58,917 nt of DNA from a virus (IMGVR_UViG_3300002307_000004:1-58917), one strand, 5' to 3'; numbered from the stretch's first letter, positions 1 to 58,917 are shown. A program made the numbers and translations. Notes: generated by a model from the letters alone, not told the origin.

Positions 1-6314: not shown

Positions 6315-6893
6315 ATGAACAAGAGCGAAGTCATCAACGGCGTAAAAGTGCGGTTGCGTCGATTACACCAGAAAACCGTCAACGGAAAAAGCATTGGAAG
6401 ACAACGCATGTCCGAAGAAAAACGCAAGAGAGTCTACCAAACGAAGAAACCCGTGGAGAAGAACCCTCGCAAGCGGAAAGAAATCGTTATAGACGATAGA
6501 TTGCGTCGTTCTTTGACGGGTCTAGCCAAGATGGGCATGACCGTTGACGAGATTGCGGATACTATCGGTATATCCAAAACGTGGCTGTTGGAAAATTACA
6601 AACAGGAAATCCAATTCGGGCGGCAGATTGCTAACGCCCTCGTTGTGGAGAACCTGTACCAGCAAGCGATGAAGGACCAACCGTCCTCCATCCAAGCGGG
6701 CATTTTTCTGACAAAAGCCCGTATGAACTGGCGGGACAAAGACCCCGAAGAATTCCAGCGCGGCCCATCAATTGTGTTTGACTTTAGTAACCTACCCGAA
6801 GAGGAAAGGTTAAAAATGCTGCACAAACTGTCCGCAAAGTCAAAAGACCAACAGTTTATAGAAGCGGAATACGAGAACATCTCTGATGAGTAA
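6315..6893 (+). CDS. terS: terminase small subunit (putative)
   Basis: HTH-like TVDEIADTIGISKTW. AGIFLTKARMNWRDK resembles the FWLKNR..W.D motif of small terminases. Overlaps the terL start by 8 nt. The start codon is uncertain (weak RBS). Confidence 0.6.
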   Translation: MNKSEVINGVKVRLRRLHQKTVNGKSIGRQRMSEEKRKRVYQTKKPVEKNPRKRKEIVIDDRLRRSLTGLAKMGMTVDEIADTIGISKTWLLENYKQEIQFGRQIANALVVENLYQQAMKDQPSSIQAGIFLTKARMNWRDKDPEEFQRGPSIVFDFSNLPEEERLKMLHKLSAKSKDQQFIEAEYENISDE

Positions 6894-8484
6894 TCTTATT
6901 CTGCCTTCGCACTACAAAAATGCTCTTGACGAGCATCCGGATGAAGCAATTAAAGAAATTTTCCGGTTGGAGTACGAAAATAACATTCACAAATTCCTTC
7001 GAGGTGGCTGGAAGTACATTGACCCTAACCCGTACAAACACGGGTGGCACCTCAATGCTATCGGCGAACACTTGCAGGCGGTTGCTAACGGGGAAATCAA
7101 ACGCCTTGTCATTAACGTTCCGCCTCGCACATCCAAATCTTCAATGGTTTCCGTTGCGTTCCCCGCTTGGGTATGGGCGCAGCGGGAGTACGGGCCGCTG
7201 TCAGGCCCGCATGTGCAGTTCCTGTTTGCCTCTTACGCGCAAACCCTGTCCATCCGCGACAGTTTGAAAACCCGGCGGCTCCTTGAAAGCCCTTGGTACA
7301 AAAAATATTGGGGTGAACGGTTCCGCATTACGTCGGATCAGAACACAAAGGTTCGGTTTGATAATGACAAAGGCGGGTATCGGCTTGCGACATCCGTCGA
7401 CGGTTCCCTGACAGGGGAAGGTGGTAGCATTATCATCGTTGACGACCCGCACAACGCAAACGAAGTGGAGTCTGACCTTGTCCGTGATGGTACACTGGAG
7501 TGGTGGGATCAATCGATGTCCACCCGTCTTAACGATCCCAAAACGGGAGCGTTCATCGTTATTATGCAAAGATTACACGAAAGTGACCTTACGGGTCACA
7601 TCCTTCAAAAAGATATCGGAAATTGGACTCATCTATGCCTACCGATGCGCTTTGAGTCAGACCGCCGTTGTATTACTCAATGGTTCATTGACGAACGGGA
7701 AGAAGGTGAACTTCTTATTCCTGAGCGGTTCGGTGAAGCGGAAGTCAAAGAACTCGAATCAAGCCTCGGGCCATTCGCGGCTGCGGGCCAGTTGCAGCAA
7801 CGTCCGCAACCAAAAGGCGGCGGTATTATCAAAAGGGAATGGTGGGTTCTTTGGGATGAAGCCATTTCCGGTACGGAAGGCCTCCCCAAAACTGTTTTCC
7901 CGCCGTTTGAATACGTCATTGCGTCACTGGATACGGCATACACAACAAAGCAAGAGAATGATTTTTCGGCTTTGACAATCTGGGGCGTGTGGACAGACCG
8001 CAATGATAACAGGCGGATCATGCTTATATACGCGTGGCAGGACCGCCTAGAGTTCCCGCAGCTTGTTAAACAAGTCGGTTTGCTTTGCAATAAGTACAAG
8101 ATCGATAAACTTTTGATTGAGTCAAAAGCCGCCGGGATCAGTGTCGCGCAAGAAATACGTGTTAATTTTGCGCGTGAGAATTGGGGTTTGCAACTTATCG
8201 ACCCCGGTCGAGGTGATAAGGTCGCCCGCGCATATGCCATCCAGCACTTGTTTTCGGAAGGGATGATCTACGCTCCAGACTTTGATTGGGCGGAAAAAAT
8301 GATTGGTCAGGCGGAATCGTTCCCGCGTGGTGCGCATGACGATTTGGTTGATAGTATGACGCAAGCACTCCTGCATCTTCGGACTATTGGATTTGCACAA
8401 AAACCCGCAGAAGCTATAGCGGAGAAGACAGAATCCATGATATACAAGCCACAGAACACAAGTAAACCGTTATATTGGGTGTAA
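6886..8484 (+). CDS. terL: terminase large subunit
   Basis: 532 aa. Walker A-like NVPPRTSKSS, Walker B-like GGSIIIVDDPHNA, C-terminal nuclease-like region (SLDTAYT ... AHDDLVDS). Confidence 0.9.
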   Translation: MSNLILPSHYKNALDEHPDEAIKEIFRLEYENNIHKFLRGGWKYIDPNPYKHGWHLNAIGEHLQAVANGEIKRLVINVPPRTSKSSMVSVAFPAWVWAQREYGPLSGPHVQFLFASYAQTLSIRDSLKTRRLLESPWYKKYWGERFRITSDQNTKVRFDNDKGGYRLATSVDGSLTGEGGSIIIVDDPHNANEVESDLVRDGTLEWWDQSMSTRLNDPKTGAFIVIMQRLHESDLTGHILQKDIGNWTHLCLPMRFESDRRCITQWFIDEREEGELLIPERFGEAEVKELESSLGPFAAAGQLQQRPQPKGGGIIKREWWVLWDEAISGTEGLPKTVFPPFEYVIASLDTAYTTKQENDFSALTIWGVWTDRNDNRRIMLIYAWQDRLEFPQLVKQVGLLCNKYKIDKLLIESKAAGISVAQEIRVNFARENWGLQLIDPGRGDKVARAYAIQHLFSEGMIYAPDFDWAEKMIGQAESFPRGAHDDLVDSMTQALLHLRTIGFAQKPAEAIAEKTESMIYKPQNTSKPLYWV

Positions 8485-8487
8485 CAT

Positions 8488-10632
8488 ATGGCTCTCGCCC
8501 CGTTCAATATTCGACAGAACCCCGTTTCGGGGAAAACCTATGACGATTATAAGCCGCTAGACATTGATCTGGAGGCGGATGGCGATATTGAGCCTACAAT
8601 CGACACCGACAAAGGGTATGTTAAAGTTGAAAACGCTGATGGGTCCGTTACCATCAATATAGGCCAGATGGCTAACCCCACTAAAAAAATTAACGATGAT
8701 TTCCATGAAAACATCGCGATGGATATTGACGGGTCAACGCTTGGGCAAATTGCAAACGATCTTCTTCGGTTAATTGAACAGGATGATCAATCTAGATCAG
8801 AGTATTTGCAGCAGATTGTTCTTGGCTTGGACTTGTTGGGGACCAAAATTGAATCTCCCAAATCCAATTCGGCGGACGGTTCTACGTCTGTTGAAGGTCA
8901 AGCAACTGTTAAACACCCGTTGCTGCTTGAAGCTATTGTTCGATTCCAAGCTAACGCGCAAGGCGAAATGCTTCCTTCCGCTGGCCCCGTTAAACTGCGC
9001 AATGACGGGCTTGAAAACAAAACCGTTAACATTGAAGCGCATGCATTGGAAATGGATTTTAACCATTACCTGACAAGCACCGCAAAAGAATACTACCCAG
9101 ATACCGAACGCATGTTTTTTTCTTTGGGGTTCTGCGGAACTGCCTTTAAAAAAGTATACCACTGCCCAATTCGTCGTCGGCCTGTCTCCGAATTTGTAGA
9201 CGTAAAAGACGTAATTGTCTCCTCTTCCGAAACAAATATTGACTCCGCGCAACGTGTTACCCACCACATTAAAATGCAACCTTCGATTATGAAGCGTATG
9301 CAGTTGTTGGGTGTGTATCGCACAATTCCATTAACGGATGCTGGCCCCACAAAGAAAAATGCCGTTGAAGAAAAAATTGAAGACCTTCAAGGCGTAAAAC
9401 CTACGCAGTCCGCCAATTTGGAAAACGAATTGCGGGATGTGTACGAATGCTATTGCGAATTGGATATCCCCGGCTACGAGCATGAAGATGCTGACGGGAA
9501 CATTACAGGCCTTCGCCTCCCGTACCGCGTCACCATTGATAAAACCAGCCGAGAAATTCTTGAAATTCGCCGCTGGTGGAAACAGGATGACGACAATTTC
9601 TTGCGCAAGGGCGTATTCGTAGACTTCATTTTTGTCCCCGGAATTGGTTTTTACGGGTTTGGCCTGTTGCACTTGTTGGGTAACTCCACAATGGCCCTGA
9701 CTGCTGGTTGGCGGCTGTGCCTTGATAACGGGATGTTCGCTAACTTCCCCGGATTCTTGTACGCAAAACAAGCTGGTCGCCAATTGACAAACGAATTTCG
9801 CGTAGCTCCCGGTTCTGGTGTCGCGATTGAAACTGGCGGGCAACCAATTCAAAACATGGTTATGAATCTCCCATACCGTGGCGTTGATGGTGGGTTCCTT
9901 CAGTTGTTGCAACTTATTGATTCGTCCGGTCAGAGGCTTGGCGGCACGGCTGAATTGAATGTGGGCGAAGGAAATACGCAAGCCCCGGTTGGAACGACTA
10001 TTGCGTTGATTGAACAAGCGCAGAAAACCATGTCTTCCGTACATAAACGGATGCATTCGGCGCAAGCGCGTGAATTTGAACTGTTGAAAGAATTGTTCAA
10101 GGAAGACCCGGAAAGTTTTTGGCGGGAAAACAAGTTTCCTGCGGGAACGTGGTCGGAAGACATTCTTGTCAAAGCCCTTAATGATGTGAATTTGGTTCCT
10201 ATGGCGGACCCGAATACCCCATCACAGACGGCGCGTATTCAAAAAGCTATGGCTATCAAACAATTGCAGGCCGCTAATCCCGGACTGTACAACGCTCAGG
10301 CTGTAGATGAGCGCATCATGGACATGATGGGTATCAATGACGCTAAATCGTTGTTTGCGCCTCCACAGCAGGCTGACCCAATGGCAGACCCCGCAATGGT
10401 CATGGCACAAGCAAAAATGATGGATTCGCAAGCCAAAATGGCGGAAGTCAAAGTCCGCGCCGTGGATGTTACGGCAGACGCGCAAAATCGTATTGCAGAT
10501 CGCGAAAGCAAAGAGCGCATTTCTATGTTGCAACTTGCCCGCGAAATTGCAGTACACCCAGAAAGTGCGCCAATTGCGGAAAGGTTTGTTAAACCGGAAA
10601 CCCAAAAATTGGCCGATAATCCCAATGTATAA
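8488..10632 (+). CDS. portal protein
   Basis: 714 aa directly after terL. Size and position are typical; no motif-level proof. Confidence 0.75.
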   Translation: MALAPFNIRQNPVSGKTYDDYKPLDIDLEADGDIEPTIDTDKGYVKVENADGSVTINIGQMANPTKKINDDFHENIAMDIDGSTLGQIANDLLRLIEQDDQSRSEYLQQIVLGLDLLGTKIESPKSNSADGSTSVEGQATVKHPLLLEAIVRFQANAQGEMLPSAGPVKLRNDGLENKTVNIEAHALEMDFNHYLTSTAKEYYPDTERMFFSLGFCGTAFKKVYHCPIRRRPVSEFVDVKDVIVSSSETNIDSAQRVTHHIKMQPSIMKRMQLLGVYRTIPLTDAGPTKKNAVEEKIEDLQGVKPTQSANLENELRDVYECYCELDIPGYEHEDADGNITGLRLPYRVTIDKTSREILEIRRWWKQDDDNFLRKGVFVDFIFVPGIGFYGFGLLHLLGNSTMALTAGWRLCLDNGMFANFPGFLYAKQAGRQLTNEFRVAPGSGVAIETGGQPIQNMVMNLPYRGVDGGFLQLLQLIDSSGQRLGGTAELNVGEGNTQAPVGTTIALIEQAQKTMSSVHKRMHSAQAREFELLKELFKEDPESFWRENKFPAGTWSEDILVKALNDVNLVPMADPNTPSQTARIQKAMAIKQLQAANPGLYNAQAVDERIMDMMGINDAKSLFAPPQQADPMADPAMVMAQAKMMDSQAKMAEVKVRAVDVTADAQNRIADRESKERISMLQLAREIAVHPESAPIAERFVKPETQKLADNPNV

Positions 10633-10690
10633 CCTATTGGCGGGTACCAAAATTTAGTTTATGGTGCAAATTCCACCGTGGAGATTAAGA

Positions 10691-12055
10691 ATGACACACT
10701 ACAAGCATGAAGCAAAACAGGCTGCGCACGACAAAATGAAGCGCATGGGCCTTGATAAAGAGCATTCTGCAAAGAAACATTTTGATGACGTTCATCCCTA
10801 CGATGGTGTCCCCCAGTTGAGCACTGATACTCCATCCGGTCTTGCCCCTATAAGCAAGCAGCGGTTTAAGCACGGTGGCAAAGTCGCACATTTGGAAGGT
10901 AATAGAGCCAAGCAAAACTTGGGGAAAGCATCCCGTAGCAAAGCTCCCATCCCATATGAGCGCGATGAAGAATTGAAAAGCGGTGGTGTAGCCGCATTTA
11001 ACCCTCTCCTCCGCAAGAAACGCGCTGCCGCAATGGCTATGCGCAAAAAGCGTGAAGGCCTCCCATACGGTGCGCCAGCAGCCCCGGGTCCGTTTATGCC
11101 ATCCGGCATTATAGCCCCGCACAAAAAAGGTGGTGCAGTTCACCGTCACGAAGACGAAGCGGAAGATCGTAAATTGATCCGTAAGGAAGTTAAACCTTCC
11201 GCATTGAAACACCGCGCTCACAAAAATGACGGTGGTGGTTTGCGTTCAGAGCGTACCCAGTACGAAAAAGCTCGTCGTAATTCTGTTGACCAAGGCATGG
11301 ATTTGGGTACGGACAGCCAGCACACGCAGGATACGCTGACTAAAGCGGTTCGTAACTTTGAAAACACCGCCAAAGAAACTGGTTACTCAAACCTTAAACG
11401 CGGTGGTCGCGCCCATAAAGCGGGCGGTGGGCGTTTGGACGAAGTTAGACAAATGGTTGCTAACCCGTTAAAAAAACGCGCATTAGCAGATGACATCCGT
11501 CGAGTTACCCTTATGGCTGCTTCGCCAGAAGAACGCAAAAAATTTATTCAACAAAATAAACCAGAAAACAAAGTAAACCAATCGTTGACATCCAGCGAAT
11601 TGAAAAATGGTGGTCGCGCTCATCGCGCTACTGGCGGTAAAGTCGGAAGCGGCAAGGGTAAAACCAGCATTAACATTATAATTGCTCCCGAAGGCCAAAA
11701 GGGGGCATCCCAGATGCCAGCGGGCGGTCCTCCTGTTATCCCTCCGCAGTTGCTTGCCGCAATGGCTGGTGGTGCTGGTGGCCCTCCTCCGGGCGGTGGT
11801 GCTGGTGGCCCTCCTCCCGGCGCAATGCCTCCCGGTGCGGGTATGGCGGGTGCTGGCGGTGGTCTAGGTGCAGGCCCAGCTATGAACGTTGGTCGTCCCG
11901 GAATGACGGCCCCTACGCCTCCTATGCGTAAAGATGGCGGTCGTGTAGGCGGTAAAGCCCCACAGGCAGCAATGCCAACCCATCAAGAACACGATTATGG
12001 TTCCGGTTCGGGCCTCGGTCGTTTAGAAAAACGAAAGTGGCCTCTTGCTAAATAG
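10691..12055 (+). CDS. virion-associated basic protein with GG-(R/K)-x-H repeats and Gly/Pro-rich tail
   Basis: ATG 10691 after GGAG. Contains KHGGKVAH, KKGGAVHRH, KRGGRAHK, KNGGRAHR and KDGGRVGG, plus GGAGGPPPGGGAGGPPPG low complexity. Confidence 0.6.
   Translation: MTHYKHEAKQAAHDKMKRMGLDKEHSAKKHFDDVHPYDGVPQLSTDTPSGLAPISKQRFKHGGKVAHLEGNRAKQNLGKASRSKAPIPYERDEELKSGGVAAFNPLLRKKRAAAMAMRKKREGLPYGAPAAPGPFMPSGIIAPHKKGGAVHRHEDEAEDRKLIRKEVKPSALKHRAHKNDGGGLRSERTQYEKARRNSVDQGMDLGTDSQHTQDTLTKAVRNFENTAKETGYSNLKRGGRAHKAGGGRLDEVRQMVANPLKKRALADDIRRVTLMAASPEERKKFIQQNKPENKVNQSLTSSELKNGGRAHRATGGKVGSGKGKTSINIIIAPEGQKGASQMPAGGPPVIPPQLLAAMAGGAGGPPPGGGAGGPPPGAMPPGAGMAGAGGGLGAGPAMNVGRPGMTAPTPPMRKDGGRVGGKAPQAAMPTHQEHDYGSGSGLGRLEKRKWPLAK
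11768..11821 (+). repeat. 27-nt in-frame tandem duplication (GGAGGPPPG x2)
   Basis: ggtggtgctggtggccctcctccgggc repeated immediately with one mismatch. Confidence 0.9.
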
Positions 12056-12063
12056 GAGGTGAC

Positions 12064-12276
12064 GTGAATAGTTTTGACATACTGTTCTTCCGCAAGCTGC
12101 GGGAGAAATTAAACGAAGAAACCAAGACCCGTGCGGAATTCATCTTGAGCGGGTCTTATACCAACCTAGAGGACTACAAAGCTGCCGTCGGATATATGAA
12201 AGCAATTTCCGACACACTTATCTGGGCTAATGAGATTAACAACCAGTTAATCGGCGATACTAACAACGCGAGATAG
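12064..12276 (+). CDS. hypothetical protein (70 aa)
   Basis: GTG start 5 nt after AGGAGGTGA. Confidence 0.6.
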   Translation: MNSFDILFFRKLREKLNEETKTRAEFILSGSYTNLEDYKAAVGYMKAISDTLIWANEINNQLIGDTNNAR

Positions 12277-12282
12277 GAAAAA

Positions 12283-12675
12283 ATGACGTATATGACTATG
12301 GACCACGTGGACGATCCACGTGAAGAAATCCGAAACGCTATCGGCGACCTTTCTAAAGTGGAAATTTTTTTTAATTGGGTACTTGTAGCTGTTTACAAAC
12401 GTCCGGAACGTACCAAATCCGGGCTTTTTTTGACTGACGACACGCGCAAGGAAGACGAGTATCAGGGCAAAGCGGGCCTTGTTCTTAAAAAAGGCGTACA
12501 GGCCTTCGTCGATGACGCAAACACATCCTTCCAAGGGCAGAATGTAGACGTTGGTGATTGGGTTGTGATCCGTCCTTCGGATGGGTGGCAAGTCATGATC
12601 AACGGTGTGCTGTGCCGTATGGTGCAAGACGTGCAAGTTCGTATGCGTATTCCCGCACCCGATTCCGCTTTTTAA
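12283..12675 (+). CDS. GroES/Cpn10-like co-chaperonin (putative)
   Basis: 130 aa. NWVLVAVYKRPERTKSGLFLTDD ... GKAGLVLKKG ... VDVGDWVVIRP ... NGVLCRMVQDVQV follows the Cpn10 layout (V.V...KT.SG..L, G.V...G, VGD.V). Confidence 0.45.
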   Translation: MTYMTMDHVDDPREEIRNAIGDLSKVEIFFNWVLVAVYKRPERTKSGLFLTDDTRKEDEYQGKAGLVLKKGVQAFVDDANTSFQGQNVDVGDWVVIRPSDGWQVMINGVLCRMVQDVQVRMRIPAPDSAF

Positions 12676-12685
12676 TAGGTGACAT

Positions 12686-13630
12686 ATGGAAACCACTTCT
12701 AAAGAAGTCGTTATTGACGTAAAGCCACCATTGACGGAAGAAATTGATATCGGGGCAGATTCCCCCGCAAAACTTCCCGTAAGTGCGGTAGTCAAAGAAG
12801 AAGAATTGCCGAATAACTCTGCTGATGGCGGCATCGAACAGCTTAAACGCGAGTTGGAAGCCAAAAAACGCGAAGCGGATGAAATCCGCAGGCAAAAACA
12901 CGAAGCCGAACAAAATCTTTTTCAAAAAGAAACGGAAGTTCGCACGTATGCTTATCAGGCGGCGGATAACCAGTTAACAGCATTTACAAATGCCATTGCT
13001 TCTTATGAGCGTGATGGCGAAATGTTGGAAAACGAATACGCAAACAGGCTTGAACAGGGCGATTACCACGCTGCCGCCAAGTTACAGCGGCAAATGGCGC
13101 AAATTGAAAGCAAACTTTCGACTTTGCATCAAGGTCGCGAGGCTTTAGATGAACGTCTACAGTACGAACGAACACGCCCTGAGCCACAATACCAGCCCCC
13201 AACGTACGAACAAACCCAGTACGACCCCGTTGAAGCCGAATTGCAACGTCTTTCCGGCCCTTCACAGGCGTGGGTACGCAAAAATATTCACATTATGCAC
13301 GATCAAAAAAGCAAAAACCTTATGGCGGCTGCTCATTATCGTGCTGTCGCGGACAATTATCAGCCGGATACCCCCGAATATTTCAATTATCTTGAAAATG
13401 AATTGGGTTTGGTTGAGAAATCCGCGCCACAAAACACTCGTCAGCGCAATGTTGTTACGGCAGCACCTGTTGCACGAGGCGGAAGTGTTCCAACTATGAG
13501 TAATAATCAAGTTCGTATTACATTAACCCCCGAAATGCGGGCTTATGCGGACGAAGTATTGGGCATGAGTGACGAAGAGTACGCGGAAGCAATGCTTTAT
13601 TACAACAAAAAGGGTCAGTTAAAGCTATGA
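12686..13630 (+). CDS. scaffolding-like coiled-coil protein (putative)
   Basis: 314 aa, acidic and heptad-rich (LKRELEAKKREADEIRRQKHEAEQNLFQKE...). Lies between portal and capsid genes. Confidence 0.45.
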   Translation: METTSKEVVIDVKPPLTEEIDIGADSPAKLPVSAVVKEEELPNNSADGGIEQLKRELEAKKREADEIRRQKHEAEQNLFQKETEVRTYAYQAADNQLTAFTNAIASYERDGEMLENEYANRLEQGDYHAAAKLQRQMAQIESKLSTLHQGREALDERLQYERTRPEPQYQPPTYEQTQYDPVEAELQRLSGPSQAWVRKNIHIMHDQKSKNLMAAAHYRAVADNYQPDTPEYFNYLENELGLVEKSAPQNTRQRNVVTAAPVARGGSVPTMSNNQVRITLTPEMRAYADEVLGMSDEEYAEAMLYYNKKGQLKL

Positions 13631-14220
13631 GTGACATTAAACGCAAACCGGGTCGACCTCGGAAAGACGAAAATGTCCCAACCCAGCCCAATCATCAGTT
13701 AAATGAGGTAGACACCGTGGAAAACATGGAAATTGAAACCAAATCGGCCCCCGTAACACGCGGGATTCGTGAAGCAAACCTTCGTGCGGAGCAAATTCGG
13801 TCTCGTTCGCGCAATGAAGATTCGGATAAAACCGTTTATGACAAGTTTTACATCGATCCACGCGATATTCCGGATGGGTGGGACTACAATTGGAAGCGTT
13901 ATGAGACTATGGGCATGAAAGATGGCTCATATGAAGTCGAATTGGCGCAGACTGGTTGGGAAGCTGTTGATTCAGCGCGTCATCCTTCAATGATGCCCGC
14001 CAACCACAAGGGTCCAATTATCCGTGAAGGCATGATTTTGATGGAACGCCCTTCGGAAATCTCCAACCGCGCCAAATTTTTGGAATTGCAGGAAGCCCGC
14101 CGCGTTGTAAACGAAAAAGAACGCGCATTGGGCATGGCTCCTAGCGGCACTTTTGAACGCGACCAGCGTCGTCAGGTCGTTAAGAAAGAATATATCCCAA
14201 TGGAAATTCCTAAAGGTTGA
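13627..14220 (+). CDS. hypothetical head-module protein (197 aa)
   Basis: ATGA overlap with the previous gene. N-terminal KRKPGRPRK basic segment. Confidence 0.6.
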   Translation: MSDIKRKPGRPRKDENVPTQPNHQLNEVDTVENMEIETKSAPVTRGIREANLRAEQIRSRSRNEDSDKTVYDKFYIDPRDIPDGWDYNWKRYETMGMKDGSYEVELAQTGWEAVDSARHPSMMPANHKGPIIREGMILMERPSEISNRAKFLELQEARRVVNEKERALGMAPSGTFERDQRRQVVKKEYIPMEIPKG

Positions 14221-14252
14221 GATTAGTGTAATTTTTTCCTTTAACACACTTG

Positions 14253-14284
14253 CGCGATAAATATTCATCATGGTATTTATCGCG
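14253..14284 (+). promoter_or_regulatory. perfect 10-bp inverted repeat CGCGATAAAT-N12-ATTTATCGCG
   Basis: Located in the only large intergenic gap (158 nt) of the structural operon, just upstream of the decoration-like and capsid genes. Confidence 0.5.
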
Positions 14285-14293
14285 TATTCACTT

Positions 14294-14320
14294 CCGTTAC
14301 GCGCCGTAGCGGGCTTTTCT
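14294..14320 (+). terminator. terminator/attenuator-like hairpin CCGTTACG-CGC-CGTAGCGG then GCTTTTCT
   Basis: 8-bp stem with one G-U pair, followed by a short T-run. Sits between 13627..14220 and 14379..14987. Confidence 0.35.
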
Positions 14321-14378
14321 GACTGATCTTAATGTGCCGCGCTGGCAAAAGTAAGGTCATTCCAGACAGGAGCTACCT

Positions 14379-14987
14379 ATGGCGAACACATCTGCGCCCA
14401 ATGGTTTCCAACTTGCTGGCTTCCTCGACGGGCGTGAAGGTTCTCTGGGCCAATCGCAGTGGTTGATCGCTAGTGGTGATACTAACTACTACATGACGGG
14501 TGATCCCGTCTCCCTCTCCGGTGGTTACTTGACTGCCGCAACTGTCGGTGCAAACCAGATTCTTGGTGTTTTCATCGGTTGTGAATACTACTCCTCCGCA
14601 GTAAACCGCGTTATCTGGTCGCCATATTGGCCCGGTAGCACGACCGTTCCTTCGGGCACCGTCATTACTGCATGGGTTATCACTGATCCGCAGGCTACGT
14701 TCAAAGTGCAGTCAAGCGGTTCCTCCGCTGTTGTGCAGGCAAACGTCGGCAAAAACATTGACTGGGCTGGTCTTACGACTTTGCCAACTTCCGCGCAGCA
14801 GTTTAGCGGTCAGTCGATTGCATACGCCAATCAGGCGAACATCAGTGCTTCGACCAACTATGCATTCCGCATCCTCAATCTGATTACCGCGCCTCCCGGT
14901 GCAAACGGTACGGACACTACCACCCCGTACAACTACATTACTGTAGCGTTTAATAATCAGACCTTCCGCACCACTTCTGGCCTGTAA
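14379..14987 (+). CDS. head decoration/cement-like protein (putative)
   Basis: 202 aa, strong RBS CAGGAG, immediately upstream of the major capsid gene, Gly/Ser/Thr-rich beta-type composition. The BPP-1 cement-protein analogy is memory-based. Confidence 0.35.
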   Translation: MANTSAPNGFQLAGFLDGREGSLGQSQWLIASGDTNYYMTGDPVSLSGGYLTAATVGANQILGVFIGCEYYSSAVNRVIWSPYWPGSTTVPSGTVITAWVITDPQATFKVQSSGSSAVVQANVGKNIDWAGLTTLPTSAQQFSGQSIAYANQANISASTNYAFRILNLITAPPGANGTDTTTPYNYITVAFNNQTFRTTSGL

Positions 14988-15000
14988 GGAGTAATACACA

Positions 15001-15915
15001 ATGGCTATTAATCTTAGTCAGATTCGTGACCTTCTCCTCCCCGGCCTCCGTGGCGTTGAAGGCAAATACACCCAGATTCCAAGCCAGTACGACAAGGTGT
15101 TCGAAATCACCAAGTCAAACATGGCTCTGGAACGCACCGCAGAAATGCGCTACCTCGGCCTCGCCGCTTTGAAGACTGAAGGTGGTAACACCCAGTTTGA
15201 TAACGCCGCTGGCGAACGTTATGTTTACAATCAGGAACATAACGAAATCGCTCTCGGTTACGCGATCACCCGTAAGGCTATCGACGATAACCTGTACAAA
15301 GCGCAATTCAAGCCAACTAACCTTGGCCTCGTGGAATCTTTCCATCAGACCAAAGAAATCTACGCCGCTAACGTTCTGAACACGGCTACGACCTACAATG
15401 CTGCAATCGGCGGCGACGGTGTGGCTCTTTGCTCTACTTCGCATCCTATTGATGGCACTACCATTGCCAACAAACCAACTGTTGACGTTGACCTCAACGA
15501 AGCAACCTTGTTGAACGGTATGGTCTCGATTCGTCAGAACTTCCGTGACATCGCTGGCATTAAAATCTTTGCTCGCGGTCGCAAACTGATTGTTCCTCCT
15601 TCTTTGGAACCAGTTGCTATCCGCTTGACCAAGACCCAGTTGCGTCCCGGTACAGCAGACAACGACGTGAACGCGATTCTCATGACCGCTGGCGGCTTGC
15701 CAGAAGGTTATATGGTCATGGACTTCTTGACTTCCAACTACGCATGGTTCCTCCTGACCAGCGTTAAGGGTCTGGTGTACATGGAACGCGTCCCCTTCGA
15801 AATGGATATGCAAGTCGATTTTACGACAGACAACCTGTTGGTAAAAGGCTACGAGCGTTATTCGGTCGGCTACTACAACTGGCGTTCGATCTACGGTTCA
15901 TTCCCAACCTCGTAA
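15001..15915 (+). CDS. major capsid protein (HK97-fold type)
   Basis: 304 aa. Position, size and sequence style (MAINLSQIRDLLLPGL...YDKVFEI...) are typical of podophage major capsid proteins. Confidence 0.75.
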   Translation: MAINLSQIRDLLLPGLRGVEGKYTQIPSQYDKVFEITKSNMALERTAEMRYLGLAALKTEGGNTQFDNAAGERYVYNQEHNEIALGYAITRKAIDDNLYKAQFKPTNLGLVESFHQTKEIYAANVLNTATTYNAAIGGDGVALCSTSHPIDGTTIANKPTVDVDLNEATLLNGMVSIRQNFRDIAGIKIFARGRKLIVPPSLEPVAIRLTKTQLRPGTADNDVNAILMTAGGLPEGYMVMDFLTSNYAWFLLTSVKGLVYMERVPFEMDMQVDFTTDNLLVKGYERYSVGYYNWRSIYGSFPTS

Positions 15916-15930
15916 GATTGGAGACAGCAA

Positions 15931-17064
15931 ATGTCTATTACAGCTAACTCCGGTCCTTATATTGCGTTTGGGCAGAACACTATCGGCCTTGTAACGGATT
16001 ACAACCCTGATCTCGGCCCGTCGCTCTTTTGGGGCGGCGTGGGCCGAATCGACCCTCGTCCTAACTTCAATTATGTCCCCGGGCAGAACTTTGGAGCTTT
16101 GACGGCGGGCTTCGCAACTTCTGATACGATGACCATTAACTATGCTCCTTACGCATTGGGGAATGCTGCAATTGCAGCAGCCGCAAACGTTGTAAGCGGC
16201 ACTGCAATGACCCTCGTATCTACCAACTCCACTTCTACTGGTGTTTCGGTTAACGCTACTTGCACTAACTACAACACTGGGGTGGCTGTAACTGGCCTTC
16301 TTATGGTTGATGGCTTCTGCTCCTTCACGGGTGTGGTTGCTGCCAACGTTCTGACCGTTTCGTCCCTCACCGGGACCGTGACTGTCGGGATGACTCTTTC
16401 GGGTACGGGTGTTGCTACTGGTACTCTTGTAACTGCACAGCTTACTGGCCCTGCTGGTGGTGCTGGCACTTACTCCGTAACTGGTAACGCTACTGTAAGC
16501 TCCACGACCATCACTGGTCAGGCTACCGGAACTCCTGCTCTCGTGCAGTTGTTTGGTCAGTCCCAGACCATTGGGGTATGGAATCCACAGGCAATGGTTG
16601 CTCGTGCGGTAAGTGTTACGGGTTCCGCGTCTGCTACTGGCGGTAACATTACGATTTCTGGCTACGACATTTATGGCGTACCAATGTCGGAAGTGATTGC
16701 TGCTCCAGCAAGTGCAACGACCGTAAACGGGAAAAAAGCGTTTAAGTATATTTCGTCGGTTGTCCCGGCGTTTACTGATGCGCACAATTATTCCGTTGGC
16801 ACGACTGACATCTACGGCTTCCCGCTTCGCTCTGATTTCTTTGGCGATGTAGCAATCAACTACAATGCCACTGGTATTACTGCAAACACGGGTTATGTTG
16901 CGGCTGTCACAACCAGTCCTGCCACCACCACTACGGGTGACGTTCGCGGCACCTACGCTTTGCAGTCGGCTGCTGACGCTTCAAAACGTTTGTTGATCCG
17001 CCAGTTTGTTATCCCAGCCAACATCGGTTCCATTACGGGCCTGTTTGGCGTTACCCAAGCATAA
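15931..17064 (+). CDS. structural protein, Thr/Gly/Ala/Val-rich (377 aa)
   Basis: Follows the capsid gene. Repetitive VTG/TGT-rich composition suggests a capsid-surface or fibre-like protein. Confidence 0.55.
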   Translation: MSITANSGPYIAFGQNTIGLVTDYNPDLGPSLFWGGVGRIDPRPNFNYVPGQNFGALTAGFATSDTMTINYAPYALGNAAIAAAANVVSGTAMTLVSTNSTSTGVSVNATCTNYNTGVAVTGLLMVDGFCSFTGVVAANVLTVSSLTGTVTVGMTLSGTGVATGTLVTAQLTGPAGGAGTYSVTGNATVSSTTITGQATGTPALVQLFGQSQTIGVWNPQAMVARAVSVTGSASATGGNITISGYDIYGVPMSEVIAAPASATTVNGKKAFKYISSVVPAFTDAHNYSVGTTDIYGFPLRSDFFGDVAINYNATGITANTGYVAAVTTSPATTTTGDVRGTYALQSAADASKRLLIRQFVIPANIGSITGLFGVTQA

Positions 17065-17078
17065 TGAGGACATGACCC

Positions 17079-17474
17079 ATGAAGGCTCATAAATCACACG
17101 GCATGCACCACGAACATCATGGTCATCATGAGCATGACATTCATGCGCATGTCAAAAAGCACTCGATGAAGCATCACCGCAAGGCTCACAAGCGCGGCGG
17201 CAAGGTGGCAGAAGGTCATGAAGTTCATGACGAAACCCCATCTGACGTGTACGCTGGTGCAAACTCCAATGTTGTTAAAGAAGCCGCTCACAAGAAGCGT
17301 GGCGGTGCACTGAAGCACAAGCATCTGGAAGCGCATGGTCACCATGCCAAACACCGCCTTGATCGTCCTGCGCGTAAGCATGGCGGCAAGGTAGGCTCGG
17401 ACATGAGTCCATTCTCTTCGGCTCATAACGTTAAGACCCCTGCTGGTCGCGACGTGGGTCCGGGGGAGTCCTGA
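17079..17474 (+). CDS. histidine-rich basic protein with three K-x-GG-K/A motifs
   Basis: 131 aa. MKAHKSHGMHHEHHGHHEHDIHAHVKKHSMKHHRKAHKRGGKV..., roughly one residue in five is His by eye. Confidence 0.65.
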   Translation: MKAHKSHGMHHEHHGHHEHDIHAHVKKHSMKHHRKAHKRGGKVAEGHEVHDETPSDVYAGANSNVVKEAAHKKRGGALKHKHLEAHGHHAKHRLDRPARKHGGKVGSDMSPFSSAHNVKTPAGRDVGPGES

Positions 17475-17503
17475 GCCGTCCACACCACGAAAGTGGGGGC
17501 GGC

Positions 17504-17680
17504 GTGAAGTGGATACAGGGCGCGATTAAACACCCCGGTGCCCTTCATAAACAGCTTCACGTTCCGGCGGGGGAAAAAATCCCCGCCAAGAAGCTAGATA
17601 AAGCGGCGCATAGCGACAACCCCTTGCTTGCGAAACGTGCCAATCTAGCCAAAACGTTGAAGAAGATGCACCATACGTAA
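17504..17680 (+). CDS. small conserved-looking basic protein (58 aa, below track cutoff)
   Basis: GTG start after GTGGGGG. Reads KWIQGAIKHPGALHKQLHVPAGEKIPAKKLDKAAHSDNPLLAKRANLAKTLKKMHHT and ends just before a terminator. Confidence 0.45.
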   Translation: MKWIQGAIKHPGALHKQLHVPAGEKIPAKKLDKAAHSDNPLLAKRANLAKTLKKMHHT

Positions 17681-17682
17681 AA

Positions 17683-17705
17683 GGGGGGCTAACGCCCCCT
17701 TTTTC
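17683..17705 (+). terminator. rho-independent terminator after the capsid cluster
   Basis: GGGGGC-TAAC-GCCCCC followed by TTTTT. Confidence 0.8.
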
Positions 17706-17719
17706 ATTTGGAGATTCGG

Positions 17720-17968
17720 ATGTCTACACCAGCTTGGCAACGATCAGAAGGAAAGAGCGAGTCCGGCGGATTGAACGCCAAAGGGCGCGAATCTTATCAT
17801 CATGAAACGGGCGGCACACTTAAAGCCCCCACCAAAGACACGCATAACTCACGGCATCATTCATTCTGTAGCCGGATGGAAGGGATGCGGTCTAAATTAA
17901 CCAATCACAAGAATGCGCATGATCCCGACAGCCGGATTAATAAAGCATTACGCAAATGGGGTTGCTAA
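17720..17968 (+). CDS. hypothetical protein (82 aa)
   Basis: ATG 17720 after GGAGA. MSTPAWQRSEGKSESGGLNAKGRESYHHETGGTLK...SFCSRMEGM... Confidence 0.55.
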   Translation: MSTPAWQRSEGKSESGGLNAKGRESYHHETGGTLKAPTKDTHNSRHHSFCSRMEGMRSKLTNHKNAHDPDSRINKALRKWGC

Positions 17969-18132
17969 TGGAAAAGAAACCATTTTGGGATCACCCACAG
18001 GAAAAAGATGCTCATCACAAGCATTTGACCGCAAAACAGAAATCAACCGCTAAAGCACATGCGCGAGCCGCTGGTAGACCATACCCAAATCTGGTAGACA
18101 ATGCAGCTATGGCTCGAAAGAAGGGTAAATAA
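17968..18132 (+). CDS. small basic protein (54 aa, below track cutoff)
   Basis: TAATG overlap with the previous gene. Reads MEKKPFWDHPQEKDAHHKHLTAKQKSTAKAHARAAGRPYPNLVDNAAMARKKGK. Confidence 0.45.
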   Translation: MEKKPFWDHPQEKDAHHKHLTAKQKSTAKAHARAAGRPYPNLVDNAAMARKKGK

Positions 18133-18133
18133 C

Positions 18134-18814
18134 ATGCGTTTTGTAGTAGTTACTTGCGGCCCATATACCGCACCAAGCGCAACAAACATTAAATCGGCTG
18201 CTTCAATCGGCGCGGCTGGGGCCGTGACGTTGAATGGCTCTTTAGTGTCAGGTGGTGTTGCTACTTTGGACCAGCCTCGCCGTGTTTTGTTTACTTCCGC
18301 GGGTAACGATAGTGGTATTACGTTTACCATAACGGGCACGGATTGGAACGGTGCTTACGCCACTGAAGTGCTTACTGGGGCAAACGCCACAACAACTTAT
18401 ACGGTTTATGATTACAAAACAGTAACGTCAATTGTTGCTTCTGGCGCGTCTGCGGGCAACGTAAGCATTGGGACAAATGGGATTGCATCAAGCCGCCCCG
18501 TTTTCCTTGACTGGTATGCGGATAGTAGTACTTATATCCAAACTGATACTGGTGGGTCTTCTGCTATTACGTACACAATCCAGCTTTCTGGTGACAATCC
18601 CAATGATCCAGCAACGGGCAGCGGCAATACGGGCTATACAAATGCTCGTTGGGTAAATTCAGGCACGGCTGCAATTGTCAACGCAACAAGTTCGCAAAAT
18701 GCTAACCAAGCTGGTATTCCAACAATGATTCGTTGTTATATTAGTAATGCTGGGTCCAATACGTCTGCTTCTGTACATGTAAACTTTAACCAATCTGGTA
18801 TGGTTTCTTATTAA
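18134..18814 (+). CDS. structural protein (226 aa)
   Basis: ATG 18134, 2 nt after the previous stop. Ser/Thr/Gly-rich beta-type composition. Confidence 0.55.
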   Translation: MRFVVVTCGPYTAPSATNIKSAASIGAAGAVTLNGSLVSGGVATLDQPRRVLFTSAGNDSGITFTITGTDWNGAYATEVLTGANATTTYTVYDYKTVTSIVASGASAGNVSIGTNGIASSRPVFLDWYADSSTYIQTDTGGSSAITYTIQLSGDNPNDPATGSGNTGYTNARWVNSGTAAIVNATSSQNANQAGIPTMIRCYISNAGSNTSASVHVNFNQSGMVSY

Positions 18815-18829
18815 TTTTATAGGGGTTAC

Positions 18830-19522
18830 ATGACAACTAGCGGGACATACAATTTTAACCCGTCGCTAGGGGAATTGGTCCTCAATGCATTTGCGCGTTG
18901 TGGAGTACGTCGTACTGCGCTTTTGCAAGAACACATGCAAGATGCCCGCATGGAAACCAATTTGATGTTGTCAAACTGGTCCAATCGCGGGGTTAACCTG
19001 TGGGAAGTGGACGTGCAGACGGTTGTTTTGTCCCAAGGGACAACGACTTATAACGTTCCATCCAACACTATCATGATCTTGGACGCGTATATTTCGACTG
19101 GGTCTGGTCAGAGTCAATTTGACCGTGTGATCATGCCGATTTCACGTTCCGAGTACAGCCAGACTCCAAACAAGAACCAGCAAGCACCGCCCACGGTGTT
19201 TTGGTTTGACCGTTTGATTAACCCAACGGTAACGCTTTGGCCTGTGCCGGATCAGGATAATCAATACACGCTGCGCTATTACCGCGTTAAACAGATTCAA
19301 GACGCTAACTACGATAACGGGCAAACTGTCGATATCCCGTATCGTTGGTTTGATGCGTTTGCGGCTGGCTTGGCGGCTCGTTTGGCTGGAATTTACGCGC
19401 CTGATCGTGTGCAGATTTTGGGGACAAATGCGGAATCCGCGTACATGATTGCGGCTACGCAGGATACCGAAAACGTTCCAATGTACTTAACCCCGGGCCT
19501 TTCTGGCTATTATAGGATGTAA
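18830..19522 (+). CDS. head-tail adaptor/neck-like protein (putative)
   Basis: 230 aa. Shares the TLWPVPDQDNQYTLRYY versus SLGPVPDQAYPVEVVG signature and similar size with 24788..25489. Confidence 0.4.
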   Translation: MTTSGTYNFNPSLGELVLNAFARCGVRRTALLQEHMQDARMETNLMLSNWSNRGVNLWEVDVQTVVLSQGTTTYNVPSNTIMILDAYISTGSGQSQFDRVIMPISRSEYSQTPNKNQQAPPTVFWFDRLINPTVTLWPVPDQDNQYTLRYYRVKQIQDANYDNGQTVDIPYRWFDAFAAGLAARLAGIYAPDRVQILGTNAESAYMIAATQDTENVPMYLTPGLSGYYRM

Positions 19523-19524
19523 TA

Positions 19525-20265
19525 ATGTCCTATCGGTTTCATGGTCGTGCAAATGTAGACCCAAGTAATCCACGGGCGTTTGGTCGGTGCGACCGCTGTG
19601 GTTTCATTTACAACCAGAGCAGCCTTCGTTTCCAATTTGATTTTCGTGGCCCGCAGTTGCAGAACTTGCGGTTTTTGGTGTGCCAAACATGCTACGATAC
19701 GCCGCAAACGCAATTGAAACCTATTATTGTAACGCAAGACCCGACACCGATTATCAATGCGCGTCCGGAAGACTACAACTACGCGAACGCCAGTTATCTG
19801 GCGGCTACAGAACCAACGACAACATACCAACTTACGGGTATTCCGGTCGATAATAACGTAGATTTGATTACCGAAGACGGAATTAACATTGTTACGCAGC
19901 CAACGGGTGTGCCGACAGGGCTTAACCCTAATGCTGTAATGCCGTTGCAGGGCACCACAAAGTATGATGTTGTGCTCCCCGTTATTTCAATTACTACAAA
20001 CGGGACAACAATTGTTACGGTAACGTGCAGCAGTGCACATGGTCTTTCAACCAATTCGCAAGTGTCTGTTGAAAATTTGACCAATAATAAATCTAGCGGG
20101 TTTTATTCCGTTACGGTTACAACGGCTACTGCATTTACCTACACTGTTGCATCGCCTATAGTGGCGGGAAGTTTGATTGACGGTAATACGCGTGTGGCAA
20201 CAGCCAACGTTGGCTTGCCGACAGGGTTTACACAAATACCACAAGTCGGGGCTTTAAATGGCTAA
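19525..20265 (+). CDS. virion protein with N-terminal zinc ribbon (CDRC ... CQTC)
   Basis: 246 aa, located between the adaptor-like and tail fibre genes. Confidence 0.5.
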   Translation: MSYRFHGRANVDPSNPRAFGRCDRCGFIYNQSSLRFQFDFRGPQLQNLRFLVCQTCYDTPQTQLKPIIVTQDPTPIINARPEDYNYANASYLAATEPTTTYQLTGIPVDNNVDLITEDGINIVTQPTGVPTGLNPNAVMPLQGTTKYDVVLPVISITTNGTTIVTVTCSSAHGLSTNSQVSVENLTNNKSSGFYSVTVTTATAFTYTVASPIVAGSLIDGNTRVATANVGLPTGFTQIPQVGALNG

Positions 20266-23200
20266 TATCTCAATCACCAACCTCCCCGCTGCAACGTCGG
20301 TCACGGGCAATGACTCGGTCCCTATCGTTCAAACCAGCACAAGCGTTCGCGCCACTTTGTCGCAGATTGCGGCTTACACGCAGTCTGTGTACCCTGCGCC
20401 GGGCGTAACATCTGTCGCGACATCCGGCCCTATTACTGGCGGGCCAATTACGTCCACGGGGACTATAAGTCTTAGCACTGGCGGTGTGACCAACACGTAT
20501 CTGGGCACGATGCCAACCTTGACCCTTAAAGGGAACAGCACAGGCGGGACTGCGTCTCCTTCGGATTTGAGTGTATCGACAGTAATGACGATGTTGGGGG
20601 CCGCGCCGTTGGCATCCCCAACATTTACAGGCACTCCGTTAGCCCCGACACCGTCCACGTCGGACAGTTCAACCAAGATTGCAACAACCGCGTATGTAAA
20701 GGCTCAAGGTTATGGGACGGGTTCTGTCACGTCTGTTTCGGCTGGTAGTGGTTTATCGGGCGGTACAATTACGACGACTGGGACAATTTCATTACCGACT
20801 ACGGGTGTAACTGCCGCCTCTTACGGATCGTCGTCTGCGGTTCCCACGTTTACGGTTGATACGTACGGGCGCATTACAGCCGCAAGCAACACAAACATTT
20901 CCACGTCTGCTATTGGCGCGGTTCCAACATCTAGAACTATCGCGACATCTGGCGGGTTGTCTGGTGGTGGTGATCTGACTACCGATAGATCGTTTACCCT
21001 TACACCTATCGCAAACAACACGCTGTTGGGTAATACGACAGGTTCATCCGCAAGCCCTGTGTCTACGACATTGAGCAGCATTATGGATGCGACGTTGGGC
21101 AACCAGCAGGGGGACGTTGTTTACCGCACGGGTTCCATTTGGACAACCCTAACGCCCGGGGCGGCGGGTCAGCTTCTCGCAACTGGCGGGGTTGGCTCTA
21201 ATCCGTATTGGGCATCTGTCGCTGGTACGGGTACTGTCTTGAGTATTGGGGCTGGCACGGGTCTTTCCAGCAGCACTACCAACCCAATTACAACATCCGG
21301 CACTATAAGCATTGCGAATACGGCGGTTACGTCAGGTGCATACGGGTCATCGTCTTCTGTCGCGACATTTACTGTCAACGCACAGGGGCAGTTGACTGCT
21401 GCGGCAAGCACCCCGATTAATGCAATTGCCCTGACAACAGGTACAATTAGCACTGCCCCAACAAATGGCACCGATATTGCCAACAAAGATTATGTTGATG
21501 GTATCGCGCAGGGGCTTAACTTCCATGCCGCTTGTAATTACGCAACAACGACAAGTAATAATTATACCGTTACCTATAACAACGGTTCTTCCGGTGTAGG
21601 GGCTACATTAACAAACGCTGGTGCACTCGCAGCTTTTGCTGTCGATGGTGTGACAATGACCAGTGGGAATATTGGTAACCGAATCTTAATTAAAAACCAA
21701 ACAAACGGCGCGTATAACGGGGTTTATACCCTCACGACAGTCGGGAGTGGTTCAGTCGCATGGGTGCTTACCCGCGCAACGGATTACGACACCAGCGGTT
21801 CGGGTACCAACGAAATTGATGTCGGCGACTTTATGTACGTGTTGTCTGGCAACACGCTCGCCAACACGTCATGGGTCCAACAAACCCCGCTTCCTATTAC
21901 AGTCGGCACAACAGCTTTGGTGTTCTTGCAGTTTGGCGCACAAATTACCTACACGGCTGGTACGGGGTTAACCCTTGCCGCCAACCAATTTAGCATTACA
22001 AACACTTCCGTAACCGCCAATAGCTATGGCTCCGCATCGTCCGTTCCAACATATACCGTAAACGCACAGGGGCAGCTTACAGCGGCTTCTAACACATCCA
22101 TCGCCATTGATGCATCCGCCATTACATCGGGCACCCTTGGCGTTGCCCGTGGCGGCACGGGGGCAGCTACATTGGCTGCTAACGGTGTCCTGTACGGTAG
22201 CGGGACAAGTGCTCTTGGCGTGACCGCTGTTGGTGCAACTGGTCAGGTTCTTATTGGGAATACTGGTGCGGCCCCATCATGGTCCAACTTGTCCTCCAAT
22301 GCCGTAACATCCATTACGTTTGGGACTACAGGTTTAACACCTTCGTCAGCTTCTAATGGAGCAATTACCGTTGCGGGGACTCTTGTTGCTGCAAACGGTG
22401 GTACGGGCCAATCAACCTATACGGTTGGTGATTTGCTGTACGCATCTACAACATCCGCCCTGTCCCGCCTTGCGGACGTTGCTGTTGGCTCCGTTCTGAC
22501 TTCTGGCGGCATTGGCGTTGCTCCTGCATGGTCAACACTTTCCAGCGTGGCTGTAACATCAATTTCCGGGGGGACGACAGGCCTTACGCCATCGTCCGCT
22601 ACGTCAGGGGCCGTGACTCTTGCCGGGACTCTTGTCGCCTCAAACGGCGGTACGGGTCAATCGACTTACACGGTCGGGGATTTGTTATACGCGTCGTCTT
22701 CAACGGCATTGTCCAAATTGGCGGACGTTGCTACGGGTTCTGTTCTTGTATCCGGCGGTGTCGGCGTCGCCCCTGCGTATTCGGCAACACCAACTGTAAC
22801 AAGCCTTACTGCTTCCACGAGCTTAACGTCACCTATCCATAACAGCAGCACTACTTTGTCCTTGCAAACGGGCGGGACAACTGGGTTGTATATCGACGCA
22901 TCGCAGAATGTGGGGATTGGGACAAGTTCGCCCACGCAGAAGTTGGATATAACAGGAAGCGCTAACGTATCCGGCACGGTTGCTATGGGGTCATCGTTCC
23001 TCCGCAACCGCATCATCAATGGTGACATGCGGATTAATCAACGAGCAACTTCTGTCACTGCAAGCGGATACACAGTTGACAGGTTTGCGTATTTTGGAAC
23101 CGTGGCATCAAAGGTAACTGTTTCTCAAGATACATCTGTTTATCCAGTGGGGTTTAATGACTCGCTCAAAGTGCTTTCATCTTCTGCTTATACGGTGGGG

Positions 23201-24025
23201 TCTACAGAGGAGTTTGAAGTCTATCAAAGCATTGAAGGTTTGAATATTGCCGATTTAGGATGGGGAACTGCTAACGCTAAAACTGTCACCCTGTCTTTCC
23301 AAGTGTATTCTAGTTTGACTGGAACATTTGGTGGCGCATTACAAAACTCAGCAGCCAATCGGTCATATCCATTTACATACACTATTTCTTCTGCAAACAC
23401 TTGGACCACTGTGTCTATCACTGTTGCTGGAGACACAAGCGGCACTTGGTTGACGACAAACGGTGCTGGCATAATTGTTTATTTTGGCCTTGGTGTTGGC
23501 TCCACAAAATCTGGAACGGCTGGCGCATGGGCTGGTGCGTATTATACGTCTGCTACAGGAGCAGTATCTGTTGTCGGCACAAACGCTGCAACGTGGTATC
23601 TCACAGGCGTACAGCTTGAAGTTGGCACTGTCGCCACGCCATTTGAACGGCGGTTGTATGGTACTGAGTTGATGCTGTGCCAGCGATATTATTACCGGAT
23701 TACTTCGCAAGCGGCAGGTGATTATTTTGTTAATACGGCTTTTGCTGTTAGCACAACACAGGCTTTTGGTTTTAGTACATTTCCGGTCCAAATGAGAACA
23801 AAACCAACAGCACTTGAGCAAAGTGGTACAGCCGCTGATTATAATGTTGTTAGGTGTGGTGCTGGCACTAATACAAATTGCAGTGCTGTCCCTACGTTTG
23901 GCGTAGCAAATTTGAATAATGCCGAAACAGTTTTTACGGTAGCTTCAGGATTAGTTAATGGCGGGGCTGGTGCTATACAATCAAATAATACCAGCGCATA
24001 TCTTGGCTGGTCAGCGGAGCTATGA
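20258..24025 (+). CDS. tail fibre protein, repeat-rich (1255 aa)
   Basis: Four copies of the module TGTISL..TGVT..SYGSSS.VPTFTV...G.ITAAS. Also a tandem ~83-aa module containing NGGTGQSTYTVGDLLYAS. Thr/Ser/Gly-rich throughout. Confidence 0.8.
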   Translation: MANISITNLPAATSVTGNDSVPIVQTSTSVRATLSQIAAYTQSVYPAPGVTSVATSGPITGGPITSTGTISLSTGGVTNTYLGTMPTLTLKGNSTGGTASPSDLSVSTVMTMLGAAPLASPTFTGTPLAPTPSTSDSSTKIATTAYVKAQGYGTGSVTSVSAGSGLSGGTITTTGTISLPTTGVTAASYGSSSAVPTFTVDTYGRITAASNTNISTSAIGAVPTSRTIATSGGLSGGGDLTTDRSFTLTPIANNTLLGNTTGSSASPVSTTLSSIMDATLGNQQGDVVYRTGSIWTTLTPGAAGQLLATGGVGSNPYWASVAGTGTVLSIGAGTGLSSSTTNPITTSGTISIANTAVTSGAYGSSSSVATFTVNAQGQLTAAASTPINAIALTTGTISTAPTNGTDIANKDYVDGIAQGLNFHAACNYATTTSNNYTVTYNNGSSGVGATLTNAGALAAFAVDGVTMTSGNIGNRILIKNQTNGAYNGVYTLTTVGSGSVAWVLTRATDYDTSGSGTNEIDVGDFMYVLSGNTLANTSWVQQTPLPITVGTTALVFLQFGAQITYTAGTGLTLAANQFSITNTSVTANSYGSASSVPTYTVNAQGQLTAASNTSIAIDASAITSGTLGVARGGTGAATLAANGVLYGSGTSALGVTAVGATGQVLIGNTGAAPSWSNLSSNAVTSITFGTTGLTPSSASNGAITVAGTLVAANGGTGQSTYTVGDLLYASTTSALSRLADVAVGSVLTSGGIGVAPAWSTLSSVAVTSISGGTTGLTPSSATSGAVTLAGTLVASNGGTGQSTYTVGDLLYASSSTALSKLADVATGSVLVSGGVGVAPAYSATPTVTSLTASTSLTSPIHNSSTTLSLQTGGTTGLYIDASQNVGIGTSSPTQKLDITGSANVSGTVAMGSSFLRNRIINGDMRINQRATSVTASGYTVDRFAYFGTVASKVTVSQDTSVYPVGFNDSLKVLSSSAYTVGSTEEFEVYQSIEGLNIADLGWGTANAKTVTLSFQVYSSLTGTFGGALQNSAANRSYPFTYTISSANTWTTVSITVAGDTSGTWLTTNGAGIIVYFGLGVGSTKSGTAGAWAGAYYTSATGAVSVVGTNAATWYLTGVQLEVGTVATPFERRLYGTELMLCQRYYYRITSQAAGDYFVNTAFAVSTTQAFGFSTFPVQMRTKPTALEQSGTAADYNVVRCGAGTNTNCSAVPTFGVANLNNAETVFTVASGLVNGGAGAIQSNNTSAYLGWSAEL
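22301..22798 (+). repeat. 249-nt (83-aa) tandem duplication inside the tail fibre gene
   Basis: AVTSITFGTTGLTPSSASNGAITVAGTLVAANGGTGQSTYTVGDLLYAS... is repeated as AVTSISGGTTGLTPSSATSGAVTLAGTLVASNGGTGQSTYTVGDLLYAS... Confidence 0.85.
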
Positions 24026-24183
24026 TCATGATTAACCTCTCCCTTACCGTTGAACAAGTGAACCTGATCCTCGCCTCATTGGGCCAGCGGCCTTATGTGG
24101 ATGTGGCTGATCTGATCCACCGCATTAAGATTGATGCGGAAGCCCAACTGGCTCCTAAACCGCAAGAACCCGAAAGCGAATAG
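24022..24183 (+). CDS. small protein (53 aa, below track cutoff)
   Basis: ATGA overlap with the tail fibre stop. Reads MIMINLSLTVEQVNLILASLGQRPYVDVADLIHRIKIDAEAQLAPKPQEPESE. Confidence 0.45.
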   Translation: MIMINLSLTVEQVNLILASLGQRPYVDVADLIHRIKIDAEAQLAPKPQEPESE

Positions 24184-24184
24184 C

Positions 24185-24418
24185 ATGGATTGGCAGCATG
24201 TAATTGATCTGGCGGGGGCAGCGATATTAGCCATGTTGGGCTGGTTTTGCCTTCAATTGTGGAACGCGATGGCGGAACTTCGAAAAGATGTTCACTCGTT
24301 GGAGATAAGTCTTCCAATCTATTATGTCCGCCGCGATGAATTTTCGGATAGCATAAAAGAAATTAAATCCATGTTAGAAAAGATTTTTGATAAGTTGGAC
24401 GGCAAGGCCGACAAATAG
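24185..24418 (+). CDS. single-pass membrane/coiled-coil protein (77 aa)
   Basis: ATG 24185. Hydrophobic LAGAAILAMLGWFCLQLW followed by a charged helix. Confidence 0.5.
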   Translation: MDWQHVIDLAGAAILAMLGWFCLQLWNAMAELRKDVHSLEISLPIYYVRRDEFSDSIKEIKSMLEKIFDKLDGKADK

Positions 24419-24425
24419 GTGGAAC

Positions 24426-24758
24426 ATGGCTATCAATTACATTTGGGGGTTTTCCAACATCAAATCTGCCCCGGATTTTGAAAATCTCCCGAATGTCATT
24501 CTTTCGGTTAATTGGTCATTGACTGCGCAAGATGGCCCGCTCATTGCGTCCATGTCGGGCATTTCGGTATTTGACCCGCCAACCTCGCAGGACTTTATAC
24601 CGTTTGATCAAGTAGACCCATCCATCATGGAACAGTGGGTCACGTCAACCATTGGGGCGGATCAAGTTCAAAAGTATAAAGATTTGCTTGCCGCCAAAAT
24701 ATACGCGCAACGAAATCCCATCAATACAGCACTACCGCCAGCCTTTAAAATAGGGTAA
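24426..24758 (+). CDS. hypothetical tail-module protein (110 aa)
   Basis: ATG 24426 after AGGTGG. Confidence 0.55.
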   Translation: MAINYIWGFSNIKSAPDFENLPNVILSVNWSLTAQDGPLIASMSGISVFDPPTSQDFIPFDQVDPSIMEQWVTSTIGADQVQKYKDLLAAKIYAQRNPINTALPPAFKIG

Positions 24759-24787
24759 ATTGGGTAAAATTAACCGGAAGTAACGCC

Positions 24788-25489
24788 ATGTCGCTAACGT
24801 ATACCACATTTGTATCTTCTTTAGCGAACGAAATGGCTGTTTCGTTGACTGACCCCAATTTTGTGGCGATGTTGCCTAATTTCATTGATTATACGGAATT
24901 GCGTATCCAGCGCGATTTGGACCTTCTAAATACCGTTACTGCGGATGCTACCACGGTGTTGACAAGCGGATCGCGGACTTATACCGCGCCTACAGCGTTT
25001 GTTGTGATCCAGCAGTTAAACGTTATAACCCCCGTATCTGCTTCTGTTACAACGGGCACAAAGAACGCGTTGACTCCTGTTACAAAAGAGTTCCTCGATA
25101 CGATGTACGGGAACGCGACTATACAGGCGTTGCCGCAGTATTTCGCGATGATTGACAACTGGACTATATCCTTGGGTCCAGTGCCGGATCAGGCTTACCC
25201 CGTGGAAGTTGTTGGCACTCAACGCGCTATACCGTTGTCAGCGTCTAATTCGTCAAACTATCTGTCTACGTATCTTCCGGATTTGTATTTGGCGGCAGCA
25301 ATGGTGTCCGCTTCTGGCTGGATGCGCAATTACGGTTCGCAGGCCGACACACCGCAAATGGCGCAGTCGTGGGAAAACCAATACGAAACGCTTCTTAAAT
25401 CCGCAACCGTTGAAGAATTCCGCAAGAAGTTCCAGTCTGCTGCTTGGTCTTCTATGTCCCCGACAGTTATCGCAACTCCTACGAGGTAA
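24788..25489 (+). CDS. tail tubular protein A-like (adaptor/gatekeeper, putative)
   Basis: 233 aa directly upstream of the nozzle-like gene, as in T7-type gene order. Confidence 0.45.
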   Translation: MSLTYTTFVSSLANEMAVSLTDPNFVAMLPNFIDYTELRIQRDLDLLNTVTADATTVLTSGSRTYTAPTAFVVIQQLNVITPVSASVTTGTKNALTPVTKEFLDTMYGNATIQALPQYFAMIDNWTISLGPVPDQAYPVEVVGTQRAIPLSASNSSNYLSTYLPDLYLAAAMVSASGWMRNYGSQADTPQMAQSWENQYETLLKSATVEEFRKKFQSAAWSSMSPTVIATPTR

Positions 25490-25492
25490 CAG

Positions 25493-27508
25493 ATGGGGTT
25501 TAGCGAAATCAAAATTAAACCGGGTGTCAACGTTGAGTTTACTCCAACGCTGAACACTGCTGCCGTATCGTCTAGTAATCTAATCAGATTCCGGTATGGA
25601 CTACCGGAAAAGCTAGGTGGCTGGACGAAATACTTCGCGGGTCAGATGCCTTCAACCGTTCGGTGCTTAAACTCATGGGAAGATTTGAACACCAATCTTT
25701 ACCTTGGCATTGGCATGACGGGGAACCTCGCGTACCTGACAGGCGGCAACTACCAAGAGATTACCCCGCAAACTCAAACTGTAGATGTGGCGGTTAACCT
25801 TGATACGACAGCCGGGTCCAATGTTGTTACAATTCACGACACAGGCCGCAATGCCAGCATTTACGATACGGTATATGTCCAAACCCCCATTTCAATTGGC
25901 GGGATCATTATAAAGGGGCTGTACCAAGTTTATGCGTCCGGCGGGGCCAGTTCGTATCAGATACTTGCGGCATCTAATGCAACATCTACCGTTACGACAG
26001 GCGGGGCCGTACCACTTTTCAATACGACAAATGCGTCTCCTATTGTTACCGTTACGCTTGCGAACCACGGGTTTCAAGTCAACGACCGTGCGACATTCCT
26101 TGTTTCGACAACCGTTGGCGGGACCACAATCTACGGCGAATATACCGTCCAGTCCGTGCCGACGACTAACACATTTACCATCAATCTATTCCATCAGGCC
26201 TCGTCTACAACATCCGGCTCGATGAATGGTGGGAACGCGCATTATGTGTACTACATTGGGCAAGGCCCAGCTCTTCCCGGCGTTGGGTATGGTATCCAAG
26301 GTTACGGCGTTGGCGGGTACGGCACGGGTAACCCCCCTGTAACACACACAGGGACTCCTATAACCCAGTTGGATTGGTCGCTGGATAATTGGGGCCAGAA
26401 CCTCATTGCCTGCCCCATGAACGGCCCTATTTACAATTGGTCACCGGAAAGCGGGTTGTTGAACGCTACAATCATTCCGACTGCCCCGCCCGTTAACACA
26501 GGCATGTTTGTCGCGATGCCGGAGCGGCAGATTGTTGCGTATGGTTCCACATTTACGGGTATCCAAGACCCGTTATTAATTCGCTGGTGCGATGTTTCGG
26601 ATTATACAGTGTGGACCGCCACTTCGCAGAATCAAGCGGGTTCGTATCGTATCCCTACTGGTTCTCGCATTGTCGGGGCCATGCAGGCACCCCAACAGGG
26701 TTTGATTTGGACTGATCTTGACGTGTGGTCCATGCAGTACATCCAACCGCCGTTGGTGTACGGGTTTACCAAAATTTCGTCAGGCTGTGGGTTAATCGCT
26801 CAAAAGGCAGTTGCCTCGTTAGGGCCAAATGTTTTTTGGATGTCGCAAAAACAATTTTTCATGATGTCCAGCAATGGGATCACGGCTATACAATGCACGG
26901 TTTGGGATGCGCTGTACCAAAATCTTGATTTGAATAACGTGTACAAAATTCGTGCTGCCGCTAATGCGCAGTTTAACGAAATAGCTTGGTACTATCCATC
27001 ATTGTCCGGCGGCGGCGAAATCAACTCTTACGTCAAATACAACACGCAAGATCAAGTTTGGGACTATGGGTCATTGGCGCGTACGGCGTGGGTAGACCAG
27101 TCGGTGCTTGGCCCTCCTATTGGGTCTGGGTCTGATCGTTACTTGTACCAACACGAAACATCCCCAGATGCTGCTGGCACCGCTATGAATTCCACGTTTA
27201 CGACGGGTTATGCGTCTTTGTCGCAAGGGGAAGACTTTACGTTTGTCGATTACCTAATCCCCGACATGAAATGGGGGTATTTCAATCAAACGCAGACGGC
27301 AAGCATTCAAATCACTTTATACGTCACCAACTACCCGGGTGACACGCCAACCGTGTACGGCCCTTATACCGTGACTCAAGCATCCGAGTATATCAATACC
27401 CGATTCCGTGGTCGTCAAATTGCAATTAAAGTTGAATCTAACGATTTAGGCTCTTGGTGGCGGCTTGGTAACATTCGTTACAGATACGCAGTTGATGGGA
27501 GGCGTTAA
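25493..27508 (+). CDS. tail tubular protein B-like (nozzle, putative)
   Basis: 671 aa. The N-terminus IKPGVNVEFTPTLNTAAVSSSNLIRFRYGLPEKLGGWTKY resembles podophage tubular B proteins. Followed by the ejection-protein cluster. Confidence 0.55.
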   Translation: MGFSEIKIKPGVNVEFTPTLNTAAVSSSNLIRFRYGLPEKLGGWTKYFAGQMPSTVRCLNSWEDLNTNLYLGIGMTGNLAYLTGGNYQEITPQTQTVDVAVNLDTTAGSNVVTIHDTGRNASIYDTVYVQTPISIGGIIIKGLYQVYASGGASSYQILAASNATSTVTTGGAVPLFNTTNASPIVTVTLANHGFQVNDRATFLVSTTVGGTTIYGEYTVQSVPTTNTFTINLFHQASSTTSGSMNGGNAHYVYYIGQGPALPGVGYGIQGYGVGGYGTGNPPVTHTGTPITQLDWSLDNWGQNLIACPMNGPIYNWSPESGLLNATIIPTAPPVNTGMFVAMPERQIVAYGSTFTGIQDPLLIRWCDVSDYTVWTATSQNQAGSYRIPTGSRIVGAMQAPQQGLIWTDLDVWSMQYIQPPLVYGFTKISSGCGLIAQKAVASLGPNVFWMSQKQFFMMSSNGITAIQCTVWDALYQNLDLNNVYKIRAAANAQFNEIAWYYPSLSGGGEINSYVKYNTQDQVWDYGSLARTAWVDQSVLGPPIGSGSDRYLYQHETSPDAAGTAMNSTFTTGYASLSQGEDFTFVDYLIPDMKWGYFNQTQTASIQITLYVTNYPGDTPTVYGPYTVTQASEYINTRFRGRQIAIKVESNDLGSWWRLGNIRYRYAVDGRR

Positions 27509-27520
27509 ATGGCTAATAAC

Positions 27521-28024
27521 CTATCGCCCATAATTGGCAAAATTTCCGTACGTTTCGCTGGAAGCTTTTTTGTATGCCTCGTGCGCTTCTTCTGGCGTAT
27601 TAAAACTGCCGAGGTTTTTGCTTTTGCCGGATATTTTAATCCACGCCCCCCATTTTTGATTGGTCGGAATAAAAGAAACGCCTTTGTAACCAGTTTTATT
27701 AGCGGAAGAAATTTTTCTATTTGCACAATTTTGTTGTTGGGTAACTTTTCTCAAATTATTCATTTTATTGTTAGAGGGGTTACCGTCAATATGGTCAATA
27801 TGTTTTTCTGGCCATTTCCCGGAAATAAACAACCAAGCAAGTCGGTGGGCATTATACAACCTGTAGTCTATACTAATTCTAACGTATCCATTGGGGTGAA
27901 CGCATCCTGCCAGCATCCCCTTTTGCCGTTTGCCGCGTCTATTAATTTTCCATGTAAATTTGCCCGTTTCCGGGTTATATTCCAAAAGTTCGCGAACTCG
28001 GTTAGCCGTAGTTTTGTTTTCCAT
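27521..28024 (-). CDS. HNH homing endonuclease with C-terminal AP2 DNA-binding domain (free-standing, antisense in the structural operon)
   Basis: HIDHIDGNPSNNKMNNLR is an HNH_3 motif. GYKGVSFIPTNQKWGAWIKISGKSKNLGSFNTPEEAHEAYKKA is AP2-like. It is the only minus-strand gene in 36 kb and is visibly AT-richer than its flanks. Confidence 0.85.
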   Translation of the reverse strand: MENKTTANRVRELLEYNPETGKFTWKINRRGKRQKGMLAGCVHPNGYVRISIDYRLYNAHRLAWLFISGKWPEKHIDHIDGNPSNNKMNNLRKVTQQQNCANRKISSANKTGYKGVSFIPTNQKWGAWIKISGKSKNLGSFNTPEEAHEAYKKASSETYGNFANYGR

Positions 28025-28033
28025 TCCCAGTTA

Positions 28034-28052
28034 ATGTCATATAATATGACAT
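28034..28052. promoter_or_regulatory. perfect 19-nt palindrome ATGTCATAT-A-ATATGACAT containing TATAAT
   Basis: Lies 10 nt upstream of the HNH start. On the minus strand it is preceded by a perfect TTGACA (28058..28053). Confidence 0.5.
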
Positions 28053-28072
28053 TTGTCAAATAGGAGGTTACT

Positions 28073-28429
28073 ATCGCTAATCTTGACGACATTTTTACTA
28101 CCGCAAAAAACATTGTTACTGCGTTTAATAGTTTTACGCAATCCAACATTCAATTAAGCGGCAATAGCAATACAACGAACACCTTGCTTGCGGGGACAAC
28201 TACGGTTGTCAAAAACGGGGCTGGGCGCATTGTAACACTAAGCGTTATAGCCCCGGGATCAACAACTGGTTCGATTTACGACACCAACGCCACAAATTTG
28301 GTGGCATCGACTAACATACAGGCGGTTATCCCCAACACATCCGGTCTTTACCCAACCAATATGGTGTTTACAAAAGGTATTGTCGTAACGACTGGGACTG
28401 GTCAAACCGTAGCAATAACCTATTCGTAA
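28073..28429 (+). CDS. virion-module protein, apparently initiating at ATC (or at TTG 28184)
   Basis: The frame opens right after an in-frame TAG inside TAGGAGGT. AGGAGG is followed 5 nt later by ATC. There is no ATG/GTG/TTG before TTG 28184, yet the 37 upstream codons read like protein (IANLDDIFTTAKNIVTAFNSFTQSNIQLSG...). Confidence 0.45.
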   Translation: MANLDDIFTTAKNIVTAFNSFTQSNIQLSGNSNTTNTLLAGTTTVVKNGAGRIVTLSVIAPGSTTGSIYDTNATNLVASTNIQAVIPNTSGLYPTNMVFTKGIVVTTGTGQTVAITYS

Positions 28430-28490
28430 GTGTCTTGGGCAATTACAAAACCTGTAGTATAAAGAAGACATGTAAACCGGAGTTTGAGAA

Positions 28491-29795
28491 ATGGCGGACG
28501 ATACAAATTACTTGATGCGGCTACAAGATTTTTTGACGCATGTGTTGCAGTCAAATAGCCCATCCAAGTCACCTTCGCAGCCCCAGTCAAGCGGGAAGCC
28601 GCAGATTTCTGACACGTCGGGTAATGGCACACGGTCCGATACGTGGGGCAATCCTATGGGCGGTCTTTCCTCGTTTGAGTTATATCACCCAACCGTAACA
28701 GCGTCCGGAATTACTCCGGCAAACACTGCTTCTGCCATGCAGAATGAAGTGGACCGCATTCGTAAAATGCCTACGGGGCCACTGAAACAATCTACCCCGA
28801 CCACAAGCGGTCGCGTTTCTGCCCCCGCTCCAACGCAGGCTAAAACCCCGCAAAGCCCAAACATGTATTACATGGACCCCGGCGATGGCGGTCCTATGCG
28901 TTCTTTGGGCCGTTCATTGCCAAATGGCATGTCTGTCGGGCAGCAACAGGGCGGTGGATACATTTCCGCCGTTCCAATTCCGCAACCGACGACTGGCATG
29001 CAGAAATTTCTCCAAGCGGATTATTCGGGACAAAATCCTGTTGCAAGGCCGCAAGCCAATGTTCCAATGCCTCCGCCTCGTCCCGCCAACTTGGGCCAGC
29101 CAACTCCGCAGCCGCAGACTAGGACTGAAGCCCCTGCAAATAAAGATTACGGTGACCGTACCCCGCCACTTGCCAGACAACAGGCTTCGGCACCTGTTGA
29201 AGATAAAGGGTGGCGTGATTTAGCTTTGGCGAAAAACCAAGAGTTTTCGGATTTGGGGTTAAGTGGTGATAAAGCGGGTGGCAGAATTAACCATGCGCAC
29301 AAAATTGCTAAAGAGAAGGCAACCCCTTGCCACAGCGGTATTATCAACATGGCTGTTGGCGGTCGCACTGACCACATTCCAATGAACGTGCTTGAAGGTT
29401 CGTATGTCCTTCCTGCGGACATTGTTTCCGGTTTGGGTGAAGGCAATACTTTGGCTGGGTCAAAGATTCTGGACAACATGTTCCATTCTTCGCCGTATGC
29501 TACAAAAACACCGGACTTTAAAGCTAATCCTAAATTCCCTTCGGCTCCCCCGATGGGAGGGACTACTACAAACACGCCCGCTCGGGCTATGGGCGGTCGT
29601 TCTATGGCCCCTAAAAGCAAACCTGTTCCAATTGTTGCGGCTGGCGGTGAATACGTTGTTCACCCGGAAACCGTTACACAATTGGGAAAAGGTGATATGA
29701 ATGCGGGGCACGAGTATCTTGATAACTTCGTCAAGTATGTTCGCGCCCATACCGCCAAGACGCTGCAAAATCTACCCGGCCCTCGGAAAGACTAA
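28491..29795 (+). CDS. internal virion/ejection protein (putative), Pro/Gln-rich (434 aa)
   Basis: Position after the nozzle gene. Low-complexity PQ-rich N-half. Contains GGR motifs (AVGGRTDH, AMGGRSM). Confidence 0.5.
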   Translation: MADDTNYLMRLQDFLTHVLQSNSPSKSPSQPQSSGKPQISDTSGNGTRSDTWGNPMGGLSSFELYHPTVTASGITPANTASAMQNEVDRIRKMPTGPLKQSTPTTSGRVSAPAPTQAKTPQSPNMYYMDPGDGGPMRSLGRSLPNGMSVGQQQGGGYISAVPIPQPTTGMQKFLQADYSGQNPVARPQANVPMPPPRPANLGQPTPQPQTRTEAPANKDYGDRTPPLARQQASAPVEDKGWRDLALAKNQEFSDLGLSGDKAGGRINHAHKIAKEKATPCHSGIINMAVGGRTDHIPMNVLEGSYVLPADIVSGLGEGNTLAGSKILDNMFHSSPYATKTPDFKANPKFPSAPPMGGTTTNTPARAMGGRSMAPKSKPVPIVAAGGEYVVHPETVTQLGKGDMNAGHEYLDNFVKYVRAHTAKTLQNLPGPRKD

Positions 29796-29810
29796 AAGGA
29801 GTCAATCTTT

Positions 29811-30272
29811 ATGGAATACGACGTTCAGCTTGCCACCCTACCTATGGCGGAAGAAATAACTGACGTTTTGCTTGAAGGCCGCGATGAGGGGTTCGTATTC
29901 CCCCCTGATCGGGAAATTGTGCTTGAGTTCGTAAAAGACATTATGAACAAAAATGGCGGTTTGCTTGGCGTTATTGTCGGCGAAAGCGGAATAGAAGGCA
30001 TTATTGGCGTTAAACTAGACAAATTCTGGTTTTCTGATCAATGGTATCTTTTTGATTTGTTTACGTTTGTCCACCCCGAATTTCGGCGTTCAACCCGCGC
30101 AAAGTGCTTGCTTGCGTTTGCAAAAAAGTGCGCAAAAGAAATGCAGCTTCCATTGGTAATGGGCATCATGTCCAACATTCGCACGGAAGCAAAATCCCGG
30201 TTGTACGAGCGTCAGTTTGACCGTGCCGGGAACTACTTTGTTTACAATAAAGAAAGTGCTGGAGTGGTATAA
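29811..30272 (+). CDS. GNAT-like acetyltransferase (putative)
   Basis: 153 aa. FTFVHPEFRRSTRAKCLLAFAKKCAKEMQLPL resembles GNAT motif A in context. ATGA-type overlap with the 1365-aa gene. Confidence 0.4.
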   Translation: MEYDVQLATLPMAEEITDVLLEGRDEGFVFPPDREIVLEFVKDIMNKNGGLLGVIVGESGIEGIIGVKLDKFWFSDQWYLFDLFTFVHPEFRRSTRAKCLLAFAKKCAKEMQLPLVMGIMSNIRTEAKSRLYERQFDRAGNYFVYNKESAGVV

Positions 30273-33200
30273 TGGGTGGCAGCAGCGGTTCATCTACATC
30301 GACTTATAGCCCGCCGCCCGAAGTAGCGGCGGCGTATAAACAGTTATTGAGCAACGCTCAACCGTTGTTCACGGCCCCGTATCAGCCATATACCGCTGGT
30401 AAAGCCGAAACCGCGTCTGAAATGGTTCCGCTTACCGTTGCCCCGCAGACCCCTAACCAAGTAGCTGCTGGTCAAAATATCGCGTCTCTAGCGGGGTATT
30501 ACCAGCCATACGCTAATGCTGCTACTGACCTTGTCCAACAGGGTTCGCAACCTATCCAGTTGCAGCAGTTTAACAACCAATCCGTTGGGCAGTATATGTC
30601 CCCGTTCATGCAGAACGTTATGGGATCAACTGTCGCCAACATCAACGAAACCAACGCACAGCAACAGCAACAGGTGCTGGGCAACGCTATAGCCAAAGGG
30701 GCGTACGGCGGTGACCGTGCGGGCATTGCGCAGTCCGAATTGGCTCGTCAACAGAACCTTGCGAACAACGCAACCCTCGCGAACATTGCTAACACTGGGT
30801 ACAACTCCGCGTTGGGCCAGTTTAACGCGATGAACCAGCAAGGTATACAGGCGCAGTTGGGTAGCGGGCAGTTGGCTCAATCTGGCGCGTCAGCACTGGG
30901 TAACTTGGGCACTATGGGCCAGAATGCCGCTTTGCAACAGGCACAAGCCCAATACAACATTGGCGGGGCGCAGCAGCAGCAGAAACAGGCGGAGCTGTCT
31001 ACCGCTTACCAGAACTACTTGAACCAGATTGCGTACCCGTATCAACAGGCGCAATTTGAAGGTGGTCTTATATCCGGCGTTGCATCTGGCTCCGGCGGGA
31101 CAACCACGTCTACTCCAGCCCAGCCCGGTGCCGCAAACCAAATCATTGGTGGTTTGGGTGCGCTTGGCTCTCTTGGCAGTTTGTTTGGCGGTGGCGGCGG
31201 TGCCGCTGGTGCCGCTGGTGCCGCTGGTGCTGGCGGGTTCGGCAGTTTCTTGGGTGGCATTGGTAGTGGCGTTGGTGCCGCCGCAAGCGGCATTGGGGAG
31301 GGATTAGGCGCAGTTATTTCTGCTATTCCTTTTCTCTCCGATGAGCGGGCAAAAGAAAATATTCATCCGGTAGGCAAAACTTTTGACGGGCAAAATATTT
31401 ACAAATTTAACTACAAGGGTGACCGCGCTACTCAGATTGGTTTGATGGCGCAAGAAGTTGAACACCACCACCCTTCCGCAGTGGGCGAATGGCATGGTTT
31501 GAAGACCGTCAACTATGATGCTGCAACAAAAGGCGCGGAACACCGTGGGCACTTTGCGCAAGGCGGCGATGTGCAACAGCAGCAAGGTTTGCTGGGCGTC
31601 AGCCCAATTGCTGGCATGACGGCATCTTCGTATTTGCCAACTGGGCAAAACGCAATGGCAAACCCACATATGCCGCAAGCCCCAACGGGCAAGCATCCAA
31701 ATGATTTTTCAAAAGATCAATTGTCAGATGCCGTAAAAGGCATTCGCACGTTGATGGGCAAGCCGGACCCTTCAGCTAAACCGGATGCCAAAACTGATTC
31801 TCCCCCGCCAGTCCAGCCAATCTCGCCTATCCAGCAAGATGCGTTTGGCGGACGCATTCATCATTACGGGGTTGGCGGCGTTGCTGATGCCACTCCTGAC
31901 GTAAAATCTGCTGCTGCATCTCCCGCCCACTCTGATTCGTTTGATGCTTTGAAAGCATCGCAACAGAAGTATACGCAAACGCTACCAAATGCCGGAGTTA
32001 TTCCAGCACCCCAAACATCAACAGGTGTTACGGGCGGCGCAACCAACGGCACTCCCATAGACTCTAATGCTCAAGCGTTGCATAATCCCGGGTTGGCGCG
32101 AAGCAATTACAGCAATTTGGCAAACAGCGGGAATGCGTCTCTCGCGGACCTTCAAAGCGCGTACGATATCTATATGCGTTCGCATGCTACGCCAGAAGCC
32201 ATTACGCAAGTTCAAATGGGGTCTGGGACACCAACTACGACCGAAGTGGCGTCTTCCGACAACTTTCTCAGCTCCGGCCCCGAAGGTGGCGGGGGTGGCG
32301 GCAACAATGCTTACGGGGGTCGCATTCACCCGCATCATTTTGGTGCTGGCGGCGGCATTTTAAATTATTCCGGGTTGCCCACTAAAAAAACAGTGGAAGA
32401 AGGGGCGCAAAGTGTTATTGGGTCCGGCGCAAGTTATGATCCCACACTGGCGTCCATTGCATCGCAAGATTACTTGCCCGAAGAAAAAGCTGCTCGTGGC
32501 GGCGTGATTGGTCGCGAGCATCATGCTGGCCCAGATGACACTAACGGTCAGAGCAACGTTGTGGGTAACGGTCCAACGCCTGACGAGGTCATTACGCAGG
32601 CTCTTCCTCGCATTAAACAGTTGGAAAGCGGCGGGAAGAACATCCCCAACGCAAGTGGTTCAGCCGCATACGGGCCATACCAGTTTATGCCCAATACTTT
32701 TTCGGGGACCGCACAACGCCATCCGGAATCAGGAGTTGATCCAAACGATCACAAAAACCCCGAAGCGCAAGAAAAACTTGCTCCATTCCACGCCCGTGAT
32801 CTTGCGGAAGCCTACAAAAAAGCAAACCTTCCGTTTGACAACAACGCGTTGCGCATGGGTTGGGCATTTGGTGAACAAGGTGGTCCCGCATTCATGAAGG
32901 GTGCTGCCGCTGATCCCAATGCCCCATCGACAAGTCTTGCTGGTCAAGCCGCCATTAAAGCCAACCCGTCATGGTTCTTTAACCCAGATGGTTCAACCAA
33001 AACTGCGGCTCAGACAATTTCGTTCCTTACGGGCGGCATGAACGGGGCGGCACCACGTGCATCTGCCCCTCAAAGCCAGTCACAGGGGCAGGAACAGCCG
33101 CGCCAAGGCCCAATGCAACTTAACCAAACGGCTACCAAAGAAGGTTTGTCTGGCATGCTGGGCATTTCCATGACAGATAACCAGCGTCTGGCGGCGTTCA

Positions 33201-34369
33201 ATGCGTTTGCAAAACTCGCTGGCACACCCGGCAAGTTTGGGGTTGGCTTGGCTGCTGCCGCAGATACGTATTCCAAAACACTTATGGAAGCAAACAAACA
33301 GCAGCGTGAAGGTTATACCGCCGAAAGCGAAGCAAAACTCCGCGCTGAACAGGCTACATCGCAGCGCGTCAAACAGGAAGGCATGACCACGCAAGTACGT
33401 AAAACCGACCCTGTTACTGGTGCCGTTACTGTTGAAAACCAAATTATCCCTCCCGGACAAACAGCAACGTTTGCTGGGCAGGGCCAAACTGGCTCTGGGT
33501 CTTCCACTGCAACAGGTGCACCTTCGGCCCCGTCTTCCCCTCAAACCCCAAAAGAAATTAACTTGCTTGGGCCTGTTGCTGCGGGCGAAGACGGCACGGC
33601 AAAATTTGATACGTTGCAAAAACTTGCGGATGAAGCACTTAAAACTTATTCCGCCACTCCGGGAGAAGCCCAAAAAATGTATTTTAGCAAATCCGCCGAA
33701 TTGTATGAAAATCAAAAAGCCGCAAACGCATCACGTCCGGATTTGAAATCAGCAATTCAGTCGGTTTCGGAAATGGGTGGCGGCGGCTTAACGGGTGCTG
33801 GCCCGGGGTCTGAATACCGTACGGCAATTGCAAATTACATCAACCTTGGATTGCGCAGTTTTGGTGTCGAAGGCGGGATCAACGAACGCGATATCGCGAA
33901 CAAGCAAGTTCTCGATAAACTTGCAACTATTCAAGCCAACCAAGCTCACGGCAGTAATGCAGCCCGGTGGCTGGATAGCGTTAAAAACGCTTACCCCCAA
34001 ACCGAATTGACCGAACAAGCCGCTAAAAATTTGACTGCATCTTTGATGGTTACCAATACCATGCACAATGATATGGGTAATTTTGCAAACGAGTACGGCA
34101 AAAGAACCTACGGTATGGGGTACAACGTTACGCAGGCGTTCAACCAAGTTAATCCCGCCAATCTTTATTCTCAAGCGAAAGATGATATCGCTCGTTTGAT
34201 GATTGAAAGAAATGGAACAATTCCTACAAAAGACGGTCGTTCTGTTCGCGGAAATCCAGTTTCGGCACTTGCGATGGGAGTTATGACCCCAGAAGAATTT
34301 AACGACTACGCACGGCGCAATGGTTCTAAAATTTCCAATTTGGCCCGGTTTGTAACTGGCGGGGAGTAA
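30272..34369 (+). CDS. giant ejection protein: Gln/Gly-rich N-region, internal S74 chaperone domain, lytic transglycosylase domain
   Basis: 1365 aa. LSDERAKENIHPVG...IGLMAQEVEHHHPSAV...KTVNYD at aa ~355-425. LESGGKNIPNASGSAAYGPYQFMPNTF is an SLT-type catalytic Glu-Ser plus Q.MP..motif at aa ~785. Contains GGRIH repeats. Confidence 0.75.
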   Translation: MGGSSGSSTSTYSPPPEVAAAYKQLLSNAQPLFTAPYQPYTAGKAETASEMVPLTVAPQTPNQVAAGQNIASLAGYYQPYANAATDLVQQGSQPIQLQQFNNQSVGQYMSPFMQNVMGSTVANINETNAQQQQQVLGNAIAKGAYGGDRAGIAQSELARQQNLANNATLANIANTGYNSALGQFNAMNQQGIQAQLGSGQLAQSGASALGNLGTMGQNAALQQAQAQYNIGGAQQQQKQAELSTAYQNYLNQIAYPYQQAQFEGGLISGVASGSGGTTTSTPAQPGAANQIIGGLGALGSLGSLFGGGGGAAGAAGAAGAGGFGSFLGGIGSGVGAAASGIGEGLGAVISAIPFLSDERAKENIHPVGKTFDGQNIYKFNYKGDRATQIGLMAQEVEHHHPSAVGEWHGLKTVNYDAATKGAEHRGHFAQGGDVQQQQGLLGVSPIAGMTASSYLPTGQNAMANPHMPQAPTGKHPNDFSKDQLSDAVKGIRTLMGKPDPSAKPDAKTDSPPPVQPISPIQQDAFGGRIHHYGVGGVADATPDVKSAAASPAHSDSFDALKASQQKYTQTLPNAGVIPAPQTSTGVTGGATNGTPIDSNAQALHNPGLARSNYSNLANSGNASLADLQSAYDIYMRSHATPEAITQVQMGSGTPTTTEVASSDNFLSSGPEGGGGGGNNAYGGRIHPHHFGAGGGILNYSGLPTKKTVEEGAQSVIGSGASYDPTLASIASQDYLPEEKAARGGVIGREHHAGPDDTNGQSNVVGNGPTPDEVITQALPRIKQLESGGKNIPNASGSAAYGPYQFMPNTFSGTAQRHPESGVDPNDHKNPEAQEKLAPFHARDLAEAYKKANLPFDNNALRMGWAFGEQGGPAFMKGAAADPNAPSTSLAGQAAIKANPSWFFNPDGSTKTAAQTISFLTGGMNGAAPRASAPQSQSQGQEQPRQGPMQLNQTATKEGLSGMLGISMTDNQRLAAFNAFAKLAGTPGKFGVGLAAAADTYSKTLMEANKQQREGYTAESEAKLRAEQATSQRVKQEGMTTQVRKTDPVTGAVTVENQIIPPGQTATFAGQGQTGSGSSTATGAPSAPSSPQTPKEINLLGPVAAGEDGTAKFDTLQKLADEALKTYSATPGEAQKMYFSKSAELYENQKAANASRPDLKSAIQSVSEMGGGGLTGAGPGSEYRTAIANYINLGLRSFGVEGGINERDIANKQVLDKLATIQANQAHGSNAARWLDSVKNAYPQTELTEQAAKNLTASLMVTNTMHNDMGNFANEYGKRTYGMGYNVTQAFNQVNPANLYSQAKDDIARLMIERNGTIPTKDGRSVRGNPVSALAMGVMTPEEFNDYARRNGSKISNLARFVTGGE
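31199..31225 (+). repeat. 9-nt in-frame microsatellite (GGTGCCGCT)x3
   Basis: ggtgccgct is repeated three times exactly, encoding (GAA)x3 within a Gly-rich segment. Confidence 0.9.
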
Positions 34370-34370
34370 T

Positions 34371-37300
34371 ATGGCTGACCAATTTGACGCTGATGCCGTT
34401 TTTGGAAAACCAAGCAACCCCCAACCGCAAGGCGGGGGGCAGGGCATGCCGTCCGGAAAGCCGTCTGGCTCCATAGACCCTGACGCTATATTTGGTAAGC
34501 CGGGCCAACCATCTCCGGGGTCTGGCAAGCCATCCTCTTCCGATGATCAAGAATACGAATCAAAAGTTCGATCTTTGATGCCAAAGGCCCGCGAGTTTAT
34601 TTCGAAAGACGGCGATGTGCTTTCTAAAGGTACACCCGGAGCATTTGTGGAAGGCGTGGGCAAAGTTGGGGAATGGACAGGCTTGCGCACCGCTACTCGT
34701 GGCGCGATGGCGGCTTTAGGGTCTGGAGAAGGCAAGAACTTTTCCGAACGCTACAACCAGTTAAAAGCCGAAGACGAGGCTGTCGCACGTGCGTATGAAG
34801 AAAAGCATGCTATCGCAAAAGGTGCGGGGGAACTGGCTGGCGTTGTCGGGACAACCCTACTGGCCCCCCAAACATTGGCTATTTCCGGACCCGTAGAAGC
34901 TGCGGCACTTGCGCGTGGGGTTGGTCCTACAGCCGCTAAGGTAGCGGGAATGGGTGCGGAAGGTGCTGCGTGGGGCGCGGGTACTGCCGCTGGAGAAAAA
35001 GCGTTTGGGACAAAAAGTGAACATGATGAACCGGGGATTATAAACTCCGCTTTGGTTGGCGGTGCGGGCGGTGCTGGCCTTGGCTTTATTGGCAAAGGTG
35101 TGTCATCTGCTTATGGGAATTACGCCCCAGAATGGATCAAGGGCGCGTTAAGCAAAGATTACCAGACCAAAACGTTTACCCAAAAGTGGATGGATGACAT
35201 AGCGAATGGGTCCGCCAAAATGGATATGGCGGAATACAAAAAAGCCCTTGATAATGGTCAGCCAGTTAGTTTGCTAGATGTTGGCGGGGATTCCACGCAA
35301 GAGTGGCTTCGCAAGGCGTTTAAAGGCCGTGGACAGGCATTGGACGAGTTCCAACTAAAAGCATCCCAACGGCTTGAAGGCGAAGGTGAACGGTTTGATG
35401 CGTTCCTGCAAAAGTATGCGGGAACTGACGGGTCCATTAACCAAGACCAAATTCGGCAAGCCGCAAAAGACTACGCCGAAAAAATTAATGACACGAATTA
35501 CCAACGTGCTGCATGGCGACCCGAAAACGGTAAAGGGTCATGGAAAGACAGTTGGATGACTCATTTTGACGATCCCGATGTTGCGGGAGCGTTTGGTGAT
35601 GCTGTTTCTACAATGAAACGCAAATATGGCGACGAATTTACAAGCCCTTTGTCCGCTGCGGGAGAAGCCCCTATTGACAGCCTTCTTGGCAAAGGGTTGG
35701 ATAAAAAAGCAGTCCAACAATTAAAAAATGCAGGCATTGAAACAGTAGGCGATATAGCGGGCAAAACAGAAGCGGAATTGCTTGAAGCCATTTCTGTTTC
35801 CCCAAAATCTGACAGCCATCAAGCGCAAACTGCTGCAAAGCGGCAAACGCAAAAACTTGCTGATTCCGTTATGTCCGCCACCAAGGGCATTGATCCCGAA
35901 GCGGGGGTTATAAACCCAGAACTTGTTAACGTGGAGTTTTTGGATCGTTGGCAACGCGCATTGAACTACCGTGCCGAATCTCTCGCCAAAAATCGTCCAG
36001 AACTAAACATGGACTTTGTCAAACGCTTACAGGATTTGCGCGGAGACATTGTTGGCTCTTTAAAGAACCCAAAAAGTTCGTTGTACAACGAGGCTTTTGA
36101 TACTGCGCACACGCAAGCGGCGCAGTTTCATCGTGAAAATGATGCTTTTTCGGCAGGGCAGGAACTTTTGCGCAGGCTTTCAAATGGGGAAAAAGCTTCC
36201 GAAATTGCGAATACTACTGCTGGCATGACCGCTCAGGAAAAAGAATTTTTCACCAAAGGCATTTTGGGCCAGATGGTGGAGCAAGGTTTACAGGGCGGAA
36301 GCGACGGGCGCGGCATTAAATACCAGACATTGAAGAACTGGCTGTCCAATCCGCACGTCAACACCGCTATGAACAACACTTTGGGTGAAGCCCAATTTAC
36401 TAATCTTCGGGCATTTTTAAAAGCCGAAGTTGCAATGGGGGACGCCGCTAGAATCGCGAATACATACGGCAAGACCAACACGGATTACCGTGGGTTTCTC
36501 CCGTATATGCTTTTTGGCGGGCTTGAACATTACTTGACATCTCTTGGTGGGTTTGTGTCTCCGTTCGCAATGGCTGCTTATCAGGCGGCGGATTATTATG
36601 CGGGTCGAAAGTTTGCGACATCTCTTGCCGAAAAGATGATGACCCAAGACCCAAAAATGATTGAAGAAGCTATAGATTCAATTCAAAAAAATCCCAAAAT
36701 GTCCGCGTATTTTTCGCAAGTATTGGGGAAGGCTTTGCCCTCTATGGTTGGTGCCATGTCCGGAAGCCCACCTGTTCAACGCCACGCTGCTGGTGGTGCT
36801 GTCCACATGCAGGATGGCGGCGTACCGCCTCGTGAATTGGACGAGAGAGGCATGTACAGCGAAGGTGCGGAGACTGCCCGCAGAATCCTGCCTAGAACCC
36901 AAGGAAGCGGCCCAGAGTTCATTCAACGCTTGCTAGGCAAGGGTGTAAGGCCTGATGAACTGCACCATACCCGTATTGGCGGCATTCCTCTTCGTCATAT
37001 GGGTACGGGCGAATTGCATCCAGCGGTACAAGGCCAGATTGGCGGTCACGAACTGGCTGACTTGATTCACAATAATGCGCCAAAAATGGAACGCATCAAT
37101 CGGAATGACTGGTCTAGAGATTACAAACCAACATACACATCTCGTAGTTTGAAATTAAACGCCGCTAAAGATTATTCGGAATTAAACGTTGCAAAGCAAA
37201 CAAACCCTAACCAAGAAGTTTTTTCACCGCCCGCGAAGGACTTTACTGTCATTCCGCAACTCACGGGTTTTTCAGCATATGCGCGTCAAAATGCAAAAAA

Positions 37301-39005
37301 CGTTTCAAATTCAACTTTTATGCCAATAGATGATTTGAGCGAAAGATATTCTTCAATTTGGGACAACCAAAAAAATAGGGGTATAGGAACCTATGGGAGA
37401 ACTCATGATCGATTTGGGAATTATCAAGGGTTAATACCCGTTGATGAAGACATTAATAGCGAAAATTTTGCGGAAAAACGCCCGGCTTTACAACAGGCCG
37501 CTCAAAAAGTTGCGTTGAATAAATTTAAGAAAAACGTTATTCCAACAATGGAACATTTTACGGATGTTCCAAATTTGGCGTATCATGCGCGTATGTCGGA
37601 TATCCCTCTTCAAAAAAACGGGAAAACCGTTAGCAATTTAAATATTGAAGAAGCGCAATCGGATGCGGCGCGACGCTATGACAGAAGCCAGCGCGGTAAT
37701 AAAAATACACCAAATATCATAGGGTATGATCCCGCAACGCACAAAAAAATGTATGAGGAAGCGGCTGCGGCGCAGGAACGCCTTCGTGCTTCCGATGAGC
37801 CTTTTTACAAAACAGGAATAGATCATAAAATTATAGATGATTATGATGCTTATTTACAGAAACTATCGGGCGGGAACGATGCCGTTCCGGATGTCCCTTA
37901 CATTGAATCAAATAAGTCATGGCAACGTGCGTTGGCAAAAGACGTTCTTCGCAAAGCCGCATCGAGTGGGTACGAAAGCATTACCGTCACCCCGTGGGAA
38001 GAACAAGTTCGCCGCGCCAGACACTCTGTACCCGTTGATAAACTTATGATTTCATCGATACCCGCATTTAGACATGGGTCTAACAGCCCGGAAACATTTG
38101 CAATTTCCGGTTATCCAATCAACATGCAAATGGATGATTTAAAGAAAATTTACGGGGATCGTATAGAAACGCTTATCCGTAATCATATTCCGGAAGGTCA
38201 ACGCGGTCATGCCGTTATTCCAAGTGATCCGTACGGGAAAAAACCATTTTACGCGTTTTTGCCTGACGAAGAAGACATTGATTCAGACGATAGTGATGAA
38301 GTTGAAAATTTTATCGCTAAAGCTATTGATGGCGGCAAAGCAACGCGCCGGAAGGCAGAGGTTCATAATGCTTTTATTAAACAATTGCAAAACGTCATTA
38401 ATGAAGAACATGACCCGCATTTCAAAATTGATTACTCCCATAGTGATAAACACGAACATCCGGATCATTTGTTTGAAGGTTCTGACAGCAGTAAATTGGT
38501 TGCGCCGGGAGCTTTCCTGTCTCCAGAACTGCGTGACAGCATCTTTAAAAAAGGTTTTAAGCGGTTTAAAAAGGGCGGTTACGTCACGGACAACCTGACG
38601 CATCCCATCAACCCCGCAAAAGGGTATGCTTTTGGGGGTTCCGCCAACCAAATGCGTATGGTGAACAAGTCCATCCATATGCCTAAGCCGGGTGACGAAG
38701 ATTTTGTTGGGCCGACAATGAGTACTTCGTCATACGACCCCAACAAATCGGGTGCGTTTGACAAGTTAAACATGTTCGGGGAACGCAACATCCATTGGAC
38801 CCCTGATCTGGGCCATGCTGCATCGCGTGGGTATCGAGTTGATAAGACTGGGCGCACTATGCGGTCTACTGGCGGTCGTATCCCAGATGCTGACAAACTG
38901 TTTAAGTCTGCTAAGAAATACGTAGACAGCCATACCAAACATCTTCTAGATGTTCCCGATGACGCTATTGTTAAAGCACTCCGTGTAGCACAGAAAAAGG
39001 TTTAA
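34371..39005 (+). CDS. giant virion/ejection protein of unknown function (1544 aa)
   Basis: Starts 2 nt after the previous stop. Has a helix-hairpin-helix-like KAVQQLKNAGIETVGDIAGKTEAELLEAI segment and GG motifs (AAGGAVHMQDGG, KKGGYV, STGGRIPD). The central part is AT-richer and Asn/Lys-rich. Confidence 0.7.
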   Translation: MADQFDADAVFGKPSNPQPQGGGQGMPSGKPSGSIDPDAIFGKPGQPSPGSGKPSSSDDQEYESKVRSLMPKAREFISKDGDVLSKGTPGAFVEGVGKVGEWTGLRTATRGAMAALGSGEGKNFSERYNQLKAEDEAVARAYEEKHAIAKGAGELAGVVGTTLLAPQTLAISGPVEAAALARGVGPTAAKVAGMGAEGAAWGAGTAAGEKAFGTKSEHDEPGIINSALVGGAGGAGLGFIGKGVSSAYGNYAPEWIKGALSKDYQTKTFTQKWMDDIANGSAKMDMAEYKKALDNGQPVSLLDVGGDSTQEWLRKAFKGRGQALDEFQLKASQRLEGEGERFDAFLQKYAGTDGSINQDQIRQAAKDYAEKINDTNYQRAAWRPENGKGSWKDSWMTHFDDPDVAGAFGDAVSTMKRKYGDEFTSPLSAAGEAPIDSLLGKGLDKKAVQQLKNAGIETVGDIAGKTEAELLEAISVSPKSDSHQAQTAAKRQTQKLADSVMSATKGIDPEAGVINPELVNVEFLDRWQRALNYRAESLAKNRPELNMDFVKRLQDLRGDIVGSLKNPKSSLYNEAFDTAHTQAAQFHRENDAFSAGQELLRRLSNGEKASEIANTTAGMTAQEKEFFTKGILGQMVEQGLQGGSDGRGIKYQTLKNWLSNPHVNTAMNNTLGEAQFTNLRAFLKAEVAMGDAARIANTYGKTNTDYRGFLPYMLFGGLEHYLTSLGGFVSPFAMAAYQAADYYAGRKFATSLAEKMMTQDPKMIEEAIDSIQKNPKMSAYFSQVLGKALPSMVGAMSGSPPVQRHAAGGAVHMQDGGVPPRELDERGMYSEGAETARRILPRTQGSGPEFIQRLLGKGVRPDELHHTRIGGIPLRHMGTGELHPAVQGQIGGHELADLIHNNAPKMERINRNDWSRDYKPTYTSRSLKLNAAKDYSELNVAKQTNPNQEVFSPPAKDFTVIPQLTGFSAYARQNAKNVSNSTFMPIDDLSERYSSIWDNQKNRGIGTYGRTHDRFGNYQGLIPVDEDINSENFAEKRPALQQAAQKVALNKFKKNVIPTMEHFTDVPNLAYHARMSDIPLQKNGKTVSNLNIEEAQSDAARRYDRSQRGNKNTPNIIGYDPATHKKMYEEAAAAQERLRASDEPFYKTGIDHKIIDDYDAYLQKLSGGNDAVPDVPYIESNKSWQRALAKDVLRKAASSGYESITVTPWEEQVRRARHSVPVDKLMISSIPAFRHGSNSPETFAISGYPINMQMDDLKKIYGDRIETLIRNHIPEGQRGHAVIPSDPYGKKPFYAFLPDEEDIDSDDSDEVENFIAKAIDGGKATRRKAEVHNAFIKQLQNVINEEHDPHFKIDYSHSDKHEHPDHLFEGSDSSKLVAPGAFLSPELRDSIFKKGFKRFKKGGYVTDNLTHPINPAKGYAFGGSANQMRMVNKSIHMPKPGDEDFVGPTMSTSSYDPNKSGAFDKLNMFGERNIHWTPDLGHAASRGYRVDKTGRTMRSTGGRIPDADKLFKSAKKYVDSHTKHLLDVPDDAIVKALRVAQKKV

Positions 39006-39007
39006 TC

Positions 39008-39862
39008 ATGGTTTCGACGTATAGCCCCAACAAAAACTTGGAATTGCCGGGCAATGGCGACTATGTTGATACATGGAACGTCCCCGCTAACTCCGATTTT
39101 ACCGTCATCGATAAAGCGTTTGGCAGCACTCAAACTTATACTTTGAGCAGTTCAAACGTCACCGTAACTACGTCCGAAAGTCAAAATCTTCGCATTTACT
39201 TGCAAGGTACTTTGACGGCTAACGTCAACATCCTCCTACCCGCAGTAGGGGGTATGTGGATCGTGGACAACGAGACCACGGGCAGCTTTACGGTAACCGT
39301 TAAAACAGTTGCTGGCGGCAGCACTGGCGTTGCGGTAAGTCAGGGTGTGCGTTCGTTTATTACGGCAAATGGAACTAACGTTTACTTCGCGGATGACCGC
39401 GTAACTCCGTATACGGCTCCGCAGGATTTGAGTACGACATCCACTACCGTTCGCTTTAACAGCATTGGGATTGGAACTACCGCATCTGGTACCGCGGGTG
39501 AAATCCGCGCTACGGGCAATATTACCGCGTATTATTCAGATAAACGTTTGAAAAAAGACATCGAACCTATCGATAATGCGTTGGAAATGCTTGCGGGCAT
39601 TCGTGGCGTTAGATACGTCCAAAATGAAATAGCGGCTGCGATGGGATACAACGACCCAGCAGTGCAAGTTGGTGTCATCGCGCAGGAAGTACAGGCTGTA
39701 TTGCCGGAAGCTGTTACCGCCGCCCCGTTTGATATTGGCATGGATGGTAAAAGCATGAGCGGCGAAAACTATCTGACTGTTCGGTATGATCGGATTATCC
39801 CCCTACTTATTCAGGCGGTGAAAGAACTGTCAGACGAAGTCGCGGCTCTTAAAGCGAGGTAA
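39008..39862 (+). CDS. tail fibre/spike protein with C-terminal S74 intramolecular chaperone domain
   Basis: 284 aa. The C-terminus YYSDKRLKKDIEPIDNALEMLAGIRGVRYV...VGVIAQEVQAVLPEAV...VRYDRIIPLLIQAVKEL matches the endosialidase-chaperone pattern. Confidence 0.75.
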   Translation: MVSTYSPNKNLELPGNGDYVDTWNVPANSDFTVIDKAFGSTQTYTLSSSNVTVTTSESQNLRIYLQGTLTANVNILLPAVGGMWIVDNETTGSFTVTVKTVAGGSTGVAVSQGVRSFITANGTNVYFADDRVTPYTAPQDLSTTSTTVRFNSIGIGTTASGTAGEIRATGNITAYYSDKRLKKDIEPIDNALEMLAGIRGVRYVQNEIAAAMGYNDPAVQVGVIAQEVQAVLPEAVTAAPFDIGMDGKSMSGENYLTVRYDRIIPLLIQAVKELSDEVAALKAR

Positions 39863-39865
39863 CCG

Positions 39866-40669
39866 ATGGCGACTCCAGTTAGCGGGCCAATTAGCTTTGC
39901 GGATATCCAAGCCGCCTTTGGGTTTGGCTATGGCATGAATAACTACCAGTATAGCCGTTGGTATCAGCCAGCGTCGCTTGTTTATGGCAATTTTTCGGCT
40001 AACCAAATTAGTTTTTCGGATTTTTATAACAAACAGGGGACTGACCCTGCGGGTAATGGAAGCGTGACTTACTCTTCCGCTAGCACAAACTATTTTACGG
40101 TTCCATTGTTCCGCAACACATTGACCGTTGATGTCTGGGGTGCGGGTGGCGGCGGCGGCGGGTACATTTACGACAACCTATACGGGGCGACGGGGGGGAC
40201 TTCATACGTTACGTTTTCAAACTCCCTTTCAATTTCCGCGAACGGTGGCACGGGCGGTCAAGATGCTGCCACTAGCAGATATGGCGGGTTGGTCTACGGG
40301 GATAACGGCGTAGGTGGAGCCGCATCCGGCAACGTACTGTCCACGACAGGCAACGCTGGGTACAGCCTTGGGGTTGGGGCTGGTGCGCCTAATGGTGGCG
40401 GTGATATTGCCCCCGGGTTTAGACAAACCCCTGCTCCTAACGGTTCTGCCCCCGGCGGGGGTGGCGCAGGGTTTTATTTCGATACGGGCGGCAAGTTTCC
40501 AGCCGTTGCTGGCGGGGCTGGCAGCGGAGGGCGTGCTAAGTCAACATGGGCTTCCGCTTCCCTCCCTACGGGCACAACAGCGACTGTTGTTGTCGGGGGT
40601 GGTGGTGCACCCGGGAATTCCTACGGCGGGTACGGGGCTGATGGTAAAATAACAATCTCGTGGAGTTAA
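39866..40669 (+). CDS. glycine-rich tail-associated protein
   Basis: 267 aa. VWGAGGGGGGY...GGTGG...GGGGAGF Gly-rich domain typical of phage fibre-associated Gly-rich proteins. Confidence 0.55.
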   Translation: MATPVSGPISFADIQAAFGFGYGMNNYQYSRWYQPASLVYGNFSANQISFSDFYNKQGTDPAGNGSVTYSSASTNYFTVPLFRNTLTVDVWGAGGGGGGYIYDNLYGATGGTSYVTFSNSLSISANGGTGGQDAATSRYGGLVYGDNGVGGAASGNVLSTTGNAGYSLGVGAGAPNGGGDIAPGFRQTPAPNGSAPGGGGAGFYFDTGGKFPAVAGGAGSGGRAKSTWASASLPTGTTATVVVGGGGAPGNSYGGYGADGKITISWS

Positions 40670-40670
40670 C

Positions 40671-41141
40671 ATGGACCCGTTAACAATCCTCGCGGCGGCA
40701 CAAGCGGCGTATGCAGGCATCCAAGCTGGCATCGCTGCGGGTAAAGAAATCCAAGGCATGGCTGCGGACCTGTCTGAATTGTGGGGCAACCTTGCGAAGT
40801 TGACTCAAATTGCGGCGGAGCCACAACAGAAAACTTTCTTTAACGACAAAAGCGCGGAACAGATTGCGATTGAACGTTACGCCGCTAAAGCGGAAGCGCA
40901 CGATCTTGCATTAAAAGCTCGCAATTTGTTTATTGGGGCGTACGGCCTAGCCGCGTGGGATCAGGTCCAGCGGGAAGTCATCAATATCCGCAAGGAAATT
41001 GAACGCAAGAAATGGGAAGAAGAACGCGAAAGAGCCGCCAGACTAGAAGAACTACGCGAAGCTGGCGTTGTAACATTCATCGTTCTATTGCTGTTAAGTA
41101 TAATGTTGGCAATAGGCGTTATACTTTTAGGGGTTAAATGA
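40671..41141 (+). CDS. tail-anchored membrane protein with coiled coil (lysis-cassette member?)
   Basis: 156 aa. C-terminal hydrophobic VVTFIVLLLLSIMLAIGVILLGV. Confidence 0.5.
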   Translation: MDPLTILAAAQAAYAGIQAGIAAGKEIQGMAADLSELWGNLAKLTQIAAEPQQKTFFNDKSAEQIAIERYAAKAEAHDLALKARNLFIGAYGLAAWDQVQREVINIRKEIERKKWEEERERAARLEELREAGVVTFIVLLLLSIMLAIGVILLGVK

Positions 41142-41620
41142 CAATGAACGAAGCAGAAGCCGCACAAGTCAAAATGCAGGAAATCCTTGCGGCATCAGCT
41201 AGCAAGGGCGCATTGATCGAAAAGATTGTTTTCGCAGGAATACCAATCCTATTTTCTTGCGTTGTATACCTCATGACGGCGCTTAGCACAGCAAATAACG
41301 AAATTATTCAATTAAAATCTAGGATCGCTATTGTTGTAAATAGCGAAAATAAAGCAATTCCTCCGCAAGGAACGACCATCGACATGGCCCAAATCCGCGA
41401 ACAACTGAACGACAAAATTGACAAAGTTGAACGTGATGCGGCTCTTGCCCGTGCGGCAATGACATTGGACCGAGAAAGATCAATGGCGGCAATTGATCGT
41501 CAGCGTCTTGAAATGAACGCAGATGCTTCTATCGCTCGTGCCGCAATACGAGCAGAAGCGGCGGTTGCCCGTGCCGAACTGGATAAACGAATTGCTCTGA
41601 TTGAAGCGAGGATTAAATAA
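41138..41620 (+). CDS. N-terminally anchored coiled-coil membrane protein (spanin- or antiholin-like, speculative)
   Basis: 160 aa. ATGA overlap with the previous gene. TM segment IVFAGIPILFSCVVYLMTAL followed by an Ala/Arg-rich helix. Confidence 0.45.
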   Translation: MTMNEAEAAQVKMQEILAASASKGALIEKIVFAGIPILFSCVVYLMTALSTANNEIIQLKSRIAIVVNSENKAIPPQGTTIDMAQIREQLNDKIDKVERDAALARAAMTLDRERSMAAIDRQRLEMNADASIARAAIRAEAAVARAELDKRIALIEARIK

Positions 41621-42118
41621 ATGGACCTTGGCATATTTGGAAAGTTGATCGAAAATGTTGCACCGACTATCGCTACCGCTCTTGGCGGTCCTGTTGCTGG
41701 CATGGCAGTCAAAGCTCTATCCAACGCGCTCTTGGGGCACGGTGACGGATCAGAAGATGACATTAGAACTGCACTCGCTACTGCAACACCCGACCAAATC
41801 GCTGCAATCCGCAAAGTAGACGCTGACTTCAAGGTTCAGATGAAAAGTCTGGACATTGATCTTGTCAAGATTGCTGCCAGCGATAGGGCTTCCGCACGGG
41901 AAATGGCAATAGGAACGCATTCTTTTACCCCGTCCGTTATGTCCTATGTCATCGTCGTGTGCTGGGCGATCATTCAATACTTCCTATTCACGCACGTCAT
42001 CGAGGCCTCTATGCGGGAATTGATTGCGCGTGTTCTTGGTACGCTGGACGGTGCGCTGATGCTCGTCCTGTCATTCTGGTTCGGTAGTAGCAACCCCCCA
42101 ATGGGAGATAAAAAATGA
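41621..42118 (+). CDS. holin, 3TM GTA-type (putative)
   Basis: 165 aa. Soluble N-domain, then hydrophobic SVMSYVIVVCWAIIQYFLF and ALMLVLSFWFG. Immediately upstream of, and overlapping, the endolysin gene. Confidence 0.55.
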   Translation: MDLGIFGKLIENVAPTIATALGGPVAGMAVKALSNALLGHGDGSEDDIRTALATATPDQIAAIRKVDADFKVQMKSLDIDLVKIAASDRASAREMAIGTHSFTPSVMSYVIVVCWAIIQYFLFTHVIEASMRELIARVLGTLDGALMLVLSFWFGSSNPPMGDKK

Positions 42119-42708
42119 ATTTTATAGGTTCCGCACGGAAAGCCACCGAAGACGATTTTAAGGCGGCTGCGGATTCAATAGGAGTCCCTCTAGCGGCGTT
42201 TAAGGCCGTGACGGCTGTAGAGGCCGCTGGATCAGGGTTTGACTCTGACAAACGTCCTAAAGCCCTTTTCGAGCGGCATATATTCTATCGGGAACTCCGC
42301 ACCCAGCCAGACATGCAACAGTTGGCTATGGATGAGAAATTGGCGTACCCCAAATGGGGCCAGCTTCCCTACCCTAAAGGGTCGGATGCCGTGTACGAAG
42401 AGATCGAACGCGCCTGCAAAATTGACGAAGATGCCGCCCTGTGTTCCGTATCGTGGGGTCTGGGCCAAATCATGGGTATGAACTGGGTTATGGTTGGCTG
42501 CGATTCTGTTAAACAAATGGTTGAACAGGCGATGGAATCGGAAGGGAATCAACTGGTCCACATGGCGAAATTTATCAAAGCGGCAAAATTGGATGTTCCC
42601 CTCGCGAGACTCGATTGGGCAGCCTTCGCTAAGGGTTATAATGGGCCGGGGTATGCAGTGAACCGCTACGACGTAAAACTCGCGGATCATTATGCTTCTT
42701 ATGCTTGA
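42115..42708 (+). CDS. endolysin, N-acetylmuramidase (DUF3380 family)
   Basis: 197 aa. ALFERHIFYR, SVSWGLGQIMG and WAAFAKGYNGPGYAVNRYDVKL match the family signature. Confidence 0.85.
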   Translation: MNFIGSARKATEDDFKAAADSIGVPLAAFKAVTAVEAAGSGFDSDKRPKALFERHIFYRELRTQPDMQQLAMDEKLAYPKWGQLPYPKGSDAVYEEIERACKIDEDAALCSVSWGLGQIMGMNWVMVGCDSVKQMVEQAMESEGNQLVHMAKFIKAAKLDVPLARLDWAAFAKGYNGPGYAVNRYDVKLADHYASYA

Positions 42709-42748
42709 CAGAATCCGATGTCCCACATACGTTGGGGACTCTTCCTCC

Positions 42749-43060
42749 CTAGAACTCAGGCGGGCTTCGGTCCGCCTCTTTTTTTATCTCCAGTTTGACG
42801 CGGTACCGTGTTTTGGAACGCTTTTTCAAACTGCGGTAAGTCCCATCAAGATACACTGGCTCCGTTTCCAACCAATCAATGCTTTTGAGCCGCTTGATGC
42901 ACTCGTAGATTGATGATTTGGGGAGTGACATCATCTCCGCCAGATCACTGATATCCGCATCGAACGGCTGCGTCCCATGCGTGTCAAGCATACGTAAGAT
43001 CAAGATTTGGTCGCGAGGGGTAATAGCCCTAGCCCAAACGATAGTCTGAATAAGGTTCAT
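42749..43060 (-). CDS. winged-helix (MarR-like) DNA-binding protein
   Basis: 103 aa from ATG 43060 (ATGA overlap). ILILRMLDTHG...ISDLAEMMSLPKSSIYECIKRLKSIDWL is an HTH/wing pattern. Confidence 0.55.
   Translation of the reverse strand: MNLIQTIVWARAITPRDQILILRMLDTHGTQPFDADISDLAEMMSLPKSSIYECIKRLKSIDWLETEPVYLDGTYRSLKKRSKTRYRVKLEIKKEADRSPPEF
42758..42785 (+). terminator. rho-independent terminator ending the late operon
   Basis: AGGCGG-loop-CCGCCT followed by CTTTTTTT. Overlaps the 3' end of the convergent minus-strand gene. Confidence 0.75.
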
Positions 43061-43287
43061 TTTACCCACCAGTTTTCCGGAACGGGGATGTTCTCCCTGC
43101 CAAGCGTTGGATTTGCTTGCGCCCGAATGTCGTAATTGGGGAATGTCCACATTTCTCCGGTTTCGCGGATAGCACAAACCCAGAACAAATGGTGATCCTC
43201 GCTATAATCCAATAAGAAATGCGCGTTTGCTGGACCTTTTGGGGTCAGTACGGGCATAGATGGGTCAATCCTGTGTATTAATGCCAT
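43057..43287 (-). CDS. hypothetical protein (76 aa)
   Basis: ATG 43287 after GAGGAAG. Confidence 0.5.
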   Translation of the reverse strand: MALIHRIDPSMPVLTPKGPANAHFLLDYSEDHHLFWVCAIRETGEMWTFPNYDIRAQANPTLGRENIPVPENWWVK

Positions 43288-43453
43288 TATTATCTTCCTC
43301 TGCTGGGCCACTATATTCTTTTTCAACCAAACATGCTTCTCTCAAAGCGTGGACAAACCCAATTTTGGCAAGAAGGATCAACTCCTCGCGGGTGCATTCC
43401 AATTGGACTTTCGCACCGCCGTCAGGCAGTTCGTAAATCTCCAAAACTTCCAT
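43265..43453 (-). CDS. hypothetical protein (62 aa)
   Basis: ATG 43453 after AAGGA. Confidence 0.5.
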   Translation of the reverse strand: MEVLEIYELPDGGAKVQLECTREELILLAKIGFVHALREACLVEKEYSGPAEEDNNGINTQD

Positions 43454-43486
43454 TGTCCTTATCCCTTGTTTATTTAACATTGGAAG

Positions 43487-43969
43487 TTAAATTTTCCAGA
43501 AAGTATGCCTAATAGTTTCGCCGTTTTGGTCCAGCGTATGGCTTACTAAATTTGTTTTTAACTGGTCAATTGACGCGAACGCTTTCAATTCCCAATCTTC
43601 GTATTCGATCTTTCCGCGCAATGGCGAGTACCCAAATCTTTCCGATGGGGCCATCATTGGCTTCCCGCTTTCCCTACTAAAGGCGGAAAACACTTCCGCG
43701 TTGGAAATGTACGGGTTTGTTTCCGGATTTTTGTCCGTGTATTCATAACTTGTAATACTCGCGACATTATCGAACCAAGGTTCTCCCGCGACAAAAGATG
43801 CGGGCCTAGCGTCATATATCTCGTGTATGAACTGTGTGCCGTTAAGGAGCAGCCCGCTAACGTACGCAAACGGTTTGGGAAGGGCTTTGACGGGCATCAG
43901 AAGCCCGGGAGTCGTGATTACGATAGGAGCCGCTACAAGCCCCCTTAAAAACGATCTACGTTCCATCAT
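43487..43969 (-). CDS. Tat-signal secreted protein of unknown function
   Basis: The N-terminus MMERRSFLRGLVAAPIVITTPGLLMPVKALP contains the twin-arginine consensus RR.FL(K/R) plus an h-region. Confidence 0.65.
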   Translation of the reverse strand: MMERRSFLRGLVAAPIVITTPGLLMPVKALPKPFAYVSGLLLNGTQFIHEIYDARPASFVAGEPWFDNVASITSYEYTDKNPETNPYISNAEVFSAFSRESGKPMMAPSERFGYSPLRGKIEYEDWELKAFASIDQLKTNLVSHTLDQNGETIRHTFWKI

Positions 43970-51249: not shown

Positions 51250-51395
51250 AAGATTTGATCGAGCGCGTAGGGATAGCGATATCCCTGCGCATCTTCTTCT
51301 TCGGGTATTTCCTATTTGCCGCATGTGCTGCGGTGGTTATGCCGTTAAGCACCGCACGGGTCGTCAAGGACGAAGCAAAACAATGGAAACTGTAA
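51231..51395 (+). CDS. 54-aa membrane peptide (below track cutoff)
   Basis: MGGQRIKDLIERVGIAISLRIFFFGYFLFAACAAVVMPLSTARVVKDEAKQWKL. Overlaps both neighbours. Confidence 0.35.
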   Translation: MGGQRIKDLIERVGIAISLRIFFFGYFLFAACAAVVMPLSTARVVKDEAKQWKL

Positions 51396-51613
51396 AAACG
51401 CCGCTTGAAAGTTATCTTGACCGCGCCACCGAATTGATTGAAAAATTGGATAAGACTGGCAACATGGAAAACCTGTATATGGCGGACATTCTGCGCATGG
51501 GTCGAGGTGTTATGACCCAGCAGGATGCGGAGATCAGGCATTTAAAAAACGAACTCTCCGTTAAAACTGAAACAATTAAAGCAATGTTATCCAGACGCAA
51601 GGAGCCAGTATGA
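51383..51613 (+). CDS. hypothetical coiled-coil protein (76 aa)
   Basis: ATG 51383. ATGA overlap with the next gene. Confidence 0.5.
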   Translation: METVKTPLESYLDRATELIEKLDKTGNMENLYMADILRMGRGVMTQQDAEIRHLKNELSVKTETIKAMLSRRKEPV

Positions 51614-51891
51614 TAACGGAAAACGACGGGAAGTTAGACATTTACGAATTTGTTGCGAGTTCAAAGCCCTACGATGCGTATGTCTATTACACGGGATTTA
51701 TCGCGAAGGATCGTGAAGACAAAAGCAAGCCCGAATTGGCGAGATACGTACAACAGGTTGCTAGGGCCGCTATGGAAATGAGTGACAAGGGCAAGATATG
51801 CCTTGTGCAACGGAAGCTCCGCTTTATGCAATATGAGTACATTGCAATCAAGCGGAAGCCCCCGCAGCCGTTTCCTCATCAGAAGACATAG
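51610..51891 (+). CDS. hypothetical protein (93 aa)
   Basis: Track ORF. Its 3' end overlaps the convergent phosphoesterase gene by 13 nt. Confidence 0.55.
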   Translation: MITENDGKLDIYEFVASSKPYDAYVYYTGFIAKDREDKSKPELARYVQQVARAAMEMSDKGKICLVQRKLRFMQYEYIAIKRKPPQPFPHQKT

Positions 51892-52814
51892 TCACCACGG
51901 AATACTGGGCGACCCCGAACCTTCTCACACATTTCCGGAGGGAACATGTATCCCTCCGCATCCATCGTCAGGACGGCAAACCCTTCTTGGTAACGAGTGG
52001 GCGCACCTTCGGTATATTCGAACTGTGGGCCATTTACGGGGCCAAGCATGCCCGTCTCCACGCCGTAGGTAGTACCGCGCCGATTACGATGCGCCGTGAC
52101 CTGTAGGGCGTGTGTGTGAGCCGTAATCATATTAATGCCGGACTCACGGGTGTTGTTAAAAGCAGTGTGGATACCACCACGGTAGCGATGCCGGAATTCT
52201 GTTTCCCCGATGGTAACGCCAAGGCAGAACTTGATCTGCGGGAAACGATCCGACAGACCACCGACATAGTCGTCCAGTTCTGGTGCGTTAGCCGCGAGGT
52301 AGTTATCTACCCTCATGTCATGGTTCCCAACCGTCCAGTACACTTCCTTGCACTTCGGGAGCATTGTTAAATATTCTTGGAATGTTTCAATTTCCAATGA
52401 TACTTTTGGAGCGGTGCTCCCATAACGTCCCGCATATTTGGAGATTCGCGCACCATCGATCATGTCACCCATCAGGACGATAACATCCGGCTTGATCAAA
52501 TGAGCGACACGGCAGAATGCTTCCCACATCATTGGGGCGGGTCCATACCAAGTATGAAGATCGCCACCAGCAAGAATCGTGATTTCTTTGTTGGGGTCGT
52601 AATTTAACATGGGTGGGATGCTCCACCGCATCTTCGGTTGCAACTCTTCTGGAAGTCCATTTGGGTATTTTAATTTGGCTGCTTCCACACGTTTTACGAA
52701 AGTAATGTATGGGACTTTCGACATTCGTGCTGCCGCTGCCATATTAAATTCGGCGATTGTTAACATCTGTAAAGTGTCAAGTAACACTTCGCCGCTCAAT
52801 GATTTTTTGTTCAT
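51879..52814 (-). CDS. calcineurin-like metallophosphoesterase with N-terminal HTH-like segment
   Basis: 311 aa. GGDLH, LMGDMIDG, VGNHD and ITAHTH are the ordered metallophosphatase motifs. It is the only antisense gene in the rightward operon. Confidence 0.75.
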   Translation of the reverse strand: MNKKSLSGEVLLDTLQMLTIAEFNMAAAARMSKVPYITFVKRVEAAKLKYPNGLPEELQPKMRWSIPPMLNYDPNKEITILAGGDLHTWYGPAPMMWEAFCRVAHLIKPDVIVLMGDMIDGARISKYAGRYGSTAPKVSLEIETFQEYLTMLPKCKEVYWTVGNHDMRVDNYLAANAPELDDYVGGLSDRFPQIKFCLGVTIGETEFRHRYRGGIHTAFNNTRESGINMITAHTHALQVTAHRNRRGTTYGVETGMLGPVNGPQFEYTEGAPTRYQEGFAVLTMDAEGYMFPPEMCEKVRGRPVFRGDYVF

Positions 52815-52830
52815 CCTTTTAAACCTTTGC

Positions 52831-52858
52831 TTGACATTCTGTTCCCCTGCGGTATTAT
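52831..52858 (+). promoter_or_regulatory. sigma70-like promoter TTGACA-N16-TATTAT
   Basis: Sits in the divergent gap between the phosphoesterase gene and 52908..53162. Confidence 0.55.
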
Positions 52859-52907
52859 CAAGTTGTCGATGGCGATCAAGGGGACCGCCAAAACAAGGAG
52901 AACATAC

Positions 52908-53162
52908 ATGCTTGATTTAATTAAGCAATTAAAAAATGCATGCGAGTCAGCGGAAGAATTTGAACTTGCGTGTGACAATCGCGAGTTTAAAAAAGAGGAA
53001 ATGGTTGAGTGGAAAGCGGCTCTTGCTCTTGAGGGTATGCATAACACTTTGACCTGTTTAACTGACAATGCGGAATATGGGGAAATAGGTTTGTATATTT
53101 CGTACAAACAATACGCCCGATTTCTTGCCGCTTATTTGATGGTGTTGAACAATGATCAGTGA
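52908..53162 (+). CDS. hypothetical protein (84 aa)
   Basis: ATG 52908 after AAGGAG. Confidence 0.55.
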   Translation: MLDLIKQLKNACESAEEFELACDNREFKKEEMVEWKAALALEGMHNTLTCLTDNAEYGEIGLYISYKQYARFLAAYLMVLNNDQ

Positions 53163-53277
53163 TTTGGATATCCTATGTGTGTACATCCCCGTGGGGATTT
53201 TAATGTGGAGTGGCGCGATCCTAGCCGTAACTGCCGCCTGTAAGATTTGCGAAGATTGGGGGAAGAACAATGGTTGA
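53152..53277 (+). CDS. 41-aa hydrophobic peptide (below track cutoff)
   Basis: MISDLDILCVYIPVGILMWSGAILAVTAACKICEDWGKNNG. Bridges the gap between two genes, overlapping both. Confidence 0.3.
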   Translation: MISDLDILCVYIPVGILMWSGAILAVTAACKICEDWGKNNG

Positions 53278-53554
53278 TGACAATTATCAAGAGATGTTAG
53301 CTACTACAAAAAAGTATGTGCTGGATAACGATAAAGATATCACCGCCTTGTGCGATGAAATTGGCAAGGTGATCGATAACAAAAACCTTGTACTTGGAAC
53401 AACTGCGTTGCAGTTAGTCTTGTCGCATCTGCTTGCGGGGTTTGACGAAGAAGATAAAATGAGTGTGATTAGGGTCACAATTCTTTTGATGTCTGCCGCT
53501 TTGAACAATGACGAAGGCAACTTCGGGTTTGTCGAAACGAAAGCTGTTCACTAA
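53270..53554 (+). CDS. hypothetical protein (94 aa)
   Basis: Track ORF. ATGA-type junction with the primase zinc-finger ORF. Confidence 0.55.
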   Translation: MVDDNYQEMLATTKKYVLDNDKDITALCDEIGKVIDNKNLVLGTTALQLVLSHLLAGFDEEDKMSVIRVTILLMSAALNNDEGNFGFVETKAVH

Positions 53555-53865
53555 TGGATGTCCTTGCGGCGGCACGTGCCAATGGGATAGATTTACGGAC
53601 GAGCAAAACGGGGTCGTATAAAACCCTGTGTCCGCAATGCAGTTCCAGTCGCAAAAAATCTTCGGACCGCTGCCTGTCAGTGCGCGTTGATGAAACGGGC
53701 ATTGGCTGGCGTTGCTTCAATTGCAGTTGGACAGGGGGAGAGATGAATGATAGCGGAAAAACATTTAAAATGGCTAGAGGGTCGCGGTCTGACAGCGACA
53801 ACAGCCGAACGTATGGGGTGCTACAGCGGGAGGCGCGAAGCCGATGGTTCAGTCCATCAAGATGA
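53554..53865 (+). CDS. primase zinc-binding domain ORF (Cys4), separate frame from the primase-helicase body
   Basis: CPQCSSSRKK...WRCFNCSWTGGE is a T7 gp4-type zinc ribbon. After about residue 68 the frame reads an unconserved-looking tail. Confidence 0.6.
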   Translation: MDVLAAARANGIDLRTSKTGSYKTLCPQCSSSRKKSSDRCLSVRVDETGIGWRCFNCSWTGGEMNDSGKTFKMARGSRSDSDNSRTYGVLQREARSRWFSPSR

Positions 53866-55234
53866 GACTGGGGAGATATTTGTCTTCCCTTTTATTCGCG
53901 GCGGTGTAGAAGTTGGCGCGAAATACAGGGGCGCACAAAAATCATTCTGGCAAAAGAAGGATGGGCGTAAGCAGTTCTTCAATGCGGACATTTTGGACGA
54001 GCCGATGCTGCATGATGGTCGTGCGGCCCTCGTCATAACTGAGGGTGAAGTCGATGCTATTTCTGTTGCCTACTCCGGTCATCCTTTTGTTGTTTCCGTT
54101 CCTGATGGTGCTCCTCCCCCTAGGGATCGTGATGGAAAGCTCATTCGCGTTGCTGAAAGCGATCCCATCAACGTTGATCAAGACGTCAAATACGGTTTCA
54201 TCCTTAATGACTGGGATAGCCTTTCCAAAATCCCGCGTATCATAATTGCGGTTGACAATGATGAAGCTGGTCAACGCCTTGCGGAAGAGCTTGTACGAAG
54301 GCTTGATCGTGTTCGCTGTTCGTTTGTGGTATATCCGGACGGTTGTAAGGACTTTAATGATGTCCTTGTTAAACATGGTTCGGAAACTGTTCTGGATATT
54401 TTAGATAACTCGAAGCCATATCCCATAGATGGTCTGTTCAAGGAGCAGGACTTCCCACCCGCAGAACCGATAAAAACCTACTCTACAGGTTGGGCTTTAG
54501 TAGACGGGTACCTGACCCCCCATCTGGGCGCGTTCATGGTTGTGGGCGGCTTTCCGGGGCATGGGAAGAGTACTTGGACCATGCAGTTGGTCGCGAACCT
54601 TGCGAAGATGCACAAATGGCCTATCGCTGTCGCATCATTCGAAATGCAAATCTCCCCCTATGTCACGCATGCCATTATGGGTGCGGCTATCGGGGGAAAG
54701 TTTGCGGATGCGTCAAGTGCGCTAAAAGAAAAGGCAACCGTCTTTATCAACAAGTATTTCACGTTCATCGCACCAAATCGTGCTAACGTGGATATCGAAC
54801 ATGATATTGATTGGCTATTGGATAAGATGCAGACGGCAGTAATCCGCGAAGGGGTCAAGTGCGTACTGATCGACCCTTGGAATGAAATCGAACACCGTAA
54901 AAAGGCAGACGAAAGCCAAACAGAATATATTGGACGCGCCATCAAAAAGCTAAAATCGTTTGCTATGCAATATAATGTGCTGGTGATCGTAGTGGTCCAC
55001 CCAACCAAGGCATCCAGCCAAATGGATAGCGAAGAGTTAAGTTTGTACAGTCTCGCGGATAGCTCCCATTGGGCCAACAAGGCTGATCTTGGGGTGATCG
55101 TTGGGCGTATCGGTGATCCGGAATACGATACGTCAACTGGTATTTACATTAAGAAGATTCGGTATCAACCGGATGCGGGAAAGATTGGGTACACGGTGTT
55201 GAATTTTGATACCAGAAACCGATTGTTCCGTTAA
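53747..55234 (+). CDS. T7 gp4-like primase-helicase (TOPRIM plus DnaB-family helicase) lacking its zinc finger
   Basis: LEGRGLTATTAERMGCY, VITEGEVDAIS and IIAVDNDEAGQ are TOPRIM motifs. GGFPGHGKST is Walker A and CVLIDPWNE is Walker B. The frame is +1 relative to the zinc-finger ORF. Confidence 0.85.
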   Translation: MIAEKHLKWLEGRGLTATTAERMGCYSGRREADGSVHQDETGEIFVFPFIRGGVEVGAKYRGAQKSFWQKKDGRKQFFNADILDEPMLHDGRAALVITEGEVDAISVAYSGHPFVVSVPDGAPPPRDRDGKLIRVAESDPINVDQDVKYGFILNDWDSLSKIPRIIIAVDNDEAGQRLAEELVRRLDRVRCSFVVYPDGCKDFNDVLVKHGSETVLDILDNSKPYPIDGLFKEQDFPPAEPIKTYSTGWALVDGYLTPHLGAFMVVGGFPGHGKSTWTMQLVANLAKMHKWPIAVASFEMQISPYVTHAIMGAAIGGKFADASSALKEKATVFINKYFTFIAPNRANVDIEHDIDWLLDKMQTAVIREGVKCVLIDPWNEIEHRKKADESQTEYIGRAIKKLKSFAMQYNVLVIVVVHPTKASSQMDSEELSLYSLADSSHWANKADLGVIVGRIGDPEYDTSTGIYIKKIRYQPDAGKIGYTVLNFDTRNRLFR

Positions 55235-55299
55235 ACCGTTGCGCTATACTACTTCCTATTCGTCCCGCCGTTTTTGCTCCTTTTGCGGCGGTTGATGAA

Positions 55300-55323
55300 G
55301 GGGGAGGGCTTTCCCCCTGTTTT
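55300..55323 (+). terminator. rho-independent terminator ending the rightward operon
   Basis: GGGGGA-GGGCTT-TCCCCC followed by TGTTTT. A second hairpin (CCGCCG...CGGCGG) lies just upstream at 55265..55291. Confidence 0.65.
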
Positions 55324-55339
55324 GGCCCTCCCCCAACCA

Positions 55340-55549
55340 TCATGCAGCAATCATTTCGCCATCGTTATCAATTTCGTATGCATCCGAAACTTCCGTATCG
55401 AATTCATCGATCACGTTTGTATTGGCGGCTACAGGAAAGTCACGAACGAATTCTAATTCCGCAATTTCGATAGCGGATTCGATGCTGTCCGCTACAATTT
55501 CGTATTCTCGAATTAGAGGCGCAGTAATAGATACGATGTATTTAGCCAT
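55340..55549 (-). CDS. small strongly acidic protein (69 aa)
   Basis: Track ORF. Many Asp/Glu and very few basic residues. Last gene of the long leftward accessory unit. Confidence 0.55.
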   Translation of the reverse strand: MAKYIVSITAPLIREYEIVADSIESAIEIAELEFVRDFPVAANTNVIDEFDTEVSDAYEIDNDGEMIAA

Positions 55550-55555
55550 GTTGGC

Positions 55556-55579
55556 TCTCCTGTGGTTGTGAACAGGAGA
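55556..55579 (-). promoter_or_regulatory. RBS-sequestering hairpin (minus strand TCTCCTGT-N8-ACAGGAGA)
   Basis: 8-bp stem. Its 3' arm on the minus strand is the AGGAGAG Shine-Dalgarno of 55340..55549. Confidence 0.5.
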
Positions 55580-55620
55580 ACCATATCATTTGCGGGTGAC
55601 AAACTGGCGAACAATTCCGT

Positions 55621-55857
55621 TCAATTTTTGGTTGGCTCGTCCCGTGCAGCAAGCATAGCATCCGCAATTTCGTATGACCAAACCGCAAATTTGTCGAAAT
55701 CTTCAATTCCAAAATAGGTTGCAGAACGAGTAATTATCCCCGTTAACGCCGACATTGCAAACTGATCTCGTAATGTTGGGCGTTCTTGCAATTCGGATTT
55801 CAAATAAACGTTTTCAATTTCCAAATCATTGATTCGGGTTTTTGCCATTTTATACAT
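55621..55857 (-). CDS. hypothetical protein (78 aa)
   Basis: ATG 55857, 6 nt after AGGAGA. Confidence 0.55.
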   Translation of the reverse strand: MYKMAKTRINDLEIENVYLKSELQERPTLRDQFAMSALTGIITRSATYFGIEDFDKFAVWSYEIADAMLAARDEPTKN

Positions 55858-56010
55858 TATTCATCTCCTATTTTTTTGTAGTTAAACATAAGAATGTCAG
55901 CTAATCTGGTTTCACGGCAAATGCATAATTTGCGGGGACCGAACCAAACCTTGTGCTTCACGCTCACCCGTTGCTGACGCGGCTGTGTTGGAGGTTTACC
56001 CCGCGAAACT

Positions 56011-56268
56011 TTAAATTTCGTATATTGTAGAATGTGATTTTGACGTTATCATTTTAAGAGTTGCCCTTAGCCTATCGTTTCGCAACCGCAACTCTTCAAT
56101 CATTTCGGCGGCTTTGGCCTTTAATTCTTCGTCCTCTTCAGATTTTTTCCGCAACCGTTCAATCTCGTCAGCGGCAACATGGTTCATAGTAGGTTCAACA
56201 ATCACAGACCTTTCTTCGGGCCACCCATATATTGGTCGATAACGGCGCAACCGTTCAACAATGTCCAT
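56011..56268 (-). CDS. DIVERLR/ADEIERLR-family protein
   Basis: MDIVERLRRYRP...HVAADEIERLRKKSEE. TAATG overlap with the upstream gene. Confidence 0.7.
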   Translation of the reverse strand: MDIVERLRRYRPIYGWPEERSVIVEPTMNHVAADEIERLRKKSEEDEELKAKAAEMIEELRLRNDRLRATLKMITSKSHSTIYEI

Positions 56269-56567
56269 TACTCGCCCTCCAATGCCTTAATTGCCAAATC
56301 AACACACGAAATTAATGTTACCCAAAGAACACCTTCTTCTGGCGTGGATGGGGTTGGAAGCCGTTCGTTATTAACCGCCGCAATCTTACACAATGTTTCT
56401 CGCAGCTCTAACCTTTGCTGGCGCAAATTAACGACATGCTCATCTAACGTGTTCACACGTTGGTGCAACCGTTCAATTTCTTGTGCCGCAATTTCAGCAA
56501 CTGGACTGATTCCTCCGTCCATCAAAAACACTTCATAACTTCGCAACCGTTCAACAATGTCTTCCAT
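56268..56567 (-). CDS. DIVERLR-family protein
   Basis: MEDIVERLRSYEV...AAQEIERLHQRVN, ending ALEGE. Confidence 0.7.
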   Translation of the reverse strand: MEDIVERLRSYEVFLMDGGISPVAEIAAQEIERLHQRVNTLDEHVVNLRQQRLELRETLCKIAAVNNERLPTPSTPEEGVLWVTLISCVDLAIKALEGE

Positions 56568-56570
56568 CAC

Positions 56571-56972
56571 TCACTCCTGAATTTTGATGTCATGATCCAG
56601 ATCAACACGTTCAGAATAATATCCGTTTGATGTCCCGAACCAGCGCACATCTACATATCCCTTGCGTGTTGCGAATTTGTAGAACGTGTAGGTGTAACTC
56701 CCGTAGTCATAATCATAATCAGCGTCGTCTTTGACAGCAGGGGGAGGCGTAACACCACTGACATCTTCTGCGATTAGCAAAGGTTCGCCGATAAGGTCGT
56801 TTAAATCCCCGCTAATGTCTTCAATAATTACGTTTTCACAGCAAGATTGAACATGGTAAAAGGTAAATTTTTCTTCACCATTTTCAAAAATCATTTCATC
56901 TTCTGTTGCCGTAACAATGGTAAATGTTTTGCCAATCATATTTTCAATTTTACCGTCTGGCTCCCAGTTCAT
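56571..56972 (-). CDS. hypothetical protein, unrelated insert in the array (133 aa)
   Basis: MNWEPDGKIENMIGKTF...FYHVQSCCENVIIEDISGDLNDLIGEP...YTFYKFATRKGYVDVRWFGTSNGYYSE. No DIVERLR module. Confidence 0.65.
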   Translation of the reverse strand: MNWEPDGKIENMIGKTFTIVTATEDEMIFENGEEKFTFYHVQSCCENVIIEDISGDLNDLIGEPLLIAEDVSGVTPPPAVKDDADYDYDYGSYTYTFYKFATRKGYVDVRWFGTSNGYYSERVDLDHDIKIQE

Positions 56973-57310
56973 CACTCATCTCCTGTTTCTTTGGCAAGAG
57001 CGGCTTCGGCTTCATAAATAGCGCGTGTTCTTCCACATGTGCATTTTAACCCGCCGTCACAACGCCCAACATGGCCCGTCCAACGAACAACCCAAATATG
57101 TACTGTCTTTAACGCGTCCACCAACTCTGCGTTTTGCTGGCGTAATTGTTCAATCTTGGCATCTTTTTCTCTTAATTCTTTTGCCGCATTTTCCATCAAA
57201 CCAACAATATCAACATATTCACTACCGTTTCCGCCGCTGGCAGCAATCTCAAGCATGTCAGCGGTTGTGACAATAAAAGGCTCGTCAGCCATCTCTTCTA
57301 AAACGTTCAT
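56972..57310 (-). CDS. array member with LRQQNAEL module and Cys-rich C-part
   Basis: KIEQLRQQNAELVDALKTVHIWVVRWTGHVGRCDGGLKCTCGRTRAIYEAEAALAKETGDE is paralogous to 57310..57576. Confidence 0.7.
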   Translation of the reverse strand: MNVLEEMADEPFIVTTADMLEIAASGGNGSEYVDIVGLMENAAKELREKDAKIEQLRQQNAELVDALKTVHIWVVRWTGHVGRCDGGLKCTCGRTRAIYEAEAALAKETGDE

Positions 57311-57576
57311 CACTTCTCTCCTTCTGTTGCTTTAGCGATGGCGTCGGCGGCTCCATTAAGAGCGTGGGTCTTCCCGCACGTGCAGTTCTCGTCACCGCCA
57401 CAATCAAAAAATGGGTCACACCCAAAATGTCCAGTAGAACGGATACTCCAAATGTGTAGTGTCTTCAACGCTTCCAACAATTCTTCATTTTGCTGGCGCA
57501 AGCGTTTATTTTTTGCTCCCAGTTCTATCACCGCACATGCCAAATCCTCTTGGGCTTCTTTTGATAATTTTTCCAT
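57310..57576 (-). CDS. array member with LRQQNEEL module and Cys-rich C-part
   Basis: NKRLRQQNEELLEALKTLHIWSIRSTGHFGCDPFFDCGGDENCTCGKTHALNGAADAIAKATEGEK. Confidence 0.7.
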   Translation of the reverse strand: MEKLSKEAQEDLACAVIELGAKNKRLRQQNEELLEALKTLHIWSIRSTGHFGCDPFFDCGGDENCTCGKTHALNGAADAIAKATEGEK

Positions 57577-57791
57577 CACTCACCTCCCTTTGCTTCTGCT
57601 TCTGCTTTTTCTGCCGCCATCCATTCTGCAAACGCTTCTGCTAATACTTCTGCTCCGGCTTCTGCTACTGCTACCCATTCGGCTCTTGCTGTTTCTGCTG
57701 CCTCCCATGCTGTTTTTGATTTTGCTTCTTCTTCTGCTTTTGTGGCAAAATACACCGACTGTGCTTTTTGCGAACGTGTTAGTAGTTCCAT
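57576..57791 (-). CDS. Ala/Glu-rich low-complexity protein (71 aa)
   Basis: ATG 57791 (TGATG overlap). AEEEAKSKTAWEAAETARAEWVAVAEAGAEVLAEAFAEWMAAEKAEAEAKGGE. The DNA is a degenerate GCTTCT repeat. Confidence 0.55.
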   Translation of the reverse strand: MELLTRSQKAQSVYFATKAEEEAKSKTAWEAAETARAEWVAVAEAGAEVLAEAFAEWMAAEKAEAEAKGGE

Positions 57792-57964
57792 CACACACTC
57801 CTTTGCGCTTCCCACAGCGCGTCATAAGTTTTTTCGGATAGCCTTTGCAGGGCAGCTTCAAGTTTCCGCATGTCCCGTATTGTTTCTTTCAGCCGCTGTT
57901 CCAGTCGCTTGTTTCGCTCCTGCAACTGTTTGTTTTTTTCTTTTAATCGTTCAACAGTGTTCAT
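57791..57964 (-). CDS. DIVERLR-family short member (57 aa, below track cutoff)
   Basis: MNTVERLKEKNKQLQERNKRLEQRLKETIRDMRKLEAALQRLSEKTYDALWEAQRSV. TGATG overlaps at both ends. Confidence 0.6.
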   Translation of the reverse strand: MNTVERLKEKNKQLQERNKRLEQRLKETIRDMRKLEAALQRLSEKTYDALWEAQRSV

Positions 57965-58158
57965 CACTCACCTCCTGTTGCTTCGCCATGAAGTGCAGGA
58001 ACACGAAACCACGCCCATGCGCTTGTTGCCATCCACATCCTGCCAAACTTGTCTTGATAATAATAAATGTGTTTGCCATACAATGAGAACCTATACTCTT
58101 GCCTAACCATAGGTCTGCCGCCCGTCATGTGGGCCAGCACCCGTTCAACAATGTCCAT
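57964..58158 (-). CDS. DIVERLR-family protein
   Basis: MDIVERVLAHMTGGRP..., ending HGEATGGE. Confidence 0.65.
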   Translation of the reverse strand: MDIVERVLAHMTGGRPMVRQEYRFSLYGKHIYYYQDKFGRMWMATSAWAWFRVPALHGEATGGE

Positions 58159-58463
58159 CACTCATCTCCCTTTGCTTTGGCGGGTTGCTCGTCCTCATAC
58201 AGTTTGACGGCCTGATCAAACGCTTCCATAAACTCGTTGCCTCTGTTCTGGCGCATGTGCCAGATCGTCAACATGTATTTGGCGTCTCGCTTGGCGTTCT
58301 TCCGCAACCGTTCAATCTCGTCAGCGGCTTCCTTGCCAGCCGCCATCCAGCACTTCTGGCGGTCACCACCAAGTTCTTCCCACGTTGGTAGCGGTTTGCC
58401 GTCATAGGTTACACCACCAGCCGCCTCGCAGTATGCGGCCCACATTCTCTTTACAGTATCCAT
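58158..58463 (-). CDS. ADEIERLR-family protein
   Basis: MDTVKRMWAAY...KEAADEIERLRKNAKRD, ending AKAKGDE. Confidence 0.7.
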   Translation of the reverse strand: MDTVKRMWAAYCEAAGGVTYDGKPLPTWEELGGDRQKCWMAAGKEAADEIERLRKNAKRDAKYMLTIWHMRQNRGNEFMEAFDQAVKLYEDEQPAKAKGDE

Positions 58464-58468
58464 CACTC

Positions 58469-58630
58469 TTATCCTGTTGTTTTAGCCATGTCGCAAGTAA
58501 TGCGCCCGCCCCCGCTGACATTCGCGTGTTTAAGCCGCCACCCATTGCCGTATCGTTCAAAGTGTCCTGTGCCGACTTTCACCAATCGCCCGCACTGATA
58601 GCAGCGGCCTTCCCATTTGTTGCGAGCCAT
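58469..58630 (-). CDS. small zinc-ribbon-like protein (53 aa, below track cutoff)
   Basis: MARNKWEGRCYQCGRLVKVGTGHFERYGNGWRLKHANVSGGGRITCDMAKTTG. TGATG overlap with the upstream gene. Confidence 0.5.
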   Translation of the reverse strand: MARNKWEGRCYQCGRLVKVGTGHFERYGNGWRLKHANVSGGGRITCDMAKTTG

Positions 58631-58833
58631 CACTTCTCTCCTCCTGTTGCTTTGGCGATGGCGAGTTTTGCGGCATCCATTTCATAAGGGTTATCAGGCC
58701 AATGTGAAACGGACCATAAATCCGTTAACGCTTTCAACAATTCTGCATTTTGCTGGCGCAACCGTTCAATTTCGTCAGCGGCAATGCCCATAGGGGTCAA
58801 ACTTGCATTTCTTATACGTTCAACAATGTCCAT
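58630..58833 (-). CDS. DIVERLR/ADEIERLR-family protein
   Basis: MDIVERIRNASLTPMGIAADEIERLRQQNAELLKAL...AKLAIAKATGGEK. Confidence 0.7.
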   Translation of the reverse strand: MDIVERIRNASLTPMGIAADEIERLRQQNAELLKALTDLWSVSHWPDNPYEMDAAKLAIAKATGGEK

Positions 58834-58917
58834 CACTCACCTCCTGTTGTTTCGATTCCCAATGACTTAGCAATAATTTTTGCTTTTACTTCTGGTGACT
58901 TTTGACGAGAAATTTTA
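58833..58917 (-). CDS. C-terminal part of the gene that wraps the contig end (see 1..182)
   Basis: Reads ...KISRQKSPEVKAKIIAKSLGIETTGGE-stop. The stop is TGA 58835..58833, overlapping the next ATG. Confidence 0.75.
   Translation of the reverse strand, partial: KISRQKSPEVKAKIIAKSLGIETTGGE
58891..58917. repeat. 27-nt contig-end overlap, copy 2 (identical to 1..27)
   Basis: See 1..27. Confidence 0.9.

Follow-up and report, generated by a model that had tools for sequence, protein, structure and literature searches.

The window, a 58,917-nucleotide stretch of viral DNA, raises the question of why one short peptide pattern built on a Gly-Gly pair recurs in five otherwise unrelated proteins of the virion module. 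To our knowledge, the way in which a tailed phage chooses the proteins that are placed inside its head and injected has been worked out in very few systems, foremost the T4 capsid targeting sequence (CTS) and the P1 Dar hierarchy, and not for most podoviruses. The window belongs to a clade of uncultured aquatic phages. Its portal protein is assigned to Pfam's SU10 portal family and is distantly related to those of cultured podoviruses of the HTVC023P/027P type. Its capsid protein (304 aa) is HK97-like (phrog_371, Mu-like_gpT/Phage_capsid_4).

All 16 strings listed in a preliminary description of this DNA were found in the translations of the five carrier ORFs, termed A to E (Table 1). The pattern GG[RKA][VIA] occurs 16 times in the carriers, against 2.32 ± 1.48 when the residues of each protein are shuffled, a count reached by none of 2000 shuffles. 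With a following His (GG[RKA][VIA].{0,4}H) there were 9 occurrences against 0.28, and with a preceding basic residue ([KR].GG[RKA][VIA]) 9 against 0.24. Over the remaining ~14,500 residues of the crude proteome, the three patterns gave 5 against 3.8, 0 against 0.23 and 0 against 0.28, respectively. The motif is thus well above the expectation from composition and at background level outside the five carriers, in agreement with its earlier reported absence from the terminase, portal, capsid, tail fibre and early proteins. The signal comes mainly from the 464-aa protein A (7 against 0.47) and the 131-aa protein B (2 against 0.09). The ejection-module proteins C, D and E are weak one by one (p = 0.13, 0.07 and 0.03), and their copies are rescued only by conservation in homologues. 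The copies differ in codon usage, which makes the motif a feature of the proteins and not a DNA repeat.

The wider consensus is Φ-[K/R/A]-x-G-G-[R/K/S/A]-[V/I/A/L], where Φ is a hydrophobic or aromatic residue, often followed by His, Gly or Lys, or by another GG eight positions downstream. The conserved positions are a hydrophobic residue at −3, basic residues at −2 and +2, and Val, Ile or Ala at +3. The logo of the A family has the hydrophobic residue at P5 (−3 relative to the first Gly), Lys at P4 in 62%, Arg (22%) or Lys (20%) just before GG, and Arg (47%) or Lys (32%) just after it. The flanking His pointed out earlier is indeed enriched, at +4/+5 (20% at +4 in the A family), but is not obligatory. 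The flanks contain 70–80% disorder-promoting residues. They are strongly basic in A, B, C and the tail of E, and aromatic- and His-rich, neutral or acidic (net charge −3 to 0) in D and at the E junction; these class-specific flanks may reflect two related motifs with different partners. Three copies were not on the preliminary list: KAGGRINHAHK at aa 263 of C, HFAQGGDV at aa 431 of D and YAFGGSAN at aa 1422 of E. Conversely, AVGGRTDH falls within a conserved folded domain, where it aligns to (V)AGRTDHxPM without conservation of the GG, and AMGGRSM of protein C, although present, is seen only in close relatives and is a doubtful instance. The pattern is a bona fide short linear motif located in disordered linkers and C-terminal tails of non-shell virion proteins. 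No description of it was found in the searched literature.

Table 1. Motif copies and associated features of the window (A1, alignment of 72 A sequences).
Feature	Position	Strand	Remarks
Protein A	10661..12055	+	Post-portal, net +39, mostly disordered, multi-copy carrier; database copy begins at 10691
A copy 1, FKHGGKVA	10865..10888	+	Family form RFKRGGKVAH; G62 G63 K64 invariant in A1
A copy LKSGGVAA	10973..10996	+	A1: G98 invariant, G99 nearly invariant
A copy HKKGGAVH(RHEDE)	11120..11143	+	A1: G147, G148 nearly invariant; conserved acidic helix follows
A double copy LKRGGRAHKAGGGRL	11393..11437	+	GG-x6-GG unit
A double copy LKNGGRAHRATGGKVG	11600..11647	+	TSINIII strand follows; A1: R309, G315, G316 invariant, R312 nearly
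A last copy MRKDGGRVGGKA	11927..11962	+	After Gly/Pro-rich spacer, ~38 residues before C-terminus
A C-terminal peptide DYGSGSGLGRLEKRKWPLAK	11993..12052	+	Invariant or nearly invariant in A1
Protein B	17079..17474	+	131 aa, 20% His, basic, net charge +10
B copies	17187-17210; 17292-17315; 17373-17396	+	HKRGGKVA; KKRGGALK; RKHGGKVG (three copies)
C copy DKAGGRIN(HAHK) in protein C (28491-29795)	29268..29291	+	GG position kept across ~190-aa C family
AVGGRTDH	29349..29372	+	On the preliminary list; not the motif
D internal Peptidase_S74 module (protein D, 30272-34369)	31337..31483	+	Pfam PF13884, E=1.6e-7, 31.9 bits, cutoff 22
D linker with four motif sites	31553..32512	+	HFAQGGDV 31553-31576; DAFGGRIHHYGVGGV 31838-31888; NAYGGRIHPHHFGAGGG 32306-32362; AARGGVIGREHHA 32489-32512
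E junction double copy HAAGGAVHMQDGGV (protein E, 34371-39005)	36783..36830	+	Upstream edge of cargo insertion and recombination breakpoint
E cargo insertion, 603 residues	36807..38612	+	Absent from 88%-identical homologue L020
E insertion downstream edge	38565..38648	+	FKKGGYV 38565-38588; YAFGGSAN 38625-38648
E C-terminal copy RSTGGRIP and conserved helical C-terminal segment	38862..39002 (copy 38862-38885)	+	Ends ...DVPDDAIVKALRVAQKKV

The A family comprises 979 clusters at E≤1e-10, with 2–15 motif copies per member, and has no match in Pfam, PHROG or NCBIfam. In A1, GG pairs make up the majority of the invariant columns, including G416 and G417 of the last copy, where R418 and V419 are nearly invariant. 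Across 126 diverse representatives, a median of 33 residues (interquartile range 32–37) separates the last copy from the C-terminus, GxG[RK]xEK is present at the C-terminus of 101 of them, and each copy has its own conserved flanks. GG pairs spaced as GG-x6-GG, eight residues apart, number 205 in the family against 17 expected. In some homologues, CxCxxCGG adjoins a copy. The AlphaFold2 (AF2) model of A has a mean pLDDT of 54.9 and a pTM of 0.19; the copies lie in low-confidence coil (pLDDT about 40–55), most of them followed by a short helix. Whatever the motif does, this unannotated family of ~1,000 clusters at 50% identity, with its invariant GG pairs, is a widespread, uncharacterised, putative component of aquatic phage virions. 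The genes of A and B are both in the head module. All three B copies are conserved in the three homologues found, and the copy in C takes forms such as KAxGGx[IM] and GMKRGGKIKVH in its family.

Protein D contains a predicted Peptidase_S74 module, assigned by a Pfam score above the cutoff and by the S-D-x-R-x-K-x-N cleavage motif, which reads SDERAKEN in D and is conserved in D homologues. Peptidase_S74 is a self-cleaving intramolecular chaperone. It is expected to form the very C-terminal end of a fibre or spike, whereas the module of D spans aa 356–404 of 1365, ahead of the linker, a weak SLT match and ~400 further residues. HFAxGG comes after the S74 module in nearly all D homologues that have the module, and the last copy reads [FY]AxGGLVxR(S/E)HHxxGD across the clade. 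Within the linker, identity is 81–93% in the motif columns against 65–76% elsewhere. Cell-wall-degrading modules adjoin the motif in D. SU10 has, as separate genes, modules that are fused in D.

The insertion in protein E starts and stops at motif copies, with its edges exactly on GG codons. It has one homologue among 5.8 billion proteins, shows no match or recognisable domain in Pfam, and yields no usable fold with AF2 (pLDDT 34). A recombination breakpoint likewise falls exactly on GG codons: between the window and P0005, identity is ~27% upstream of them and 75–100% downstream. The tail copy, [RK]xxGG[RS][VIA] about 45 residues before the C-terminus, is found in at least 12 divergent E-like proteins and persists in relatives too divergent to be linked by BLAST.

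In 46 related loci, the strict pattern occurs 39 times in A (0.5 expected), 9 times in B (0.1), 3 times in E (0.2), and 22 times in unassigned E-like or A-like proteins (2.8). It was not found in the portal, TerL, capsid, tail fibre, 671-aa and 233-aa virion, GroES-like and all other protein families of these loci, where about 3 were expected. In MW202675, the carriers near the portal gene are a GNAT+Peptidase_M15+ART-PolyVal protein, an InPase-containing protein and an 847-aa protein. In HTVC027P, gp41, gp42 and gp47 bear the motif too. The motif-bearing phages include freshwater lineages and the Pelagibacter phage HTVC027P, with hosts that are probably very different. The portal relatives Caulobacter RW, CRP-902 and SU10 do not have the motif. 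The preliminary description had made its reading depend on motif positions being conserved in homologues, and they are, as judged from the columns of the A alignment, the distance of the last A copy to the C-terminus and the tail copy of E.

Three mechanisms had been put forward: encapsidation or docking, maturation cleavage, and DNA or metal contact. What holds of this interpretation is a functional motif common only to putative non-shell proteins and absent from shell, tail-fibre and packaging proteins, with positions conserved across hundreds of homologues and a disordered context. Cleavage is disfavoured, DNA or metal contact fits A and B but not the flanks in D and E, and encapsidation or docking is the best fit, as a proposal. 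We tentatively propose, with a probability of about 40%, that the motif is a multivalent tether that loads non-shell proteins into the capsid and holds them there. Each copy would be a 'sticker' binding a common partner within the procapsid, which could be the scaffold, the portal, the inner capsid surface, packaged DNA or other motif copies; ejection proteins and enzymatic cargo would thereby be loaded and retained. Protein A would be a multivalent hub. C, D, E and, in relatives, the polyvalent cargo proteins, all with one to five copies, would be its clients. The presence of A to E inside virions is suggested by gene order and weak homology, namely to a DNA ejection protein (phrog_4287) and of the N-terminus of D to SU10 gp21/22.

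The tether is favoured by a motif that is non-random, confined to one class of proteins, conserved in position under divergence and set in disordered segments, and by the pattern of valency, with 2–15 copies in A, often in tandem 8-residue units, against 1–5 in the clients. It is also favoured by the layout of A, B and E, in which the body is followed by a Gly/Pro spacer, the motif and a conserved tail of 30–45 residues, an arrangement that resembles tethered terminal docking peptides. Moreover, cargo proteins beside the portal gene of relatives bear the motif, and module joints fall on it. As the motif lies in flexible joints, cargo modules could be inserted or exchanged there with loading kept. 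Several points speak against the tether. The flanks differ between the basic and the neutral or acidic class, the conserved flanks specific to each A copy appear at odds with interchangeable stickers, the portal relatives cited above load internal proteins without the motif, and any flexible linker would be expected to host module junctions.

An extended form of this proposal is possible but doubtful. The motif would be a portable capsid-loading tag, any module joined through it would be loaded and injected, effectors would be traded by recombination exactly at the tag, and the A-family hub would organise the internal protein mass. In phages, such a tag would correspond to encapsulin cargo loading or to a scaffold/client condensate. 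A conserved multi-copy peptide common to ejection proteins, the A family and polyvalent effectors would provide a testable rule of cargo selection. If true, it would explain how effector modules are swapped between phages with delivery kept, and would make a tag available by which foreign proteins could be loaded into capsids.

It is unlikely that the motif is a module contacting DNA (through the phosphate backbone) and/or metal. The Gly-Gly amides and flanking Arg/Lys would form an anion-binding nest clamping packaged DNA, and His (Cys in some relatives) would bind a divalent metal; A and B would be protamine-like condensers, and a single copy would anchor an ejection protein to the DNA, with which it would leave. 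The charge of A, the charge and His content of B, the resemblance of [RK]-GG-[RK] to RGG boxes and the His enrichment at +4/+5 all agree with this, as do the GGxxxR(E/S)HHxxGD form of the last D copy and the CxCxxCGG of A homologues. In the neighbouring GNAT family, the regex also picks the loop that binds the pyrophosphate of acetyl-CoA (RSAKGGRAKK), and this type of sequence can therefore bind phosphate. However, the flanks in D and at the E junction are not basic, and the conserved hydrophobic residues at −3 and +3 would not be needed to bind the backbone. Ejection proteins go into the procapsid before DNA in assembly of the P22 and T7 type, and DNA binding therefore cannot explain loading.

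Maturation cleavage is improbable. Proteolysis at or just after GG, as by the adenovirus protease at (M/I/L)XGG-X in core proteins, would turn A into small basic peptides, free polyprotein modules of D and E and remove C-terminal targeting tails. The motif does have the length of a protease site, with defined positions on both sides of GG, and lies at module boundaries and 30–45 residues before the C-terminus of A, B and E; D, with its fused equivalents of SU10 genes, already has one self-cleaving module. A cognate protease is nevertheless missing. As noted previously, no prohead protease is recognisable: Pfam, PHROGs and NCBIfam gave only the S74 module of D, HExxH is absent from all ORFs, and the conserved 197-, 202- and 314-aa proteins of the head module show no convincing invariant catalytic set and no significant PDB match. 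The capsid protein is too short for a delta domain, as in the protease-free P22/T7 style. Cutting tandem units 6–8 residues apart (GGRADGGAVHMNEGGVVHMQDGG; 205 GG-x6-GG pairs) would yield pointless peptides of 6–8 residues, and the hydrophobic residue is at P5, not at P4 as in adenain.

As improbable is a structural hinge or helix cap without a specific partner, where GG would end one helix and start the next element, being conserved only to provide flexible joints during threading through the portal/tail channel and tolerated as a recombination joint. Most copies in the A model do stand just before a short helix, the tail copy of E precedes the conserved C-terminal segment, and the breakpoints are in joints. 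A hinge leaves unexplained the conserved residues at −3, −2, +2 and +3 and the 8-residue periodicity, and other multidomain virion proteins (tail fibre, 671-aa protein) do without the motif. Binding to a host periplasmic or envelope component after ejection, like the Tol/Ton boxes in the disordered translocation domains of colicins, is very improbable: the motif does lie in glycine-rich disordered segments of predicted ejected proteins, beside cell-wall-degrading modules in D, but copy number is highest in the head-module-encoded A and B, and the motif is kept across phages whose hosts probably differ widely.

Among known systems, polyvalent proteins and MuF-associated phage cargo (Iyer et al. 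2017, PMC5512222) are effectors with several domains, encoded beside the portal gene, for which packaging and injection are predicted. A term search of that article gave no occurrence of 'linker', 'glycine' or 'low-complexity', and no passage on a shared linker or loading motif. Relatives of the window have ART-PolyVal, InPase and PcfJ modules beside the portal gene, whereas carriers A to E have none of the Pfam domains of polyvalent proteins.

The T4 CTS (IPI-III, Alt) is likewise a short peptide that otherwise unrelated internal head proteins have in common; these are injected, and the peptide is portable to foreign cargo. It is, however, present once, as ~10 residues at the N-terminus, and the gp21 prohead protease removes it at LxE, whereas the motif is internal or 30–45 residues from the C-terminus, based on Gly-Gly, and multi-copy in A, B and D. 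A T4-type CTS was rejected, as neither a single N-terminal peptide nor a head-module prohead protease was found.

Adenovirus protease sites, (M/I/L)XGG-X and (M/I/L)XGX-G in core and cement proteins, are also centred on GG and recur in several internal virion proteins, which are DNA-associated and in part very basic. An adenain-type site was discarded given the hydrophobic residue at P5 instead of P4, the lack of a gene for a clan CE or other cognate protease, and the implausibility of 8-residue tandem copies. RGG/RG boxes, multivalent stickers of disordered proteins that bind nucleic acids, resemble the motif in their repeated Arg/Gly-Gly units, aromatic or His neighbours and disordered, basic, multivalent context, which fits a scaffold/client organisation. 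The motif differs by its conserved hydrophobic anchors, its more constrained, position-specific flanks and its occurrence in phage virion proteins, and nucleic-acid binding or condensation would be an analogy. An AT-hook was excluded, the G-R-P core being absent from all copies.

Encapsulin cargo-loading peptides are short, contain Gly, and dock cargo to the lumen of an HK97-fold shell from a flexible Gly/Pro/Ala tether near the C-terminus. Their consensus is different (GSL/LxIGSLK-like), and there is usually one copy per cargo, whereas many copies of the motif are internal. The C-terminus of A nevertheless resembles their layout, with a Gly/Pro spacer, RKxGGRV and GSGSGLGRLEK, as do B and E in part, and by analogy the motif may dock its carriers to the capsid.

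Five proteins encoded in the virion block of the window, A to E, carry a short Gly-Gly-centred linear motif, Φ-[K/R/A]-x-G-G-[R/K/S/A]-[V/I/A/L]. The motif is genuine and conserved, and seems not to have been described before; it belongs to head-internal, ejected and cargo proteins across a large group of related, uncultured aquatic phages. The window is a phage genome of 58.9 kb, with the virion genes in one long plus-strand block (Table). No close GenBank relative or annotation was found, the sole DNA-level match being one 830-bp stretch with 75% identity. Relatives detected through the portal are distant (28–48% identity) and include the uncultured freshwater phage MW202675, Pelagibacter phages HTVC027P and HTVC023P, Roseobacter phages CRP-901 and CRP-902, Caulobacter phage RW and the lake phage DSL-LC04. 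The portal and adaptor of close relatives match the Pfam families SU10_portal and SU10_adaptor. Between A and the scaffold-like gene (12064–12675), the 70-aa ORF and the GroES/Cpn10-like protein (Pfam E = 3.5e-4, at the cutoff) form a pair that is syntenic in HTVC027P, RW, DSL-LC04, CRP-902 and MW202675. The small-ORF cluster after B (17504–18132) contains an ORF whose N-terminus resembles the Fusellovirus VP2 family (E = 1.2e-5) and a stand-alone DUF6321 domain (E = 2.6e-20) that matches many larger PHROG families at their C-termini. The position of the GNAT acetyltransferase between C and D is kept in 25 related loci.

Table. Arrangement of the virion genes and position of the motif carriers A to E
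Feature	Position	Strand	Remark
Small and large terminase	6252–8484	+	
Portal	8488–10632	+	
Protein A, basic, 464 aa	10661–12055	+	Database copy begins at 10691
70-aa ORF, GroES-like protein, then 314-, 197- and 202-aa proteins	Between A and capsid gene	+	
Capsid protein, HK97-type, 304 aa	15001–15915	+	
377-aa protein	Between capsid gene and B	+	
Protein B, His-rich, 131 aa	17079–17474	+	
Small ORFs, adaptor, tail and fibre genes	Between B and ejection module	+	
Protein C	28491–29795	+	Ejection module
GNAT	29811–30272	+	Ejection module
Protein D	30272–34369	+	Ejection module
Protein E	34371–39005	+	Ejection module
Fibre and lysis genes	Downstream of ejection module	+	

Every motif string listed in the preliminary description was found in the translations of the five proteins. 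GG[RKA][VIA] occurs 16 times in them against 2.3 expected, a count reached in none of 2000 per-protein shuffles; the form containing His occurs 9 times (0.28 expected), as does the form having a basic residue at −2 (0.24 expected). The motif had been described as confined to these proteins, and in the rest of the proteome (~14,500 residues) it is indeed at background, with 5 against 3.8, 0 against 0.23 and 0 against 0.28. A DNA-level repeat was ruled out, as the codons differ among copies. The flanking His is enriched after the motif and is not obligatory. Two strings in C fared less well: AVGGRTDH lies in a conserved folded domain, (V)AGRTDHxPM, that does not preserve the GG, and AMGGRSM is seen in close relatives only. 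As the pattern was fixed after the data had been seen, and C, D and E taken singly are weak (p = 0.13, 0.07 and 0.03), conservation in homologues is the decisive test.

Motif positions are kept in the A, C, D and E families. Homologues were collected from 46 related metagenomic loci, fetched with the portal and D proteins. The A homologues following the portal all carry 3–7 copies, even where portal identity is just 37–49%. At least 220 members turned up in a database search, each with 2–10 copies and none carrying a Pfam domain or an informative name. An exhaustive HMM search extended the family to 979 clusters (50% identity) at E ≤ 1e-10; no member was confirmed in the 185,579 reference genomes scanned. 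In an alignment of 72 A sequences, the GG pairs and a C-terminal GSGSGLGRLEKRKWP account for most of the invariant columns. Among 126 diverse representatives the copies number 3–15, the last lying 33 residues (IQR 32–37) before the C-terminus. The logo shows R/F/K/M/L at −3, K (62%) at −2, R/K/S/T at −1, R/K at +2, V/A at +3, H/K/G at +4 and a second GG at +8/+9; pairs spaced by eight residues are in 12-fold excess (205 against 17 expected).

E-like proteins from at least 12 divergent loci keep [RK]xxGG[RS][VIA] some 45 residues before the C-terminus, followed by a conserved ...TEQMLSLPDDAIVQAL; the last 130 residues of E, used as a query, returned just four close matches and were uninformative. 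One GG position is kept in the C family (KAxGGx[IM], GMKRGGKIKVH). In the D family, HFAxGG follows the internal Peptidase_S74 module, a self-cleaving intramolecular chaperone, in nearly all homologues that possess it; then come [FY]AxGGx[VIL] copies, varying in number, and the final copy is GGLVxR(S/E)HHxxGD. Over all 46 loci, matches to the strict pattern are limited to the carrier families and a 314-aa scaffold-like family, all remaining families giving 0 against ~3 expected. The scaffold-like site, APVARGGSVP, was rejected, its conserved part being APVxR and the GG being lost in distant homologues. Matches in GNAT homologues (RSAKGGRAKKLADFAK and similar) were likewise discarded as the acetyl-CoA pyrophosphate loop.

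The motif is also present in HTVC027P gp41, gp42 and gp47 and in small DSL-LC04 proteins; Caulobacter RW, CRP-902 and SU10 lack it, and none was detected in T7 gp14/15/16 or in the SU10 internal proteins. In T7 (18864–19834 of comparison locus L053), gp6.7 and gp7.3, both small ejected virion proteins of basic character, end in motif-like basic GG sequences, ...RKSAFGGKK and ...KKARAGGKKSLSVARSSGGGINI. These are not statistically meaningful, and the likeness may be fortuitous or a remote parallel. In MW202675, the closest annotated relative (locus L047, 5316–12813), the portal is followed by three large proteins and an A homologue, and each large protein bears the motif. One contains GNAT, Peptidase_M15 and ART-PolyVal domains, another InPase, and the 847-aa protein has no Pfam match; judged by sequence, two of them are polyvalent effectors as defined by Iyer et al. 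2017. At the corresponding position, from portal to A, the window phage has A alone.

The motif also marks joints between modules. D is a fusion of modules that are separate genes in SU10. Its Q/N-rich N-terminal ejection-protein module (phrog_4287) is similar to gp21/gp22, which SU10 encodes separately; the S74 module (31337–31483) lies in mid-protein rather than at the C-terminus, which implies that D may be an ejection polyprotein split by autoproteolysis. A linker of ~340 residues, a weak SLT match (E = 0.0012, below the cutoff) and ~400 further residues follow. In locus L023 (5941–10086), the wall-degrading module of D (aa ~770–955; 32580–33140) is swapped for unrelated sequence ~20 residues downstream of the last motif copy, the upstream part being otherwise ~65–95% identical; the 40-residue block directly after the swapped segment (TKEGLSGMLGISMTDNQRLAAFNAF...) is 100% conserved. 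E is 88% identical to its homologue in locus L020, save for a 603-residue insertion (36807–38612) that begins right after HAAGGAV and ends at FKKGGYV...YAFGG, where the homologue reads HAAGGPVQKYAFGG. Among 5.8 billion proteins, a single other one, P0005, shares the insertion (74% identity). P0005 is ~27% identical to E upstream of the GG junction, where it has the tandem array GGRADGGAVHMNEGGVVHMQDGG, and 75–100% identical downstream; at the DNA level the switch falls within the GG codons. No recognisable domain was found in the insertion, and its AlphaFold2 model from a two-sequence alignment was unusable (pLDDT 34). The insertion may be a novel injected effector.

With Pfam, PHROGs and NCBIfam, the carriers gave just S74, phrog_4287/6121 on the N-terminus and S74 region of D, and the SLT match; A, C and E sequences had no significant match in the PDB. 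Residues 439–479 of E (35685–35810), in the N-terminal body, weakly match a helix-hairpin-helix or RNA polymerase alpha-CTD-like element (E = 0.0076), a hint of DNA binding by this last ejection protein. In the AlphaFold2 prediction made with its family alignment, most of A is disordered (mean pLDDT 54.9, pTM 0.19), the motif copies forming low-confidence coil (pLDDT ~40–55) between short helices. Two versions of the motif seem to exist, with Φ-x-x-GG-x-Φ in common: a basic one in A, B, C and the E tail (class I, FKRGGKVAH), and an aromatic/His-rich, neutral-to-acidic one in the D linker, the E junction and the polyvalent proteins (class II, AFGGRIHHYGVGG).

A multivalent tether or loading motif is our main reading, tentatively held at a probability of about 0.4. 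A would be the multivalent hub, and the ejection and cargo proteins, presumably resident in the virion, its clients; scaffold, portal, capsid lumen, DNA or self-association are candidate partners. A contact with DNA or metal, proposed in the preliminary description, would fit A (net charge +39), B (20% His) and the phosphate binding typical of loops of this kind. It would not account for the conserved hydrophobic anchors, nor for the acidic flanks that D and E show. B (MKAHKSHGMHHEHHGHHEHDIHAH...), conserved in the closest relatives only, may be a metal-binding head protein. Maturation cleavage is disfavoured. The three HMM libraries revealed no prohead protease, as had been noted, and no ORF contains HExxH; the conserved 197-, 202- and 314-aa head proteins have no convincing invariant catalytic set, and their profiles gave nothing significant against the PDB. 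The short capsid protein leaves no room for a delta domain, and copies 6–8 residues apart would be senseless as cut sites. A plain hinge would leave the conserved flanks, the periodicity and the class restriction unexplained.

The literature was searched for a motif of this kind and also for capsid-targeting signals and disordered ejection proteins; nothing relevant came up, and the motif was not found described. A term search of the polyvalent-protein paper (Iyer et al. 2017, PMC5512222) turned up no mention of a linker or glycine motif. Adenovirus protease sites are similar as GG motifs in internal basic proteins, but differ in register, and no protease was detected here. RGG boxes are alike in composition and valency. 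In its presumed working the motif comes closest to the T4 capsid targeting sequence or encapsulin cargo-loading peptides, from which it differs in position, consensus and protease dependence. In A, B and E a spacer is followed by the motif and a conserved tail of 30–45 residues, a layout reminiscent of docking peptides on tethers, for instance in encapsulin cargo.
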